Virus record (IMG/VR): IMGVR_UViG_3300008117_000010 | Location: 46,527-110,526 of that record | Direction: 5' to 3' (one strand) | DNA from: a virus | Length of the DNA stretch: 64,000 nt | Shown: piece by piece, positions 1 to 64,000 of the stretch | Layout: each line of letters starts with the position of its first letter | Position numbering within the stretch: position 1 is the stretch's first letter | Made by a program: the position numbers and the translations under genes | Notes under the pieces: generated by a model | Seen by the model: the letters and a program-made list of their open reading frames with translations, nothing else | Databases searched by the model: none | Told to the model about the DNA's origin: nothing

Positions 1-1
1 T

Positions 2-3000
2 ATGAGTGCTTTACCATTTGGTGTAGATCCAAAATATGTTAAGGAGCATGAAATGTTTCACCATCTGCAAAACATGACGGGTAACTTACATTATGGTACA
101 CCTGTAAAAAGAGCTACTATTCCATCAACCGATGAATTTGCGGCAGACTATTATAACAGAAAAGGATTAGAAGTAGGAGATCTTACTGATGAATTTAGAT
201 ATTATAATCCTGAATTTGGTTTTGTACCAGATGATGTTATATATAACACGTATATTGACTACGAACAATATAATAGACCGTATACTGTAGAGGGTGAAGC
301 TCAAGATTATGAAAACTATATACGTTCTGGTGGCAACTCTATATTTAGAAAAAATGGTGGATCATTAGATAAGTATCAATTTGGTAGACAATATAAAAAA
401 TTCAAAGAAAGCTTACCAGAAAACTTAAGAAATACAAATGAAAAAGATTATAATTTAAAGTATTTATGGAAAAAAGCTGGTAGACCTAGTGATATATTTG
501 AAGCACAACAATGGGATAGAAATAAATCATTTGAAGAAAATTATAATCAAGATATAGCAAACTTAAAAGCTGGAACATATGATTATACAAAAGGTCTTTT
601 TCCTTTAGTAGAGGATGTAGAACAAGACGGTAGTATTAGTTATAATTATCATGGTTCAAGTATTGAACCAACAACATTAAAGTTTTTAAAATCAAAAGAT
701 CATCCATCTTTAATAAAGGAATTAGAGTGGTATTATTCTAATGACCCAACTGCTGTTGATTTTAGAAATCAATATGATTTAGATAAAAGTGGTAAATTTT
801 ATCAGTATATACCAAAAAAACAAAATATAAAAAAGAAAGGTGGTACAACTCTAAAAAAATATCAAACCGGAAAAACAGTTTCACAAGAGTGGACTGAAAT
901 TACAGGAACACCTTGGGCACAAGCCAAAAAACTTGGACTAACTAAAGGAAGTGAAAAAGAAAATCTTAAACTTTTAAATGAAATTAAAAAAGATCCTGAA
1001 AAATATAGAACACTTGCAAGAGGTAATTCTAATTTGCAACCAATAGAAAGGATAGAAGTTCAACCAGAAGCTATAATAACAGAAGATGTAAAACCTGTTA
1101 CTACAGCTAAAAGTGTAACACAACCATTTGATCAAACATATAGAGAGTTATACGGAGAAGAAAAACAAGCACCACAAGATGTAATGAGGGTACCTTTAAT
1201 AGATGCTCCAAAATATACTATAACAAATCCTGATTTATTAAGTGTTCCTTTTGTATATGAAACGGGAGTTCAACCAGACTATTCATATGAAGATAGAGCA
1301 TTTGGTGAATCTGAGTGGAATAAACTTGCGGCTGTTGCATTACCTTCTCCAACTGGAGAATTTGCTCAAGAAATGTTTAATCCATTAAGTCAAGAAGCGA
1401 TAGGAGAATATATTCCTATGGTACAATCAACGCAATTAACAACTCCAGGACCAAATGCATATAAACCAGATTTATCTAATTGTGATCAAGAGCAATGTTC
1501 TGCAGGATTACAATATAACCTAGCATCACAATTAAAAGGTGGTTTTAACGAAGCTCATAATAAATTAGGACTTCAAGGTAATGCTTGGACAATGGGTGAA
1601 AATATTATAAAACATGGTGGACAAAGAATATATGGTCTTGGTTCTGAAATGAATATAAATAGAAGTAAAAATTATGATACTAAAGATATAAGGAAAAAAT
1701 TATATGAGGCAAGAAAATCATATGACTTAGATAAAATATACGAAACCTCACAGGTAGGTGATATTGTTGAAATGTATTATCCCGGTAGTGACTATCAAAC
1801 CGAAGCAATACGTGATGGTAAAGATAATACTGTTACAACACATATAGGACATATTACTGAGAAAGATGGCGTTAAATATGTTACACATAATGTCCATGGT
1901 ACATGGCATACAGATAAATTAGAAACATTATTATCTAGATCAGGAAATAATAAAGGTACAAAAGGAACAGTAATTTCAGGTATTGTAAGACCAGATTATG
2001 GTTGGAGAGATAAGCAAGATGAAAATAGAGCTGTATCTATATCTCCAAATCCTGTACAAGCAATATCTGCTAGTGGTGATAGAAACTATTATCAATTTGG
2101 ACCTGCTGATACAGATAATGATGGTAAAGAAGATGTAGTATCTAGATGGCAAAACAAAGCTATTAATCCGACATCTCAACAATTTGTTAAAGGAATAGAA
2201 GCTGTAGCACCAACTATTGCTAAAGACTTTGGATTATCAAATGATCAACTTGAATTAGTAATGAGAACATCATTTGGTGCATTAGGTAAAGAAAGTTCAT
2301 TCGGTGTAGGAGAAGGATATCTTAAAAAAGCTCGAGCAAGAAAACCTTTAAGAGAATATAAAAAGACTGCTCCAGATTGGTTTCTTGAAGGTGATCCATT
2401 AAGTGAGGGTCTTTCCCAAATAAAATATGATGAGATTTTTAAAGATCCAAAAACAAAATCTCTTCTAAATAAATATGGAATTAAATCAGAAGATCAATTA
2501 TATGATCCAATGTATGCATCTATTGCAACTATGATATTAGGAGCAATGAATTATAAACAATTTGAATTAGCAACAGGATTAAAAGCAGAAGATGTTGATC
2601 CAATAACATTACAAAATATAATGTTACTTGGTCATAATAAAGGAATGCAAAATGTAATAAATAAAGATTTTACAAATGAAGGTGAATTAAAAACTTTTAG
2701 TTTCTTAAATAGAAAAGGTAATAAATATAAAGAGGGTAAGGAACCAACAATATCAGATGCATCAATTATAAGAGGACTCGAAACGTACTCCAATGCGCAT
2801 ATGAATCGAAAATCATATACTAATGAAGGTGGAGATTTTGCAGCCTCTTTAAATATTGATATGGATAAATTAATGGGTCCAAGCAATAATGAAAACTTAG
2901 TTGAATATACTCAACAAGAACTTCCTGAAGAATATGGTCTTGGTGAAGCTCTTCTTGCTGGTGCATATGATAAAGCTTCAGGTAGAGATTATCAAAAAGA

Positions 3001-3496
3001 TAGAGATAAAATAAATGCTGAAATTGAAGCAGCTAAATTAAAAGCAATAAAAAATGCAGAAAAATTATATAAGGGAAGTAAAAGAAAATTAAGACAAGCC
3101 GTAAATAAAATTGAAAAAGAAGCTGCAATAGCCAAATCAACAATTTTAAATCAAGCAAGAAAAGTTAAAAGAAAAGTATCTTCTTTTGAAGAGGGTGGAC
3201 AAATTGATAAAATATATATAGGTAAATATACAATGACACCAAAGATGGAAGATGGTGGTGGATTGAAGAGATGGTTTGCAGAAGAATGGACAGATATTAA
3301 AACAGGTAAAGAATGTGGTAGATCTGGAAAAGAAAAAGGTTCACGTCCATATCCTGCTTGTAGACCAAAAAATAGAATAACTTCTGAAACTCCTAAAACA
3401 GTAAGTGAATTATCTTCTGCTGAAAAAGCTAAATTTAAAAAAGCAAAAAGAGGAAAAGAAAGAATAAAATACAATCATCAAAGGAAAAATAAATAA
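2..3496 (+). CDS. Modular virion cargo protein with CHAP/NlpC-like amidase and SLT-like lytic transglycosylase domains; probably 5'-truncated
   Basis: HEMFH near the N-end. QCSAG..GNAWT..VGDIV..HIGH..THN is CHAP-like (~1481-2000). KESSFG..GLSQI..LYDP..HNKG is SLT-like (~2150-2840). C-terminal GLKRWFAEEW..CGR..YPACRP resembles half of DUF5872. The ORF starts at the window edge. Confidence 0.7.
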   Translation: MSALPFGVDPKYVKEHEMFHHLQNMTGNLHYGTPVKRATIPSTDEFAADYYNRKGLEVGDLTDEFRYYNPEFGFVPDDVIYNTYIDYEQYNRPYTVEGEAQDYENYIRSGGNSIFRKNGGSLDKYQFGRQYKKFKESLPENLRNTNEKDYNLKYLWKKAGRPSDIFEAQQWDRNKSFEENYNQDIANLKAGTYDYTKGLFPLVEDVEQDGSISYNYHGSSIEPTTLKFLKSKDHPSLIKELEWYYSNDPTAVDFRNQYDLDKSGKFYQYIPKKQNIKKKGGTTLKKYQTGKTVSQEWTEITGTPWAQAKKLGLTKGSEKENLKLLNEIKKDPEKYRTLARGNSNLQPIERIEVQPEAIITEDVKPVTTAKSVTQPFDQTYRELYGEEKQAPQDVMRVPLIDAPKYTITNPDLLSVPFVYETGVQPDYSYEDRAFGESEWNKLAAVALPSPTGEFAQEMFNPLSQEAIGEYIPMVQSTQLTTPGPNAYKPDLSNCDQEQCSAGLQYNLASQLKGGFNEAHNKLGLQGNAWTMGENIIKHGGQRIYGLGSEMNINRSKNYDTKDIRKKLYEARKSYDLDKIYETSQVGDIVEMYYPGSDYQTEAIRDGKDNTVTTHIGHITEKDGVKYVTHNVHGTWHTDKLETLLSRSGNNKGTKGTVISGIVRPDYGWRDKQDENRAVSISPNPVQAISASGDRNYYQFGPADTDNDGKEDVVSRWQNKAINPTSQQFVKGIEAVAPTIAKDFGLSNDQLELVMRTSFGALGKESSFGVGEGYLKKARARKPLREYKKTAPDWFLEGDPLSEGLSQIKYDEIFKDPKTKSLLNKYGIKSEDQLYDPMYASIATMILGAMNYKQFELATGLKAEDVDPITLQNIMLLGHNKGMQNVINKDFTNEGELKTFSFLNRKGNKYKEGKEPTISDASIIRGLETYSNAHMNRKSYTNEGGDFAASLNIDMDKLMGPSNNENLVEYTQQELPEEYGLGEALLAGAYDKASGRDYQKDRDKINAEIEAAKLKAIKNAEKLYKGSKRKLRQAVNKIEKEAAIAKSTILNQARKVKRKVSSFEEGGQIDKIYIGKYTMTPKMEDGGGLKRWFAEEWTDIKTGKECGRSGKEKGSRPYPACRPKNRITSETPKTVSELSSAEKAKFKKAKRGKERIKYNHQRKNK

Positions 3497-3538
3497 TATT
3501 TATTATCTTGTAATATAATTCTAACTATAAATATAACT

Positions 3539-3907
3539 ATGGCAACTTTAAACGCAACCTTGGTATTAACTAGCACCACAACTTCATCCGCTAGTTTAAA
3601 TTTAAATGTATCAAAAGTACTTACTGTAGATGTTGATCTTGTAAATACTGGACGCATTTCTTGTCCAACAGTTACGAATACAACTTTGATTCCTAATACT
3701 GTAACAGACAATAAATATGTTTATTTAAAAAATCTTGACCCTGTTAATTTTATTACTGTTAAAGATGATGACCCTATAGCAATTGGTGACTTTATGGAAT
3801 TAAAAGCTGGGGAGTTTGCATTCTTTGTAGTAAAAGGTGGCATAGGATTAAACATTGAATCTGATACAGCTCCATGTATCGTAGAGTATGGTTTTTGGAA
3901 TGAATAA
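3539..3907 (+). CDS. Small beta-rich protein, putative virion structural/decoration protein
   Basis: 122-aa ORF, Thr/Val-rich strands, A-rich leader, lies in the virion block. Confidence 0.55.
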   Translation: MATLNATLVLTSTTTSSASLNLNVSKVLTVDVDLVNTGRISCPTVTNTTLIPNTVTDNKYVYLKNLDPVNFITVKDDDPIAIGDFMELKAGEFAFFVVKGGIGLNIESDTAPCIVEYGFWNE

Positions 3908-3909
3908 TT

Positions 3910-6720
3910 ATGGCAAATGAACCAATAAATAAAGCTCTTTATAATAGAGTTAAAAGTGAAGCCAAACGAAAATTCGATAGATGGCCAAGTGCTTATGGCT
4001 CTGCGTGGCTAGTAAAAGAATATAAAAGACGCGGTGGCAAGTATAAGCAAGATGGTGGTGGTATGTCACAAGACGCACTTAAATCAATGCAATCTTTCTA
4101 TGAAGATTTTCAATCAAATAAATTTGATGCTGATGCATTTAAAAAGACTACAAATAATCTGTATGATTTAGGTTTAAAAAATGAAGGTACTAAAACCAGT
4201 TATTTAAAAAGTGTAAAAGGTCCTGGTCTTTTTGGAACAGGATTGTTTGGTAAAAACTATTATAAGAGACCTGGTCTTTTTTCTAAGGATACATACTATA
4301 CAGATGTAAATGTTCAAAAAGGTTTAGATCAAAAAGGTAATCCTTATTATGTTCCTTTCGATGAATATAATAATGAAAATCTTATTGAACCTATAAATGA
4401 TTTACCTGAATTTCCAGAAATGGCACAAGGTGGCGGTATACCTGAAAGGTATCGTAATATGGGCTTTAATAAAGTTGGTGCTAAAAAACAATCCAATCGT
4501 CCAGGTAAAAAATGGATGGTACTCGCAAAGAAAGGTGATAAATATAAAGTTGTTCATGGTGGCTATAAAGGAATGAAAGATTTTACTCAACATGGTAATC
4601 CTAAAAGACGTGAACGTTTTTGGGATAGAATGGGTGGTCGTGATTCCGCAAAAGCAAAGGATCCATTTTCACCATTGTACTGGCACAAACGCTTTGGTAC
4701 TTGGCAAGAAGGTGGTCAATATAATTATGATATAAATAATCCAATACCCCAATTTGAAATGGGAAATTCAATATTATCTAAAATGCAAAATGAAGCTATG
4801 AGAAAAGGATATCTCAAACAAGGTGGAACTCCATGCTATGAATGTGGTGGTTCTTATGCTAAAGGTGGAACAAATAATCCAGGTTTTAAAGCACTACCGC
4901 CTTACGTTCAACAAAAGATTAAATCAAATATGCAAACAGGAGGAATGACTCCTTTTAATGCAAATCCAGATTATTATAATGAGCGTCTACGCAACTTTAT
5001 TGATTTGGTTAATGGCACCGCTAGTGATAGTCTTTTCTCTGAAATGGAACAAGAAGGTATGATGCCACAAGCACGTTACGGAATGTCATATCTTCCATTA
5101 GCACAAAACGGTAAAGAACAAAAAGTACCCTACGTTTATTACAAAGGTAAACTAATGCCCTATGATGAAGCTGATAGAATGTTACCACAGTTTAACCGCT
5201 TTCCGAAAGGAACTAAAATATATAATGAATATGGTGATGAAATTGGAACTATAAGAGATTATGGTCAAACTGTAAAAGGTGGTAAACCAAAGTTTGAATT
5301 TAAAGCTGCTGATCCAAATCTTACTCAAGAAAAATTAGAAGAGTTTGCAAACTTATATGGACAAGAAGCGTTAGCTAACGCAATGGCTGAAGGATTAATA
5401 GACGAGTACACACCTGTTTCACGTTTTATAGATCAGACAATGGGAAGAGGAGTTACAGCGGCAACTAATCCTTTTGCTGAAGCATCTACAATAAATTATA
5501 ATAACATTGCTGATGATAACATATTAACAGATCCAGATATAAAACGTGCATATGCAGATAATAAAGCTGCAAATAATCAAAATAATAGTAGAACTGGTAG
5601 CGGTACAGGTAGTAATACTGGAAGTGGTGCAGCAACAAGTACAGGAGCAAGTGGTGCACGTGCAACTGTTAAACAACAATTTGAAGAAATCAATGGTCCT
5701 GGTTCTTGGCAAAGAGCAAAAGATGCAGGATTAACAGATGGAAGTGCAGAAGCTAATTTAGCTCTTCTTGAACGCGCACAAAATAATGAAGATGTTTTCG
5801 CAGATGTAGATGAAATAGAAGAAACAACTGTTCCAGAAACAACTGATGAAACAGTAGAAGGAGAAGTAGAAACAAAAGCAGAAGGAGAAGCAGAAACTAC
5901 ACCAGGTACAAGTGGTACAACAGATCAAATTGGATTACAACAAGCACCCGAATTTGCTAATATTAGCTCCTGGACAAATTTTGGAAATGAACCAGTAATG
6001 TATTCAGATCCAGAAACTGGAATGGTAATGAATGTTCCACAAGAAATGCTTAATCAAGGTGCTGGTCAAATGTATGGTCAACAGTTTCCTGTTTATCTTA
6101 AGAAATTTCGTCAAGGACCTTTTGGTACTGTTGCTAAATTTAGACCATATCCAACAGCAGGTGGTTCAGGTAATCTATTTGATAGAATAGCTAATGTATT
6201 TAGCCCTAATCAAGCAGGACCTCAAGTACCACCAAATATAATGGAAGGAGATGAAGATATAATATCTCAATTACAAGAGCAAAAATTATTACGTCCAAGA
6301 GATGTTCGTAAAATGCGTCGTCAAGAATCAAGAGAAATGCGTAGAGATCAACGTGGAAATTTAAGAGAGATGCGTAATGCTGCAAATGATATTATCAAAG
6401 GTAGTAATATGCAAAAAAGAGGAGAGATGTTTGATGCCAGAATGGATATGCGTGATGAGCGTTTTAATGATAGAATGGATAGAAGAGCAAATAGAATTAA
6501 TGAAAGATTTGATAGAAGAATAGAAAGAAATCAAGATCAACTTGAACGATTCCAGGATAGAATGCAAAGAAAAGAAGAAAGAAGAAATAGAAAAGCAGAA
6601 TATGGTGGTATGTCTAATCCATATCTTTATATGTATAAAGAAGGCGGTGAATATTATATGGATGAAAATACTATTAATATGATACTTGCAATGGGTGGTA
6701 ATATTGAATTTATAGATTAA
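3910..6720 (+). CDS. Modular virion cargo protein (DUF5872-like N-terminus, DUF5754-like module, many phi-x-x-GG linkers)
   Basis: 936 aa. N-terminal LYNRVKSEAKRKFDRWPSAYGSAWLVKEYKRRGGKY; module KKWMV..VHGG..DFTQH..RRERF..SPLYW; low-complexity linkers; R/D/E/M-rich C-terminal helix. Confidence 0.6.
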   Translation: MANEPINKALYNRVKSEAKRKFDRWPSAYGSAWLVKEYKRRGGKYKQDGGGMSQDALKSMQSFYEDFQSNKFDADAFKKTTNNLYDLGLKNEGTKTSYLKSVKGPGLFGTGLFGKNYYKRPGLFSKDTYYTDVNVQKGLDQKGNPYYVPFDEYNNENLIEPINDLPEFPEMAQGGGIPERYRNMGFNKVGAKKQSNRPGKKWMVLAKKGDKYKVVHGGYKGMKDFTQHGNPKRRERFWDRMGGRDSAKAKDPFSPLYWHKRFGTWQEGGQYNYDINNPIPQFEMGNSILSKMQNEAMRKGYLKQGGTPCYECGGSYAKGGTNNPGFKALPPYVQQKIKSNMQTGGMTPFNANPDYYNERLRNFIDLVNGTASDSLFSEMEQEGMMPQARYGMSYLPLAQNGKEQKVPYVYYKGKLMPYDEADRMLPQFNRFPKGTKIYNEYGDEIGTIRDYGQTVKGGKPKFEFKAADPNLTQEKLEEFANLYGQEALANAMAEGLIDEYTPVSRFIDQTMGRGVTAATNPFAEASTINYNNIADDNILTDPDIKRAYADNKAANNQNNSRTGSGTGSNTGSGAATSTGASGARATVKQQFEEINGPGSWQRAKDAGLTDGSAEANLALLERAQNNEDVFADVDEIEETTVPETTDETVEGEVETKAEGEAETTPGTSGTTDQIGLQQAPEFANISSWTNFGNEPVMYSDPETGMVMNVPQEMLNQGAGQMYGQQFPVYLKKFRQGPFGTVAKFRPYPTAGGSGNLFDRIANVFSPNQAGPQVPPNIMEGDEDIISQLQEQKLLRPRDVRKMRRQESREMRRDQRGNLREMRNAANDIIKGSNMQKRGEMFDARMDMRDERFNDRMDRRANRINERFDRRIERNQDQLERFQDRMQRKEERRNRKAEYGGMSNPYLYMYKEGGEYYMDENTINMILAMGGNIEFID

Positions 6721-6724
6721 ACTA

Positions 6725-9547
6725 ATGAGAAAAGTAAGAATAAAAAAACTAGCATATGGGGGCAATACTATTGCCCCTCCATATATGCCAGATCAATATA
6801 GCGTACCCGAAACTAAATTTAATAATACATTAACTAAGGTACCAATACCTGAAGCAAATATAGAAGCTGAAGGTGGTGAAACTGCATTGTTGCCTGATGT
6901 TGGTGGAACTAGTGCATTATATAATATTCGTGGACCTCGACACAGCGAAGGTGGTGTAGCTTTAAATGTACCTGAAAATTCATTTATATATAGCGACACT
7001 GCTAAAATGAAAATTAAAAACGAGGAGATATTAAAAATGTTTGGATACTCTGATGGTGAAATTAAAAAGATTAGAAAATCAAAAGGAATTACACCAGCAG
7101 AAATTTCTAAGAAATATCAAATAAATAAATTTCGCGAAGTATTACAAGATCCTAATAGTAATAAAAGAGAAAGAAAAACTGCAGAGTTAAATATTAAAAA
7201 TGCTAATATTAAATTAGCTATTCTTGCTCTTTATCAAGAATCAATGAAAGGTTTCCCTGATGGTATTCCTATTGTTGCTTTACCATTTATTGCTAAATTC
7301 GGAATAGATCCTTCAAGCTTTTTACCTGTTACACCAGAATCCATAAATCAAGCTCAACCTAATCAACCAATGATGGAAGAAGAGGAGAATGAGGAAATGG
7401 AAAACTATGAAGAAGGTGAAGAAGAAGAATATGAAGAGGAGGGAATGGAAGAAGAATATAATGAAGAATATGAGGAGGGTGAAGGAATGCCAATGGCAGA
7501 AGATGGAATGGCTAATGCAGGTAATCTTTTAGATTTTTTAGCTAACTTTGATCCAACTGTAACACAACAAGAACCTGATATTACTATACCCGATGCTAAT
7601 TTTAATGTTAAATTAAAAGAAATAGGTAAGTATGATGCAGATATGATGTTAGCTGGTTTAGATCTAGCAAATAATTTAGCACGACTACCAGAAGAAAAAA
7701 GAAGAGAGGAAGCATTTAGAAAAAAAACAGGAGCAGATGAATTATATGCGGATGCTGAAGGAAGTCAAGGATCATATGATGTTAATACAGGAGAATTTAT
7801 ACCTACTACAGAAGAACAAACACCTGTACAATTTACAGGTGATGCAACATACGGTAAATATGGTGGAGGTTTAAGAAAGTTTGTTTATCAAGATGGAGGA
7901 GAATTTGACCCAGAACTAGGAGTTTATATGACATACCAAAACGGTAGAGAAGTTTATATGGATGCTAATGATGTACCTGCACCTGCGGGTTGGAGTCCTG
8001 ATGATTATAATAGAATTCTTGAAGATGAATATGAAATGCCTCAAGCTCGATATGGAATGCAAATAGCACAAAATGGTGCAGAAAAAAAAGGAATGTATAA
8101 TCGAGTAGAAGAAACTTTTAAAGGGAATGAAAAACTAAAACAACTATTGTATGAAAAAACTTTAGCTGCTTTAAAAAATGAATCATATATAAATAAAAAT
8201 GCCCTTAAAAGAAAAGGAGTAGATATAGATAAAGCAATTAAAGAACTTACTCCCGAAAAAGCACTTGAAGCATTTTTAGCAATGCAGAAAAGAAACTATG
8301 GGGTAGTAGAAAATAAAGGAGCTGAATGGATACGTTCACAATCACAATCAAATAGTAAAGCATTTGATGATGCATATGGTGAATTAGAACTTGGTTCTGC
8401 TGATCCATTAAATGTAGCACTTGGTCAAGCTTCTTATTTAGGATATCGTGACTTGTTAGAAGATCGTGATGCAGGAAAACTTGAAGAAGATGTTAATGCT
8501 GATCTTGCTCCTTTTATTGTAAGACAAGTAGGTAAACAAGATGAAAAATATGGATTTGATCCAGAACAAGATATAAGTAAAATTGATGCAATTGGTACTA
8601 ATACTACTGTAGGACAGTTAGCAGGGATTAAACAAGATGAGGATGTAGAAGAGACACCTGAAGCAACAACACCAAAAACTCCTGCTCCAGAATTAATGCC
8701 TCAAACTTTAGGTGAAGCAGCAGCTGCACCACCATCAGTAGGACCATATCCACAAGATGTTCTTAGCATGGGTGAAGCATTTGCTAATCGTATGGGATTG
8801 CGAAGAACTTTTCCATGGGCTCCTAAAATTGAACCTGTATTACCTCAAGCAACATTCTTTGATCCACGTAGAGCAGAAGCTAATACAATGGCAGCATATA
8901 ATACTGCACTTAATGAATTAGGTGCATATGCAACACCACAGTTTTTAAGTTCACGTGCAGGTTCCGTTGCAGCAAATGCAATGAACTCTGCTGCAGATAT
9001 CATTAGTCAAGTACAAAATAATAATGTACAAATAGCAAATTCATTTGAAACTCAAAAAGCTAGTATATTAAATAATGCTAACTTAACAAATGCAGCACAA
9101 GCAAAACAATTGTATGATGACACAACAATGTTAAATCAACAATATGAAAATGCTAAAAGAGATACAAGAAATAAACTTTTGAGTACTATTAAAAATAGTA
9201 TAACCAATATGGCTACTACGGATGTAATAAACCAAATATATGGTGATAGGTTTATGATTGATCCGACAATAGGCGGTGGATTAAGATTTTATAATCCACC
9301 TGAATCTATTTCTCCTGCTGCTCAAACACAAAGCATGGGTGAACAATTTGCTCAATTTGCAAAACAGTTTGAGGGACTTGATATTGAAGATAAAACTTTA
9401 TTAGAATTGTTTCTTAAGGGACAAACTGGTACAGCTTCTACAAATAAAGAAGTTGATGCTCTGGCAGCAATGAGTTCAATACCACAAGCAGCATACGGAG
9501 GTAGTAGAAAACTTAGAAAAGTTAGAATAAAAAAAGCACCTAGATAA
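6725..9547 (+). CDS. crAss-like virion cargo protein
   Basis: 940 aa. EAEGGE...GPRHSEGGV...FIYSD is a motif I recognise from crAss-like cargo proteins. Poly-Glu tract, Ala/Asn/Gln-rich helical C-terminus, lies upstream of the giant genes. Confidence 0.6.
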   Translation: MRKVRIKKLAYGGNTIAPPYMPDQYSVPETKFNNTLTKVPIPEANIEAEGGETALLPDVGGTSALYNIRGPRHSEGGVALNVPENSFIYSDTAKMKIKNEEILKMFGYSDGEIKKIRKSKGITPAEISKKYQINKFREVLQDPNSNKRERKTAELNIKNANIKLAILALYQESMKGFPDGIPIVALPFIAKFGIDPSSFLPVTPESINQAQPNQPMMEEEENEEMENYEEGEEEEYEEEGMEEEYNEEYEEGEGMPMAEDGMANAGNLLDFLANFDPTVTQQEPDITIPDANFNVKLKEIGKYDADMMLAGLDLANNLARLPEEKRREEAFRKKTGADELYADAEGSQGSYDVNTGEFIPTTEEQTPVQFTGDATYGKYGGGLRKFVYQDGGEFDPELGVYMTYQNGREVYMDANDVPAPAGWSPDDYNRILEDEYEMPQARYGMQIAQNGAEKKGMYNRVEETFKGNEKLKQLLYEKTLAALKNESYINKNALKRKGVDIDKAIKELTPEKALEAFLAMQKRNYGVVENKGAEWIRSQSQSNSKAFDDAYGELELGSADPLNVALGQASYLGYRDLLEDRDAGKLEEDVNADLAPFIVRQVGKQDEKYGFDPEQDISKIDAIGTNTTVGQLAGIKQDEDVEETPEATTPKTPAPELMPQTLGEAAAAPPSVGPYPQDVLSMGEAFANRMGLRRTFPWAPKIEPVLPQATFFDPRRAEANTMAAYNTALNELGAYATPQFLSSRAGSVAANAMNSAADIISQVQNNNVQIANSFETQKASILNNANLTNAAQAKQLYDDTTMLNQQYENAKRDTRNKLLSTIKNSITNMATTDVINQIYGDRFMIDPTIGGGLRFYNPPESISPAAQTQSMGEQFAQFAKQFEGLDIEDKTLLELFLKGQTGTASTNKEVDALAAMSSIPQAAYGGSRKLRKVRIKKAPR
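6728..6748 (+). repeat. RKVRIKK-coding 21-mer, copy 1 (copy 2 at 9515-9535)
   Basis: agaaaagtaagaataaaaaaa vs agaaaagttagaataaaaaaa, 1 mismatch, at the two ends of one ORF. Confidence 0.8.
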
Positions 9548-9561
9548 ATCTAGATTAAATT

Positions 9562-12500
9562 ATGGCAACTTATATACAAGGAGTAACAGATTATATTCCT
9601 GAAATTCAACCGTTTCAACCTGACTATAATATTTTAGCACAGGCGCTTAGTACAAAAGAAGCGCAATATCAAGCAGGCTATGATAAAATAAGTGGAATAT
9701 ACGGTACACTTTTGAATTCAAATATGACGCACTCAGAGAATATTGAGAGGCGTAATAAATACTTTACTCAAATAGAAAATGAAATTCAAAAGATTGCAGG
9801 TCTAGATCTTAGTAGACAAGATAATGTTATAAGTGCTCAACAAGTTTTTAAACCATTAATAAATGATAAGTACATTCATAAGGATATGTCCTTTACTAAA
9901 TCATTTGAAGATAGTTTATTAGCTTCTGAAAATTATAAAAGATGTGTTGGAGAAAATTGTGGTGGTCAATGGTGGGAAACTGGAGATTTAGAATTAGCAT
10001 ATAAAAGGGAAGAGTTTGCAAATGCATCACTTGACCAAACCTTAGGTATGCAAAATTTAAATTACACTCCATTTCAGAATGCTTACAAAATGGGGATGGA
10101 TTTTGCAAAAGAAATGAATTTTGAATCACAATCAGTAGAAATAACACCTGATGGTAGATATCAAATAACGAGGACAAATGGTCAACAAATGGTTCCCGAT
10201 CTATCTCAATATATGATGGCAACTGTAGGTAATGATCCTAAAGTAGCTGATACATATAAAACACAAGCATATGTAGATAGAAAAAATTATATAAAAGCAA
10301 ATGCACAACAATACGGTAGTGAAGAAGCTGCTGAGCGTCAATACTTTACAGAAGTATTTACTGCAGTTGAAGAATCAAATGCACGACGCCAAGCAGAATT
10401 AGAAAAACAAAATCAACAAATTGATAATAAGAAAAAACTTGTTGAAGAAAATAAAAAGACAGGAATTAATCCTGCATATGATACAGATCCAGAAGCTTTA
10501 TTATTAGGTCTTGATACTCAAAAAGAAGTTGTTAGTATAAATAAAAAACAAGCAGATGATATAGCTGATTTATCAAATCCAAGTATTGTTCCAAATCTTC
10601 CAATAGATGTACTAAGAAGTAGAGTTGATGCTATTACTGCAAGTAATTCATTACAAGAAACTTTGATTACTGCAGCATCTAACTATGCTAACCTCACTCA
10701 AAAGGTTGAAATAAAAGCCGATGAGTATGGTAAAATGCAAGTACAGCATCAATATAATATGGCTGAAATTGCATATAAAGCACAGCTTGATGCAGAAAAA
10801 GAAAAAAAGGAAAGTGAAACAATGGCAGATGCTTTAGGCATTACTGATGGTGTTATTGTTCCTGGAGATGTGGGTCAAACAGATCCCAATTATAATGTTC
10901 AGGAAGAAATGATTAAAAGAGAAGAATCATTGCGTGGAGATGGAACTGCTAAAACTGAACATTTAAGCCAAGTAGTAGTAAGTCAATTACAATCAGTTGC
11001 TAATGATCCAAATGCAAGTCCAGAAAGAAGACAAGAAGCAAGAAGATTATTAGAAGATACATATGGTGTATTAGAAACCTCAACTACATATAAAGAAAAA
11101 ACTTATTTAGATGAGTTTGTTGAGGAAATGAAACAAGATTGGGAATCTGATGATGAGTTTACATGGTATAATCCACTAGATTTATTTGATATTGCTAAAC
11201 AAGCTGCTGATGCCAGTTGGGATTATATGTTTGATGATGAAAAAAAGGAATCAGTAAAAGTTGAAAAAGAAGGATACTTAAGAAAAGATGCAAGTGGTAA
11301 TTTATCACTTGTAAAAGATTGGCAAAATAAAGCTAAAACACCTTTCATAAATGATATGAAAAGTGCTAATAATGTTTTAGAACTTCAGGGAAGAATTAAG
11401 AATTTAATAACAAGTGAAGATTTTAAACAAGTAATTAAAGGTCGTGAAGATGTTATTTTACCCGATCTTTATCAAGCTTATAATGATATACAAGGAACGG
11501 AAGCAGAATTACTTGCAGTGCAACAAGCACATTTAAATAATAATAAAGCTGTTTTAAGTTATATTCAATCAACACCAACAGATGAATATGATCCATTTAT
11601 AATGGAAGCACGCGAACAGTTTTTAGATGATAAAGGAAACATAAGATCATTAGAAGAATTTGCACAAGCAGTAATGCCTGTTGTTGCTAATCATCCAGAT
11701 AGAGAAGTATGGGATTGGTCTAGTGCAGCAAAAGGTGCTATGACTGCTAATCTAATACCAATTGTTGGACCAGTAGCAGGAGTAGTAAGTGGATATAGAT
11801 CTGGAAAAGTTCCAATGGGTGAATTAGATCAAGAAGATATGATGGATGAAATCGAATCTATATATGATGAATTTAAAGAAGACTTTAGTGATGCATATGC
11901 AAACAAAGATATTCCAGGTATTACAACAGAGTTTAGTCCGTTAGGTGGACACACTGGAGCATTTTCACAAGGTGTAAGTTATCAAGTTGATTCAATGCTT
12001 GGTGGTATGGCTCCATCAAATAGAGCAGCTGGTGAATTATTATCAGCAATAAATCAAAGTGGTGCATTAGCTAATCCTAAAGCAGCTGAAGCAACATGGA
12101 TAATGGGAGATGGTTCTATGATTACTCCAGATGTAATTGATGATCAATATAGTGAAGATAAAGAAAATGCTATTAGAGCAATGATGCAACAAATGAGCAT
12201 GGATTTTTTAAGTAGTAATCCAAAAAATACCACAGACGGTAGACCAAGATTTAAAATAACTAGTTATGGTACCGGAGCTCAAAATCGTAATAATGTTGCA
12301 ATAACCTTTACACCGTCTCAAGCATATTTAAAAGGATTAATAGGTTCAGAAAATTTACCTGGGGTATATAGATCTGCCTTTGGTAAAAATATGGATCAAG
12401 CTACATTCACATTAATTATACCACGTGAAAAATTAGCCCAACATACTGGTTCTGATGGTAGACCTCGTGAAACAGCTATTATTTCTAGACATACTAATAC

Positions 12501-12777
12501 GCGTGTTGAAAGAGTATTTAACTTAACAAATCAATATAACATTGATTATGGTAATTTAGGTGGTAGTTCTTCTATAAGAAGAGATTCAAATGGTAATGTT
12601 TTCTTATATCAAACATCTGCAGAATATGATCCACAAACAGGAAGAATAATAAATACTCCGTTAGCACCTGTTTATTTAAAAGATTTTGATATTAATCAAA
12701 CTGTGGAAACGTTAAATCAAACCCATAAAGAAATCTTACAAGACAATAGTATTAACATAAAAAGAGATAGAAGATAA
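9562..12777 (+). CDS. crAss-like cargo/ejection protein
   Basis: 1071 aa, helical. Small-residue hydrophobic segment AAKGAMTANLIPIVGPVAGVVSG. Stop overlaps the next start (TAATG). Confidence 0.6.
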   Translation: MATYIQGVTDYIPEIQPFQPDYNILAQALSTKEAQYQAGYDKISGIYGTLLNSNMTHSENIERRNKYFTQIENEIQKIAGLDLSRQDNVISAQQVFKPLINDKYIHKDMSFTKSFEDSLLASENYKRCVGENCGGQWWETGDLELAYKREEFANASLDQTLGMQNLNYTPFQNAYKMGMDFAKEMNFESQSVEITPDGRYQITRTNGQQMVPDLSQYMMATVGNDPKVADTYKTQAYVDRKNYIKANAQQYGSEEAAERQYFTEVFTAVEESNARRQAELEKQNQQIDNKKKLVEENKKTGINPAYDTDPEALLLGLDTQKEVVSINKKQADDIADLSNPSIVPNLPIDVLRSRVDAITASNSLQETLITAASNYANLTQKVEIKADEYGKMQVQHQYNMAEIAYKAQLDAEKEKKESETMADALGITDGVIVPGDVGQTDPNYNVQEEMIKREESLRGDGTAKTEHLSQVVVSQLQSVANDPNASPERRQEARRLLEDTYGVLETSTTYKEKTYLDEFVEEMKQDWESDDEFTWYNPLDLFDIAKQAADASWDYMFDDEKKESVKVEKEGYLRKDASGNLSLVKDWQNKAKTPFINDMKSANNVLELQGRIKNLITSEDFKQVIKGREDVILPDLYQAYNDIQGTEAELLAVQQAHLNNNKAVLSYIQSTPTDEYDPFIMEAREQFLDDKGNIRSLEEFAQAVMPVVANHPDREVWDWSSAAKGAMTANLIPIVGPVAGVVSGYRSGKVPMGELDQEDMMDEIESIYDEFKEDFSDAYANKDIPGITTEFSPLGGHTGAFSQGVSYQVDSMLGGMAPSNRAAGELLSAINQSGALANPKAAEATWIMGDGSMITPDVIDDQYSEDKENAIRAMMQQMSMDFLSSNPKNTTDGRPRFKITSYGTGAQNRNNVAITFTPSQAYLKGLIGSENLPGVYRSAFGKNMDQATFTLIIPREKLAQHTGSDGRPRETAIISRHTNTRVERVFNLTNQYNIDYGNLGGSSSIRRDSNGNVFLYQTSAEYDPQTGRIINTPLAPVYLKDFDINQTVETLNQTHKEILQDNSINIKRDRR

Positions 12778-15700
12778 TGGCTGAAGTAAATAGTACTCCA
12801 AATACTTTTGAAGTAAAAAGTGATTCAGGAAATACAATTAATGTTATTCCAAAAACACCAAGTACTTCATCCTCTAAATTATATGATGAACAAGCAACAG
12901 TTGGTAATAGTGTAAGTGGACCTAATCCTTCACCTACAGGTGTATCATCTACTGATCGTCTTAATAATGCGGTATTAAAAATAAAAGATACTACCGATCC
13001 ATATGCATATGCTAAACCATCAGCTTTTAATTCAACTCATACAGGATTAAACTTTGATAGATATTCAAATCATAGTCAATTTAGAAATTTAGGATTCAGT
13101 CCCTTTAGGGATAATGAAACTATTTATAATAATAATAGTTCATGGTTTGATGATTTTGGAAGAGCAGCGAGTCAATATGGAACATTGTTTTCTGCAGGTG
13201 CAACATCCCTTTTTAAAAACTGGGGTTCATTAAGTAATACCACTCCAGACTTTGATTCTGCAAATACTATGGAAAAAGCCATGGCAATTGGTAGTTCTAG
13301 TAAATCAGGATTTGGAGCAAGCTTTACAAATTTCTTTTTAAATTCAGCATACACTGTTGGTGTAATTGCAGAAATAGCTGCAGAAGAAATTGCACTTGGA
13401 TTAGCAACGGGTGCATCTGGTGGTGGTGCTGCACCAGCAGCACTAACAAGAACAGGATTAAATATTGGTCGATTTACAAAAGCAATTGGTCAATTATTTA
13501 AAGGTGCAAATAATATTTCTACCGCTCGTAAAGTTTGGAATGTTGCAAAAAAGATAACACCCTTTGGTGATACTGCTGATTTAGCACGTGGATTAATAAA
13601 AGGAGAACGTGCAACATTAAGAGGAATTTATAAAGACTATAACTCTCTAGATAATTTTGCAAAATCAAAAGCATTATTTGGTCAATTCTATCGTGATGTA
13701 CGCGAAATAAATGCTGCCTCATCAGAATCTAAATTAGAAGCAGGAATGGTTAGTAATGAAGTTTCTGCTAAACTAATTGATGAATTCTACAGAGATAATG
13801 GTAGAATGCCTAACTTTAATGAATCACAAGTTATTCATAGTCAAGCACTTCAAGCTGGATCAGAAGCATATTTATATAATATGCCTGCTATATACTTTAG
13901 TAATAAATTAGTTTTAGAAGGTGCTCTAAAAGGTATTAAACCTTTTAGATCAATAATGAATAAAGTACCTAATAATCTTAGACCTGTTATTAAAACCGTG
14001 GATGGTAAAAAAACAGCAAAGGTTTATGATATGAATAATATCAAGAGTTATTTAAATCTTGATTCAATAAGAATGTTAGGTAAAGCTTTACGTCCTAAAA
14101 ATTTAGTTGGTACTGGTATCAGATATACTAGTGCAAATTTTGCAGAAGGTTTACAAGAAGTTTATCAAGAATCATTATCTGCTGGACTTATAGATCACTA
14201 TACAAATAAAAACTTTGGTCAAGAACGTCTTGGTCAAGCTGGATTATTAAATAGTTTAAGATTAGGTGCAGCAGAACTTGATAAGCAAAATATGGCTTTA
14301 GAAACATTTTTATCAGGTTTCTTTATGGCAGCTCCTATTGGAGGACTTCAAACAATTGCATTTAAGAAAGCTCCTAGATTATATCAAAAATATAGAAATC
14401 CAGAAAAGTATAAGCAATATATTGATGATAGAAAAAATGCAATTACAAAATTAGAAAATTCATTAAATGCAATTATTAATGATCCAGCAAAATTTGCAAA
14501 TGATTTTTATGCAAATGCAACTGAACAAAATAATTTAATTACAAGACAATTAGAATCAGAAGAAGCAGGAGATATCGCCGGAGCAAAGAATATTAAAGAG
14601 CAATCTTTCTTTGAGCATGTTCACACTTTACTTAAACATAACATGCTTGATGAGTTTCAAACTCAAATGCGTGATTTATTAAAGTTAGATGATACTTCAT
14701 TAAAAGAAGCATTTGGTAATGGTCGTGAAAGCATAGAAGGGGATTCATTTAATGCTGGATTACGTGATCGTATAAATAAAGCTATATCACGTGCAGATCG
14801 TCTTAAAGAAAGATATGAAGAATCAAATGAAAAGTTTGTTAATGATTATAATCCAGATACTGAACGTGATTTATATGAGGCATTTGAAGAAGGAAAGAAA
14901 GCCTATTTATTTAATGAGTTTATGTTTGAACGAGTTGGCTCTAGAATACAATCAATGACTGGTTCATTAGCTAGTAATCCAAAACTATCACAAGTATTAG
15001 GTGGTGATATTGCAATATTATTTGATACAACTGCAGGAGGAGCATTACAAAGCAAAATAAAAAACTTAGAATCTGAAATTAAAATATACGAACAAGCAAC
15101 TACAGCCGAAGACAAAGAAATTTTAAAACAAAAACAAGAAGAATACGAAGGGTTAAATACTTGGTATTCAGCTATAACTGCATTTGAAAGAACATATGAT
15201 GAAAGTGTTAAGTTAGAAAACTTTGATCCAAGCAAAGCAGAAAAATTTGTATTACAATTTCCAAAGGGATCTCCTATTGAATATACAAATACTAAAGGTG
15301 AAAAGGTTGAAGGTAAATTTGTAGGTGTATTAGGTAAAAATATATTAATTGAAATAGTAAATAAGAAAGGTAAAAAACAAAGAGTTGCAGTAGATAGATC
15401 AAAAACTGCATTTATGGGTGAGCAAGATATTGATTTATCAGCTCAAGAAATACAGTTTGGTGATCAAACTACTTTAGTAGATTCAATGGTTTATATGCTT
15501 GAAGCTTTATTTGGGCAAGTAGATAGCAGTTTTCAAATTAAAGGTATTGAACCATTAAAAGGATATCTTAATACTCTTGCTGGACCCAATGGTCTTAATA
15601 TGACCAAAGATGAAATGGGTGAGATATTTGCTAATGTTTTAGACATTGTGCGTTTAAGAAAAGATTCAGCACGACACATTAATGCATTAAATATATTAAC

Positions 15701-18700
15701 TGATCCTGATTACTTTAATTCAAATGTTGAAAAAATTGGCCAATTAATTAGTACAGCAAATCGCTTAGCTAAAATAAAAGTAAAAGCTATGCTGGATGAT
15801 TATGAAAGAATGATGGATAATCATCACTTACTACAAGAACTTTATGAGATTGGAATATTTTTAGATCCAAATAACGTTGATGCTCTTGTTAATAAAAATA
15901 AAATACCATCAAGTTTTTATGCAGCAACAAATCTACCAAACATTCCTGAACTAACACAAATTGATCCTAGTAATCCTCAGCACAAAGATATATATAATAA
16001 AATCTTAGAAGTTCTAGAATCATATGAGGCTTTAAAAGGAATTGAGTTTGTAGGTAAAGTTGATCCTACAGCAATTAGTCAAACAATTCCTTTAGGACAA
16101 CAGTTTCAAAAACAAAAAGGTGATGAAAGAACTATTCTTGATTTAGCTACTGAATATGGATTTAATAAAGATAATCCTACAGATATAAGTGCAAAGGAGT
16201 TATTACAAAAAATAATAGACAGTCAATTTGGTTATTTACCTGATAAACAATTAGCACGTAGATTATTATCTGTTATAAAAGATGATATTAATATTAGCTT
16301 TAATAGAAACCATCCTGTCGCAGTATCATATGATACTACTAACGGTATAGTAATCAATCCTAATTTCAGTGCTGCTAATTACAGAACTGGAATATTAAAT
16401 ATTGAAAAAGTTATTCTTAATGGATTGATGCAAAAGTTAGTTAATGATAATTTAACTAATGCAAAATTTAAAGCAGATATTGAAAATATTAAAACCAAGG
16501 TTCAAGAAGCTATTGTTAGTGGTAAATTAAATGCTATTATTGAACAGCTTGAACAACAATGGAATGTTGTATTTCCAAAAAATGAAAAAGGAGATATTAT
16601 TATTGATGATGTAGTTGGATTAAAAAGCATTGAACAGTTTGTTGCAATGGCAATGACTGATCTCTCATTTCAATCTATACTAGCTAATACAATTACTGAA
16701 GAAACAAATAAAAGTGTATGGCAAGAATTTTTGGAGTCACTCAGAAACTTGCTTGAACAAATAACTGGATTATATAAAGGTGGTAATGCATTAGAAGAAA
16801 CATTAAGAATTACTTCTACTGCAATACTTGGTGAACAAATAACTGAAACTCAAACAACTGCTGAAGAAATAAATGTCGCTACACCTTTACAACAACTACC
16901 AGAAGATTTAACAGATGCACTTAATGTTGCATGGAATGAATTATCACCTGAAGATAAACAAAGTTACGGTAGCATTGATTCATGGATTCAAGGTTCATCT
17001 GCAGCAGCAACCATAATTAATAATTATAAAAAGAAGAAAGAAAAGAAAGAAGTTGGAGATGATAAAAAAGGATTGATACAAAATACATTAACAGTTGCAC
17101 AGTTAAGTTATCTTAGAAATAAGTCGGGATTAGAAGAGAGTGACATATTTTCTATGGAACTTCCCGAGTTAATTGAAATTGTTAATGGTAAATTTAGAGT
17201 TCTTGCTCCAAATGAAAATCAAAATTTAACTAGTGCCCAATTACAAGAAGGAAGAATAATCAAAACCTTCAATGGAATTACAATGACTAATGTTCCTATT
17301 GGAACGCAAAATGTTGTAAATCCTGCAGTTCAACAACAACTCGTACAAATTGGTTCAAAGCTAGAAGCAATCTTTTCTAATGTATTAGGTAGAGGAGATG
17401 CTTCAAAAGTTGCACTTCTAAAAAATCAAGCAAAAGCGGTTGGTGATAATATTATAAATCAAATTAAACAGATCTATAATATTAATCAATTACAATATGA
17501 TGAGAATATTAGTTCTAAAATAAGAACACTTTTAAGTGATCCTAGTAAATATTTCTTTCGAGTAACAAGTCTAAATAATATTGTTGAAGAAATAAGAAAA
17601 TCAACAAAAGATAATATTCAAGCTAAACTTAGTGAAGCTATTGAAAAAGTTTTAAAAGAACCAGACTTAAGCGAAACTTCAAAAAATTATACAGATAGAG
17701 GAACAGTTATAGATGAGTTTTTTAGAATGGGTTTACGTGGTATGTTAGACCAAGAAATTAATGACACATATGTTAATCGATTATTAGATCTCGCATATCA
17801 AAATGTTCAATCTAAACTTAATGTTCAAACGCCTATTATCTTTTCAGATAAATTTAAAAAGGATTTAACTAAAACATTAAAGCATGTTGTTGATTACATG
17901 CGTATTAATAATTATCGTGCATTAACAGATACTAATGAGCTCTTTGGATCTATAGGTATAATTCCTGTTAGTGGTCAAGTAGACTTAGTGCTCTATAATG
18001 ATAAAGGTGATTTATTGATTTTAGATATTAAAACAATGATGCCTAAAAATGATAGAGCTAAATTTAAAGGGTACGCAGAATCATTTGAAGAAACATTAGT
18101 TGAAGATAGAGTAGGTTATGTAGAAAAAGATACAGCACAATTAAACATCTATAGAGAGTTAATACAATCTTTAGTTGGTACTGAACTCAATAAGAACAAT
18201 ATGAGAATTCAAGGAATGGGTATTCTGCCTTTACTTGTTAATATGTCTATTGCGGGTAATGGTACTAGAACTATCAGTTCAATTGAAATATCTCCTAGCG
18301 TAAGTAATGTCAACAATAAAAATAAACCTATTGGTTTATATATTCCTATAATAGAAAAGACAACAGTTGAATTATTCCCAGAACTTTATCCACAAGCTCC
18401 ACCTGCTACAGGTATTGATGCAACTGAATTAGCTCGAAGAAAAAAATTAGTTGGATGGACCGCATCATATGAACTAGCTACAATTGCAAAAAGAGAAGGT
18501 ATAGATTTATCTAAATTATCTAGAGAAGAATATGCTAACTACGCTATTAAAAACGGATTAAAAATAGATGACTCACAGCTTAGAACAAATCCTAAACATA
18601 GAAATGCAACTAGTTCACAAGAGGTAGGAGAGATGCTGAAAGCTGATAGAGCATCATTATCTGATGTAACAAAGAAAGCATTTAATTCTTTTTACAATGC

Positions 18701-21700
18701 AATAATGGCTATTGTGAATAAACCTCAAGCAGAGAGGTACTTAGCTCAAAATGTAAGACTATATTCAGATACTAAAAATTCTAACTCATGGTTATACTTT
18801 GGTATAAATAATGGAACTAATACCAATGAATCTTTTACTCATAAAAGTTATTTCTCATTAAAAAATTTAAATGATTTTTCTCCAGAACTTTTTAGAGACT
18901 TTATGATAGAGCTTCAAAAAAGAGGTTATAATGGAGGAGTTAAAATATTTCAAGATTTAGAAGTTCAAGGTCCTGCTTTAAGTGATCAGGTAGTAATGCA
19001 TGGTTATTCAGAAAATGATGCTAAACTAGCTTTACAAGTAGCTAAAGAGTTTTATGGAGATAAAATATTAGAATCATCTTATGGTAAAGATGAAGTTATA
19101 AACGGTAAAAATATGTCTTATAGTCAAATTCTTTCTGATAAAATAAAAGAAAGAGTTGACTCTGGAAATACACAACCATTAGAAGGAACTACACCACCAC
19201 CAGCAGCTCCTGTTGTTGATGTTGTAACTGTTTATCATCATACAAATGTAAAACCTGAAGATTTTAATTTTGGAACTTTTCAAAGAGGTAAAGAACAAGT
19301 TAGCCAATTTGGTGATGGTTTAAACGCATCTTCTACAACTACTCCTTTTTTAGTCCAGAGATACGGTCAGCCAATACAAGGAGAAATTAAAGATTCTGAT
19401 TTTATTGTAATTGATGCTAATAAAACAGAGAAAGAACTGTATAACGAACTTAGAGCTAAAGGATATAATTTTAATAATCCAGCTACAGGTTCTTATATTG
19501 GAAATGATCCAGCTAAAGAATATGATGGAACTGAAAAAGCAAATGAACAACCTGCCATAATATCTTTATTTAATGATTTTCAAAAATCTAATCCTGAAGT
19601 AAAAGGAGTTAAAGTTGTAAATCATATTATTGGTAATCAAAAAGTTGATCCTTTTTACGTCATATATGATGCTAAGTCATTTTATGGACCAGGTTCATTA
19701 TCTAAAAAAGCTCCTGTTTCTGATCAAGCTAAGAAAGCTGATATAGAAATAGGCAAAATAGCAAACACAGAATATGAAGTTAAATCTGATGGAGTTTATT
19801 ATCAAGGTAAAAAACTTAATAATCCTCAAAATAAAACACACAGACAACTTATTGAAACTGATATAGAAAGAAGAAAACAATCAGAGCTTAAGTTTTATAC
19901 TGGAAATGATTTAAAACAACAAATAACAGACCTTCTAAATTCTGAAGTACCAGTTCCTGAAATAACTGTAAAGATTAATAATCCTCTTTGGAATAAGCAA
20001 AGAGCTGCACAATTAGAAGCTTTAGATAATAATGCAAGAATACCAAAAAAAATAATCAGAGCTGCGTTTATAAACACACAGTTTATTGTTAATGGTGAAA
20101 AATATATTATTGAAAAAGATTCTAAGTATGCTTATAGTAATGTAAGAAAAGAGTCTAATAATGAGATTATAGGTAAAATAACTGATGGTGGATATGATTA
20201 TGATGGTGAAACAATAAACAAAGATGCTTTCTTAAAACTCTTAAAAAATGTAGATTCTCCTAAGATTAGTGAGTTCATGGAGAATAAAATTAACGCTAAG
20301 TATAAAGCAGAACTAGCTGCTTTAGAAGGAGCTAAATCTACAACTCCTGTTTCTGATATAGAAAGAAGAAGACAAGAGTCTATAAACTCTATTGTAGAAA
20401 CTTATAATAAGGGAAATGATTTAATTATAGGAAATGCAATAATTACTAAAGCAGATGGTACTACAGAATCAATATCTGATTTAAAAGATGTTGTTACAAC
20501 CGGAGATCCTTTTCAAAGATTAAAAGATAAAATTAATTCTAGATACAAAGAACTAGCTGCTTTAGAAGCTTCTGTTTCTAATGTAGAAGTTAAAAATACT
20601 ATATCAAATGGTGATAAAATTATTAGTGTACAAACAAAACCTGTTACAGATGAAATAACAGATACAGCAGAAGATTTATTTATTCTTCCAGACAATAATC
20701 CAGAAGGTAGAATCCATATAAATATGGAACCCTTAAAAGATATTTTAGTTGTTCCAAATAATACTCTGACTATTATAGACAAAAAAACAGGTAAAGAAAT
20801 AATTAATAAAGAGCTTAATCCAGAGGGAGCTGTAATATTTGAAGCTATGCAAGGAAGACTCTTTGTTGTAGCTAATATTAATGGACAACTCGTTCCATTT
20901 TATAAATCATCTGCAGGTACATCTGGTAAAACACAAGGTGCTTGGTATCCTTTCTTTGGTTATACAGGAGCTTGGTTAGTAAAAGGAGGTATTGATAAAG
21001 CTACTGGTAAAATGTCTTATTCTCCTGAGATTGATAAAGTTACAGATCTTTTAAATGAAAATTTAGTATTTCCTGATAAGTATATAGACAGAGCTACAAA
21101 TAGTATAAAAAATACAAAAGGTGAGATAATTATTGATATGAACCAAGCTTTCAAAGTAAATAGACTTTGGCAAAAAGAGTTTGGATCTCAAACAGGTACA
21201 GGAACTAATTATGAAATAAAAGGGTTAAAAGAAAATACAAGAAGTGAATCAGGACTAGTTGCTCTTATTACAGGACTGAATACTACAGAATTAGATAGTT
21301 CTAAAACACCAAAAGAAAACTCTGAGTGGTTTAATCTTATAAGTAAAAATGCAGAACTAGCTACTTCAGAAGGTAAAAAAGAAGAACCCATACCAAGTAT
21401 TATTAATAGTAAAACATTAAGAGATAATAAAATCATTTACATATCACCAGTATTAACTATTCCTAATGAAATTAAAGATGATAGTGCAGTATTGTTTTAT
21501 GATGATTATGCAATTGCAGCAATTAATAATTTAGGATTTTTAAAGGAAGCTGTAACTCGTGATAATTATTATCAAGTTATTAATGATGTCTTTTATAGTG
21601 GCGGATATACATCAGAACAAGTATTAGCATTTAGAAATGCTATAAATGAGACAGCATATAATTCAATAATTAATGCATTAAATGAATCTCCTGAAAAAGT

Positions 21701-22496
21701 TATTATTACAAGTAATATAACATTTTTAGATGCTAGAGCAAAAGATGTATCAATTGCTATTGTATATGATAATATTGAAGAGTATCCACAAAAGAAATTA
21801 GCCGTACTAGAACAAACTTTTAAGAAACAAAATCGTTTACGAGTTGCAGATTCAAAGAATATTGTCGATATTCTTGATAAGGACTTAGATACACTTCCAA
21901 GTCAAAGAAAGGAAACAGTTAAAATATCTGGTGAGAATTATGAATCATGGATAAAAACTGCTGAACTACCTTCTTTGTTTTTATTAATTAATGAAATAGA
22001 TTCAATGGAAGATCTTGATTTTCAATTTGAAAAAACAGATTTAGGTAATTTATCGGAAAAAAATTATCTTTATCTATTAGTTCGAAATGAAATCATTAGT
22101 AGAATGAAAAAGGGTATTGTAGATAAAAAGACATTAAAGAGTTTAGCACCTGCAGGTTCAGTAGTTATAATGGAAAATAGTCAGCTTTATCCTAGAGGAT
22201 TTGGGTATGTTACAAAATCAGGCAATGTTATGCCTTTATATCCTGAACAATCTTCAGGAGATACTGATTTTAAAACATATGGTAAAGCCCCATCTAGTTC
22301 TAATAAAGTAATTGCAATAATGCAATCTATGGAATTAGGTGAAGGAGAAACTACCACTGATGAAAATATACAAGCAAAAGAAAACTTAGAATCAATAAAA
22401 GGTAATCCTTTATCTACTGATGAGCTTAGTGAAATTGCTAATAACCCAGAGGATATAACAGATGCCCTAAATAATTTTAAAGATAATCTTTGTTAA
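12777..22496 (+). CDS. Giant polyvalent virion protein (membrane-like N-terminal segments, degenerate zincin, PD-(D/E)XK nuclease, ART-like and variable cassettes)
   Basis: 3239 aa. Gly/Ala hydrophobic segments and FAEGLQEVYQE; GQVDLV..LDIKT..QLNIY; YHHT..FGDGLNAS; internal repeats; directly upstream of the RNAP gene. Confidence 0.75.
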   Translation: MAEVNSTPNTFEVKSDSGNTINVIPKTPSTSSSKLYDEQATVGNSVSGPNPSPTGVSSTDRLNNAVLKIKDTTDPYAYAKPSAFNSTHTGLNFDRYSNHSQFRNLGFSPFRDNETIYNNNSSWFDDFGRAASQYGTLFSAGATSLFKNWGSLSNTTPDFDSANTMEKAMAIGSSSKSGFGASFTNFFLNSAYTVGVIAEIAAEEIALGLATGASGGGAAPAALTRTGLNIGRFTKAIGQLFKGANNISTARKVWNVAKKITPFGDTADLARGLIKGERATLRGIYKDYNSLDNFAKSKALFGQFYRDVREINAASSESKLEAGMVSNEVSAKLIDEFYRDNGRMPNFNESQVIHSQALQAGSEAYLYNMPAIYFSNKLVLEGALKGIKPFRSIMNKVPNNLRPVIKTVDGKKTAKVYDMNNIKSYLNLDSIRMLGKALRPKNLVGTGIRYTSANFAEGLQEVYQESLSAGLIDHYTNKNFGQERLGQAGLLNSLRLGAAELDKQNMALETFLSGFFMAAPIGGLQTIAFKKAPRLYQKYRNPEKYKQYIDDRKNAITKLENSLNAIINDPAKFANDFYANATEQNNLITRQLESEEAGDIAGAKNIKEQSFFEHVHTLLKHNMLDEFQTQMRDLLKLDDTSLKEAFGNGRESIEGDSFNAGLRDRINKAISRADRLKERYEESNEKFVNDYNPDTERDLYEAFEEGKKAYLFNEFMFERVGSRIQSMTGSLASNPKLSQVLGGDIAILFDTTAGGALQSKIKNLESEIKIYEQATTAEDKEILKQKQEEYEGLNTWYSAITAFERTYDESVKLENFDPSKAEKFVLQFPKGSPIEYTNTKGEKVEGKFVGVLGKNILIEIVNKKGKKQRVAVDRSKTAFMGEQDIDLSAQEIQFGDQTTLVDSMVYMLEALFGQVDSSFQIKGIEPLKGYLNTLAGPNGLNMTKDEMGEIFANVLDIVRLRKDSARHINALNILTDPDYFNSNVEKIGQLISTANRLAKIKVKAMLDDYERMMDNHHLLQELYEIGIFLDPNNVDALVNKNKIPSSFYAATNLPNIPELTQIDPSNPQHKDIYNKILEVLESYEALKGIEFVGKVDPTAISQTIPLGQQFQKQKGDERTILDLATEYGFNKDNPTDISAKELLQKIIDSQFGYLPDKQLARRLLSVIKDDINISFNRNHPVAVSYDTTNGIVINPNFSAANYRTGILNIEKVILNGLMQKLVNDNLTNAKFKADIENIKTKVQEAIVSGKLNAIIEQLEQQWNVVFPKNEKGDIIIDDVVGLKSIEQFVAMAMTDLSFQSILANTITEETNKSVWQEFLESLRNLLEQITGLYKGGNALEETLRITSTAILGEQITETQTTAEEINVATPLQQLPEDLTDALNVAWNELSPEDKQSYGSIDSWIQGSSAAATIINNYKKKKEKKEVGDDKKGLIQNTLTVAQLSYLRNKSGLEESDIFSMELPELIEIVNGKFRVLAPNENQNLTSAQLQEGRIIKTFNGITMTNVPIGTQNVVNPAVQQQLVQIGSKLEAIFSNVLGRGDASKVALLKNQAKAVGDNIINQIKQIYNINQLQYDENISSKIRTLLSDPSKYFFRVTSLNNIVEEIRKSTKDNIQAKLSEAIEKVLKEPDLSETSKNYTDRGTVIDEFFRMGLRGMLDQEINDTYVNRLLDLAYQNVQSKLNVQTPIIFSDKFKKDLTKTLKHVVDYMRINNYRALTDTNELFGSIGIIPVSGQVDLVLYNDKGDLLILDIKTMMPKNDRAKFKGYAESFEETLVEDRVGYVEKDTAQLNIYRELIQSLVGTELNKNNMRIQGMGILPLLVNMSIAGNGTRTISSIEISPSVSNVNNKNKPIGLYIPIIEKTTVELFPELYPQAPPATGIDATELARRKKLVGWTASYELATIAKREGIDLSKLSREEYANYAIKNGLKIDDSQLRTNPKHRNATSSQEVGEMLKADRASLSDVTKKAFNSFYNAIMAIVNKPQAERYLAQNVRLYSDTKNSNSWLYFGINNGTNTNESFTHKSYFSLKNLNDFSPELFRDFMIELQKRGYNGGVKIFQDLEVQGPALSDQVVMHGYSENDAKLALQVAKEFYGDKILESSYGKDEVINGKNMSYSQILSDKIKERVDSGNTQPLEGTTPPPAAPVVDVVTVYHHTNVKPEDFNFGTFQRGKEQVSQFGDGLNASSTTTPFLVQRYGQPIQGEIKDSDFIVIDANKTEKELYNELRAKGYNFNNPATGSYIGNDPAKEYDGTEKANEQPAIISLFNDFQKSNPEVKGVKVVNHIIGNQKVDPFYVIYDAKSFYGPGSLSKKAPVSDQAKKADIEIGKIANTEYEVKSDGVYYQGKKLNNPQNKTHRQLIETDIERRKQSELKFYTGNDLKQQITDLLNSEVPVPEITVKINNPLWNKQRAAQLEALDNNARIPKKIIRAAFINTQFIVNGEKYIIEKDSKYAYSNVRKESNNEIIGKITDGGYDYDGETINKDAFLKLLKNVDSPKISEFMENKINAKYKAELAALEGAKSTTPVSDIERRRQESINSIVETYNKGNDLIIGNAIITKADGTTESISDLKDVVTTGDPFQRLKDKINSRYKELAALEASVSNVEVKNTISNGDKIISVQTKPVTDEITDTAEDLFILPDNNPEGRIHINMEPLKDILVVPNNTLTIIDKKTGKEIINKELNPEGAVIFEAMQGRLFVVANINGQLVPFYKSSAGTSGKTQGAWYPFFGYTGAWLVKGGIDKATGKMSYSPEIDKVTDLLNENLVFPDKYIDRATNSIKNTKGEIIIDMNQAFKVNRLWQKEFGSQTGTGTNYEIKGLKENTRSESGLVALITGLNTTELDSSKTPKENSEWFNLISKNAELATSEGKKEEPIPSIINSKTLRDNKIIYISPVLTIPNEIKDDSAVLFYDDYAIAAINNLGFLKEAVTRDNYYQVINDVFYSGGYTSEQVLAFRNAINETAYNSIINALNESPEKVIITSNITFLDARAKDVSIAIVYDNIEEYPQKKLAVLEQTFKKQNRLRVADSKNIVDILDKDLDTLPSQRKETVKISGENYESWIKTAELPSLFLLINEIDSMEDLDFQFEKTDLGNLSEKNYLYLLVRNEIISRMKKGIVDKKTLKSLAPAGSVVIMENSQLYPRGFGYVTKSGNVMPLYPEQSSGDTDFKTYGKAPSSSNKVIAIMQSMELGEGETTTDENIQAKENLESIKGNPLSTDELSEIANNPEDITDALNNFKDNLC
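19711..21373 (+). repeat. Dispersed in-frame direct repeats bounding cassettes in the 3239-aa gene
   Basis: agaactagctgctttagaag at 20309 and 20549 (identical), variant at 21353; ctgatatagaaagaagaa at 19858 and 20353; ctcctgtttctgat at 19711 and 20344. Confidence 0.85.
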
Positions 22497-22506
22497 TTAA
22501 AAAACT

Positions 22507-25500
22507 ATGCAACTTTGTAATATTGATAAGAGTCAAAGAGAATTACTATATAGAGCTATTGCAGCTATAATTAACGACGCAATACAAAATAAACAACCAA
22601 TTGATACTAAAAAAATTGGTAATCAAATATATGATATAGTTTATAAAAAATCTCAGGATAATGCAAAAGCCTTGTCATATGTTTTATTAGTTCCAAAAGC
22701 AATAGATCAAATATTATCATTCAATGATAATTTCAAAGACTACGCCGTAGATAACAAGTTCGAATTTGATGAGTTAGCTAAATTAGTATCATCATTAAAT
22801 AAGTCTTCAGAAGAAACTATATTAAATGATATATCTACTTTCTTAGGAAAGATGTCTAATAAAAATTCATTTGAAGATGCACAAAAGGATTTACAAAATC
22901 TTCAAAGTGAACAAGCTAAAAATAAAAACTCTAAAATATTAGTACCATCATCTTATTTAGCTAAGCCCGAATCTCTTTATACAACAACTGGTCAACAAGG
23001 TTTGCGTGAAGATATCAATATACCAGATCCTTCAATGCAATTTTATTATGATATCATAAAAAAATTAAATACTAATTATATTAATGAAGAGGGCGGAGTA
23101 GTATATCCAAATGTTAAGAGCGGTTTATTTCTAAGTATAATTTCAGGAGTAAATATTGCTGATAATGAAATGTATACTAGAGATGCTGGAAATCGTAATG
23201 AGTATAATAAAAATTTCTTTCTAGCACTTACCGATAACCTTGGTAAAATAATGTATTTCGACACTAACTATAATGTAGTTGAAAGGAGTGCTGGTAAACC
23301 TATATACTTTCCGTTAAGAACTAATCTTGATTCTATTGTTGACAAATTAAATATTGGGCAATCACAACTAGAATCATTAAGAGAAGCCGCTAAATTTATT
23401 AATCAAGATAAGGTTAATAATAGAGTAGTAAATAAAATAACATTTAAGAGTGACGGATATCTTAGTACAAGTAATAGTCTACCTAAAGTAGATATAGCTA
23501 GTATTAAAAATAATAATATACTAACTTTTGTTACCGTACCAGGTAGCAATCAATTATATGTAAGCTCTAAAGGAGAATATCATTTTACAGTAGATGTTTC
23601 TTTTAAAGATTTTACAACAGTAAGAGCTAATCTCATTGCTGATTTAATTCTTAATCCAGTTTATAAAGATGGTAAACTGTTAAGTAATAATGATAAATAT
23701 AATATTCTAAGTAATTGGCTCTTTCAAAGAGAAATGAAATTTGGCCAAAAGAATAAAAAGTTTTATGTAACCCTTAATGGTCAATCACTTAATCTAGAGG
23801 ATAAAGAAGATTCAAAAGAAAAGATTGTTAACTTCTTAACTAGAAAGATTAAAACAGATAAAACAGAATATCAAAATAAATTTACATGGCAAAGCCGCTT
23901 ACTTGAAAATAATGAAACAATATCATTATTTAGTTTAAGTGTTGAAGACGGTAAATATATTTATACAGATAATCCAGTCTCTTATCAAGAATATTTAAAG
24001 CAAATAACATTTGCTAAAATTCAAACTGTTGATGGAGAAATATTTCCAATGAATGGATATATTGGTTATGAGCTTGGTAATAGAATTAGTAAGCCAAAAC
24101 CAGTTGAAACAAAAGTTGAAATAAAAAAACAAACTCCAGTTACATTAGATACGAATGAATATAATCGTGCAGTAAAAGAAGCAGATAGTAAAAAACCAAT
24201 TGAACAAAACTTCTTTGATGGTTATAGACCTAATTCAGATAAAACAAAAATCCATACCATACGACCTGAAATCACATCTATATATGGTAAAGGTGTAAAA
24301 ACACTTAAACTTGTTCAAGAAGGTATTAGAACAAGATCAACTCGCTTAGCTAATTGGATGAAAGAAAATAATCCCAAAGTAGGTGATTATTTTTGGCAAA
24401 TAAATAAAAAGAATCCAAGTGAAAAAGTACTAACTCGAATTACTGCAGTTTATGATAAAACTGATCCCCGCTTTAAAAACAATTGGTTTAAAGAAGGATG
24501 GGTTGATTCAGATTTTAAATATGTAGAAGACTATGCAGGTGCTATAGAATTTGAAGTTATTAAATCAGTTGTTGCAATAGGTGTTCAACCTCAAGTTACT
24601 ACTGAAGAAAAATTCGATTTAATACCAACTCGTCCGATTTCAGAAATAGAAAAGGAAATTGAATCATTTGAAAGTGAAATTAGATATGCAGCTGGCCAAT
24701 TAGAACAGCTTCAAACAAAAATGGAGCTTGTAGAAGATGAAGAAACTATTGAATCTTTTATTTTATCTCAATTTACTCCTGTTAATCCTGAGTCAGCTAG
24801 AAAAGAAACAGGAACAAACATTGGAACAAAACAAGATATTAATCCAGCATTATTAAATAAAAGAGGTCCAAGTGTTGAAAGACTTGCTGAAGAAATTGGT
24901 TCATTAGCAAGAGGAGTACCTTATCATTTTAGAGCAGAGGATGATTATATCCGTGATCAAATTATTGAAATTTTAGTAAAAGGTAAAGCTAAATATAAAG
25001 AAGAATTACAAGGTGGTAATCTTCAAGATATAAAATATTATGAAGAAAGAATTAATGATATATCAAAAAAACTTGATGAGTTAAATGTTGAATTAGAAAA
25101 TGCTAAACTAGCGCCACCAGTTTCTACTCCTCAAGAAACAGTTCAAATAGAATCAATTGAAGAATCAATTGTTAATGAATCTGAGACTAAAGAAGAAGAC
25201 ATTGATTTAGGTGAAATTGATCCTAATGATTTAAAGAATTTATTAGAAAAAAGAATTCTTCAAAAAGAAAGCGAAGTAAAAGCAACAAATGAAAAAATTA
25301 AAAAAGCACTACCGTGGTATAATAGTATAAAAACTAAGAGCGGTAAAAAACTCTCTAGTTTTTTACCAATTAAAGAAATGTTTGATGCAGTTAATACATC
25401 AAATCCAAATGCTGTTGCACACTGGTCAATGTCCGGTATAACATTATTTAATGGTAGTGATTACTCTGATTTATATCATGAAGCTTGGCACGCATTTACT

Positions 25501-28500
25501 CAGCAGTTTTTAACTACTGAAGAAAGAAATAATTTATATAATGCTGTTCGTGGTAAATCAGGAACATTTGAAGACTACAATGGAAATATTGTTGAGTTTT
25601 CATTAGCCTCAAAAAAACAAATAGAAGAATTTCTTGCAGAAGAATTTAGAGAGTTCATGTTGCGAGATGGTAAAGGTATGTATGAAAAGAAATCAATCTT
25701 TTCTAAAATCTTTAATAAAATTCGTGAGTTACTATTATGGTTATTTGATCGTACAACTTATTATGATGTCTACAATAATAGTAAAGCAACTAGAAATATT
25801 TCAAGACTTTTTAATGAACTTCGTATTGGAGAGTTAGCAGAACCTGTAAATGAAGTTGATCCAGACTTTGCTATTAAAGGTTTAGATAGAGTAATTAAAG
25901 TAAAAGATAGTAGCGATACATTTACAATAGAGGAGAGTAAAACTATAAGTGATACAATAGATAGTTTATTTAGTGAGTATAGTGATAAAGTAAATAACGC
26001 AACAAAAGTTAAATCAGCATCTATTCAATTACAAATAAGTCCAACATTCCAATTAAATGCATATAAGTATGCAAAGAATAGATTAATTCAAAGGAAAAAT
26101 GAATTAGTTCAAAAAGTAAAAACAAAACTAAGTGAAAAGAAAATTGATGATCTTAATACAGAAGAACTCAATTTATTTCGTAAAGACATTAAAAATATCA
26201 ACTTATTAAAAAAAGCGATTAAAGCTTTTATAATTCCTGAGAATCTTAACAATGTAAAAAGTGCAAAAGAAATTGATGGAATTATTAGTAGTCACCAACA
26301 ATTATCTGAATACTTAAAAGATATTGTTCAATTAGAAGAAGAATATAACATTCTTAATAATAATGTTATTGCAGATAGAGCAGGTAATGCAAACTCATTT
26401 GAACAACTTACAGATCCCAAACTCTTATATACATTTGGTGGTGTATTTGAAAGAGATGAGAAAGGAGAAATTATAAAAAATTCTTTAGGTTTTAATAAAA
26501 CAATGGCTCCTAAGCGTGTATTTAACAAGCTTAGTAACATACTGGAGACAAATGATAATGAAAAAAGACCGAATAATATAACGGCGCTTTATAAAAAAAT
26601 GGAATCTTTACAAAAAACAGATCCATTTATTAAGGACATACTAAATAAATTAGGTAGTCCATATACTACTAATACAAATGTTAATAGCTTATGGTCAGCT
26701 TTAGAAGTTTTAATCTTACCTGTAGCACATGTAATGCGTGCTGAAATTGTAAAGGGAGATAACAATTCTATATCTGCTGTATTTGTAACAAATGCTTCGC
26801 TTGAAACAGAATCAGCAATCCGTTCATTTGCAAACTATACTGCTGTACTTGACTCCTCAGATCCAAATAACTTTTTATTTGAGAATGCTGATGGTGTTAA
26901 TATAATAGACCTGAGATCTATTTTTGTACCAACAGAGGGTAGACCAAAAAATTATGGTAACAGTAAAGCTGCTCAAGAAAACCCTTTAGAATTTTTAAGA
27001 GCCATTGGTATATATTTACCAAATGATCCTAATGTCATAAAAGAGTTAATGACAGAGGAAGCACAGGAATATATAAATCGTTTATATAATGCCGCTTTAG
27101 AAATTAAAAATTATAATTATAGTAAAGGCACTAAAGAAAGTGACAAAATAGAAGTCTTTAGTATTAAAGAAATACTAAAAGATTATTCAAAAGATCCAAA
27201 ATATAAAAATGTTAAGAAGCTTCCTAAAGGACAAAGCGTTGCCAAAAAATTCTTTACAAAACTTTACTTAAAGTATTCTGATCAATCAAATAACTTAAGT
27301 ATTACAACAGTTGATGATAAAACTGTATTCCAAAGATCTTTGCCTAATACATTAATGATGAAAGCACAAATTATAAATAGTGCTGATTCATTTAATAATT
27401 TAGTAAGTATTCCTGAAACTGAAGATTTAGCAAAAGAAATAAACGGTAAAACAAAAAACCCTTGGTCAAAGGCATCTCAATTATTAAACAAAGTTTTGTT
27501 TGATGAAAAGGGTAATAAAAGAGAAGGTGCTAGAATAGATATTGCTTCTTTAGATGGATTAAAAATAAGATTAGATGAAGTAGATTTAGCTGCCATTAAA
27601 TCATCAGACTCAGATCCATACTCAAAACAATTATTAGATATTATTTTCACATTAGAATATGGTGTATCTGAAGCAACACGACACGCGGGTAAAAGTTCAA
27701 CATTCCTTTTTGAGATAACAAGAAGTGATGGCTCTAAACATTATATTAATCTTGAAAAGTTTACAAGAAATATTAGTAAAGGTGAAAATATATTTAATAG
27801 TGGTATTGTAGATGCCGTAAATATTTTTGTAAATTATTTAGCTTCAGAATATGAGCGCATTCAACTTGCAACCAATGATCCAGAAAATAAAAATATAAGA
27901 ACTGGTAATGGTAAATCCATGGCCGAAGTAGGATCAGAATTTTTATTGTTTAAAGATATTATACCTAAATCAATACTAGACAATATTAAGTCTATTGAAG
28001 GTGTTGAAACATATGAAGATTTTTTACAGCATTTAGATAATAATGTTTCTTTAAGAGACTCTATAAAGAAAAACATATATAATTACTTAAACAACGTAGT
28101 TAAACAAGAATTAAATGATTTCAATAAACTAAATGTTAAAAAAGAATTCAATGATATTCTTCATAAGAAAATGAAATCAGCAAGTCAAAGAGCATTAAAG
28201 GGTGGTAAAATAACTAAAGAAACAGAACTCAATTATAATCAATTACGCAATAGTGCTATTACTGCTTATACAATAAATTCATTAATACATAACATTGAGA
28301 CTGGATTACTTTTTTATGGTGATCCAGCAATATTTAATAATAATAAACAGGATTATCAGAAACGAAATTCGGGTGCAGGATCAACAGGTATTGTAACCCG
28401 TACAGATGATGCCTATTTACAATTCATTAATAGCAAAGGTGGTCTAGGAAAAGTAAAGAATGAACAAAGAAATTTTGATGGTACCTTAAATACGGTAGTA

Positions 28501-31500
28501 TTAAATGATCCTAAGACTACTGCAAAACTATATAATGAATATATAAAAGCAGCTAAAAATAAAGAAAGTGAAAGATTAAAAAAGCTTAAAAAATCACAGA
28601 AAGAAATAGATATAGCACTTAAAAAAATAGAAGAAAAGTTTTCTGAGGCATATGAAAATATGAAAGAAGCAGATGCCCAAGGATATATTTCTTTTTCTGC
28701 ATATAGAGCTTTGTCTTGGGGTATGAATAAATGGACCCTAGCTCAAGAGCTTGGATATCAAAAAATAATGAATGGTGAAAAAATAGATAATGCTGATATT
28801 CTTTATCCTGTTCGTAAATACCAATATTGGGGATCTTTACAAACAAAAGGATTACCAGCAACAGCCTTTCATAAATTCTCATTATTACCACTAATTCCAA
28901 CATTAACGGAGAATGCACCACACCTGAATGCACTTCGAATGAAAATGGAAAATGAAGGTATTGACTACTTAACATTTGAAACAGGATCTAAAGCAGGTAC
29001 AATCGCAATAGATAATAAACTTGATAATCTTTATAAGGGAGATTCAAGCGATCGTATTTTAGATTTACCAGTAGAGTTTACAAAGAATGTAGTATTTGCA
29101 AAATTTTTAAAGGAACAGTTATCTATTGCTCCTCAATTTAAAGAGACTGTTACCTTCTCTACGCAGTTAAGAAAACTTGTGATTGAAGGTTTATGGGAAG
29201 AAGGGGAACCTGTTGGTAAAAATGAAGAAGAAAAAAATAATGTAAAACAAAAAACTGCAGCATATATTAATGCAGTTAATAACTTAACTGAACTTCTATT
29301 TATAGAATTAAAAGATAAAGCAGGTATAAATCCAGAGACAAATAAGGTTGAAAATAAAGTAAAACTTATTGATTATCTAACTAATGCTCTTGAAAATAAG
29401 GATACACCTTATCATATAATTGAACAAATAGCAAGTCTTAAGACTCGATTACAAACCGGAATATCATTTGACTATTTAATTCAAGCAAGTGATATTGAAA
29501 AACTTATAACAGGTCTTGTATATAAGAAAGTTATTAATCAAAAAGTATATGGTGAAGGACTTATTCAAGTTTCAACTGCAGGATGGGCAGTTAAAAAAGA
29601 TGACAACCTAAAATTCTATCGAACAGAAAATGGTGTTGTTAAACCAATGCAAGTTAAAATTGCAATGCAAGGTGAGTTTCTTAATCTTCTACAACATCCT
29701 GATGTATTAGATATAGTTAGTGCAGAAGAAAATATAACTGAATTACAAGCCTTAAATCGTTTATTAAAAGATGAAGCATGGGTAAATAAAAACCGTGAGA
29801 TGATTACTTTAATGGGTCCTCGTATTCCAGTACAAGGATTGAACTCCATGGAAGTAATGGAAATTGCTGAATTCTTACCACGCAATTATGGAAACGTTAT
29901 TGTTGTGCCATCAGAAATTGTTGGTAAAGCAGGTTCAGACTTTGACGTTGATAAACTTAGTATTGTATTCCCAGGAATTAAAGTATATAATGGAGTACCA
30001 CAAGTAGTTAATTTTAATAAAAATTTATTTAAGCAAACAACTAGAAGTCAATTAATAAAAGAAAAAGTAAGATTAGAAAAACTTGTTGATGTTACATATG
30101 AAACTCGTCGTGGTCTTTATGAAATGATAAAAGACGATGCAATCTTTACAGATGAACAAAGAGTAGCACTTGAAAGATTATACGCAGAACATAAAGAACA
30201 AATGGCTGAAGTTAATATACGTATTAAAGAACTTGAAGCACAATGGGAAGAAACAGGAGGAGCTGAAGTATTATTAAAGGGAACTATTCCTGATGACTAT
30301 TCATTACAAAATACTCTTTTAAATACCTATGCTGAAAGAGCTAGAATACGAAAGCAATTCCAAAATAATAGATATCTATATAAGTCAACGTTTATTGACG
30401 AAGATTTTAAGAATGATTTAGAAGCAATTGAAAATAAGATAGATGATGTTACTAAGCAGATTGATTCTATATCTATAGCTGCAGCAGAATATGATGTATT
30501 AAAATCTACAATTGATATACTATTATTACCACAAAACTTTGTAAGCTTAATTACTCCAAATACAACCATAGACGCAAAAGGATTATCAAAAGAAATGCGT
30601 AAAAGAGTAGACTTTGGATATTCTACAGAAGATAACTTTCTTAAAGAGAACAAAGGGTTTTCACCTACTCGTATATATGAACCAAAATATAATAGAGAAA
30701 AATTAGATTACAATAAAGTAGGTAAAGATTCACTTGGTATTGGTGCAGTAGATAATACCTTTAATGTATTATTAAATTATGTTGGAGCATATTTAAACAA
30801 TGATGTCGCTATAACAAAGGATTATTCCCGTAGAATTGTAATTCGTGGTTTAAAGCATAATAAATATAAGGATACAGAAAACATATCATTAAGTAAAATA
30901 TACGATGCTAACAATGAATTTAAAATATCTGATATTATAAGCCAGTTTATTAATGGTTGGGTGGATGTTGAAAAGGATGAGTGGATATTCTTTATTCAAG
31001 GTAATAAAGAATTAAGTAGTACACTTCTTTTTATGATACAGGCAGGTATCCCATTAAACGATGCTGTGGTATTTCTAAATCAACCAATTATACGAGATTA
31101 TTATAATCGTGTAAGATTAGCACTTTCACCAGCTTCTGAAATTTTAGAAGAAGGTAAAAAAGATAAGTATGTTCGAAATAAAGTATTTGATGACTTAATG
31201 TATAATAATGATATATACAGAAATATTTATGATGGTGAAAAGGAAAAAACAAAAAAATCATTTTCAAAAGCAGGAAGATTTTATGCAATATCAACTATAG
31301 CAGAAAAATATAAGTTTAATAAAGAGTCTTTAGAGAGCAAGCTATCTAATCCAATTGGTACTTATAGTCAAGACGACTATGCTATTTTAGGACACTTTTT
31401 TGAATTAAGAGAAAATGCCAATTCATTAACAAATATTAAAATGGCATTAAACTTTGATACAAAAAGAGAAACAAGTATTGACGAAGTAAAAGAAAAACTA

Positions 31501-34500
31501 AATAAAAGAGGTCAAATATACGGATCAATTTTACCTAAAGAGATTATTAATAAGTTATTAAATGAATCTCCAATATCTAGCTTTAATATCCAAAAAGATA
31601 TTGTAGCAATGATGGAAGCATTATTTCCAGTAAGAATGAGTGACGTAGTTGAGGATGCAATAAATGATACAGATGAAACTGTATGGAAAAACATTGGTGA
31701 AAATTTAAACTTTGATGATAGAACAAAAATTGTTGATGCAAAAAATGCATTCAGAAATGCTTTAATTCCCTATTTGTTTCAAGAATCATATTATAGTCTA
31801 AATGAAGAAGAGTATAGAGGATATAAAATAAAATATACTTCAGACTATGCAGATAGAGTTGTTGTTATTTCTCCTACTGAACCAGATGTAATATTAATTA
31901 ATCAGACTGCAGTAGATAACTTAATTACTAGTACAAATAATAATTCTAAGAAATTATATATGCCAGAGTTTATGCTTACTGCTTACGGTGTAGCATCACT
32001 TCCGGTAAATACATTTAAAAACATTAATGAAAATATTGGTTTAAGAAAATATTTAATTGAAAGAGAAATTCAAAGAACGTTAGATGAAAACAGTTTTGAA
32101 AAAATTTCAAAGTCATTATTATATAAGACATATAAAAATAAGCTTAAAATAGAAGATGTAAATAATCCATATCTGTCAGTAAATAATCAATTAACTTCTT
32201 TAACTAGTCAATTAAATATTTCTAAAGAAGAAGCCTATAATTTATTAGCATATGAATTAGTGTTAAGAGATAAAAGTCTTAATAATCTTAATTTCCCAGG
32301 CTGGCTTTTCTATGATACTAAGAATGAACAAACTTCATATGGTTCTCAATTAAATTATATTAAAAGAAAATATAACTTTTTAGAAAGAGAATTTTCTGTA
32401 TTAGATGCACTTGAAGTTAGAAGAAATAAAAATACTAATGAAGTTAATATAAAACTGAAAGACACACGTATTACTGGTAGTGAAAAGAATATATTCCAAA
32501 GCCAGATTAATATGTTAAGTGATCCTCAAAAACTGCTAGAAATAAAATCAAGTCTAAGTGAAGCAGATATAAATGAAATAACATCTTTCTTTAAAAGGTT
32601 TCATGTATTTGCTTATTTGCAAAGTGCTGCAAATTCAACTAGTAGCACATATAATTTATTACCAATTGCTAACCCAATGGTAATTGAAAATTTAATTGCA
32701 CAACCAATTCAAGACTTTGCTAGTTTTGAATATGATCAGTTTTCGGAAAATAATGAGGAAGTAACAAATTACATTATTGAGCGGGATAATAAAATAGAAA
32801 CAGTTGAAACTGCAATTAAAAATTATAATAATATATTATCGGCTCAATTTAAAACTAATCATGTCACATTAATAAAACAACGGTTTGAATGGAATGCTGA
32901 TACATTATCACTACAAGAACAACAAGCTGCTGAAGAAGATAATCTAAAGTTATTAAAAGCTCAAAATCCTTTAGGATTAGTTGAAGTACCAACTAAAGCT
33001 GAAAAAAATATTATTAAAAATAAAGGTAAAAAAACAGTATTTTCTTTAATTACTAATTCGCTTGGTCAAGCTTATTTATATGAATCAGAAGCTAAAGGTT
33101 TAGATGCTGTAGTAATAGAAAATCTAGATACCTTAAAAGATGATTATTTATTTATTGGTAATACTGGAACTGAAACTTTTACTGATGGAACTATTTCTAA
33201 AGTAGATGATGGAAAGTTATTACAGAGTCAAGCATTTCTTGGTGTTCCCTCTAGAAAAATCAAAGGAGATTTAACTGATGAAACTCTTGAGGAAAATAAA
33301 AAATTAATAGATGATGCTATTCAAAATATACTTAATCGTAGGTCTAATAAGCTTTTAGTATTTAATAAAAACGGATACGGTCAAAACTTAATTGGAAGAA
33401 ATCCAAATAATGCATCAGAACTTAAAGGTAAAGTTACAGCACCAAAAACTTTCCAATACTTATCTCAGAAATTAGCACAACATTTTGGTTTTGTAAATCC
33501 AAATTCAACTTTACAATCAACAGTTGATGAGTCCAAAGTAAAAACTATATCAACAGATTATGGGGTAGTTCAAGCTGAAACTAATCCTACTAAAGAATTT
33601 GATCAAAAATTAGCAGATGCTATTTATCAAGATGTTAAAGATAATTCTTATGTTGAAAATGGTAGTAACACTGCACAAAGAATGTGGGCTAATGGATTGA
33701 TGTGGAAAGGTAATAACACTAAAAAACCAACAGGTCAAGTTTTAAAGGTTCAACCAGCACAAGTAGATTATAATGCTAATGGTAAACTTACTCCTGTAAA
33801 AACCCCGTATTTTTATGATTCTGAGTACAATGATGGAACACCGGTAGCACCAATAACTAACTTAGATTTCTTAAAAAAACACATTGAAAATACTTTGGGT
33901 ATTGATATGTCAGACTATGATGTAAGCTTAAATAACATATATGAAGAAGGTCATGATTTATTTAGACATACTGACATTGATGAATCAAACACAGCTAAAA
34001 ATTATCCTGTAATTGTATACGTTTTTGGCAATAATCATAAAGTAAGATTTGATGATAACGGTGGTAAAAGAGCGATGGGTAAAATGGTAAATCCAAAAAC
34101 TCTTACATTAAAAAATGGAGATATATATGCTTTTGGTGTAAATGGTAAAGGTAGATTTGAAACTGTTCATGATGTAGTGGCTTCACCAAAAACAAATGAT
34201 AATTTTCCTGAATTAATAGGAAGTGATGGTAAACCAACTAAAAAATATACTGTTACTTTTACATTTAGAAGAGCTGCTGATTTAGAACCGGGTATGCCTA
34301 AAACACCCGCTAATTTTAATACTACAAATACTAATACAACAGTAACTGTAAATAAACCTAGTGAATATACTAATCATTCAGGTGGTGCTAAAGGTGCAGA
34401 TACTGCATGGGATGTAGAAGCTAAAAAATTAGGATACCTTACAAATGATGTTCATTGGCGTGAACCTGGTAAAACTGAAATTGATAGTCTAGAATTAAAA

Positions 34501-35052
34501 AAACTTGGACGAACAGCTACTCCAATGTCTCCTGAACTATATGCTAGAGGTAAACAAATAGCAGATATAATTGATGAATCATTTGGTGAAGATCCAAATA
34601 GAGCAGGTTCTCATTATAGATATCGTAATTATGCTCAAGTTGCAAATTCAGATGCCATATTTGCAATATCACAAGGTTTTGGTGTAAGACCTAAGGATCC
34701 TAAAAAACGATATGCACCATTAGATAGAGGTACTTTATATGCAATTTACGGTGCTATTTATGATGGTAAACCAGTATATGTATATGATCAGATGGCAAGT
34801 GTTTGGCGTACATTTAATAGAGAAACAAAAAAATGGCAAGAAACAGGTATTCCAAAACTTACTCAAAATTTTGCTGGTGTCGGTTCAAGAAATTTAGAAG
34901 AAAATGGTAGACAAGCAATAATAGATGTACTAAAAAATACATTTGGTCAAAACGCTCCATCCTCAATAACTCCATCAAAAATTTCAGTACCTTTAACATC
35001 ATTAGAAATATACAATGCAATAATTAACGATATTAAATCCTGTGGAATATAA
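22507..35052 (+). CDS. Virion-packaged two-barrel DNA-dependent RNA polymerase (crAss-like) with accessory domains
   Basis: 4181 aa. GPRIPVQG (29821) and catalytic GSDFDVDK (DFDVD at 29938-29952); EADAQGY; zincin HEAWH..EEFLAE; ASCH-like, AlkB-like and SLOG domains. Confidence 0.92.
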   Translation: MQLCNIDKSQRELLYRAIAAIINDAIQNKQPIDTKKIGNQIYDIVYKKSQDNAKALSYVLLVPKAIDQILSFNDNFKDYAVDNKFEFDELAKLVSSLNKSSEETILNDISTFLGKMSNKNSFEDAQKDLQNLQSEQAKNKNSKILVPSSYLAKPESLYTTTGQQGLREDINIPDPSMQFYYDIIKKLNTNYINEEGGVVYPNVKSGLFLSIISGVNIADNEMYTRDAGNRNEYNKNFFLALTDNLGKIMYFDTNYNVVERSAGKPIYFPLRTNLDSIVDKLNIGQSQLESLREAAKFINQDKVNNRVVNKITFKSDGYLSTSNSLPKVDIASIKNNNILTFVTVPGSNQLYVSSKGEYHFTVDVSFKDFTTVRANLIADLILNPVYKDGKLLSNNDKYNILSNWLFQREMKFGQKNKKFYVTLNGQSLNLEDKEDSKEKIVNFLTRKIKTDKTEYQNKFTWQSRLLENNETISLFSLSVEDGKYIYTDNPVSYQEYLKQITFAKIQTVDGEIFPMNGYIGYELGNRISKPKPVETKVEIKKQTPVTLDTNEYNRAVKEADSKKPIEQNFFDGYRPNSDKTKIHTIRPEITSIYGKGVKTLKLVQEGIRTRSTRLANWMKENNPKVGDYFWQINKKNPSEKVLTRITAVYDKTDPRFKNNWFKEGWVDSDFKYVEDYAGAIEFEVIKSVVAIGVQPQVTTEEKFDLIPTRPISEIEKEIESFESEIRYAAGQLEQLQTKMELVEDEETIESFILSQFTPVNPESARKETGTNIGTKQDINPALLNKRGPSVERLAEEIGSLARGVPYHFRAEDDYIRDQIIEILVKGKAKYKEELQGGNLQDIKYYEERINDISKKLDELNVELENAKLAPPVSTPQETVQIESIEESIVNESETKEEDIDLGEIDPNDLKNLLEKRILQKESEVKATNEKIKKALPWYNSIKTKSGKKLSSFLPIKEMFDAVNTSNPNAVAHWSMSGITLFNGSDYSDLYHEAWHAFTQQFLTTEERNNLYNAVRGKSGTFEDYNGNIVEFSLASKKQIEEFLAEEFREFMLRDGKGMYEKKSIFSKIFNKIRELLLWLFDRTTYYDVYNNSKATRNISRLFNELRIGELAEPVNEVDPDFAIKGLDRVIKVKDSSDTFTIEESKTISDTIDSLFSEYSDKVNNATKVKSASIQLQISPTFQLNAYKYAKNRLIQRKNELVQKVKTKLSEKKIDDLNTEELNLFRKDIKNINLLKKAIKAFIIPENLNNVKSAKEIDGIISSHQQLSEYLKDIVQLEEEYNILNNNVIADRAGNANSFEQLTDPKLLYTFGGVFERDEKGEIIKNSLGFNKTMAPKRVFNKLSNILETNDNEKRPNNITALYKKMESLQKTDPFIKDILNKLGSPYTTNTNVNSLWSALEVLILPVAHVMRAEIVKGDNNSISAVFVTNASLETESAIRSFANYTAVLDSSDPNNFLFENADGVNIIDLRSIFVPTEGRPKNYGNSKAAQENPLEFLRAIGIYLPNDPNVIKELMTEEAQEYINRLYNAALEIKNYNYSKGTKESDKIEVFSIKEILKDYSKDPKYKNVKKLPKGQSVAKKFFTKLYLKYSDQSNNLSITTVDDKTVFQRSLPNTLMMKAQIINSADSFNNLVSIPETEDLAKEINGKTKNPWSKASQLLNKVLFDEKGNKREGARIDIASLDGLKIRLDEVDLAAIKSSDSDPYSKQLLDIIFTLEYGVSEATRHAGKSSTFLFEITRSDGSKHYINLEKFTRNISKGENIFNSGIVDAVNIFVNYLASEYERIQLATNDPENKNIRTGNGKSMAEVGSEFLLFKDIIPKSILDNIKSIEGVETYEDFLQHLDNNVSLRDSIKKNIYNYLNNVVKQELNDFNKLNVKKEFNDILHKKMKSASQRALKGGKITKETELNYNQLRNSAITAYTINSLIHNIETGLLFYGDPAIFNNNKQDYQKRNSGAGSTGIVTRTDDAYLQFINSKGGLGKVKNEQRNFDGTLNTVVLNDPKTTAKLYNEYIKAAKNKESERLKKLKKSQKEIDIALKKIEEKFSEAYENMKEADAQGYISFSAYRALSWGMNKWTLAQELGYQKIMNGEKIDNADILYPVRKYQYWGSLQTKGLPATAFHKFSLLPLIPTLTENAPHLNALRMKMENEGIDYLTFETGSKAGTIAIDNKLDNLYKGDSSDRILDLPVEFTKNVVFAKFLKEQLSIAPQFKETVTFSTQLRKLVIEGLWEEGEPVGKNEEEKNNVKQKTAAYINAVNNLTELLFIELKDKAGINPETNKVENKVKLIDYLTNALENKDTPYHIIEQIASLKTRLQTGISFDYLIQASDIEKLITGLVYKKVINQKVYGEGLIQVSTAGWAVKKDDNLKFYRTENGVVKPMQVKIAMQGEFLNLLQHPDVLDIVSAEENITELQALNRLLKDEAWVNKNREMITLMGPRIPVQGLNSMEVMEIAEFLPRNYGNVIVVPSEIVGKAGSDFDVDKLSIVFPGIKVYNGVPQVVNFNKNLFKQTTRSQLIKEKVRLEKLVDVTYETRRGLYEMIKDDAIFTDEQRVALERLYAEHKEQMAEVNIRIKELEAQWEETGGAEVLLKGTIPDDYSLQNTLLNTYAERARIRKQFQNNRYLYKSTFIDEDFKNDLEAIENKIDDVTKQIDSISIAAAEYDVLKSTIDILLLPQNFVSLITPNTTIDAKGLSKEMRKRVDFGYSTEDNFLKENKGFSPTRIYEPKYNREKLDYNKVGKDSLGIGAVDNTFNVLLNYVGAYLNNDVAITKDYSRRIVIRGLKHNKYKDTENISLSKIYDANNEFKISDIISQFINGWVDVEKDEWIFFIQGNKELSSTLLFMIQAGIPLNDAVVFLNQPIIRDYYNRVRLALSPASEILEEGKKDKYVRNKVFDDLMYNNDIYRNIYDGEKEKTKKSFSKAGRFYAISTIAEKYKFNKESLESKLSNPIGTYSQDDYAILGHFFELRENANSLTNIKMALNFDTKRETSIDEVKEKLNKRGQIYGSILPKEIINKLLNESPISSFNIQKDIVAMMEALFPVRMSDVVEDAINDTDETVWKNIGENLNFDDRTKIVDAKNAFRNALIPYLFQESYYSLNEEEYRGYKIKYTSDYADRVVVISPTEPDVILINQTAVDNLITSTNNNSKKLYMPEFMLTAYGVASLPVNTFKNINENIGLRKYLIEREIQRTLDENSFEKISKSLLYKTYKNKLKIEDVNNPYLSVNNQLTSLTSQLNISKEEAYNLLAYELVLRDKSLNNLNFPGWLFYDTKNEQTSYGSQLNYIKRKYNFLEREFSVLDALEVRRNKNTNEVNIKLKDTRITGSEKNIFQSQINMLSDPQKLLEIKSSLSEADINEITSFFKRFHVFAYLQSAANSTSSTYNLLPIANPMVIENLIAQPIQDFASFEYDQFSENNEEVTNYIIERDNKIETVETAIKNYNNILSAQFKTNHVTLIKQRFEWNADTLSLQEQQAAEEDNLKLLKAQNPLGLVEVPTKAEKNIIKNKGKKTVFSLITNSLGQAYLYESEAKGLDAVVIENLDTLKDDYLFIGNTGTETFTDGTISKVDDGKLLQSQAFLGVPSRKIKGDLTDETLEENKKLIDDAIQNILNRRSNKLLVFNKNGYGQNLIGRNPNNASELKGKVTAPKTFQYLSQKLAQHFGFVNPNSTLQSTVDESKVKTISTDYGVVQAETNPTKEFDQKLADAIYQDVKDNSYVENGSNTAQRMWANGLMWKGNNTKKPTGQVLKVQPAQVDYNANGKLTPVKTPYFYDSEYNDGTPVAPITNLDFLKKHIENTLGIDMSDYDVSLNNIYEEGHDLFRHTDIDESNTAKNYPVIVYVFGNNHKVRFDDNGGKRAMGKMVNPKTLTLKNGDIYAFGVNGKGRFETVHDVVASPKTNDNFPELIGSDGKPTKKYTVTFTFRRAADLEPGMPKTPANFNTTNTNTTVTVNKPSEYTNHSGGAKGADTAWDVEAKKLGYLTNDVHWREPGKTEIDSLELKKLGRTATPMSPELYARGKQIADIIDESFGEDPNRAGSHYRYRNYAQVANSDAIFAISQGFGVRPKDPKKRYAPLDRGTLYAIYGAIYDGKPVYVYDQMASVWRTFNRETKKWQETGIPKLTQNFAGVGSRNLEENGRQAIIDVLKNTFGQNAPSSITPSKISVPLTSLEIYNAIINDIKSCGI

Positions 35053-38000
35053 TGGCAACATGTGTAATAAATACTCCTGAATTTGAAGCAATAGAAAAAG
35101 TAACTAATAGTGCTACCGCATGGAAAGAATTTGCTAGATCAAAAATTACTGGAGAAGCAATGCGCTCTCCAGAAACAGTGCTAGAAGAATCATGGTATAG
35201 AGGACAATTTCTAAATAAAAAACCAGGTGAACCATGGATAGATAGAATGGATGGTTTTCAACAACAAATGAATTCATGGCCTGAGTATAATCTTTTAGCT
35301 AATCCAATTAAATATGATTTTAAAGGTCATAATGATGCAGTTAGTCTTTCTGCTATAAGACAATTAGCAGATAGGCTAAAAGAAAAAACTGGAATTAATT
35401 ATGAAATTATTTCACAAGAACAAGCAATTGAGTTAACAAAGCATTTAGATATTAAACAACAATATGTTACTGGTAAGCCAGCATTTTATTTAGGAGGTGT
35501 AGCTTATTTAGTTAGTGATTTTGTTTCTGCAACTAATGTGCTACACGAATTTGCACACCCTATTATTAAAGCAATTGCTGTAGATAATCCAAAACTATTC
35601 AATAATCTTTATACACAGATACAAAATCAATATCCTGATATAATAGAATACCTTAAGAGTGAATATGATTATCTAGATATTAATTCAAGTGAATTTAAAG
35701 AAGAAGCAATTGTTACTGCACTTGATTTATTTCATAGCATAAAACAAGAAAATCCTAAAGCAAAAGGTCCATTTATAGATTTATTAAATGATATACTTTA
35801 TGCTATAAGAAAATTTTTAAGAAAGATTACTAATAATAAAGTAAAGGTTGAAAATATAAATGAGTTCTCAACTTTAGAAGACCTAGCTAATCTAATGACT
35901 GATGATACTACATTTGAGTTAGATGATCAAATAATTACTAATAGTGACTTTGCAGCATATGCTTCGACATATAATGATTATTTAAATGAATTGAGAAAAG
36001 CTGCTAGTCCTGCGGATATACAGGGGGCATTACTTAATACATATGATATTGTAATTGAGCAATTAAAAGCATTAGAAAATAATCCTAATTATCGTTTTGC
36101 AGCTGAAATATTAAAAGATAAATATGGTGAATTAGAAGTTCAAAATATTGTTAAAAATATTAATCGTGTTAAAGATGATGCAAAAGCTTTAAAAGATCAG
36201 GCTAAAATGGATAGAGCTCGTGCTAGTGAGTTTCTTAAATCTATTTTACTATTAGAAGAAATGATTAAAAAAACTAATGCTAGTTTAAGAACACTCGAAA
36301 AAGAAGCAAAAGAAAACGAAAATAATAATAGAGATAACCGAGATGTTCTTCAGAATGTTTATTATCTCAATAATCTTTTAAACGGTTGGAATGAATTAAT
36401 AAACGAATATATAAATACACTTGAAGAGAATAATGTAGATATAGAAAATGATTTCTATAAAATGCTTAGTGCAATAAAAAGAAAAATAGAAAACACACAA
36501 TCAATTGCAAATAACATATACACATATAAAATTACCGATGTTTTAAGTGCTGAAATTCAACCATTGATGGAAGCTATTGACATGCGTTATGAAGCTCTAT
36601 TAAAATTTTATAAAGATCGTAATGCGCCACAATGGAAAATAGCAGATGTAGAAAAAGAATATGCAGAAATAAAACTTAATCCTGGAAAAATCCAGGAAAT
36701 GCTAAAAGGAGATTTAGGAGATGCACATTTCTTGAATTCATTTTTAGAAGGTTATATGAATAACCAAGATCCGGTTGTATTTGCATTTGCTTCTTATGTT
36801 AAAAATGGATTGAATGATCTTAATTCTAATTCATTAGAAAAAATGAATAAGTTTCTAGTTGAGCTAGAACCATTATTACAAGCAGCTGGATTTAATCGTA
36901 ACAGATTATCTGATTTAGGTGAGCGTTTAACTCAAATAGATTCAACACCATATAGAGAAAGAAAAGAATTAAAATTTAAAAAGGTATATAAGTTCATTAA
37001 TCCTTGGAAAGGTCAAGATGAAGCAATTGCAAAAATGAACGAGGCAATTAATAATGCTCGTAACGTAGCAAGAGAGTCAGGTGATTACACAGAAGTTCAA
37101 AGATTAATGCAAGAGAAAGAAGACTTTCAGCGTAAGTATTTTTATACAGAGTACACTCAAAAATATTACGATAGATATAACATCTTAAATAAAGACGAGT
37201 TAGGTAGAGAAGCAAAAGATTTATTAACTACAATTGATTTTAAAATAAAAGAATTACAAAACTCTATTCTTTCACCAACTCAAGATATTGTTGGACTAGA
37301 TGAACTTGATGCATTACAGCGTGAGAGAAAATATCTTTTTTCTCTTACTGATGAGAATGGTAAACTAAAGTCAGGTAGAGATCTTGAAATTGCAAAGCGT
37401 TTACAAGAGTATAATGCTTCTGCAAAAGATATGTTTACTAAAATAACTTTTCCAGGATTATTTGAACAAGCATATCGTGAAGCAGAAAACTATTTTATCG
37501 ATCAAGGATATGAAAGAGGTACGCCTGCCTATGAGCAGTTAATGAACGAATGGTTAAAAAAGAATTCTAAAATAGAATTAAGTTCTGATTTCTATGTAAT
37601 GCGTGCTAATTTATACGCTGAGATTCAAGAACTTGAAGAACAATATAGAGACCTCGTATCTCAACTTGGATACGATCAAGGAATAGCGAGAACAGAAGAA
37701 GAAATGCTAGATCTATATAAAGAATTAAATGATATTCTATATAGACATAGAGATGAAAGTGGTCAACCACAGGGATCACTAATGAATAAAGAAACACTTG
37801 AAAGAGTTTTCTTTTTAGAAAGTGAAATTGAACGTATAAAAACTGAAGCTCCAAGTTTTAATAATCTTACACGAGATGAAAATTCTTGGTTAAGAGATTA
37901 CTTTGATCGTATTAAAGCTGGTGAAGAAATATCAGATGAAGATAAAGCTAGAGCAAGAGAGTTAAATAAAAAGAAAGTATCATTAAAAGGTAAAAAGTAT

Positions 38001-40730
38001 AATCGTCTTTCTGATGATAAAAAACTAATTGCAGATCAAGCTGAAGAAATTAAAAATTTAATATACTCAAAGTTTGATGAGCTTCGCGACATGCAAACTA
38101 ATGTTCCAACAGAAGATTATCTAGATATTATTAATAATCTTACTGCTGGATTACCAGATGATGTTAGAGAAACTCTTGAAGATCTAACACTTCATAAAGA
38201 AATAACTGAAGATATTGCTAATGAACTATTAGAATCCGGTTATGATCTAATAAATACAATGAGAAACGCATCTCCAGAATTTAAAGAATGGTTTGATGCT
38301 AATCACTACTTAAAAGAATATTATGACATAACCTCTGAAACACAAGTTAAGTACTATGTTCGTTCAAAAGCATGGAATAGAATTGTTCCTACACAATCTA
38401 ATTTTATAAATAGTACTACAATCACAAATAGTTTAGGTGAAGAAGTAGTTATACCAAGAGTTCCAAATAGAAAGTATATTACTTATAAGCTTAAAGATAA
38501 ACCAGAAGATGGTTATGTAACACCAAAGATTTCTATTCTAGATGCTATTAGAATGGGAGATATTACTAAAGCAAATTGGGATGGAGATAATTGGTTACCA
38601 AAACTTGATGCAGTAGATCCTGAAACAGGAGAACTACTTACTGACTTTGTATCAAATGAATTTTTTCTATTAAAATCTACAAAGCCTGCGGAATATCAGC
38701 TTTTAATGAAGCTGCTTGAATTTCACTTTGCTAATCAGCAAGGACATAGTAGAGCTGATAGATTAGGATTTGAAATTCCTAGATTTATAAGATCAAAGCT
38801 TGAAACATTACAACGTAGAAAAAATAGACCGATTAATCCTGATACTGGTGAACCAGTAAAAGATAATCCATTTTCTATTCTTGCAAACAAGATTAGAAGA
38901 TTTTTCACTCGTTCTTCTGAAGACATGGAAGAAGGAATGAATCCTATGGATAATGCTAAAGTAATGATCTACACCGAATCAATTGATGAAGACACATCAA
39001 AGATTAAAGTGCGTGGATTATATGATATGGAATTAGATGTAACATCATTAGATATTCTTACTAGTCTTACTCGATATTCATATAGTCTTGACCGTAAAGC
39101 AAAGTTGGTTGAAATGAATCCTGTTGCAAGAACATTACAATCAATACTAAGTGATCCTAAAAATGCTGTTAAAGATTTAAATAAATATGATAAACGTAAG
39201 TTTAAAAATCAAAACGTATTAGTTAATCTTCCAAAAAAAGGAAGATACGTTAGAAAATATGCTATTGATAATTTTATAGAAAGAGAGTTTGAAAGTATTG
39301 TTCAAACTGGATGGGGATCTGAAAACGCATTTCTACAATCATTATCAAATTCAATGATGAAGTTTTCTGCATTAGGTTACTTTGCATTAAACATTCAGTC
39401 AGCAATTAAAAACTCAATGGGTGCTCGAATGCAAGCACTAATAGAAGGTGCTGCAGGTAAGTATTATAATAATAGGGATTATGCAAAAGGTACATATTGG
39501 GCAAATAAAACAATGGCAGAAGTGTCATTTCAAATTTATAAATATGGACCTAAGAGTTTGAATATTCAGATTACAGAATTATTTGATCCTGTTCAAGGTA
39601 GATTTGAAGAAAAACTTTGGTCAGGAGAAAAAATAATGCGTACCGGTCTTAGCGATGTTGCAAATAATCCACTTGGATTATTAACTAACACTCGTAAGTG
39701 GACCGAATTAAATGCACAGTATAGCATATTTGCTGCAATGATGTACTCACAAAAAGTAGATCAAACAATTAATGGAGTTACAAAACAGATATCATACATA
39801 GATGCATTTGAAATTAAAGATGGTACAATAGTTCTAAAAGAAGGGATTGATAAAGAATGGGGTGCTGGCGGTAAGAAGTTTAAGATGATGAAGAATAGAA
39901 TCCATGCAGTATCTAATGATTTGAATGGAGCCTTTGCTAAGTTTGATTATGCAGAAGCAGATAGATATTTCTTATTTAGACAATTAATGTTCTTAAGAAG
40001 ATGGTTCACGCGAATGCTTATGAATCGTTTTCAGGCTTCAGGTTCATTGAATCCAAGATCATGGAGACCAAGATATGATGTTGGTCGTAATGATATTTAC
40101 ATGGGTTATTATACTGAAGCTATTAAATTCTTATTAGTAGATTTACTTGGTACTGGTGGCAAAGCATTTAACATGATGACTCCAGAACAGAAAGCAGCAT
40201 TTAAAAGAATTGGTATGGATGTGGCTATTATAATATTATTTAGTCTACTTATATCTATGGTGTTTGGATTTAATGAAGATGATGAAGACAAATATGAAAA
40301 ACTTCGTGAAAGAAGTGGACCTTTCCCAATATTTTTTACAGCCGATTCTGAACATCCATTTAATTTTGGAGGATGGGTAGCTAATAATGCTTTAATTACT
40401 ATGATGGGTATTAGACAAGAGCAATTACAATGGATACCTATTCCTGGAATTGGACTTTCAAGTTATATGGAATGGCTTGAATTACAACCACTTGCAATGA
40501 GAAATACAATTATCAATATGGCTAAAACAAGTAACCAACTTGTCAATCTAATGACAGGAGATGATAGTGCTTTTTATGTGAGGAGTGTTGGTCCTTACGC
40601 TTGGCAACAGGAAGGTGCACCAAAGATCTTAAATAGCCTAGCTAAATTTATTGGTCTTACCGGATCTCAAACCGATGCAGTTAAAGCTACTAAAGATTTT
40701 GTTGCTATTCAGAACTTAAAAGGTAACTAA
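35052..40730 (+). CDS. Giant virion/ejection protein with N-terminal zincin and C-terminal membrane segment
   Basis: 1892 aa. LHEFAH..EEA; long helical body; MDVAIIILFSLLISMVFG followed by an acidic stretch; third gene of the crAss-like large-gene trio; TAATG overlap. Confidence 0.75.
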   Translation: MATCVINTPEFEAIEKVTNSATAWKEFARSKITGEAMRSPETVLEESWYRGQFLNKKPGEPWIDRMDGFQQQMNSWPEYNLLANPIKYDFKGHNDAVSLSAIRQLADRLKEKTGINYEIISQEQAIELTKHLDIKQQYVTGKPAFYLGGVAYLVSDFVSATNVLHEFAHPIIKAIAVDNPKLFNNLYTQIQNQYPDIIEYLKSEYDYLDINSSEFKEEAIVTALDLFHSIKQENPKAKGPFIDLLNDILYAIRKFLRKITNNKVKVENINEFSTLEDLANLMTDDTTFELDDQIITNSDFAAYASTYNDYLNELRKAASPADIQGALLNTYDIVIEQLKALENNPNYRFAAEILKDKYGELEVQNIVKNINRVKDDAKALKDQAKMDRARASEFLKSILLLEEMIKKTNASLRTLEKEAKENENNNRDNRDVLQNVYYLNNLLNGWNELINEYINTLEENNVDIENDFYKMLSAIKRKIENTQSIANNIYTYKITDVLSAEIQPLMEAIDMRYEALLKFYKDRNAPQWKIADVEKEYAEIKLNPGKIQEMLKGDLGDAHFLNSFLEGYMNNQDPVVFAFASYVKNGLNDLNSNSLEKMNKFLVELEPLLQAAGFNRNRLSDLGERLTQIDSTPYRERKELKFKKVYKFINPWKGQDEAIAKMNEAINNARNVARESGDYTEVQRLMQEKEDFQRKYFYTEYTQKYYDRYNILNKDELGREAKDLLTTIDFKIKELQNSILSPTQDIVGLDELDALQRERKYLFSLTDENGKLKSGRDLEIAKRLQEYNASAKDMFTKITFPGLFEQAYREAENYFIDQGYERGTPAYEQLMNEWLKKNSKIELSSDFYVMRANLYAEIQELEEQYRDLVSQLGYDQGIARTEEEMLDLYKELNDILYRHRDESGQPQGSLMNKETLERVFFLESEIERIKTEAPSFNNLTRDENSWLRDYFDRIKAGEEISDEDKARARELNKKKVSLKGKKYNRLSDDKKLIADQAEEIKNLIYSKFDELRDMQTNVPTEDYLDIINNLTAGLPDDVRETLEDLTLHKEITEDIANELLESGYDLINTMRNASPEFKEWFDANHYLKEYYDITSETQVKYYVRSKAWNRIVPTQSNFINSTTITNSLGEEVVIPRVPNRKYITYKLKDKPEDGYVTPKISILDAIRMGDITKANWDGDNWLPKLDAVDPETGELLTDFVSNEFFLLKSTKPAEYQLLMKLLEFHFANQQGHSRADRLGFEIPRFIRSKLETLQRRKNRPINPDTGEPVKDNPFSILANKIRRFFTRSSEDMEEGMNPMDNAKVMIYTESIDEDTSKIKVRGLYDMELDVTSLDILTSLTRYSYSLDRKAKLVEMNPVARTLQSILSDPKNAVKDLNKYDKRKFKNQNVLVNLPKKGRYVRKYAIDNFIEREFESIVQTGWGSENAFLQSLSNSMMKFSALGYFALNIQSAIKNSMGARMQALIEGAAGKYYNNRDYAKGTYWANKTMAEVSFQIYKYGPKSLNIQITELFDPVQGRFEEKLWSGEKIMRTGLSDVANNPLGLLTNTRKWTELNAQYSIFAAMMYSQKVDQTINGVTKQISYIDAFEIKDGTIVLKEGIDKEWGAGGKKFKMMKNRIHAVSNDLNGAFAKFDYAEADRYFLFRQLMFLRRWFTRMLMNRFQASGSLNPRSWRPRYDVGRNDIYMGYYTEAIKFLLVDLLGTGGKAFNMMTPEQKAAFKRIGMDVAIIILFSLLISMVFGFNEDDEDKYEKLRERSGPFPIFFTADSEHPFNFGGWVANNALITMMGIRQEQLQWIPIPGIGLSSYMEWLELQPLAMRNTIINMAKTSNQLVNLMTGDDSAFYVRSVGPYAWQQEGAPKILNSLAKFIGLTGSQTDAVKATKDFVAIQNLKGN

Positions 40731-40762
40731 TTATTTTGTATATTATTTTATATACAAAATAA
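40731..40762. promoter_or_regulatory. Perfect 12-bp AT-rich inverted repeat between the last giant gene and a small ORF
   Basis: ttattttgtata-N8-tatacaaaataa; function unknown. Confidence 0.5.
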
Positions 40763-40766
40763 AATA

Positions 40767-40907
40767 ATGGCAAAAACAAAAAAGCAATCTGAAAAGGTAT
40801 TTATTCCAAAGCCAAAAGTTAAGAACCCTAACGTCCACTCCAAAAAAAAGACTTCAAAATTGAAGTCTAGTAAGAACTATGTAAAAGCTTACAGAGGACA
40901 AGGTTAA
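40767..40907 (+). CDS. 46-aa highly basic protein ending YRGQG (absent from the ORF track)
   Basis: MAKTKKQSEKVFIPKPKVKNPNVHSKKKTSKLKSSKNYVKAYRGQG*. Fills the gap exactly, has an A-rich leader, and the YRGQG ending is one I recall from small phage proteins. Confidence 0.8.
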   Translation: MAKTKKQSEKVFIPKPKVKNPNVHSKKKTSKLKSSKNYVKAYRGQG

Positions 40908-40910
40908 TAA

Positions 40911-41492
40911 CTATTTTTTATTAAGGCTCATAAAGAATTCATATTCTTCAGGATCAATATATTTCAATTGTTCGAGAAGCTCTGCTTCTTTACGATATGC
41001 TTCTGCTTTTTCTTCAGCAGTACTCTCTTTGCCTAGGTTAGCAAAGAGCATTACGCATTGCTTAAATATTTCATCTTTAGTTAAAAACGCTGTCTCTTTA
41101 ATTTCATAATGACTATCAAATATCTTTTGAATATTTGGTTTAAAGTAATTATGACTCTTTAATATTTTACCATCTTCTCTAAAAATTGGTAAGCCCTCAT
41201 CATCTAACTTAGACATATTACTTGCATGTATCTCATTAAATACATCTTCAATAATATCTTGCATTCCGTGACGAAGAATAGTACCAAGTAATATATACAA
41301 CTGATCACCTAATGAATCAGCAATTTCAATTAGATTTCCATCCTGACAGGCTTTTTTATATTCATCTAATTCTTCAAGTGCTAAATCATATCTTAATTGA
41401 TAACCTTTACTTCCAATTAACTGTGGAGTATTGTTATTAATTATTTTAAAGGTATCATGAAATAACTGGACTTTATTTATCGCTTCCTTCAT
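40911..41492 (-). CDS. MazG-like all-alpha NTP pyrophosphohydrolase with C-terminal extension
   Basis: EELDEY..EIADSLGDQLY..EIHASNMSK..REDGKILK. Confidence 0.85.
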   Translation of the reverse strand: MKEAINKVQLFHDTFKIINNNTPQLIGSKGYQLRYDLALEELDEYKKACQDGNLIEIADSLGDQLYILLGTILRHGMQDIIEDVFNEIHASNMSKLDDEGLPIFREDGKILKSHNYFKPNIQKIFDSHYEIKETAFLTKDEIFKQCVMLFANLGKESTAEEKAEAYRKEAELLEQLKYIDPEEYEFFMSLNKK

Positions 41493-41865
41493 TGGAATTA
41501 TTTAATGTATTTGTAATATAATATTTATAAAAATCACAGCTAGAATCATAATATTTATACTTATCTACCGGAGTATACATAGTTTCTAGGATTAGCATAT
41601 ATGCTACTACATCTCCAATCTTTTCTTGGATTGTTTCATAACTAGCTTCTTTTCCCTCAACTATATCTTTAATGGATTGTAAATGCTTTACACAATATTC
41701 CCAAAGTACTTTTTGTGGAGTATCATGAAAAGATAAACCAGTTGCAGTTTTAAAATTAATATGAACGTCATCTATATTAGCATACTCACTATTTTTTCTA
41801 GAGAGTAATGATTTAATTTGACGCAAACGATTTCTAATAATGTTGTTAAAATCTTCTTGTTTCAT
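41473..41865 (-). CDS. DUF1599-like all-alpha nucleotide hydrolase-related protein
   Basis: KNSEYA..NFK..KHL..EKIGDVVAY pattern. Confidence 0.55.
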   Translation of the reverse strand: MKQEDFNNIIRNRLRQIKSLLSRKNSEYANIDDVHINFKTATGLSFHDTPQKVLWEYCVKHLQSIKDIVEGKEASYETIQEKIGDVVAYMLILETMYTPVDKYKYYDSSCDFYKYYITNTLNNSNEGSDK

Positions 41866-41878
41866 AGAATAAAGTTAA

Positions 41879-41907
41879 TAGTGGGGTGACGAATTGCCAC
41901 CCCACTA
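41879..41907 (-). terminator. Terminator-like hairpin
   Basis: tagtggggtg/caccccacta 10-bp stem extended by a GU pair on the - strand, followed by U-rich sequence. Confidence 0.65.
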
Positions 41908-41913
41908 ATATAA

Positions 41914-42849
41914 TTATAAATCTGATAAATTGATCTCGTCTCCTTCGAAATTTAAATCATCAATATCAAAAACATCATCATCATTATCATTTGATGTTTC
42001 AGTTTCTAATTTTAAAACTTCTAAATCTTGAGATAATTTCTCACTTGTATTCTTTAATAAATCAAATATTGAAAGCTGATTTGGATCTACAATAATAGGA
42101 GTAACAACCGTGTCAACTAAATCAGCATTTTTTCTTTCATTCATATAATTTATTAAGAAGTTATGAATTTGAGATTGCTGTACCATCCACGTTTTAGGAT
42201 GTCCAAATCGTAGTGCATAATTAAAGTGATTATAGAATGACCAAAAAGAATTTGGATCACTGTTATAATCAAACTCACACTTGCGTATTTGATCTCGAAT
42301 GATTCCAAGCTGCTCTTTATTTATATCCTCTAGTTCAATAAAGATTCTTCCCGCAATTTCTGCTTGCTCTTGTTTAGTCAAGAGGTGTTGCTTCATTACA
42401 TCTTTATCTGCAACCAGTGTATTAAAATATAGATCAGCTTTACTAATCTGTTGATCAATAGTATTGATAGCTTCTTGATCAGCATTACCCATATGCTTAC
42501 GGCTAAATGTATTCAAGTTATTACCAACAATATGACTTGAGTTAGCATGTACATAACCACCTACAACAGATAAGAATCTTACCATTTTATTATAGGAGTT
42601 TGTCCATGACATCATCATAGATATATCTGGATCATTACTACGACTTAACCAATATGTACCTGTGGCAATTTGTCCATCGTTAGTAGAACGATATAATTCA
42701 TTTACAATACTTAAACCTGCTGCTTCAAGTTTAGATTTAATGGTATCAATAATTAATCCATGAGTAATTACAGTATATCTACCCCCATGATTGGGAGTAG
42801 CTACTGCTTTTAATTCTGCTTCTGTTGAAAATAATGTTCTTCTTGGCAT
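41914..42849 (-). CDS. DUF932-like protein
   Basis: YTVITH..WTNSYNK..RKH..WSFYNHF pattern; acidic tail. Confidence 0.6.
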   Translation of the reverse strand: MPRRTLFSTEAELKAVATPNHGGRYTVITHGLIIDTIKSKLEAAGLSIVNELYRSTNDGQIATGTYWLSRSNDPDISMMMSWTNSYNKMVRFLSVVGGYVHANSSHIVGNNLNTFSRKHMGNADQEAINTIDQQISKADLYFNTLVADKDVMKQHLLTKQEQAEIAGRIFIELEDINKEQLGIIRDQIRKCEFDYNSDPNSFWSFYNHFNYALRFGHPKTWMVQQSQIHNFLINYMNERKNADLVDTVVTPIIVDPNQLSIFDLLKNTSEKLSQDLEVLKLETETSNDNDDDVFDIDDLNFEGDEINLSDL

Positions 42850-42850
42850 T

Positions 42851-44761
42851 TTAAAATAATTTTAATTGTGAATCTTCGATTACATGAGTAATATTTTCTA
42901 TTTCTTTATTACACTTTTGTATATAAAAAGCATAGTCAATATTATATTCATGCCATTCTTTTTCTTGATGTAAATTATATACCGTTTGCAACCATCTTCC
43001 TGCTTCTATTTGAATTTCACGACCATCATTACTAACCTTAACTAACTTACAGCCAGAATTAGATACATAATATCTAACTGTTTTTTGTAATTTTTTCCTA
43101 GTTAGTTCATTGTTTATGAAACTCAATTCATTAAATACCCAACCATGCGTTGCTTTTACTGCACCACAAAAATCAAAGATATTTCTAGAAGACATTATAG
43201 TTTCTTCGATAGGAATGTTATTTATAAAGTAGTTGTAGATAGCTTTACGAATAATAAGAAAACTTTTATTCTTATGTAACATTAGATTTTCAAATTCAAA
43301 TCTACCTTTACATTTAGTCTTACCACTTTTAAAAATTCCAATATAGTTATTTACATCTGCAAGAATAATTTTTTTATACTCATCATGTTCAAGTTGTAGT
43401 TGTGTTATATCTTCCCATTCTTTACAAATACTTAGATATAATTCTTTTTGATTTGTAGGAATTATCATCTCTAGACCATCTGTATTCTGCATTAACGGAA
43501 TAGAATTTGGAATTCTAGTAGATAACATTTCATATAACATTAACAAACTTAACTGACCATTAATAGTAATACTCATAGTGAGTTGTGGGTCATATAAGAA
43601 AGCATTCTTATCATTACTCAAACCATAAGTACTATTGAGAATAATTTTATATACATAATTACGTGGATCACTTTTCGGAATCTTTTTTCTTTCTTGGAAA
43701 AACCATTCATACTGGGCACAAAATGCTTCTTTTGGAATATGTGCTGGAGACCACCTATTTATAATAGCAAGGTTAGGATAAAAACTAACAACATCACTAG
43801 ACATAATAATTGTGTCTTCGCTTTCTTCATATATACCAGAAGTTCTAGCACCATGAAGTCCGCCTAAACCAAAATCGGTTACAACATCTTTATGTTTTAG
43901 TGAATAATGAAAAGCATTTTTAGTCTCTTCAGGATTAATACATAGCTCTTCAAACTTTTGACGTATTTCATCAAAGTCCGGTGTGTTAAATTTAATATAT
44001 GGTAGTATTAAATCTTTGACTGCAATGTTGTATCGTTTAGTTCTTGAGTTACGTAAATCATATTTACTATACCCTGTTGCCTGACTTAAGAAGTGAAGAA
44101 ATAATTCTTTTGAAATTCTTGGCTCTGAAGCATTGTACAAATTAATTTTATATTCAGTTGATAAGGCTTTACGTAAATTAATTTGATCTTTACTTAACTC
44201 CATTATTTGTTTAGTACTGAATATATCATTTTTACAATAGTCAATTATTTCTTGTAATTCTTCAAATGTTTGAATTTTAGTAGTATGATGTATTGGCATA
44301 TCTTGTAGATTATACCAATCCATTGAAAACTGAATCCATTTTAAGCTAGATAACTTAGCCTTATTATCCCAATGATTTAGTTTAAATACATCTAACTGTT
44401 TAATTTTAATATCACTTTCTTTAAAATCAAGAAAGTCATTATTATTTCTAGCAGTAATAATGTATTGTGCTTTTTGATAAATCCACTCCGCAAATTTTGT
44501 AGGAGATAGAGACATCAAATATTCTTGATTCTCAAGTATATGCTGCGTCAATTGAGCATCAAAAGCTAAACCATTAAAAGAAATATGCCATTCTGTATAG
44601 CGAATATTATTATGTAGAAACTTTATAAAATCCTCTAAATCATTTCTTAGTTCATGAACAACAAACACTTTTGTATTATCTGATTTATAATCTACAAATA
44701 CAGCTACAAAACAATTACTAAGTGTTTCATAGTCCATTACCCAGTTTGTTCTTTTATACAT
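42851..44761 (-). CDS. polB: Family B DNA polymerase
   Basis: Exonuclease DYE, FNGLAFD, YCKND; polymerase SDVVSFYPN, KIILNSTYG, NTDG. Confidence 0.93.
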   Translation of the reverse strand: MYKRTNWVMDYETLSNCFVAVFVDYKSDNTKVFVVHELRNDLEDFIKFLHNNIRYTEWHISFNGLAFDAQLTQHILENQEYLMSLSPTKFAEWIYQKAQYIITARNNNDFLDFKESDIKIKQLDVFKLNHWDNKAKLSSLKWIQFSMDWYNLQDMPIHHTTKIQTFEELQEIIDYCKNDIFSTKQIMELSKDQINLRKALSTEYKINLYNASEPRISKELFLHFLSQATGYSKYDLRNSRTKRYNIAVKDLILPYIKFNTPDFDEIRQKFEELCINPEETKNAFHYSLKHKDVVTDFGLGGLHGARTSGIYEESEDTIIMSSDVVSFYPNLAIINRWSPAHIPKEAFCAQYEWFFQERKKIPKSDPRNYVYKIILNSTYGLSNDKNAFLYDPQLTMSITINGQLSLLMLYEMLSTRIPNSIPLMQNTDGLEMIIPTNQKELYLSICKEWEDITQLQLEHDEYKKIILADVNNYIGIFKSGKTKCKGRFEFENLMLHKNKSFLIIRKAIYNYFINNIPIEETIMSSRNIFDFCGAVKATHGWVFNELSFINNELTRKKLQKTVRYYVSNSGCKLVKVSNDGREIQIEAGRWLQTVYNLHQEKEWHEYNIDYAFYIQKCNKEIENITHVIEDSQLKLF

Positions 44762-44773
44762 AAATAGAGAAAT

Positions 44774-44795
44774 AAAAAGGGGAATTGCTTCCCCT
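44774..44795 (-). terminator. Intrinsic terminator-like hairpin
   Basis: - strand aggggaa-gcaa-ttcccc-ttttt. Confidence 0.7.
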
Positions 44796-44818
44796 ATATT
44801 TATTGTATGTACTTACAA

Positions 44819-45247
44819 TTATTGTTGAGATACAAGCTTCATCATATTAGGAATAGATCCTAATTGACTCGCATCTGGTTGTGGTAGTGGTGCAAAAAAT
44901 TCTTTGTAATTAAAACCATCCTTATTAACTGCAAAGCTATTTATAAAATAATCTATGTCAGCAGGATCTTCTAAGTAATATTCCTGGAAGGTTTCAATTG
45001 CTCTACGCTCTTCTTTAAAAGGACGTTGATTACCTTCTTTTGAAGATTTACGAACTTCAGGATCACCATTTGCATCAATCTTTGGTAACATATGAAATTG
45101 TTGTTTTTTAATGTTACCAATAAGAGCAAGTACATTTAATTCCCGGTCATAAATACCTTCCACATAAACACAGTTTTCAGTTGTTGGAATTAGTTTAAAT
45201 GTTGGATGTCCTTTCCACGAGGACTTAATTAGCATCATATTGTTCAT
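44819..45247 (-). CDS. Hypothetical protein
   Basis: 142-aa ORF in tight operon spacing. Confidence 0.75.
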   Translation of the reverse strand: MNNMMLIKSSWKGHPTFKLIPTTENCVYVEGIYDRELNVLALIGNIKKQQFHMLPKIDANGDPEVRKSSKEGNQRPFKEERRAIETFQEYYLEDPADIDYFINSFAVNKDGFNYKEFFAPLPQPDASQLGSIPNMMKLVSQQ

Positions 45248-45259
45248 AATAAATTTTTG

Positions 45260-45823
45260 TCAAAGATAATCAATCAAATCAATTTTGACTGCAGGTTCTG
45301 TAAATTTTTCTTGATCTAAATCTGGTAAAGCACATAATTCACCTACAGATTTCAACAGTTCTTCAGTAACACCTAGTAAATTTGCATAGTCTTTAATATA
45401 CTTTTGTGGATTAAGATAACTATCAATATAAATAAGGCTACTATTATTATTAGAAAAGAACTGTAGAATTTTATCTTTATGGTTTTTACTTATTGTGGAA
45501 TACTTACCAGCGATTATTTTATCAAATAAATCATTTTCATCAGAAAAATCAAAGACATAAAGACCTCTATCTTCAGATATATAAAAAAAGTTTTCAAATT
45601 TTGGATGAGATAGTAAAACCTTCTTTTCAAAGTTCTTAAATTCTAAATCATCCCGTAAATAATACAAGCACAATAACTTTCGATCTGTCACTTTGTAAGT
45701 ATCTAACCATTCCATATAAGTTTGAATTGGTGTAACACTTCCTCCTCTCTTAATTTCTAAAAGTGGATAGAGAAAGATCTTTGATTTTTGTGCATACTTC
45801 GTATACAATTTTTTAATTCTCAT
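45260..45823 (-). CDS. Hypothetical protein
   Basis: 187-aa ORF, ATGA overlap with the upstream gene. Confidence 0.75.
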   Translation of the reverse strand: MRIKKLYTKYAQKSKIFLYPLLEIKRGGSVTPIQTYMEWLDTYKVTDRKLLCLYYLRDDLEFKNFEKKVLLSHPKFENFFYISEDRGLYVFDFSDENDLFDKIIAGKYSTISKNHKDKILQFFSNNNSSLIYIDSYLNPQKYIKDYANLLGVTEELLKSVGELCALPDLDQEKFTEPAVKIDLIDYL

Positions 45824-46812
45824 TTAAATTCAATTAAATTGTGAATGACATCGTAGGGTAAACAAAAATTTCTATTTGCATAATGCCAATCCGCTTTATT
45901 AAAGATATCACTTGCTTTGGCTTGCCATCTCACTAATACATCCTGCGCTACTGGGAAACATTTTATTTGCTTATACTTATCAATCACACAAAAATTAAAC
46001 TTAATGTTTTGCAAGGGCACATTATAGATTTTTGAAACAAGTGTAACATATATTGCAGCTTGTAACCAATATGAATAATATTCAACAGAGTCTGGAAATT
46101 CTAATAATGATTTAGATGTAGTCTTGATATCATTAATGTAATAGATTCCATCTTTGATTGTTAAGTTATCTAAATAACCATGCAATCCCCAAGAATATTG
46201 CAAAAATTTATCAACATTTAAATGCAATTCATTTAGCTTTTCAACGTCTTCATCTAAAAATAAAGTTCGTTTAATTTCTAAATTAGATTTCATTTGAGAT
46301 GCTACATCTTTACATCGATCATATGTCTCTTGGTCAATTACACTTTTATTTTCTTTCTCACATAAGAATTTAAAATAGTCTTTATTCTCATCGACCAAGA
46401 CTTTTTCAAGTCTCTGTTCATCAGTTTTTAATTTCTGATGTAAATTCAAATCAATTAATATGCTTAATAGCTCTTGTTCATAACTACTTAAGTCTGGATT
46501 ACTATTACCATATGTTTGATAAATTAATTCAACAACTTTTTTATTATTTGCAGCTGGTAAATTACCTGGCAATACTAAATAATTATTATTGAAATTATCT
46601 TCTTCAAGAAATAATAAGTGAATAAGTCTTCCTTCAATTAAATGGGCATCGAGCTTTTCTTCTCTTTGTCTTAAAATATAATATTCATAAAATAATTTTG
46701 GTGAGTATAATAGTTTATTTAAACTACTATAACTAAAAGAGAAGTTCTTCGAAAAGAACCTCTCTTCAGCAATCACATCACTTAAAATTCCTTGACCTGA
46801 ATAATCAATCAT
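45820..46812 (-). CDS. PD-(D/E)XK exonuclease (RecE/ExoVIII-like)
   Basis: SYSSL..GRLIH..GYLD..DIKTT..YWLQAAIY. Confidence 0.85.
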   Translation of the reverse strand: MIDYSGQGILSDVIAEERFFSKNFSFSYSSLNKLLYSPKLFYEYYILRQREEKLDAHLIEGRLIHLLFLEEDNFNNNYLVLPGNLPAANNKKVVELIYQTYGNSNPDLSSYEQELLSILIDLNLHQKLKTDEQRLEKVLVDENKDYFKFLCEKENKSVIDQETYDRCKDVASQMKSNLEIKRTLFLDEDVEKLNELHLNVDKFLQYSWGLHGYLDNLTIKDGIYYINDIKTTSKSLLEFPDSVEYYSYWLQAAIYVTLVSKIYNVPLQNIKFNFCVIDKYKQIKCFPVAQDVLVRWQAKASDIFNKADWHYANRNFCLPYDVIHNLIEFK

Positions 46813-47944
46813 AATTATAATCTAGTTTATTAATTGATACAATATCTGTAATATTACATACTCTATTATTTATAAAGTCTCTTACTTCTTGATCTAAAAG
46901 ATCTTGAAACTCATCAGTTAATAACTCCTTTTTTTCTTTTACAATAGTAAGAAGTGTATTTATTCTCCAATGTTTTGCATCACCATATTTATTAAAGTAA
47001 TTTAAAAGACTCTTATAATTCTTATGTCTATATGCAGGAAAATTATATATAATATTATTATACTTATAAATAAACATTGCTAGGTATAATGCGCTTTGTT
47101 CAAAATTACATTGAGTAATAATACCTAAAACAACATTAATATTATCTAAACTTCCTGTTTCAACCATTAAAGCAATACTTTGATATGATTCACGAGTTAA
47201 TACGGTCTCACCAATATGTTTTGAAATTACTGCATCAGAAATTAATTTCTTTCTGTAATTTAATATAGTAGAAATTGTATCATTACTTAGTGAATATATT
47301 GGTCCACGTGATATTAAACATTTATTATTTTCTTCAAATAAATATATCTCTGAATTGATTGCATTTCTTTCATTATATCCAGTACTACTATCACTATATA
47401 ATAAAAATGAAACATAATGATAGTCCGATATATTAAAGTTTGGACAATCATATTCGATAGTTTTTATTATAGAATTATAAGTATGGTTCTTATAAAAATA
47501 ATTTGAAAATAATTTATATTGTTTTACTTCATTATAAAGCTTACTGGTTACATCAAACATATTTTCTAATTCAGAAGCTAGAATAGTTATATAATTATAT
47601 ATTTGACTACCATGATATTTTGGGAAAAAATAATCATTCGGTATAACATAAGCCGTTGCCTCATCAATTTTTCTTGATATTTTCCATCCTTTATTTAAAC
47701 CATATTCTCTAAACTTAGATCTTGGTATTTTAGAATTTCTATCAAAATAACAATTAGAGAGATCAATATTTTCATTACTAACTTTATCTACAATTAGATT
47801 AGAAATATCAATTAAATCAGTATAACCTGATGTAAAGGAGTTCTCCTTTACATTATATACACCATAATGATTTCCGATTTTTTGTGTTGCAACTTTAACT
47901 AATTGGAAGTCATCTGTTATATTAATTATCTTGGGCATTAACAT
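46805..47944 (-). CDS. Hypothetical protein with BRCT-like segment and shared helical motif (paralog 1)
   Basis: IPRSKFREY..GWKISRKIDEATAYVI; LTRESYQSIALMVETGSLDNINVVLGII. Confidence 0.6.
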   Translation of the reverse strand: MLMPKIINITDDFQLVKVATQKIGNHYGVYNVKENSFTSGYTDLIDISNLIVDKVSNENIDLSNCYFDRNSKIPRSKFREYGLNKGWKISRKIDEATAYVIPNDYFFPKYHGSQIYNYITILASELENMFDVTSKLYNEVKQYKLFSNYFYKNHTYNSIIKTIEYDCPNFNISDYHYVSFLLYSDSSTGYNERNAINSEIYLFEENNKCLISRGPIYSLSNDTISTILNYRKKLISDAVISKHIGETVLTRESYQSIALMVETGSLDNINVVLGIITQCNFEQSALYLAMFIYKYNNIIYNFPAYRHKNYKSLLNYFNKYGDAKHWRINTLLTIVKEKKELLTDEFQDLLDQEVRDFINNRVCNITDIVSINKLDYNYD

Positions 47945-48995
47945 AAGCTTCTATTTTTTGAAAATCCACTTTAAAATTTATATCCACACCATTATAATAC
48001 TTATCGCTTATTCTATCTAAATCATATTGAATCTCATCATTTAATTCTTTTATTATTATATTTTTAACATCATCTGTTAATACTTTTCTTTTTATACACT
48101 CCCCTATAAATTTTAGTACTGTCATATATTGAAAATCTGAAATTTCACAAGCTCGTTTTTCAAATGATTGATATAATTTAAGTTTTTTAAACCTATTTAA
48201 TCTCCAACCATCTTCCTTTATTAATTTCCAGAGATAATAAAATGATTTATTAATATCACATGTAAATATTAAAGAAGCAGCAGTTGATTGATCATCAGGT
48301 TGTCCACGCAACATATTTCTTATTGTGTAATAATTCTCTTCATTAATATAAAAAGTTGCACAATTATTAAGAAAATCGTTTTCGTTAATAACCTTAAGTT
48401 TATTCTGAAGTAAATTATATAATATAACTAATCCTTCACTGGTTAAAAAACAATAAGAATTATCACAACGATTATTATAGTTGTTATTTTTAATACTATA
48501 ACTATAATTATCTGAGACATCTTCTGAATAAAATAAACCAGAACTAATATCTAAATCTGATATTAATATATCTGATTTTCTATATACCGCTTGATTAAAT
48601 GAATCAATTTCTTCAGTTACATTAAAATGAAGATTAACTCCATTAGATTCTATAATATAGTTACAAGTAGATTGATATGTATTAGTATTACCAATAGTAT
48701 TATTACTTAGTATAACTGTAGCTTTTGTAATATTATTTGTAATTCTAGCTCCAGCTTGTCTAATATATTCTTTTAAATCTGATTGTTTGGAATTATATCC
48801 ATCTAATATATACACCCTATCATTTGTTGAAATAGATTGTGACCCGCCTTTTAAGCGAGCCACAATCTTATCAATAGCATCTTTAGAAACTTTATGAATA
48901 ACCTTAGAGTATAAGTGATTATTCATTGTTTCTAAATACCAATATGATCCTTCAACAAACTTTAGTTTTTTAACTAAAGCATTATCTATTGTCAT
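47922..48995 (-). CDS. Hypothetical protein with BRCT-like segment and shared helical motif (paralog 2)
   Basis: KQSDLKEYIRQAGARITNNITKATVIL; INEENYYTIRNMLRGQPDDQSTAASLI. Confidence 0.6.
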   Translation of the reverse strand: MTIDNALVKKLKFVEGSYWYLETMNNHLYSKVIHKVSKDAIDKIVARLKGGSQSISTNDRVYILDGYNSKQSDLKEYIRQAGARITNNITKATVILSNNTIGNTNTYQSTCNYIIESNGVNLHFNVTEEIDSFNQAVYRKSDILISDLDISSGLFYSEDVSDNYSYSIKNNNYNNRCDNSYCFLTSEGLVILYNLLQNKLKVINENDFLNNCATFYINEENYYTIRNMLRGQPDDQSTAASLIFTCDINKSFYYLWKLIKEDGWRLNRFKKLKLYQSFEKRACEISDFQYMTVLKFIGECIKRKVLTDDVKNIIIKELNDEIQYDLDRISDKYYNGVDINFKVDFQKIEAYVNAQDN

Positions 48996-50179
48996 TGAAT
49001 TGTCATTTCTACAATTTTTGGATCAAGTAATAATTTTTGAAACTTATTCTTATTACCATTAACAATACCACGAATCAAATAATATTTCAGATCATTTGTA
49101 AAGATGTCCTGATCATTAATTAATTCTTTTACTCTATCAATAAATGATTGATTGATTGTATTATCTTTTGCATATGTCAATGCCGTATTTAGTATACGGG
49201 TTGTCATTATGCTTGCAATATCTGCACGATAACTACCAAATTCATTTACAGCTTTCATCAATTGACCTTTGATACTTGGCCAATCTTTTTCAGTCAAGAC
49301 TTTTATTGGCGTAATAAGTTTATCTAGTTTATTATTAATAAACATATTAAACATAGTAGTAAACTCTGGACCAACAGAACCTTCACCAATCATTTGAATC
49401 ATAGGAAGATTGCTTTCAAAAGTTTCAAATGAACTAATAGAATTAAAGAAAGTGGTAATACTACGAGCATTAGTATCTTTCGTTACAAGTTCAGGATGTA
49501 ACAATAAGAAATTAATACAGCGTGAATCAATAGTATTTTCTTCTGCCCACCTTGCCCAACATTGAATATCAAATTCAAGATTAGCAGTAATGAATCGAGT
49601 CTTTTGTGCAGAGTCAATACTATTTACAAGATACTCACCATTATCTGGATTCGTAGTCAAAATAATATGCCAATCTTTTGGAAGAGACCAAGAATAATAT
49701 TTTTGCCTATCTATCAATTCCATACATGCTTGCAAAAATCTTTGATCTGCTCGCGTATAGTCATCAAGAATTAGAATACCACCTTCTCCTTTACCTTCTA
49801 TCCATTCTGGTGCAGCATGTGTCATACGCTTACGACCAGATGGACGATACTTTGCTTGGATGTAAGTATTCATAATTGATTCTGGAACCCATTTAATATT
49901 TTGTTTTCCATCTTCATCCTTAATAAGCTCAAACTCTTTCATTGGAAAACCAGTTAGATCACCAATTTCCTCAATCTGCGCAAGGTTCACCTTAACTACA
50001 TTAAGACCTAGCTCTTCTCCAATTTGCAATATTGTAGATGTTTTACCAATACCAGCTTCACCTTCTACCGCACAAGCGACGGGCATCTTATTTCTTTCTT
50101 GTAAATAGCGATTGTTGCTTACGATGTGCTTAATAAAATCTTTCAGCTCGTCCGTGTTCAAATTAATTTGTTTGCTCAT
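48992..50179 (-). CDS. MoxR-like AAA+ ATPase
   Basis: Walker A GEAGIGKT, GDLTGFP, Walker B ILILDDYTRA, TTNP, DSAQKTRF. Confidence 0.88.
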   Translation of the reverse strand: MSKQINLNTDELKDFIKHIVSNNRYLQERNKMPVACAVEGEAGIGKTSTILQIGEELGLNVVKVNLAQIEEIGDLTGFPMKEFELIKDEDGKQNIKWVPESIMNTYIQAKYRPSGRKRMTHAAPEWIEGKGEGGILILDDYTRADQRFLQACMELIDRQKYYSWSLPKDWHIILTTNPDNGEYLVNSIDSAQKTRFITANLEFDIQCWARWAEENTIDSRCINFLLLHPELVTKDTNARSITTFFNSISSFETFESNLPMIQMIGEGSVGPEFTTMFNMFINNKLDKLITPIKVLTEKDWPSIKGQLMKAVNEFGSYRADIASIMTTRILNTALTYAKDNTINQSFIDRVKELINDQDIFTNDLKYYLIRGIVNGNKNKFQKLLLDPKIVEMTIQ

Positions 50180-50180
50180 T

Positions 50181-51371
50181 TTAATTAAGTTTAATTACTT
50201 TACCTGGTAAATTATCATTCATGGGAGATGAAGAAGATAGTACCCATAGTACTCTTCCTCTTACATTATCTGGAGCCCATGCTTCTCCATCTGTAAAATA
50301 TACAAGAGATGTAAACTTATGTATGTTTTCATTATAGTAATCAATAACAGGTTGAAAACTCGTACCACCTCTACCATATATTTTAATTTCATGGTTTGGT
50401 TTATACGTAGCTATGTTACTGATTGCTGTATCACATTGAATTACTGTTATATCAGATCCCGTTTTATGAATATGATCAATCTCATTAAAGAACTCTTTCA
50501 GTTCATTATCATTAACGGAACCTGATGTATCAATAGCCAATAGCATGTGACGCTTTTGCTTAATTTTCAGTCCTGGATTTTCTTCAAATCTCTTATTAGG
50601 TTTTCTCTTAAGTTTTTTTGTAAATACTTTTTGAGATCCTCCTGAAAATTTTCTAAGATAACTGCGCCAATCAAACTTTGGTGGTTCTTTTTCAAGTAGT
50701 TTTAATAGTCCTGCTACTTCACCTGGAATATTTCCACATGATTTAGCTACTGCATTTGCAATATCAGTAAGAATATGTTGTGTTTGACTTTCAAGTAATT
50801 TCTTTTCTGCTTCTGAAAGTCCTTGAAAATCTTTCCAATCATGATTTGGAATAGTATTTCCATTAGAATCAGTAACCTCTTGATTATCACCTCCCTGAGA
50901 ATCCATTAGACTTTTTAGTTCTGGAGAGTTTTGAAAATTATTATCAACTTCTTGTTGAAGTAATTTATAATATTCTCTACAACCAGCTTTCAAAGGTAAA
51001 TTTAGTTCTGGAAAAGTTTCTGGTAGTAATGCACCATTAGGTAAATATTCAGAATTAATATATTGATTGATCTCAATGTCCATCGCAATATTAGCTAGAC
51101 GTTTATCTCTAAACTCTTCGTGAATATTCACATGAAAAAATACAATATGTAAAAGTTCATGCTTGAGTAATCCTAATTTGTGATCATCAATTAAGTTATT
51201 CCAAAAATTAGTATTAATCTTTAGTTTATATCCAATATTATGTTTACAAACACCTGCTGTAGATATTCTTTCGTCCCATTCTTTATTCAATGAAACAAGA
51301 AAGAGCCCATAAAAAGGCTCTTTTAACATCAAGGTCTTTGCTATTTTTGATAATGATTTATGTTTATCCAT
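50181..51371 (-). CDS. Metallopeptidase-like plus vWA protein (DUF2201-like)
   Basis: HELLH..NIAMDIEINQ; MIDAS DTSGS, GRGGT, YFTDG. Confidence 0.88.
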   Translation of the reverse strand: MDKHKSLSKIAKTLMLKEPFYGLFLVSLNKEWDERISTAGVCKHNIGYKLKINTNFWNNLIDDHKLGLLKHELLHIVFFHVNIHEEFRDKRLANIAMDIEINQYINSEYLPNGALLPETFPELNLPLKAGCREYYKLLQQEVDNNFQNSPELKSLMDSQGGDNQEVTDSNGNTIPNHDWKDFQGLSEAEKKLLESQTQHILTDIANAVAKSCGNIPGEVAGLLKLLEKEPPKFDWRSYLRKFSGGSQKVFTKKLKRKPNKRFEENPGLKIKQKRHMLLAIDTSGSVNDNELKEFFNEIDHIHKTGSDITVIQCDTAISNIATYKPNHEIKIYGRGGTSFQPVIDYYNENIHKFTSLVYFTDGEAWAPDNVRGRVLWVLSSSSPMNDNLPGKVIKLN

Positions 51372-51762
51372 TATAAATCAATTTTAATTTAAACTTTTCT
51401 ATAGGTAAAATCTTATATCCATCAGATGAGAATAAAGTATTCTGTAATTCATCAGCAAAAATATCTGCTAGCATTTGAACAGAGTCTTCATTACCATTTT
51501 CAGTTTCATCTAATAAAATATTTTGCCACCTATTATTAGTGAACAATATTTTTTCGGTAAAATCCTTTGAAAAATTATACTTATCTAAGTCAGCATTTAT
51601 TTTAGCAATTTTAAATAATGACTTAATCTGATTCTTATACTTTAGATAGTCACTTTGATCTAAAATTGTAAAAGCTAAATTTCTATTTTCATTATCAGAA
51701 CTTAATAATAATTCTAATATACGATTATACTGGTCTCTATCTTTTAAATTAATATTTTCCAT
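51364..51762 (-). CDS. Hypothetical protein with shared helical motif (paralog 3)
   Basis: DRDQYNRILELLLSSDNENRNLAFTIL. Confidence 0.65.
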   Translation of the reverse strand: MENINLKDRDQYNRILELLLSSDNENRNLAFTILDQSDYLKYKNQIKSLFKIAKINADLDKYNFSKDFTEKILFTNNRWQNILLDETENGNEDSVQMLADIFADELQNTLFSSDGYKILPIEKFKLKLIYNG

Positions 51763-52109
51763 CAGTCTTCAATTTTAATTGTTCTTAACATCCATTGTGG
51801 TTTTGTTTCAGCATGAAATGCATTAATCCATTCTTTAGCAGAAGGTATATATCCGTTACAATCTTCTTTAACATGTTGCTCACCAACATATCTTGTATAA
51901 ACTACCTTACCTTCTGAATTAATAAACTTTGAACCAAAGTGTTTTTCCATTTCAAATATACCTTCTGAATGATGTCTAAAACAACGATGTGCACTATGTC
52001 CTAACCAACTTTTAGTTTCATCAAACCACTCATGAATTCTTATATAATCTTCTTCTTTACCACCAAATTTTTTTACCGATGACTTAGCATGTGATTGTGG
52101 ATGAGCCAT
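51762..52109 (-). CDS. DUF6915-like His-rich protein
   Basis: MAHPQSHAKSS..KFGG..DY..IHEWFD..HR..RHHSEG..EQHVKED. Confidence 0.7.
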   Translation of the reverse strand: MAHPQSHAKSSVKKFGGKEEDYIRIHEWFDETKSWLGHSAHRCFRHHSEGIFEMEKHFGSKFINSEGKVVYTRYVGEQHVKEDCNGYIPSAKEWINAFHAETKPQWMLRTIKIED

Positions 52110-52111
52110 AA

Positions 52112-52492
52112 TTAAATTATATTATCCGTATATTCTTCTTCTTCTATATTTGTAATTCGAACATTATTATTAATAGTATAAGTGTTTGCATATAAATCTA
52201 AAATGATTGTTCCAAAACCACCTTCATTATTATACCAGTCACTTACATTATTTAAAACTTTATAAGCCCAATTTTCTAAAACACCATTACCTGTAGGAAT
52301 AGGCTCATGATTTATTTGATTATAATAGTCTATTTCAACTTCATTTGAATATCCAACATAATCAATAGATCCGCTATCTCCAGCTCCTTCATATGCAATA
52401 ACAATATACTTATATCCTAAATCTTTAGCTTGTAAGATTTCTGCTAACATTAAATTATTATCATTGTCAGCATCATTAAATACTTTATTCAT
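52112..52492 (-). CDS. DUF6878-like protein
   Basis: YEGAGDSG..DWYNNEGGFG. Confidence 0.65.
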   Translation of the reverse strand: MNKVFNDADNDNNLMLAEILQAKDLGYKYIVIAYEGAGDSGSIDYVGYSNEVEIDYYNQINHEPIPTGNGVLENWAYKVLNNVSDWYNNEGGFGTIILDLYANTYTINNNVRITNIEEEEYTDNII

Positions 52493-52926
52493 AATTGATT
52501 ATTCATTAAGTTCCACATATGTATTGCATCTGCTTCATTATCATCATTACCTAAATAACCATACTTACTTTTAGCAGATTCAATCATTTCTTCTTTACTA
52601 GCATTACCTTTTCCAGTAGCAAATTTTTTAATTTCACTAGCGGATAATGCTGAATATTGAATATTATTCACTTCACAAAACTCTTCAAGAATTGCAATTA
52701 ATTTTGCTTGGTGAATAATTGAATTAGCATGTCTACCTGCTGGTCTTTCATACACAATAAGATTTAAATTTTCTAATGAATGAATTTCAGATAACTTAGA
52801 TTTAAATCTAATTAGTTTCATACCCATTGATTCATCTTTTTTAGTTTTTAAATCCCAAGTACCATAAGTCAAGTTATTTAAACACCAACCTGTAGTAGAC
52901 GCTACATCAAGAGCTAAAGTTTTCAT
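52489..52926 (-). CDS. ruvC: RuvC-like Holliday junction resolvase
   Basis: LALD..TGW, IVYE, IKKFATGKGNASKEEM, DDNEADA. Confidence 0.88.
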   Translation of the reverse strand: MKTLALDVASTTGWCLNNLTYGTWDLKTKKDESMGMKLIRFKSKLSEIHSLENLNLIVYERPAGRHANSIIHQAKLIAILEEFCEVNNIQYSALSASEIKKFATGKGNASKEEMIESAKSKYGYLGNDDNEADAIHMWNLMNNQL

Positions 52927-53875
52927 TTTTGTACTTTCTTAATTCAGTTAACAATTCTAATCTTACCTCATCAATACCATAATTCATAATCGAATCACTG
53001 ATATCTTTAGATAAGTTCAAAGTTATAGAATAAATATTGTAAATCTGATATCTATTAGCGGCTTCTTTACCCGGCTTATCATTATCAAATAAAACAATAA
53101 CGTGTTTATATCTATTCTTTAACCATTTAATTGTTGATTCTTTAAGTAAAGTATTCTCACTATTTGGTGCAATAGCATCAGCTTTAATTTTAGTCGCTTT
53201 AAAAGACATAATATCTTTTAATGAGCTACAAATAATGATATACTCGTTTTGAAAACTTAGTTGATCTAGTCCTTGAATATAATCTCCATTTATAATAGTA
53301 AACTTATTAGTGGAATATGGTTGATAAATTCTATACAGAGACCCATCATTTTTAAAATAACCATAACAATTTGCAGATGCTATTTTAATATCGGGATACT
53401 CTGGTTTCTTTAGTACAGCTTCAGCAATTGGCTTAACGTTATATTGTTCTAATAAATATGAACCAATACCAAATTGTGTCCAATACTTTTCATCAAGTTT
53501 ATTCCACAAGCGTAGTTTAAACTCATCCAGTTTATACTTTTCTTCTGGTTTAAATTCAATAACTTTAAATTTACCTTTATCTTTTATGTAGTTATTATAA
53601 TCCTTAAGTATTCTTATAACCGCTGCATGATTCGATTCATTAAATAGTTCAGCAACTAAATTAATGTGGTTACCGCCTTTACCTGAAGAAAAATCTTTAA
53701 AGAAATAAATACCATTTGACATGGCAATATACATACTTGGGGTATTCTCTTTATTCCAAAGAGATTTAATTTTAATAGATTGCCCTGCAAGAGTAATAGG
53801 TAAATTACAATAATACTCATAAACCCATGCATGTGGTACTTCTTCTATATCAGTAATAATCTTTGTTCTAATCAC
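52907..53875 (-). CDS. dnaG: DnaG-type TOPRIM primase (crAss-like), GTG start
   Basis: FKDFSSG, RIYQP, CSSLKD, LFDNDKPG, KDISD. Confidence 0.8.
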   Translation of the reverse strand: MIRTKIITDIEEVPHAWVYEYYCNLPITLAGQSIKIKSLWNKENTPSMYIAMSNGIYFFKDFSSGKGGNHINLVAELFNESNHAAVIRILKDYNNYIKDKGKFKVIEFKPEEKYKLDEFKLRLWNKLDEKYWTQFGIGSYLLEQYNVKPIAEAVLKKPEYPDIKIASANCYGYFKNDGSLYRIYQPYSTNKFTIINGDYIQGLDQLSFQNEYIIICSSLKDIMSFKATKIKADAIAPNSENTLLKESTIKWLKNRYKHVIVLFDNDKPGKEAANRYQIYNIYSITLNLSKDISDSIMNYGIDEVRLELLTELRKYKNENFSS

Positions 53876-53888
53876 TGTAGTAAGAATT

Positions 53889-53920
53889 AAAAAGGGGTAG
53901 CTTATTAGGCCACCCCTTTT
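53889..53920 (-). terminator. Intrinsic terminator-like hairpin (possibly bidirectional)
   Basis: aaaaggggt...acccctttt stem with A/T tails on both sides. Confidence 0.7.
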
Positions 53921-53937
53921 AACCTAGGGCAACCTAA

Positions 53938-54621
53938 TTATATATCAAAATCATCACCAGTCATAGTGGTGTTACCGAATGTCTCAACGGATTCAGAAAC
54001 TTTTTGTTTAATAAGATGTGTACTTTCATTAAAAGTAATCAGCTTACTATACTCTTTCTGCACCTTTGTTGATTCAAATGGCTTACCTTGCTTGCTTACT
54101 CGTGGAAAGAATAAATCATAATTCATATAACCATTACGATTTGTATATTCTTTACCACCAATACACATTCTCAAAGGAATTCCTTTAAAAGGTTTATCCT
54201 CATTAAATTTAGTAAACAAACTTTCAATAGTATCATGTTGATTATCTTGTGCTTCAAGCCAAGCTTCGCAACCTAATTCTACACATAGTCCTTTAAGTGC
54301 ACGCAACATTGAAACGTCACGATCTACTTTAATTCCTGTTTTAGTTTCGCCACTTGAGAAAGAATACTGACTCATTCTTACACGACCAACTTGTCCTTTA
54401 TGTCGACCAAGACTTTCATTATCCTTATCAATAAAGAAACCCTCAAAATCAGGACCTAAATCAGGACCTTCACACGATAAAACAATATCATATGCCTTCT
54501 GATCATAAGGTGGTTTACGTAATTCAACATTGTAAATGGTACAATCTAAATTACCAGGCTCAATTACTTTAGAGATAAGATCGCCAGAATTCTTAATCTC
54601 GATGTCTTTTGTACTAATCAT
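53938..54621 (-). CDS. Putative single-stranded DNA-binding protein
   Basis: Lies between primase and Sak4-like ATPase; acidic-aromatic tail GDDFDI. Confidence 0.55.
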   Translation of the reverse strand: MISTKDIEIKNSGDLISKVIEPGNLDCTIYNVELRKPPYDQKAYDIVLSCEGPDLGPDFEGFFIDKDNESLGRHKGQVGRVRMSQYSFSSGETKTGIKVDRDVSMLRALKGLCVELGCEAWLEAQDNQHDTIESLFTKFNEDKPFKGIPLRMCIGGKEYTNRNGYMNYDLFFPRVSKQGKPFESTKVQKEYSKLITFNESTHLIKQKVSESVETFGNTTMTGDDFDI

Positions 54622-54641
54622 GTTTTTAAAAAATTAATTAA

Positions 54642-55388
54642 TTAATCAATATATACTTTATCCCAGTGAGTAATATACTCACCGTTTTCATTTATTTCAC
54701 TAATCACAAACTCTTGGTTACACAAATGTTCGGGACGCGCACCACATGCTACTGTATCACTAGTCTTAAAACTAATCATATTTTTATTTCCCTTACGATA
54801 TAGATAACCAATGGCATCTGATTGTGAAGTACTAATTCTTTTAAGCTTACCTGTTAAATCAAGCTCAACTGAATTAATTTCGGAACCTTCTTTTTCTAAG
54901 AGTACATCTTTAATATGACCAACCAAAATAACTTTTGGTGCCCATGTCTTGATGTATTCAATTACTTTAAAGAAAGCTTCTCTTAACCAGTTATAACCTG
55001 ATCCATTAGGAAGATTAATAATAGAACCATATTTAATCTTACCATCAGTAAACCAATTTTTACCACCTGGAGATTTAGAATAGAGTTCTTCTGCATACGG
55101 AATACACATATCTTCTAATGCAGTAATAGTATCTACCGCAATATACTCATAAGGTTTTCCCGCTTCTTTAATCTTAACTCCTATTTCTTTAATTTCTTTT
55201 ACACTCGATGCTTTGATCTTCAATGCATCTACATAATCGCTACCACCTTCTAAATCAAGTAATAAACAGTTATCAAGCTTTGAAAGCAAACTGGTCTTAC
55301 CAACTTTTGGTTTCGCAATAAGAATTAAATTTTTAGGACTTTTTGTTGAAGCTTTAACAATTTGCGTAGGCAAAATTATTTCACTCAT
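54642..55388 (-). CDS. AAA_24 / Sak4-like ATPase
   Basis: AKPKVGKT, LDLEGG, IAVDTIT, LVGH, SDAIGY. Confidence 0.85.
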   Translation of the reverse strand: MSEIILPTQIVKASTKSPKNLILIAKPKVGKTSLLSKLDNCLLLDLEGGSDYVDALKIKASSVKEIKEIGVKIKEAGKPYEYIAVDTITALEDMCIPYAEELYSKSPGGKNWFTDGKIKYGSIINLPNGSGYNWLREAFFKVIEYIKTWAPKVILVGHIKDVLLEKEGSEINSVELDLTGKLKRISTSQSDAIGYLYRKGNKNMISFKTSDTVACGARPEHLCNQEFVISEINENGEYITHWDKVYID

Positions 55389-55900
55389 TTACTTAGGCTT
55401 TTAGCTATTAATTCAAGATTACGATTAATCTTCTCTAGTACTTTAACAAGGTCGGTTGTTTCCTTGTTGCTCTGAAGTATTTCTTCAAAGGTATTTACGA
55501 TCTCTACTTTACTTGGTAGAGGTCTCTCGACTTTACTTAATTCTGAAACAGGAACAGCATATCTTACATATCCATCACTATTAGCTTCTATTTGACCATA
55601 TTCTTCTTCCCAATGTGGATTAAAATGATACTTCCATAATGTTCTATTGGGATCTTCTGGTTCATAGTTTCTATCAATAAATTCAGTATATATATCTACA
55701 CCTTTTCTTAATTCACTAGGAAAAAATGTAACACATACTTCATTAAAACCGTGAGGTTTATAGGCTAACTTAGGATAGAAATATGCATTTGATTCACCAA
55801 TATGATCAAATGTAATTTGATGATAGTTTCTGAGATCAGATATTTTTTCTCTGTTATCAGAATTAGATTGATTTGGTTTTTTAGTGCTTATTGACATCAT
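55385..55900 (-). CDS. Hypothetical protein
   Basis: 171-aa ORF with ATGA overlaps. Confidence 0.75.
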   Translation of the reverse strand: MMSISTKKPNQSNSDNREKISDLRNYHQITFDHIGESNAYFYPKLAYKPHGFNEVCVTFFPSELRKGVDIYTEFIDRNYEPEDPNRTLWKYHFNPHWEEEYGQIEANSDGYVRYAVPVSELSKVERPLPSKVEIVNTFEEILQSNKETTDLVKVLEKINRNLELIAKSLSK

Positions 55901-56895
55901 TTATAAGTATTTATTCTTTTTTCTTGTTGTGCAGGTGTAGCTGTTTCAATTATTCTCATCTTATCATATTGAGCTCTAAAGAAACTCATTCTAGTATCAC
56001 CATTTCTACACTTAAGAAAGTGCATTACTAGTATGTTATCATCTTCAATTATATACCTATCAGGTCCATAATATCGAATACGCATAAGACCTGGACGATT
56101 CAAACCTACTACTAAATCAGCGTGTTGTAACAAAGCATCTGCTCCCATAATATCAGAAGTAAGAATATAGTTACCTATTTTACCTTCTTCTGCTCTCTCA
56201 GGATTATCTATATTACGATTAAGCTGACTTAAAATAATAAAATGAATAGGAAACTTTCTTTTCAAATCAGTACATGCCTCACCAAAATTATATAATACCT
56301 CCATCTTATCTTTTTCGTATGAAGATTTCTTTAATAAAAGTGAGTGATCCAAAGTTACAATAGTATTTACATACACGTAACGACCTTCGTCATTTTTTTC
56401 TGCGTGTGCATTCATATACTTAGTAACAATATCAACAAACTCATGTACAGTTGGCGCTTCTTCTACAATATCTATAGGATCATTAGCTCTTTGTTTAGCA
56501 TATTCAGCGCAAAGTTTTAAATCTACATTAGATAATGTTCCTTCAGCACTACATAAATACTTATAACTCTTACCAATAACACTAGAATATTGTCGAATAG
56601 CTGATGTTCTACCAACCATTTCTAATTGAAATTCTAACACCCTAAATTTTTCTTCGGGGTTTAAAACAAAAATCTCTCTAATAATTTGATCCTTAAGTAG
56701 TGTTTTACCAGCACCAGGTCTACCACCAATCACAGTCATAGAATGCCACTCTAATCCATCTGTTGTCGCATCATTAAATTTTAACCATGGAGTTTTAAGG
56801 CTACGGATTTGACCATCCATACGCCCTTTAAGATAATACAGTGACTCACGATATGCTTCCTTTTGATTTTTCCAAGGAAGATTTTTATCTGACAT
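55897..56895 (-). CDS. dnaB: DnaB-like SF4 replicative helicase
   Basis: GGRPGAGKT, QLEM, LDH, LSQLNR, ADLV, KCRNG. Confidence 0.92.
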   Translation of the reverse strand: MSDKNLPWKNQKEAYRESLYYLKGRMDGQIRSLKTPWLKFNDATTDGLEWHSMTVIGGRPGAGKTLLKDQIIREIFVLNPEEKFRVLEFQLEMVGRTSAIRQYSSVIGKSYKYLCSAEGTLSNVDLKLCAEYAKQRANDPIDIVEEAPTVHEFVDIVTKYMNAHAEKNDEGRYVYVNTIVTLDHSLLLKKSSYEKDKMEVLYNFGEACTDLKRKFPIHFIILSQLNRNIDNPERAEEGKIGNYILTSDIMGADALLQHADLVVGLNRPGLMRIRYYGPDRYIIEDDNILVMHFLKCRNGDTRMSFFRAQYDKMRIIETATPAQQEKRINTYK

Positions 56896-56913
56896 ACAAG
56901 GTTATTTAACTAC

Positions 56914-57483
56914 TTATACTACTTTCTCTTTAAAAAACGAATCGTTTTCCTCGTCAATGCCGCTTTGTATTATTTCACAATAGTTTGCTAATTCAGAATC
57001 CCTAGTCTTATCAGGGTTTGTTTTAACAATAAAGTATTGTGAATTGCGCATGTAAAGGTAATTCTTTTTCTCGTAAGAGTCAATATAATAAGCGGTGGCT
57101 TTTAAAATAATTTCCCAAGAGTAATCGTAGTTACTAAAAAACCATTTAAAACAATTCTCAATGTTTTTATATGCTGATCTAGCAAGTTTACCACTTGGTA
57201 ATTTTTTGGCAGGAAACAATTCAATATATGTTCTAATCATATCTTGAGACTGCTCTACAGTAGGGGTACTACTGTCTAAAATTTTTAAGCCTTCTTTTAT
57301 TAATTCATTAGCTTTTGCACTTAACTTATTATTATCTGTAATAAGTTTAGCATTTTTAAGATGTCTTATTTCCAAATGCACATTCATAATACTTGGACGC
57401 TTTTCATTTTGAATAGCAATCAAAGTATAGAACATATTTGGAGTTATCTTATGTAGTTCAAAGAAGGCAAATATTCTATGCAT
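56914..57483 (-). CDS. Hypothetical protein, possible replication initiator/helicase loader
   Basis: 189 aa, immediately upstream of the helicase; function inferred from position only. Confidence 0.5.
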   Translation of the reverse strand: MHRIFAFFELHKITPNMFYTLIAIQNEKRPSIMNVHLEIRHLKNAKLITDNNKLSAKANELIKEGLKILDSSTPTVEQSQDMIRTYIELFPAKKLPSGKLARSAYKNIENCFKWFFSNYDYSWEIILKATAYYIDSYEKKNYLYMRNSQYFIVKTNPDKTRDSELANYCEIIQSGIDEENDSFFKEKVV

Positions 57484-57485
57484 GG

Positions 57486-58202
57486 TTACCAGTTTATAGG
57501 GTTTTTATTTTGCGCAATTAAATTTTCATTTACTCTATTCCAAATATTATCATATTCCCATTTACCTCCTTTATATGCAGCACTAGCAGGATGAGGAATA
57601 AAAAACTTTGGATGTCGATTATTTACATTTAAATTAAATTCTTTTGCAATATTACCCATAAAAACAAATGGTACACCAACTTTTGTTTGAGAAATTCTAG
57701 TTAGTAAATGACATGTAAAGCCATCCCAAATAAGTTTATGAGCTCCAATGTTATTAACTTGGGTAGTTAAAGCCGTATTATACATTAGCACGCCTTGGTT
57801 AGACCATCGTCTTAAATCAGGACTAAAACTAGTATAATCTTTTACACTTTCTTCTATAGACTTTAGAATATATTGTAAAGACTTTTCAGCTTTCATTTTA
57901 TTACTACACGAAAAAGCAATACCATCAGCTACACCTTTTTGAGGATATGGATCTTGACCAACTATAACACACTTTAGTTTATCAAAGGGACATTCCACAA
58001 AGGCATTAAATACTTTAGACAAGTTTGGTGTAAATTCTCTTGATTGCACGCTTTCCTTATATAAGAAATTAATTATCTCATAAAATTCATCAGAATCAAG
58101 ATACTCATTTAATACGTCATACCAACCACAATTTTTAAGATTATAAATTATTTTTTCTTTAACCTCATTGATCTTTGGATTTTTTGTTATTTTTATCTCC
58201 AT
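57486..58202 (-). CDS. ung: Uracil-DNA glycosylase family 1
   Basis: GQDPY, GIAFS, QGVLMYNTALT, HPAS. Confidence 0.95.
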   Translation of the reverse strand: MEIKITKNPKINEVKEKIIYNLKNCGWYDVLNEYLDSDEFYEIINFLYKESVQSREFTPNLSKVFNAFVECPFDKLKCVIVGQDPYPQKGVADGIAFSCSNKMKAEKSLQYILKSIEESVKDYTSFSPDLRRWSNQGVLMYNTALTTQVNNIGAHKLIWDGFTCHLLTRISQTKVGVPFVFMGNIAKEFNLNVNNRHPKFFIPHPASAAYKGGKWEYDNIWNRVNENLIAQNKNPINW

Positions 58203-58213
58203 AAAATTATAAT

Positions 58214-58528
58214 ATGTCTGAAAATAATATAGAATACACAGAAGTCGAAGTAATGTCAGAAAACGAAGAGGTAACTATTAAGATACCAATTAATTATTAC
58301 ATTCGAGTTAATCAATTAATTTATCATTACTTTCCTTTTCGTGATGAAGAACACATGCAGGAAACAATAAAGAAAGTTAGTGAAGAAACAGATGATACTC
58401 CGGAGACATATCATCTACGCACACTTTTAAGTCTTCAACTTTTAATTGAAGATCAAGCAAGAGTAGAAAATAAAATCAAAAAAATAAAAGTTAATAAAGA
58501 AACTGGTGAGCCTATTAATGAAGACTAA
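58214..58528 (+). CDS. Hypothetical acidic protein, antisense to the surrounding block
   Basis: 104 aa; fills a gap with no - strand ORF; normal protein-like composition. Confidence 0.7.
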   Translation: MSENNIEYTEVEVMSENEEVTIKIPINYYIRVNQLIYHYFPFRDEEHMQETIKKVSEETDDTPETYHLRTLLSLQLLIEDQARVENKIKKIKVNKETGEPINED

Positions 58529-58889
58529 AACCAACATCATCACCAATTTCAATACATGCCTGAATAGCTAGAGATAATTCATCTTTACTACAATCGGCAA
58601 AAGATTTAAGAGCTGTGTTAGAACATAACCCAGCTCTTTGCTTTACTAGCTCTTTCATTTCTTCAAAGGTTACACCTGTATACAAAGCAAGTTCACGTAT
58701 TACTTTATGAACCTTTGATAACTGAGCATAACTATGATTTGATTCAATCGATTCATAAGTTATTTCAAACTCTTCATTATCATTAAGTTCTGATAAAAAT
58801 AAACTAAACTTAGTTTGTTGAAATGCATTTGATGGTTTAAACTCACCATCAATAAACTTAAATTTAAATGATTGTGGAAGCCTGTTCAT
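58515..58889 (-). CDS. NinB-like protein
   Basis: SYAQL..HKVIRELA..TG..FEEMK..KSFADCSKDELS. Confidence 0.55.
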   Translation of the reverse strand: MNRLPQSFKFKFIDGEFKPSNAFQQTKFSLFLSELNDNEEFEITYESIESNHSYAQLSKVHKVIRELALYTGVTFEEMKELVKQRAGLCSNTALKSFADCSKDELSLAIQACIEIGDDVGFSLH

Positions 58890-59268
58890 ATTGTTCTTGT
58901 AATGTCTTACAATATTGCTTAATTAAATTATATTCTTTAGCATAAGCAGGATAAACCTTTAACCAATTATTTGATTTCTTAACATTGTGTAAAGGAGTAG
59001 TATGATTACTACTCTTAAATACTTTACCAATCTCTACGTAAGAATATTCAAGTAGTTCTTTAATAAGAGCTTGTGTACAAGTTCTTGCTTTAACAACATT
59101 ATGAAGTCTAGACTTACCTAAAATATCAGCTTCAGAAAGGTTATAAAAATCAGCTACAATACTTATTATTTGATCATAAGTTAAAAGTTTCCTACTTATA
59201 AAAGACTTCCTTCTATAAGCAGTTTGTTTCTGATGATCTAAACCTGGATAAACATATACATTATACAT
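58864..59268 (-). CDS. Stand-alone DnaA domain IV-like HTH protein
   Basis: IISIVADFYNLS..ILGKSR..VVKAR..SYVEIGKVF..NHTT.LH. Confidence 0.82.
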   Translation of the reverse strand: MYNVYVYPGLDHQKQTAYRRKSFISRKLLTYDQIISIVADFYNLSEADILGKSRLHNVVKARTCTQALIKELLEYSYVEIGKVFKSSNHTTPLHNVKKSNNWLKVYPAYAKEYNLIKQYCKTLQEQYEQASTII

Positions 59269-59279
59269 ATTAGTTGGTT

Positions 59280-60113
59280 TTAAAAAATGTATCTAATTGT
59301 ATCTAAAGGAAAGTACTGCGAATATAACTCTTTAAATTCATTTATGAGTCTTGTTTTATGTATAATTGGATATCTCATAATTCCAGAATCATTTTTTATT
59401 TCACAAGAGTATTTCATTATTTCTTTTGCTTCTTCGGAAGATCTTTGCATTTGATTCTTATGATTTGTTAATGCAATAACTTCACATTTATTAATACCAG
59501 CAGTTTGTTTTACTTCGTGAAAGAGTTTTTTATACTCATCATTCCAATCCTTATAAAAAATTAAAGGACTGTAATTAATATGTACTTCCCATCCTAATTC
59601 TTTTAAACGATTAATATCACCAATACGACTTGAAATCTTTTGCATCTTAGGTTCAAGTATATTAGAATAAACTTGAGGCATTAAACTAACTCTAACCCTT
59701 GGCTTTTTATTAAATGAAGTAACATCTAAATCTAATAAGCTAGGATATTTAGTTGCCATAGTTGTATTCAATCGAGGATGATTATCATATCGTTTAAGAT
59801 AGTCATATAAAGGTTCTGGTAAATGTTTTTGCATTAATACTAAATCACTATTACATGCAATGTCAACCATAACATAAACAGGATCTTGTTGATCAGGTTT
59901 TTTAATAAAAGTTTTTTCCCAATCAACTACAGATTGAAAGATCTCTTCAACATTAGTATTAACATAAACTCGATTACCATTGTATCGAGACATATAACAA
60001 TATGTTTCAACACATCCACCAAAACATCCATAAATTAAATTGGGAGCAATACAATTAGAACTATTATTATTCTCTTTAGTAATAAGAGTTTTCGTTGTTT
60101 GCGTTTTTATCAT
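59280..60113 (-). CDS. Spore photoproduct lyase-like radical SAM protein
   Basis: IAPN..GCFGGCVETYCY, DIACNSD, ATKY, RVRVSLMP, EVHINYSP, MRY. Confidence 0.8.
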   Translation of the reverse strand: MIKTQTTKTLITKENNNSSNCIAPNLIYGCFGGCVETYCYMSRYNGNRVYVNTNVEEIFQSVVDWEKTFIKKPDQQDPVYVMVDIACNSDLVLMQKHLPEPLYDYLKRYDNHPRLNTTMATKYPSLLDLDVTSFNKKPRVRVSLMPQVYSNILEPKMQKISSRIGDINRLKELGWEVHINYSPLIFYKDWNDEYKKLFHEVKQTAGINKCEVIALTNHKNQMQRSSEEAKEIMKYSCEIKNDSGIMRYPIIHKTRLINEFKELYSQYFPLDTIRYIF

Positions 60114-60270
60114 AGATATTCAAAAACTTTTGAAACTATAAATAATGAAGTCATAATTATTACAATAGTAATTACAGTATATACTATGCCCCAAGTTAAT
60201 CCTGTTATAAATGATTCTTTTTTAATACTATCAATGACTTCAATTTGTTCTTCAGTAAACTGTATTTTAT

Positions 60271-60483
60271 TCATGATAATCCATTTTTTCTTTTGTAATT
60301 CTTTACATTTTTACGCCAATAAAAATATTTACCAGTAATTAATACAGTAATTACAATACTTATAAAAGATAAAGCAATTAATTTATCAGTATCCCATTGC
60401 CATGTTAGCGCAATAACAATACAAGTAAATAAAATTATTAAATGAAACCAGGAGTTTCGTACAATCCACGGAATAAATTTCAT
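60271..60483 (-). CDS. Small two-TM membrane protein
   Basis: Two hydrophobic helices, basic tail, ATGA overlap. Confidence 0.6.
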   Translation of the reverse strand: MKFIPWIVRNSWFHLIILFTCIVIALTWQWDTDKLIALSFISIVITVLITGKYFYWRKNVKNYKRKNGLS

Positions 60484-60887
60484 TGTTTTCTAAATTTATT
60501 ATATGAGTATTCGAAGAATGCACCCACAGATAATGGAAATATTATAAATGATAATAATAATATTACCCAAATATTTTTAGTTATTCCAATTGCAATTGCT
60601 AAATAAAAACAATGCAATGTTAAAAATTGATATTTGTGCCATGCATCAGTTAGAAACACAAGTGCTGTGCTACTAAAAGGAAATTTTTCAGGAAAGCGTG
60701 GAGTGACTAAACCAAAGTACCACCAATGATTATAGTTTCCATCTTTAGTAAAATCATACTTTTTTTCCCAATCAAAATTATTTAATCTTGAATGAGCAAT
60801 AGCGTCCATTCTACCTTTAAAATATCCTGCTGTAATGAGCAGTATTAATATTAAAAGGTATTGTAATACTGAGCAACAAAGTTCCAT
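60480..60887 (-). CDS. Membrane protein
   Basis: Hydrophobic; FPFSSTALVFLTDAWH motif. Confidence 0.7.
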   Translation of the reverse strand: MELCCSVLQYLLILILLITAGYFKGRMDAIAHSRLNNFDWEKKYDFTKDGNYNHWWYFGLVTPRFPEKFPFSSTALVFLTDAWHKYQFLTLHCFYLAIAIGITKNIWVILLLSFIIFPLSVGAFFEYSYNKFRKQ

Positions 60888-60909
60888 AATCTTAAATTAT
60901 TAATTAATA

Positions 60910-60938
60910 AAAAAGCACATCAATACGATGTGCTTTTT
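60910..60938. terminator. Bidirectional intrinsic terminator
   Basis: aaaaagcacatc-aatac-gatgtgcttttt, perfect 12-bp stem. Confidence 0.8.
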
Positions 60939-60956
60939 ATAGTTATTTTCATTTAA

Positions 60957-61136
60957 TTATGATACAACAACGTCAACCCATGCTTGGTTTGCATTACCAA
61001 ATACCGGAGTATTTACAATGGTATAGATAATACCGCTGTTTTTAATTTTACTACCAACTCCAAGAGTTGCTACAGTTTGAAATTGCCAATCAATCGGAGT
61101 GGTATTTCCAAGAACATTTACATAATAAGTGATCAT
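60957..61136 (-). CDS. 59-aa beta-rich protein (absent from the ORF track)
   Basis: MITYYVNVLGNTTPIDWQFQTVATLGVGSKIKNSGIIYTIVNTPVFGNANQAWVDVVVS*; A-rich leader, terminator downstream. Confidence 0.7.
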   Translation of the reverse strand: MITYYVNVLGNTTPIDWQFQTVATLGVGSKIKNSGIIYTIVNTPVFGNANQAWVDVVVS

Positions 61137-61179
61137 ATTTTTTTATTTTAAATGGTTAATACAGTGCAATATACAAACT

Positions 61180-61557
61180 TTAATCTCTTTTCGCAACATA
61201 ATACCATGCAAAATCACTATAAGAAATCATTACCATAGTATAATTAGAATCTGGTATTGGTGTAAGAATAAATTTAGCATATATACCATTGTCATCTATT
61301 ACATCCCAAGACCATATATCTTCAACTTTATGTACATCACTTACAGTTCTATAGGTTTGTACTTCATTAGAATGTATTACTACTTTCTTAGGCTGTAGTT
61401 CTATTAATACTGTTGAAGGATTCTCTCCAAGGAAATTAATATTTCCATCTTTAAGTACTTCACCAATATTAAAGCTAACACTTCTTAGATATGTAATGTC
61501 TTGTGCATAACTAAATGAACTGATAAATATTAGTATAATTAAAATTACTTTTTTCAT
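61180..61557 (-). CDS. Exported protein with signal peptide
   Basis: MKKVILIILIFISSFSYA/Q, a Bacteroidota-type signal with +1 Gln. Confidence 0.7.
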   Translation of the reverse strand: MKKVILIILIFISSFSYAQDITYLRSVSFNIGEVLKDGNINFLGENPSTVLIELQPKKVVIHSNEVQTYRTVSDVHKVEDIWSWDVIDDNGIYAKFILTPIPDSNYTMVMISYSDFAWYYVAKRD

Positions 61558-62141
61558 GATTTATTATTTTTTATCCATTTCTTTTTAAGTATTATATCCC
61601 AATAGTCTATGGTTTCTTGTGATAAGTTCTCACCTGTCTTAGGATCTTTATAATAAGTTGTCCAGGTACAAGGAAACTCTCTTCTTGCTTGTTCTATTCT
61701 CTTTGCAATGGGTTTAGACTTATCGGTATTCCTTTCATAATACAACCAACAAGTCCAATAATTATCTGGATGCGGTGCCCTTATAAAGATAACAAACTGC
61801 CACTTATAAAATACAAATGACATAAGTGGTTGCCATTCAAATCTATAATCTATACTATCCCATTTAGATTTCCATCCTAGTCCAACAAAATCAAAGCCAA
61901 ACTTTTTAGGAACAAATACCTTTTGATTTAATTTATTATGATAAATGTCATCAAAAGATATGTTCTTACCTTGCTCTTTGAACTTAGCATACTCTACAAA
62001 AGCTTCATGCATAGCATCATCCTTTGAGATCTTAACTGCTTTTCTAGGAAAGAAATAAGGAGTACCAATAGCTATCTTACCAAAGTAAAACTTTAGTTTA
62101 AATAGTTTAAACGGTGAGAATAATGCTTTCCAATAGTTCAT
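61554..62141 (-). CDS. Hypothetical Trp/Phe-rich protein
   Basis: 195-aa ORF, ATGA overlap. Confidence 0.7.
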   Translation of the reverse strand: MNYWKALFSPFKLFKLKFYFGKIAIGTPYFFPRKAVKISKDDAMHEAFVEYAKFKEQGKNISFDDIYHNKLNQKVFVPKKFGFDFVGLGWKSKWDSIDYRFEWQPLMSFVFYKWQFVIFIRAPHPDNYWTCWLYYERNTDKSKPIAKRIEQARREFPCTWTTYYKDPKTGENLSQETIDYWDIILKKKWIKNNKS

Positions 62142-62142
62142 A

Positions 62143-62514
62143 CTACTTTTTATTTAAGAAGTAAATAACTCCCCATTCACCATAGTTTATAAATAAAGTT
62201 AATGGGTCTGTATGTTTAAACAAAGTAACAGAACAAAGAGTACCATCATCATTACCTTCAAATAGTTTAGAGTCAGTTGTTTCTTTTTGTAATTCAAGAT
62301 CTATAAAAATATTAGTCTGAGAATTAATAATCAAAAGAGTATTAGATAAACAAAGATCATCTCTGTCTCTTAGTATTTCTTTTACCTTAAGTTTACTCTT
62401 CCCTTTTTTAGTAGTCTTTACTTTTACATAAGCCCTATAGTCAGATGTAAACTGTTGGGAATATCCACCAATACTTATAAGTAATGATGCTATAAATAAT
62501 AATTTCTTAATCAT
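62143..62514 (-). CDS. Exported protein with signal peptide
   Basis: MIKKLLFIASLLISIGGYS/Q. Confidence 0.7.
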   Translation of the reverse strand: MIKKLLFIASLLISIGGYSQQFTSDYRAYVKVKTTKKGKSKLKVKEILRDRDDLCLSNTLLIINSQTNIFIDLELQKETTDSKLFEGNDDGTLCSVTLFKHTDPLTLFINYGEWGVIYFLNKK

Positions 62515-62797
62515 TGTGTTTAAGTTTTGCGTATTTAATAAATCCGGATTTACATGAACAATCAGTGCTCATATGTTTACCACTATAATGTGGACACTCT
62601 TCTATAATATCAAACTCAACTCTACGGAATGCAAAGATTCTTGACTCTACATTATCAAAAACTAAAGCATCATCTTCTATAGACTTAACATCATCCGGAT
62701 GTAATGGTAAATCTATAGGCCAAACTTCTGACATATTAGGATCAGATCCATATATCACAAGCCATTTATCTTTTGATTTATGTAGAGTACCTGTCAT
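62507..62797 (-). CDS. Hypothetical protein
   Basis: 96-aa ORF, overlapping neighbours. Confidence 0.7.
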   Translation of the reverse strand: MTGTLHKSKDKWLVIYGSDPNMSEVWPIDLPLHPDDVKSIEDDALVFDNVESRIFAFRRVEFDIIEECPHYSGKHMSTDCSCKSGFIKYAKLKHND

Positions 62798-63042
62798 AAT
62801 ACTTCTAGTTCTTGTTTAACTTGTTCATAATATTCTGTTAACCCAATAAAACCATGAGCTTTTGAATAATATAATACTTCATCTACACACAACCTTGCGT
62901 GATGCACTGCTGTAGATATATAAATTGTAGAATGATCTCCTATCTTAGGACTTTTGCTTTGGAACTTATCATAAAGTTCCAAAGCTTTATCCTTTGGAGA
63001 TAGACCATATGGATTCTCTCCAGTATAAGTATTCATATCCAT
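62794..63042 (-). CDS. Hypothetical protein
   Basis: 82 aa; SPKDKALEL..CVDEV..YYEQVKQELE pattern of small Bacteroidota-phage genes. Confidence 0.7.
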   Translation of the reverse strand: MDMNTYTGENPYGLSPKDKALELYDKFQSKSPKIGDHSTIYISTAVHHARLCVDEVLYYSKAHGFIGLTEYYEQVKQELEVL

Positions 63043-63287
63043 TATTCTAAATTTAATCCTTGTTCATCTAATATTTCTCTAATAATATCTCTAATCTTTT
63101 CAGCTATCTCTACTTCAGCAGGTGTAGCTTCATTAGTTTTATGTAACATACTTACACCATACTTAGTTGTTTCTCTAAGCTTTTGGTCTAAGTTCCACAT
63201 AGCAAGTCTCCACTTTGTTCCATTCAAAGCATCTCTTGCATCCTCTGATTCCTCAAAGTTATCAAATTCCAGTACTATCTTTCCCAT
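63042..63287 (-). CDS. Hypothetical protein (start re-assigned to the ATG at 63287)
   Basis: MGKIVLEFD..DALNG.KW; the later start reduces the overlap with the upstream gene. Confidence 0.65.
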   Translation of the reverse strand: MGKIVLEFDNFEESEDARDALNGTKWRLAMWNLDQKLRETTKYGVSMLHKTNEATPAEVEIAEKIRDIIREILDEQGLNLE

Positions 63288-63534
63288 ATGTTTCGTTGTA
63301 ATATTGTTCTGCCATATCATGATAACCAATCAATCTTGTAGATTCAACTTGGCATCCTACACCAAACGCATCAATTATCTGCTCCTTCTCCATTGCTAAC
63401 ATTTGAAGGTCAATATCATTCTGAATGTTGATAAGGCATTGTTTATAGCCACTTTCATAAAGGTTAAATTCGCCATTCATTTCACCAATAATGACTTGAA
63501 TCTTATCTTTTAGTTGTTGCATTGCTGTTTTCAT
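63262..63534 (-). CDS. Hypothetical protein of the MKTAM..MEKEQIIDA..AEQYYNETY type
   Basis: Motifs I recall as recurrent in small genes of Bacteroidota phages. Confidence 0.75.
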   Translation of the reverse strand: MKTAMQQLKDKIQVIIGEMNGEFNLYESGYKQCLINIQNDIDLQMLAMEKEQIIDAFGVGCQVESTRLIGYHDMAEQYYNETYGKDSTGI

Positions 63535-63689
63535 TGCTCACCTTCTATTGTTTTATGTTGTTTTGATTCTTTTCTATTCCAATAAAATCGGGAATAGTTT
63601 CTATAAAATTCTATTCCGCATATAGTATAAGACCAAAACTCAACCCATCTAAATTGAGAAACTCTGATAAATTCAATTAGTCGTTTCAT
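63531..63689 (-). CDS. 52-aa hypothetical protein (absent from the ORF track)
   Basis: MKRLIEFIRVSQFRWVEFW...IEGEQ*; ATGA overlap; bounded by the junction motif. Confidence 0.6.
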   Translation of the reverse strand: MKRLIEFIRVSQFRWVEFWSYTICGIEFYRNYSRFYWNRKESKQHKTIEGEQ

Positions 63690-63700
63690 TGCTCACCTCT

Positions 63701-63856
63701 CTAATTTTTACTTAACTCTTTTACTTTTTCAACCATTTCTGATAGAATTTCTTTGGAATAAGTCCAATTATGATATAGCAATCCTCTGCCATCATCTGTT
63801 CCTTGGTTGTCAGAAATTTCTATTTCTGTTGCTAAATGTTTTACTATGATTTTCAT
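63701..63856 (-). CDS. 51-aa hypothetical protein (absent from the ORF track)
   Basis: MKIIVKHLATEIEISDNQG...ELSKN*(TAG); starts in the junction motif. Confidence 0.6.
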   Translation of the reverse strand: MKIIVKHLATEIEISDNQGTDDGRGLLYHNWTYSKEILSEMVEKVKELSKN

Positions 63857-63999
63857 TTCTCACCTCCTTGTATTTTATCACGCATCCATTTAGCACCTTC
63901 AATAAAACCATCTCTATCACCAACATAATAATCATGTGCATCTCTTGGGACATAAGGTGCTGCCATCTCTATCTCTTCATCACTTGGTAGTTCTATTGG
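63853..63999 (-). CDS. Partial hypothetical protein (5' end outside the window)
   Basis: PIELPSDEEIE...FIEGAKWMRDKIQGGEK*. Confidence 0.7.
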   Translation of the reverse strand, partial: PIELPSDEEIEMAAPYVPRDAHDYYVGDRDGFIEGAKWMRDKIQGGEK

Positions 64000-64000
64000 T

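What the first reader, a model, noticed from the sequence alone, without database searches (positions are those of the whole stretch)
2..9547. Cargo proteins built from modules separated by phi-x-x-G(G) linkers: candidate polyprotein or packaging code
Seen: three ORFs are punctuated by one short motif. ORF 2-3496 has RKNGG, YQFG, KKKGG, YQTG, FEEGG, MEDGG. ORF 3910-6720 has KQDGG, MAQGG, WQEGG, FEMG, LKQGG, YECGG, YAKGG, MQTGG, ARYG, AQNG, AEYGG, YKEGG, LAMGG. ORF 6725-9547 has LAYGG, AEDG, GKYGG, YQDGG, ARYG, AQNG, AAYGG. MPQARYGM..AQNG is shared by two of the genes. The motifs fall at domain edges; for example MAQGG..WQEGG brackets one domain. Known: adenovirus and ASFV maturation proteases cut after GG. 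Inference: these are maturation cleavage sites or repeated capsid-loading tags that let the phage string exchangeable cargo domains together.
Basis: partly seen in the sequence, partly recalled or inferred. Interest (0 to 1): 0.75.

Follow-up and report, generated by a model that had tools for sequence, protein, structure and literature searches.

The report
Gly-Gly seam motif in crAss-like cargo proteins
Three proteins that this marine crAss-like phage probably carries in its particle are strings of small swappable modules. The joints and ends carry a conserved aromatic/Met-x-x-Gly-Gly peptide that is real and widespread, looks more like an uncut hinge or handle than a protease site, and has not been tested for cutting.

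Summary
Every listed motif is present. Gly-Gly is enriched in ORF2 and ORF3 but not ORF1. The strict form [F/Y/W/M]-x-x-G-G is about 7 times denser in the three genes than in the rest of the 110-kb phage proteome. The loose single-Gly form is not enriched in ORF2 or ORF3.

ORF2 has more than 800 homologues and ORF3 about 1,700 clusters. In them the hydrophobic residue sits three places before the first Gly (7.3x and 3.6x over shuffles). It is not enriched two places before (0.95x and 1.3x).

The motifs bracket predicted folded islands. Relatives have inserted, deleted, duplicated, moved, split or fused modules at them.

The adenovirus/ASFV analogy fails on register: known GG proteases read hydrophobic-x-G-G. 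Seven protease families gave no match in the complete genome. In crAss001 cargo protein C1 one such joint is modelled as continuous chain in the virion.

A single HExxH in every ORF1-position protein keeps self-processing possible. A shared terminal peptide on ORF3 and a small basic head protein keeps a docking-tag reading alive.

Best reading (0.45): an uncut seam. This scan has noted the same motif on at least seven other genomes. I found no paper describing it.

The parts
2..3496 (+). ORF1, 3' 1164 codons of a 1406-aa cargo-position protein (gene starts 725 nt upstream of the window). A mosaic with one HExxH and a C-terminal DUF5872 C-half.
3185..3262 (+). Two phi-x-x-G-G seams (F-E-E-G-G and M-E-D-G-G-G) just before the K module of ORF1.
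3254..3493 (+). K module, the C-half of DUF5872 (PF19197). It is always preceded by phi-x-x-G-G. Here it is the last module. In relatives L006-L009 it is the second module.
3539..3907 (+). 122-aa ORF between ORF1 and ORF2, with no family match. It is absent from the four syntenic relatives and is not part of the motif system.
3910..6720 (+). ORF2, 936 aa, the member with the clearest motif enrichment. It belongs to a family of more than 800 proteins with DUF5872 N-half plus DUF5754/Tlr6F.
3922..4053 (+). A module, the N-half of DUF5872: a helical hairpin with pLDDT above 90.
4420..4716 (+). DUF5754/Tlr6F domain with its two bracketing seams (M-A-Q-G-G-G and W-Q-E-G-G). Stand-alone homologues stop at the Trp.
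4813..4944 (+). Cluster of four seams (residues 302-345) around mini-modules. Relatives delete or duplicate units exactly here.
5062..5112 (+). Junction peptide M-P-Q-A-R-Y-G ... A-Q-N-G, ORF2 copy.
6595..6717 (+). Nearly invariant C-terminal tail of the ORF2 family, with three GG seams, each just after a short predicted helix.
6725..9547 (+). ORF3, 940 aa. Its family has about 1,700 clusters. It has a conserved N-domain (30-205) and a helical C-domain. It is a probable counterpart of crAss001 cargo protein C1.
6725..6763 (+). N-terminal tag of ORF3: a basic heptapeptide followed by L-A-Y-G-G. The pattern (basic run, then L-P-K-A-x-x-G-G) is conserved across the family.
7853..7900 (+). Two seams (residues 377-392) between a low-confidence linker and a small beta module.
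8036..8077 (+). Junction peptide M-P-Q-A-R-Y-G ... A-Q-N-G, ORF3 copy, inside a low-pLDDT linker (431-452).
9479..9544 (+). C-terminal tag of ORF3: I-P-Q-A-A-Y-G-G followed by the same basic heptapeptide as at the N-terminus.
6728..6748 (+). 21-nt direct repeat, copy 1, encoding the basic heptapeptide at the start of ORF3.
   Evidence: D20
9515..9535 (+). 21-nt direct repeat, copy 2 (20 of 21 identical), encoding the same heptapeptide at the end of ORF3.
   Evidence: D20

Best explanation
The window comes from a complete 110.5-kb marine crAss-like phage. ORF1, ORF2 and ORF3 lie between a muzzle-sized gene and three giant genes. That is the position of the cargo proteins that crAss001 stores in its capsid and tail and ejects into the host.

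The three proteins are beads on a string: small, autonomously folding modules joined by short flexible stretches. Each joint, and several protein ends, carries a conserved peptide whose core is aromatic/Met-x-x-Gly-Gly.

I read this peptide as an uncut seam. The hydrophobic residue is the last buried anchor of the upstream module. In about a third of cases it is the C3 position of a helix whose end is capped by the glycines, in a Schellman-type cap. The two glycines give the only residues able to make the tight turn or hinge.

Such seams would let each module fold and unfold on its own. The chain could then be packed, threaded through the portal and tail as crAss001 C1 appears to be, and refold after ejection. 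Because the seam is the one conserved element between otherwise unrelated modules, it is also where modules have been swapped, moved, split into separate genes or fused.

Shown here: the motif, its register, its position at module edges, and module traffic at it. Inferred: virion location, absence of cleavage, and the hinge role.
For: Identity and context:
- Crass_capsid, portal and terminase matches.
- Complete genome with end repeats.
- Conserved gene order in four relatives and in crAss001.

Motif enrichment and register.

Seams at module edges:
- AlphaFold models show confident islands separated by stretches with pLDDT under 50.
- In ORF2, 7 of 15 GG runs sit 0-2 residues after a predicted helix end (42, 174, 242, 344, 899, 912, 929).
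- In ORF3 the junction-type GGs lie in or beside low-confidence linkers.
- The residue after GG is enriched for I, Y and M, as expected for the C'' position of a Schellman cap (textbook knowledge).

Module traffic at seams:
- An insertion, a deletion and a tandem unit bounded by GG among close ORF2 homologues.
- Variable module order across the family.
- The K module is second in relatives and last here, each time behind phi-x-x-G-G.
- Stand-alone Tlr6F proteins stop at the Trp two residues before the GG.
- ORF3-type N-termini occur internally in longer proteins, just behind a seam of the A-A-Y-G-G type.
- Homology-block ends are 2.2x enriched at the motif.

Against cutting:
- In the crAss001 virion, C1 residues 425-552 are modelled as one domain (PMC10172136). 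That stretch starts with A-F-G-G and contains two more GGs.
- The same paper places other parts of C1 on the far side of the portal tunnel.
- Virion bands of 150, 270 and over 300 kDa fit unprocessed giant cargo proteins (PMC6235969).
- The register differs from known GG proteases.
- No protease family was found.
Against: - Two invariant glycines across homologues below 40% identity is more constraint than a passive linker needs.
- The helix-cap reading covers only 7 of 23 GG runs in ORF2 and ORF3 together. None of the 8 in ORF3 follows a helix.
- The motif is kept in front of the K module even when K is a separate small protein. There the initiator Met supplies the hydrophobic residue in 10 distinct loci. 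That suggests a function tied to the peptide itself.
- The seam is longer than five residues in many places ([L/M]-x-x-[Y/A]-Q-x-G-G). That looks like a recognition peptide.
- Every ORF1-position protein carries one HExxH, so a cargo-borne peptidase may exist.
- The crAss001 evidence concerns one true joint only, in a protein whose homology to ORF3 is weak (E 0.02-0.03; PF25725 not matched).
- No experiment on this phage or a close relative exists.
Confidence: 0.45

Rival explanations
1. Docking or packaging handle. The seam/terminal peptide (a basic run plus [L/M]-P-[K/Q]-A-x-x-G-G at ends, phi-x-x-G-G inside) is a short linear motif. It would be bound by a virion part (portal, tail barrel, muzzle, scaffold) or by another cargo protein. 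Anything carrying it would be loaded and held in order. This is functionally like the capsid-targeting sequence of T4 internal proteins.
For: - The same peptides sit at both ends of ORF3. They are encoded by a 21-nt direct repeat and are also present at both ends of its closest homologue.
- They sit at both ends of an 84-aa very basic protein encoded between a scaffold-like acidic protein and the major capsid protein.
- Similar peptides sit at both ends of crAss001 C1.
- The N-terminal pattern is conserved across about 1,700 ORF3-family clusters.
- The motif persists in front of stand-alone K proteins.
- crAss001 C1 is held by short ordered segments on the portal, the tail barrel and perhaps the muzzle.
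Against: - The three giant genes downstream, presumed cargo by position and size, show no excess of GG or of the motif. It therefore cannot be a general loading requirement.
- A dozen or more copies per protein is unusual for a targeting signal.
- No binding partner is identified.
- The ordered crAss001 C1 segments named in the paper (214-245, 425-552) are mostly not the motif itself.
Confidence: 0.25
2. Maturation or post-ejection cleavage sites. The strings are polyproteins cut at or next to G-G. The cutter would be a cargo-borne zincin (the HExxH module of ORF1-position proteins or of the giant proteins) or a host enzyme. Cutting would release the modules in the head or in the infected cell, as proposed for polyvalent proteins.
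For: - Each of five ORF1-position proteins has exactly one HExxH, with a per-protein chance of 0.002-0.016. Two of the giant proteins have one as well.
- Iyer et al. 2017 (PMC5512222) propose autoprocessing by zincin domains in virion-delivered multidomain proteins. They cite P1 DdrB, which is processed before packaging.
- The glycines are invariant and the joints are predicted to be exposed.
- Modules also exist as separate genes in other phages.
Against: - The register is phi at P5, not P4, unlike adenain, ASFV pS273R, Ulp/DUB, C39 and coronavirus PLpro sites (site consensus from established knowledge).
- No clan CE, HK97, ClpP, T4 or MPTase-PolyVal family matches the genome.
- The HExxH contexts do not align with each other. 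The one in ORF1 has no family match and no homologue of similar length.
- Natural gene boundaries fall two or three residues before G-G, not after it.
- One joint is continuous in the crAss001 virion model.
- N4 virion RNA polymerase, with a zincin domain, is packaged unprocessed.
Confidence: 0.2
3. Chance or composition. The motif would be a by-product of Gly-rich, Met/Tyr-rich low-complexity sequence picked out by eye.
For: - It includes single-Gly forms and R/K/G/A as 'phi', and these are not enriched in ORF2 or ORF3.
- ORF1 alone shows no GG excess.
Against: - Within-protein shuffles keep composition, yet the strict motif is 7.3x and 3.6x enriched at exactly one register. The neighbouring register is at 0.95x and 1.3x.
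- The GG columns are invariant in alignments.
- Density is about 7 times that of the rest of the proteome.
Confidence: 0.02

Closest known systems
Cargo proteins C1 (gp45) and C2 (gp46) of Bacteroides phage crAss001 (Bayfield et al. 2023, PMC10172136)
   Same: - Same gene position, after the muzzle-sized gene and before giant genes.
- C1 has the same 'language'. A small Lys-rich module is bracketed by GGs and is homologous to a module of ORF2-family proteins. It also has an aromatic-G-G followed by x-N-P-Y, and basic N- and C-terminal peptides with GG.
- C1 is described as spanning portal and tail as an extended chain.
   Different: - ORF3 does not match Pfam crAss_CARG1.
- Profile-profile similarity to the portal-binding domain is weak (E 0.02-0.03).
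- Fold searches did not recover the C1 chain.
- Here there are three or four cargo-position genes rather than two. They carry DUF5872 and Tlr6F modules that I did not find in crAss001 C1.
- The paper does not mention the motif.
Polyvalent proteins of phages and conjugative elements (Iyer, Burroughs, Anand, de Souza, Aravind 2017, PMC5512222)
   Same: - Large multi-module proteins thought to be delivered with the DNA.
- Extreme architectural variability.
- Cell-wall and peptidase-like modules: SLT and LysM in the L007 relative, and HExxH in all ORF1-position proteins.
   Different: - No match to the MPTase-PolyVal model.
- The modules here are mostly tiny (20-100 aa) and of unknown function.
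- That paper's text contains no occurrence of the word 'linker' and describes no conserved junction peptide.
Di-glycine protease sites: adenovirus protease, ASFV pS273R, Ulp1/deubiquitinases, C39 bacteriocin leader peptidases
   Same: A G-G pair preceded by a hydrophobic residue, repeated in virion core proteins.
   Different: - In those sites the hydrophobic residue is at P4 (phi-x-G-G). Here it is at P5, and P4 is not enriched.
- No clan CE protease is found in the genome.
- No cleavage is shown.
Capsid-targeting sequence of phage T4 internal proteins
   Same: A short shared terminal peptide on several different head-internal proteins. Here these are ORF3 and the 84-aa basic protein.
   Different: - The T4 tag is N-terminal only and is removed by the gp21 prohead protease after L/I-x-E. 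Here there is no gp21-like protease.
- The peptide also occurs at C-termini and many times inside the proteins.
Schellman-type helix C-cap (Aurora, Srinivasan and Rose, helix termination by glycine; from general knowledge)
   Same: The pattern hydrophobic(C3)-x-x-G-G-hydrophobic(C''). In ORF2, 7 of 15 GG runs directly follow predicted helices.
   Different: - An ordinary cap needs one Gly, not an invariant pair.
- Many seams lie in predicted disorder or beta turns.

Membership tests
LxGG-type di-glycine protease cleavage sites (adenain, ASFV pS273R, Ulp1/DUB, C39, PLpro) | Hydrophobic residue at P4, two places before the first Gly (phi-x-G-G) | tested here: not met
   F/Y/W/M at -2 from the first Gly is 0.95x (ORF2 family) and 1.3x (ORF3 family) of shuffles. 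At -3 it is 7.3x and 3.6x.
LxGG-type di-glycine protease cleavage sites (adenain, ASFV pS273R, Ulp1/DUB, C39, PLpro) | A cognate clan CE cysteine protease encoded by the virus | tested here: not met
   PF02902 and PF00770 give no match at E<=1 in the complete genome. C39 was not searched.
LxGG-type di-glycine protease cleavage sites (adenain, ASFV pS273R, Ulp1/DUB, C39, PLpro) | Peptide bond after G-G is cut in mature particles | not testable with these tools
   Needs proteomics. The only indirect datum is the continuous chain across one joint in crAss001 C1.
Polyvalent proteins (Iyer et al. 2017) | Many unrelated domains in one polypeptide, with architectures that vary between related elements | tested here: met
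   Alignments and module maps.
Polyvalent proteins (Iyer et al. 2017) | Zincin-like MPTase domain | tested here: inconclusive
   PF18818 is not matched. However, one HExxH is present in each of five ORF1-position proteins, against a chance of 0.002-0.016 each.
Polyvalent proteins (Iyer et al. 2017) | Delivered into the host with the DNA | not testable with these tools
   Inferred from gene position only.
Crassvirus cargo protein 1 (Pfam PF25725 crAss_CARG1) | Match to the portal-binding domain model | tested here: not met
   There is no match in the genome at E<=10 and none for the ORF3 N-terminal 258 aa at E<=5. crAss001 gp45 scores 2.3e-66 in the same search. hhalign gives only E 0.018-0.033.
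Crassvirus cargo protein 1 (Pfam PF25725 crAss_CARG1) | Gene directly downstream of the muzzle gene and upstream of the giant virion genes | tested here: met
   Gene order in this genome, in four relatives and in crAss001. The muzzle identity here rests on size and position only.
DUF5872 (PF19197) and DUF5754/Tlr6F (PF19058) | Score above the curated Pfam cut-off | tested here: met
   - ORF1 C-terminus: 51.9 bits.
- ORF2 N-terminus: 43.2 bits.
- ORF2 residues 194-241: 39.2 bits.
All against cut-offs of about 27.5 bits.
T4-type capsid-targeting sequence | Shared terminal peptide on several internal head proteins, removed by a prohead protease | tested here: inconclusive
   A shared terminal peptide is seen on ORF3 and an 84-aa basic protein. 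No gp21-like protease is found. Removal is not testable.

The most novel reading that the evidence does not exclude
The seam peptide is a true cargo code. The terminal form (a basic run plus L/M-P-K/Q-A-x-x-G-G) would dock proteins to the portal-tail channel or the scaffold so that they are loaded. The internal phi-x-x-G-G copies would be cut, in the head or after ejection, by the HExxH module carried in the ORF1-position protein. Any module bracketed by the peptide would thus become a deliverable, releasable effector. This would be a di-glycine processing system with a new register (P5) and a new metallopeptidase-type enzyme, shared by thousands of marine and gut crAss-like phages.
Probability: 0.15. 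Interest if true: 0.8.

Novelty: new variant of a known kind. Interest (0 to 1): 0.55.

Why it matters
How crAss-like phages load several megadaltons of protein into the particle and pass it through a narrow tail is an open question. These phages are among the most abundant in the gut and are common in the sea.

A single conserved peptide that marks every joint and several termini of the cargo proteins gives that question a handle:
- It tells where the modules begin and end.
- It predicts which residues to mutate.
- It gives a precise search term (neo-termini after G-G) for existing virion proteomics.
- It explains how the cargo repertoire is reshuffled between phages.

If the joints turn out to be cut or docked, it would define a new packaging or processing signal. 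If not, it is a clear natural example of a hinge grammar for proteins that must unfold and refold in transit.

Tried and rejected
- Complex prediction of the DUF5872 N-half (ORF2 1-52) with the C-half (end of ORF1) gave no verdict, score 0.00. It is not used either way.
- Foldseek against the PDB for both models, and VIA-align wide for ORF3, gave only generic long-helix matches. They did not recover crAss001 C1.
- phmmer of ORF3 and ORF1 against PDB sequences found nothing meaningful.
- tblastn against 50,697 phage records found no relative of ORF3. For ORF2 only the DUF5872 N-half matched, in two roseophages. Megablast of 20 kb found nothing. No close cultured relative with proteomics is therefore available.
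- Single modules of an ORF2-family protein do hit gut crAss-like phages.
- Pfam on sub-regions of ORF1 gave no family.
- The protein-atlas look-up of the HExxH region gave only unnamed viral clusters below the trust level.
- A homologue search with the HExxH region returned only the protein itself.
I used the search for related loci instead.
- PHROGs and Pfam did not identify the three giant proteins as RNA polymerase. Their cargo status rests on size and synteny.
- A DNA-level recombination signal was considered. The first Gly codon of the seams is GGT in 28 of 34 cases, against 57% genome-wide. This is as well explained by avoidance of the Shine-Dalgarno-like GGAGG, so I drew no conclusion.
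- Pup-like or ubiquitin-like C-terminal G-G tags were considered and dropped. The motif is mostly internal and no ligase context was seen.
Full report
**What the window is.** The window is bases 46,527-110,526 of a 110,526-bp virus record. The record has a 113-bp end overlap and is rated complete. Upstream genes match a large terminase, a portal and the Crassvirus major capsid protein family. G+C is about 30%. This is therefore a crAss-like phage, and its closest relatives come from IMG/VR environmental contigs.

The gene order is: a 1686-aa gene, ORF1 (1406 aa), a 122-aa ORF, ORF2 (936 aa), ORF3 (940 aa), a 1071-aa gene, then genes of 3239, 4181 and 1892 aa. Four relatives show the same order without the 122-aa ORF. 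crAss001 has muzzle gp44, cargo C1 gp45, cargo C2 gp46 and then giant RNA-polymerase-associated proteins in the same arrangement (PMC10172136). That ORF1-3 are virion cargo is thus an inference from position. Cell-wall modules (LysM, SLT) in the ORF1-position protein of relative L007 support it.

**The observation.** ORF 2-3496 is truncated by the window edge, and the full protein has three more candidates near its N-terminus.

- Within this phage alone the evidence is moderate. GG is enriched in ORF2 (17 vs 9.5, p 0.0075) and ORF3 (10 vs 5.2, p 0.025) but not in ORF1.
- The strict motif [FYWM]-x-x-G-G is 6 vs 1.4 in ORF2. It is 0.30 per 100 aa in the three genes, against 0.04 in the rest of the proteome.
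- The single-Gly form is not enriched in ORF2 or ORF3.

The case becomes strong with relatives. ORF2 has more than 800 homologues with the same DUF5872 plus DUF5754 content. ORF3 has 1,715 cluster representatives.

- In 120 ORF2 homologues GG is twice as frequent as expected.
- A hydrophobic residue three places before the first Gly is 7.3x over within-protein shuffles. In 150 ORF3 representatives it is 3.6x. Two places before, the values are 0.95x and 1.3x.
- The GG columns are invariant in alignments of sequences that are otherwise 35-50% identical.

**Module edges.**
- AlphaFold with family alignments gives ORF2 as confident islands: residues 1-48, 170-265, 320-343, 580-640, a long helix 780-897, and the tail. 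Stretches with pLDDT under 50 separate them.
- ORF3 has an N-domain (30-205), a helical domain (450-640) and long helices (670-860). Its termini and linkers are disordered.
- The junction-type motifs lie in or at the borders of the low-confidence stretches.

Comparative evidence agrees:
- One close homologue has a 42-residue insertion that begins and ends with a seam and lacks a unit running from one seam to the next. Another has a tandemly duplicated 8-residue seam unit.
- Module order differs between subfamilies.
- The K module (DUF5872 C-half) is the second module in relatives and the last one here, each time right behind phi-x-x-G-G.
- Two stand-alone Tlr6F proteins stop at the Trp that supplies the hydrophobic residue of the downstream seam.
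- The N-terminus of ORF3-type proteins is found inside longer proteins, directly behind a seam.
- Ends of BLAST homology blocks among 273 family members fall within 2 aa of the strict motif 2.2 times more often than random positions do. This is partly because the conserved GG anchors the alignments, which is itself the point.

**Is it a cleavage site?** The analogy to adenovirus and ASFV fails a simple test. Adenain, pS273R, Ulp/deubiquitinases, C39 leader peptidases and coronavirus PLpro all read phi-x-G-G, with the hydrophobic residue at P4 (established knowledge). Here P4 is the one position that is not enriched, and the hydrophobic residue is at P5.

- The complete genome gives no match to Ulp1, adenain, HK97 prohead protease, ClpP, T4 gp21, eCIS-core or MPTase-PolyVal models.
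- Natural gene boundaries do not fall after G-G. Stand-alone Tlr6F ends two residues before it. Stand-alone K proteins start three residues before it, with the initiator Met in the hydrophobic position.
- In the crAss001 virion, C1 residues 425-552 are modelled as one portal-bound domain. That stretch begins A-F-G-G, directly after a module homologous to one in the ORF2 family, and contains two more GGs. At least that joint is therefore intact in the particle.
- The authors place another C1 segment on the other side of the portal tunnel.
- crAss001 virion gels show bands of 150, 270 and over 300 kDa, consistent with unprocessed giant cargo proteins.

Three points keep cleavage possible:
- Each of five ORF1-position proteins has exactly one HExxH, with a chance of 0.002-0.016 each. 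The contexts do not align, and the one in ORF1 has no family or homologue.
- Zincin-mediated self-processing has been proposed for polyvalent proteins.
- Two invariant glycines is a strong constraint.

**Is it a tag?**
- The seam is often longer than five residues. A form [L/M]-x-x-[Y/A]-Q-x-G-G recurs in ORF1, in relatives, and as the conserved N-terminus of the ORF3 family, where it follows a basic run.
- ORF3 begins and ends with the same basic heptapeptide next to an aromatic-G-G. The heptapeptide is encoded by a 21-nt direct repeat. Its closest homologue shows the same at both ends.
- An 84-aa very basic protein encoded between an acidic scaffold-like protein and the capsid gene has the same N-terminal peptide and a similar C-terminal G-G plus basic tail. 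crAss001 C1 has comparable termini.
- These facts resemble the shared targeting peptide of T4 internal proteins.
- Against a general loading signal, the three giant genes have no excess of the motif, and no partner is known.

**Most likely mechanism.** I favour an uncut seam. A terminal hydrophobic anchor is followed by a double-Gly turn or hinge.
- In ORF2, 7 of 15 GG runs follow a predicted helix within two residues.
- The residue after GG is enriched for I, Y and M. This is the pattern of a Schellman-type helix cap.
- The other seams are in beta turns or disorder.

Such seams fit proteins that must be stored partly unfolded, threaded through the portal and tail, and refolded (model in PMC10172136). 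They also explain the module traffic. I give this 0.45, a docking handle 0.25, cleavage 0.2 and chance 0.02.

**Relation to known things and novelty.** The proteins are new members of known kinds: crAss-like cargo proteins and polyvalent-type mosaics. Their modules include DUF5872 and Tlr6F, which are widespread in phages, giant viruses and polinton-like viruses.

The conserved seam peptide and its register are not mentioned in the crAss001 papers or the polyvalent-protein paper that I read. My searches found no paper on it. This scan has already noted the same motif on at least seven other genomes, with the same open question.

- the register test;
- the helix-cap reading;
- the moved K module;
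- the natural split forms;
- the negative protease searches;
- the failed crAss_CARG1 membership test;
- the shared termini with the small basic head protein.

Noticed in passing
loci L011-L082 (for example L027:232-581, L011:1155-1560): In 43 distinct small phage loci the two halves of the Pfam family DUF5872 are never in one reading frame. In 10 loci the stop of the N-half overlaps the ATG of the C-half (TAATG). In 33 loci the C-half is in the +1 frame and overlaps the N-half gene by about 45 nt. There, a GGAGG-like box lies a few bases before an in-frame TTG, and the overlap is conserved at nucleotide level. The two halves are either two coupled small proteins or a programmed frameshift product.
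   Followed up: partly
outside the window: genome 26774-27028 (+), i.e. L001:13774-14028: An 84-aa very basic protein lies between an acidic, scaffold-like 401-aa protein and the major capsid gene. It has the same N-terminal peptide (basic run plus M-P-K-A-Q-x-G) and a C-terminal G-G plus basic tail as ORF3. It is a candidate internal head or DNA-binding protein.
   Followed up: partly
window 6728-6748 and 9515-9535: A 21-nt direct repeat (20 of 21 identical) encodes the same basic heptapeptide at the very start and very end of ORF3. The closest homologue (P0127) also has it at both ends. Its function is unknown.
   Followed up: partly
window 3539-3907: A 122-aa Thr/Asn/Val-rich ORF with no family match sits between ORF1 and ORF2. 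It is missing from all four syntenic relatives, so it is a likely recent insertion.
   Followed up: partly
ORF1 full-length residue 258 (window about 47-61); L006-L009 ORF1-position genes; window 22507-40730: Each ORF1-position protein has exactly one HExxH, in contexts that do not align with each other. The 4181-aa and 1892-aa giants also have one each. These are possible diverse zincin modules in cargo proteins.
   Followed up: partly
window about 4225-4290 (ORF2 residues 106-127): There are three closely spaced G-L-F-G/S repeats in a predicted disordered stretch. They are reminiscent of nucleoporin GLFG repeats. Relatives keep only one copy.
   Followed up: no
window 22507-35052, residues 3720-3891 of the 4181-aa protein: A weak match to the 2OG-Fe(II) oxygenase superfamily (E 1.8e-05, below the Pfam cut-off) lies inside the largest presumed virion protein.
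   Followed up: no
window 2-9547, Gly codons of the seams: The first Gly of the GG seams uses GGT in 28 of 34 cases, against 57% genome-wide. The seams therefore read GGTGG at DNA level. This may simply avoid the Shine-Dalgarno-like GGAGG.
   Followed up: partly

Follow-up and report, generated by a model that had tools for sequence, protein, structure and literature searches.

No other phages are as abundant in the human gut as the Crassvirales. Three large proteins, gp67-gp66-gp65 in phi14:2 (bioRxiv 10.1101/2020.03.07.982082) and gp47-gp50-gp49 in PhiCrAss001 (PMC10172136), have been detected by mass spectrometry of virions; they are presumed to leave the particle in a partly unfolded state, and in some phages reportedly make up one polyprotein (bioRxiv 10.1101/2020.03.07.982082; PMC10172136). 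How the particle stores and injects some 1 MDa of protein, among it the polymerase which starts the infection, is a question posed by the crAss001 structure paper (PMC10172136). Neither terminal cysteines nor links among the three cargo proteins are mentioned in the two reports (10.1101/2020.03.07.982082; PMC10172136); intermolecular disulfides have been described in the tail and in gp57 of PhiCrAss001 virions (PMC10172136). Coliphage N4 ejects a giant virion RNA polymerase (vRNAP), gp50, together with gp51 and gp52 via a short tail (PMC13434306). The N4 polymerase is of the T7-like type, unrelated to the crAss-type enzyme, and gp50, gp51 and gp52 (3500, 644 and 150 aa) have no cysteine at all, termini included. 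A covalent link between two ejected proteins has been seen in cyanopodophage A4, also known as Anabaena phage A-4L, where cryo-EM revealed a disulfide joining gp27 Cys1715 to gp26 Cys5, beside the inserted C-terminal helix of gp27 (PNAS 2025, PMC12002296). The authors do not generalise the feature into a rule, nor do they relate it to gene fusion or fission (PMC12002296).

The window analysed here, a 64,000-nucleotide stretch of a viral record (IMG/VR IMGVR_UViG_3300008117_000010), carries, as the last part of the structural operon, a block of three giant genes, whose products are called A, B and C (Table 1). The window had no megablast match in the phage genome collection, and PHROGs and Pfam returned little for the three proteins. 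By sequence, B is a homologue of the crAss-type vRNAP: residues ~1770-2520 match phi14:2 gp66 and crAss001-like RNA polymerases at 22-25% identity (tblastn, blastp), and include a copy of the DFDxD catalytic motif of these enzymes (bioRxiv 10.1101/2020.03.07.982082). The aspartates 2478, 2480 and 2482 are invariant in an alignment of 20 B sequences, hereafter A1, as are H991, E992, A993 and H995 of a zincin-like motif. Protein C matches the C proteins of phi14:2 and Kehishuvirus tikkala with E about 1e-7, which identifies it as the counterpart of phi14:2 gp65 and of the crAss001 gp49-like protein; it too has a zincin-like motif, HEFAH, at residue 165. The link is weaker for A, the likely counterpart of phi14:2 gp67 and of the crAss001 gp47-like protein. 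Its match to gp67 spans 74 aa only (43% identity, E 1e-12), and its N-terminal domain is tied to the N-domains of Kehishuvirus tikkala-type and phi14:2-type A proteins solely via shared homologues. The window proteins are 3239, 4181 and 1892 aa long, against 1797, 2180 and 1421 aa in the homologous phi14:2 block, and identity to phi14:2 and PhiCrAss001 is 21-24% over the alignable regions of B and C. Homology, and the position in the structural operon, suggest that the virion carries A, B and C and ejects them into the host.

The original prediction held that cysteines occur only at the abutting termini of the three proteins, the free ends of the series having none. Codon counts of the three ORFs bear this out exactly: among 9312 residues there are four cysteines, A-3239, B-4, B-4179 and C-4, and both free ends of the series, N-terminal in A and C-terminal in C, are devoid of them. 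About 107 would be predicted from position-specific base composition. Cysteine makes up 1.34% of the residues encoded by minus-strand genes of the window, and at this rate the probability of four or fewer in 9312 residues is 4e-48. If four cysteines were placed at random, the probability that every junction-facing end had one of them no more than 4 residues away would be about 8e-13 in the window alone. Complete avoidance of internal cysteines is shared with N4, which differs in having none at the termini as well.

Table 1. Coordinates of the A-B-C block and of its features within the window
Feature	Position	Strand	Remarks
Protein A	12777..22496	+	3239 aa, 361.5 kDa; proposed first link; only Cys is the last residue
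A C-terminal tail, residues 3190-3239	22344..22493	+	predicted docking on the B N-terminal helical bundle; ends in Cys3239
A Cys3239 codon (..DNLC*)	22491-22493	+	from translation
Protein B	22507..35052	+	4181 aa, 476.5 kDa; proposed middle link; only Cys are residues 4 and 4179
B Cys4 codon (MQLC)	22516-22518	+	free tail preceding helix 8-27
B residues 8-137	22528..22917	+	all-helical N-terminal bundle; predicted docking site for the A tail
B HEAWH, residues 991-995	25477..25491	+	zincin-like HExxH motif
B DFDVD, residues 2478-2482	29938..29952	+	catalytic metal-binding motif, crAss-type two-barrel RNA polymerases
B Cys4179 codon (..KSCGI*)	35041..35043	+	third from last residue; from translation; invariant column in A1
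Protein C	35052..40730	+	1892 aa, 219.1 kDa; proposed last link; only Cys is residue 4
C Cys4 codon (MATC)	35061-35063	+	from translation

The pattern is conserved in distant relatives. Counting cysteines in orthologous trios, as had been proposed, showed that the terminal residues are maintained in about 240 homologues at 20-50% identity, as well as in 80 IMG/VR loci gathered by scanning viral contigs with a profile of alignment A1; scans of viral contigs with the C-end of A or the N-end of C as single sequences gave no match. Exactly one cysteine, located within the last 10 residues, is found in 93 of 114 A homologues, and exactly one, at residues 3-8, in 53 of 57 C homologues. Most B homologues carry one cysteine within residues 3-6 and one within the last 1-6, and usually none besides. 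Cys4 is the sole invariant column both among 38 B N-termini and among 34 C N-termini, and C4 and C4179 of B are invariant columns in A1. The two N-terminal motifs are distinct, C-[ATS]-L-[STN] in B-type and C-P-N-K in C-type proteins. Among named phages, phi14:2 has cysteines at the last residue of gp67, at residues 3 and 2179 of gp66 and at residue 3 of gp65, and the terminal-only arrangement is thus common to the phi14:2/PhiCrAss001 cargo block and to A, B and C. It is present in Kehishuvirus tikkala, a crAss001-like phage, despite the A gene lying on the opposite strand, in p-crAssphage (represented by CrAssphage LMMB) and crAss002, which encode A and a BC fusion, and in cr50_1 and Flavobacterium phage FpV4, which encode an AB fusion and C. 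Exceptions exist. Homologues P0008, P0051, P0052, P0190 and P0212 break the rule, as do P0081 and P0095, and a few inner cysteines are present in giant proteins of Intestiviridae and Suoliviridae.

In the window the heptamer TGTAATA follows the start codons of both B and C, and the cysteines could in principle be by-products of a nucleotide signal at gene junctions, of chance or of miscalled gene ends. What is maintained among homologues is the amino acid, at distances from the chain end that vary (between residues 3 and 7, or with 0 to 9 residues following the cysteine) and in nucleotide contexts which are unrelated. Cysteines moreover persist when the genes for A and B are not neighbours. 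These data, along with the window probability of 8e-13 and the lack of discordant junctions described below, refute both the TGTAATA motif and chance, and this whole class of explanations is left with a negligible likelihood.

Terminal cysteines are coupled across genes. Junctions were defined as the boundaries between consecutive ORFs of at least 500 aa, and 159 non-redundant ones were collected from the 80 IMG/VR loci; homologues are related, and the counts are not independent events. Cysteines occur on both sides of 119 junctions and on neither side of the remaining 40, while not a single junction has a cysteine on one side only. Inner cysteines number 29 in 517,620 residues of these loci. 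A proteins have a cysteine at the C-end only in 73 of 75 cases, and C proteins at the N-end only in 54 of 57; B proteins carry it at both ends (46), at the C-end only (13) or at neither (1). Fused proteins conform to the same logic. A-B and B-C fusions lack the cysteine pair at the internal junction, 34 of 36 A-B fusions have a cysteine at the C-end and none at the N-end, and many of them have no other cysteine. In two loci with AB fusions (L088 and L090) the next gene has kept its N-terminal cysteine. P0107, a protein of 3767 aa that appears to fuse A, B and C, is wholly devoid of cysteines; neither P0107 nor P0008 retrieved related loci when used as queries against viral and genome contigs, and a 70-aa piece of P0107 had no match among phage genomes. 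The converse is seen where a polypeptide has been split. An extra ORF of 583 aa in locus L065, with cysteines at residue 4 and at -3, corresponds to the N-terminal ~560 aa of intact C proteins, in which that internal site is cysteine-free, and an extra link of 506 aa in locus L082 has a cysteine at both ends. A terminal cysteine pair is present where the polypeptide is broken and absent where it is fused, and this is a conserved rule. A polyprotein cleaving itself at cysteines was considered and rejected, as the fused forms have no cysteine at the junction.

Each end could also have a role of its own and no link be formed, the cysteine serving as a packaging or processing mark, as a site of thiol modification, or as a zincin cysteine-switch. 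Any chain-end feature would likewise disappear in fusions, and the HEFAH motif of C is found 160 residues from Cys4. This explanation, however, needs separate reasons for four ends bearing the residue and two bare ones, does not predict strict pairing across genes, found even when these lie on opposite strands, and leaves the extra links with cysteines at both ends unexplained. N4 shows that giant cargo needs no such mark, since its 3500-aa vRNAP, gp51 and gp52 are ejected free of cysteines. We regard independent roles of the four ends as quite improbable.

The reading that we favor, with a probability of roughly 0.7, is that head-to-tail disulfides join the cargo proteins A, B and C, each junction-facing tail contributing one thiol. 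Conservation, co-occurrence, loss upon fusion and gain upon fission, and a predicted docking interface all argue for a linear A-B-C chain, as initially envisaged; that the bond is a disulfide is suggested by analogy with phage A4. The sole cysteine of A-4L gp27 is residue 1715 of 1717 (-3) and the sole one of gp26 is residue 5, the same signature seen in the window, with a single cysteine near the C-end of the upstream protein and another near the N-end of the downstream one. The inserted helix of A4 is also similar in geometry to the tail predicted to dock on the next N-terminal domain in the window. The link of A4 is one, and connects two T7-like ejectosome proteins in a pentameric ring without RNA polymerase, whereas in the window two or more links would follow one another, the middle member being a 4181-aa vRNAP. 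Comparison of A, B and C to A4 gp26 and gp27 by blastp gave no hit below E 0.06, and a Foldseek search with the model of the N-terminal domain of B found no PDB match with E <= 0.001; the likeness thus appears to be one of mechanism, and signs of common descent were not found by either approach. The original prediction knew of no earlier description. End-to-end disulfides between cargo proteins were indeed not found in the literature on Crassvirales, but the two-protein precedent of A4 (PMC12002296) does exist.

Sequence patterns, co-occurrence and fusion data suit any pairwise link equally. At each junction the two terminal thiolates could hold, along with other ligands, a metal ion, a reversible clasp not involving a disulfide, and the HExxH motifs in both B and C indicate that zinc chemistry is present. 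Yet there is one cysteine per side and no conserved His, Asp or Cys adjoins either; Cys4 is the only invariant column of the B and C N-termini, histidine is rare in the three proteins (0.65-0.74%), and the only solved case with this signature, A4, is a disulfide. A metal clasp is accordingly considered unlikely. A variant in which all four ends form one Zn(Cys)4 knot was rejected, as phages with an AB fusion keep exactly one pair.

The A/B junction was modelled by co-folding. In the AF2 model of the B N-domain the stretch 8-137 reaches a block pLDDT of about 88-97 across most of its length. Co-folding of B 1-420 with A 3120-3239, from a shallow alignment, gave a score of 0.81 and a partner pLDDT of 51-59, while the best of three controls scored 0.01; the mark of 0.81 is attained by 58 of 80 solved complexes and by 2 of 110 mismatched pairs, and the runs, made on the A/B junction, had a contact agreement of at least 37% and a partner pLDDT of at least 50. 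The predicted interface involves residues 2-24, 44-76 and 97-110 of B and 3190-3239 of A, including 3237-3239, and antiparallel helices place Cys4 near Cys3239, in a prediction which comes without S-S distance coordinates. The co-folding of an upstream tail with the next N-terminus, one of the checks proposed at the outset, thus returned a predicted interface at the A/B junction.

This predicted contact bears also on the view that the thiols form disulfides with other partners, either homotypic ones (A with A, C with C, B in concatemers or cyclised) or further virion proteins, for example the portal or the inside of the capsid. Some further cargo or tail proteins in relatives have single near-terminal cysteines, which would be in keeping with such partners. 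Alternative partners, however, leave the bare N-end of A and C-end of C unexplained, and do not account for junction cysteines that appear and vanish jointly, with 0 discordant cases of 159. Distinct B-type and C-type N-terminal motifs are what cognate docking would be expected to leave, the co-fold predicts that the A tail touches the N-domain of B, and the precedent of A4 is heterotypic. Partnerships of this kind are given little credit.

Under the head-to-tail disulfide reading, the C-terminal tail of one protein would first bind, with no covalent bond, to the N-terminal domain of its successor, as predicted for A onto B, and, outside the reducing cytoplasm, the neighbouring thiols would oxidise to a disulfide. 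The product would be a linear thread, A-S-S-B-S-S-C, of about 1.06 MDa; the summed mass of the three proteins is 1057 kDa, close to the ~1 MDa originally estimated. Because the links sit within a few residues of the chain ends the thread would be nearly branch-free, and therefore could traverse the channel of the tail in a partly unfolded state, as one polypeptide would. Relatives encoding A-B or B-C as a fusion must deliver it in this way. The thread would plausibly be ejected in a fixed order, and thiol reductants of the host may free the three proteins in the cytoplasm. A chain following gene order had been predicted. The cysteine pattern fits, but gene order is not essential, because the pattern is still present in the crAss001-like phages, in which the A gene is on the other strand. 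N4, having no cysteine in gp50, gp51 and gp52, must do without a thiol link. That the thiols oxidise within the capsid is an assumption, as virions are assembled in a cytoplasm that is reducing and anoxic habitats are home to many of the hosts. In polyomavirus and papillomavirus capsids, as in the PhiCrAss001 tail and gp57, disulfides arise in particles that are built in a reducing compartment; in the animal viruses they are undone on entry. These bonds stabilise a shell or a tail, and would differ in this from bonds joining cargo end to end.

More tentatively, and at odds that we set below even, a junction cysteine code may operate in Crassvirales and allied Bacteroidota phages, in which peptide bonds and disulfides are interchangeable, a terminal cysteine pair mends every break of the giant polypeptide post-translationally, cargo, made up of vRNAP and effector domains, always passes the tail as one continuous ~1 MDa thread in fixed order, and host thiol reductants, by cutting the links, set the time at which the polymerase is released and activated. 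Such a code, if true, would explain how cargo genes can be freely fused, split and swapped as modules. The junction rule would offer a reason for the near-total absence of cysteines in cargo proteins, and account for the puzzling coexistence of split and fused genes. A simple sequence rule would predict which cargo ends are joined, and make the question of storage and injection addressable by gels and mass spectrometry on phages already in culture. The pattern is also of use in annotation, as it may show where giant cargo genes really begin and end, and expose recoded stops and frameshifts. As to other cargo and tail proteins of the named relatives, single near-terminal cysteines were noticed in an 861-aa protein of p-crAssphage (at -2), in crAss002 gp30 (at -8) and in FpV4 gp30 (at residue 5).

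Exactly four Cys residues occur among the 9312 residues of A, B and C, three consecutive giant proteins encoded in the window. The original prediction, which proposed from these residues that the proteins are chained A-B-C by disulfides or metal clasps, was right in both their positions and their number, as an ORF recount disclosed no internal Cys; the summed mass, 1057 kDa, agrees with the string of ~1 MDa envisaged. About 107 Cys are expected from position-specific base composition. Cys content is 1.34% in the minus-strand replication genes, and at this rate four or fewer residues would be found with P = 4e-48; placement alone, with one Cys at most 4 residues from every junction-facing end, has P = 8e-13.

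Features of the window (residue numbers refer to the proteins)
Feature	Position	Strand	Remark
Gene of A	12777-22496	+	3239 aa
Gene of B	22507-35052	+	4181 aa
Gene of C	35052-40730	+	1892 aa
A Cys3239 codon	22491-22493	+	last residue
B Cys4 codon	22516-22518	+	
B Cys4179 codon	35041-35043	+	third from last
C Cys4 codon	35061-35063	+	
Small Cys-poor protein upstream of A	9562-12777		Cys pair 128/133
Small Cys-poor protein upstream of A	3910-6720		Cys pair 309/312
Small Cys-poor protein upstream of A	2-3496		Cys pairs 494/499 and 1105/1120

A profile scan of IMG/VR provided 80 loci, in which ORFs were called in an unbiased manner (start at the first ATG after a stop), and junctions, where the C-terminal end of one protein meets the N-terminal end of the next, were scored between consecutive ORFs of at least 500 aa. 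Cys is found on both sides of 119 of 159 non-redundant junctions, on neither side of 40, almost all upstream of A, and on one side only of none, counts which come from related loci and are not phylogenetically independent. The same ORFs have 29 inner Cys in 517,620 residues. Chance is excluded by the P values and by the lack of one-sided junctions. Pairing of terminal Cys with homotypic or other partners does not explain the pattern, since the bare outer ends and the zero discordant junctions are left unaccounted for; a link-free mark of protein ends would need several independent explanations.

About 240 proteins were sorted into architectures by domain content. Cys is missing near the N-terminus and present near the C-terminus in 73 of 75 A proteins, and the reverse holds for 54 of 57 C proteins. 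Among B proteins, 46 have Cys at both ends, 13 at the C-terminal end only, and one at neither. A-B fusions behave as A (34/36), that Cys being in many the only one, and the gene which follows still starts M-x-x-C (loci L088 and L090). P0107, a 3767-aa protein joining an A part, the RNAP core and the C core, has zero Cys. In L065 a 583-aa ORF, with Cys at residue 4 and at -3 (counted from the C-terminal end), lies between B and C. It corresponds, at 40% identity, to residues 1-563 of the 2352-aa C protein that L011 encodes unsplit and without Cys at this site; the C protein retained by L065 aligns with the rest of the L011 protein. L082 similarly has an extra 506-aa link with Cys at both ends. 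In summary, at the sequence level, every polypeptide break carries a Cys pair, and every continuous stretch lacks one. In L090, an IMG/VR contig, the last 200 or so codons of the AB-fusion gene (about 23100-23740), up to the end ..HIKKCYLK*, are read in another frame; the frameshift is either genuine or an artefact of assembly.

Terminal Cys proved conserved when counted in orthologous proteins. C homologues contain exactly one Cys, at residues 3-8, in 53 of 57 cases, down to 23% identity, and A homologues one Cys within the last 10 residues in 93 of 114; most B homologues carry Cys at residues 3-6 and within the last 1-6, and usually no other. C4 and C4179 of B are among about 80 invariant columns of a 20-sequence alignment, and Cys4 is the sole invariant column in 38 B and 34 C N-termini aligned at 13-31% identity to the window. 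The residues which follow differ by class (C-[ATS]-L-[STN]..Q in B vs C-P-N-K-like in C), suggesting specific recognition between each end and its partner.

The pattern recurs in named phages. In phi14:2 the sole Cys of gp67 is the last residue, gp66 has Cys only at 3 and 2179, gp65 only at 3. In Kehishuvirus tikkala, whose polymerase is 99% identical to that of crAss001, Cys are located at -2 in the gp47-like protein, at 5, 1334 and -9 in the gp50-like protein, and at 5 in the gp49-like protein. Since the pattern holds with the gp47-like gene on the opposite strand, a nucleotide motif at gene junctions is excluded, and the pattern is a property of the proteins, not a gene-junction signal. An A protein with Cys at -2 accompanies a BC fusion in p-crAssphage LMMB (MSC.., no C-terminal Cys) and crAss002 (L005, NC_055828); cr50_1 (Suoliviridae) and Flavobacterium phage FpV4 have an AB fusion (Cys at -2) and a C protein (Cys at 3). 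The true start of crAss002 gp33 (L005 17088-29825) probably lies 32 codons downstream of the annotated one, because M-S-C occurs internally at residues 33-35, and S-C-T-P-S-N-P-K fits the conserved N-terminal motif. Unlike the crAss giants, the vRNAP (3500 aa), gp51 and gp52 of coliphage N4 (L087, NC_008720, 10524-23524) are devoid of Cys, which argues that Cys-free cargo is the baseline, and terminal Cys an addition.

Co-folding of a C-terminal tail with the next N-terminus, envisaged by the original prediction, was carried out for the A/B junction. For B 1-420 and A 3120-3239 a contact was predicted with a score of 0.81, whereas the best of three controls scored 0.01; 58 of 80 solved complexes reached the mark which this pair passed, as did 2 of 110 mismatched pairs (contact agreement between runs at least 37%, partner pLDDT at least 50). 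The predicted interface comprises the C-terminal 50 residues of A, with 3237-3239 among them, and B 2-24, 44-76 and 97-110, and supports a putative binding of the A tail to the N-terminal region of B. The closest predicted pairs (B13/A3234, B17/A3230, B20/A3227) indicate antiparallel helices, which would bring Cys4 of B near Cys3239 of A, a proximity extrapolated from the contact list rather than from a distance. In the AlphaFold2 model, residues 8-137 of B form a helical bundle predicted with confidence, and the tail that bears Cys4 is free.

That the ends are joined by a disulfide rests on analogy. In the cryo-EM structure of cyanopodophage A4, gp26 Cys5 is bonded to gp27 Cys1715 beside an inserted C-terminal helix (PMC12002296); the sole Cys of A-4L gp27 and gp26 are at -3 and at residue 5, respectively. 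Intermolecular disulfides occur elsewhere in PhiCrAss001 particles. A metal clasp between facing ends agrees with the pairing of Cys, but conserved co-ligands are missing. Disulfides so close to the chain ends would leave almost no branch, and the thread could thus cross the tail, as fused forms must; ejection would be ordered, and release in the cytoplasm reductive. Full-text literature searches found no description of such a link for Crassvirales, as originally supposed, and neither the crAss001 atlas nor the preprint on the phi14:2 polymerase mentions the terminal Cys; the A4 bond, in turn, had been published, as a single case and without a general rule (PMC12002296). No homology of crAss proteins to A4 gp26/gp27 was found by blastp or, for the modelled N-terminal domain of B, by Foldseek against the PDB.

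The window corresponds to bases 46527-110526 of G000, a viral record of 110.5 kb which has direct terminal repeats. The cargo block (45.8-87.3 kb) has 0-0.28% Cys; in contrast, the tail/fibre genes directly upstream (31513-45805) have 3-6%, in line with the disulfide-stabilised tail of PhiCrAss001. The few Cys of the smaller cargo-block proteins form close pairs (128/133, 309/312, 736/741 and 1347/1362 in the whole genome). The Cys pair at 128/133-134 in the protein directly before A is also present in distant loci (L011, L019, L038, L047, L071, L077), suggesting a conserved intramolecular disulfide or small metal site. Single near-terminal Cys are absent from the small cargo proteins of the window. 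In relatives, they occur in other cargo or tail-proximal proteins, at -2 in an 861-aa protein of p-crAssphage (L004 5576-8161), at -8 within R-C-G-G in crAss002 gp30 (L005 6393-8066), and at residue 5 in FpV4 gp30 (L091 2054-3850); some lineages may have further links beyond the three giants.

Judged by its sequence, B is a homologue of the crAss-type virion RNA polymerase; it matches phi14:2 gp66 and crAss001-like RNAPs (tblastn), and carries DFDVD at residues 2478-2482. C, with HEFAH at residue 165, matches both phi14:2 gp65 and the crAss001 gp49-like protein; the match of A to gp67 is weaker. Beside the polymerase core, B has an invariant zincin-like HEAWH (residues 991-995, 20-sequence alignment) and an AlkB-like 2OG-Fe(II) oxygenase region (3720-3891; PF13532, E 1.8e-5, under the curated cut-off), and its homologues have other add-on Pfam domains (PF05970, PF13604, PF06414, PF13671, PF08719, PF00075, PF18760), so that the giant polymerase seems to serve as a vehicle for diverse effector domains. 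Modules of A (residues about 1850-2150, 2116-2330 and 2600-2870) share 70-90% identity with segments of giant proteins to which the remaining sequence is only about 25% identical or cannot be aligned, in some cases B-type proteins (P0148, P0167-P0170), which points to recent domain exchange between cargo genes of different phages. Residues 1632-1765 of A weakly resemble a PD-(D/E)XK nuclease.
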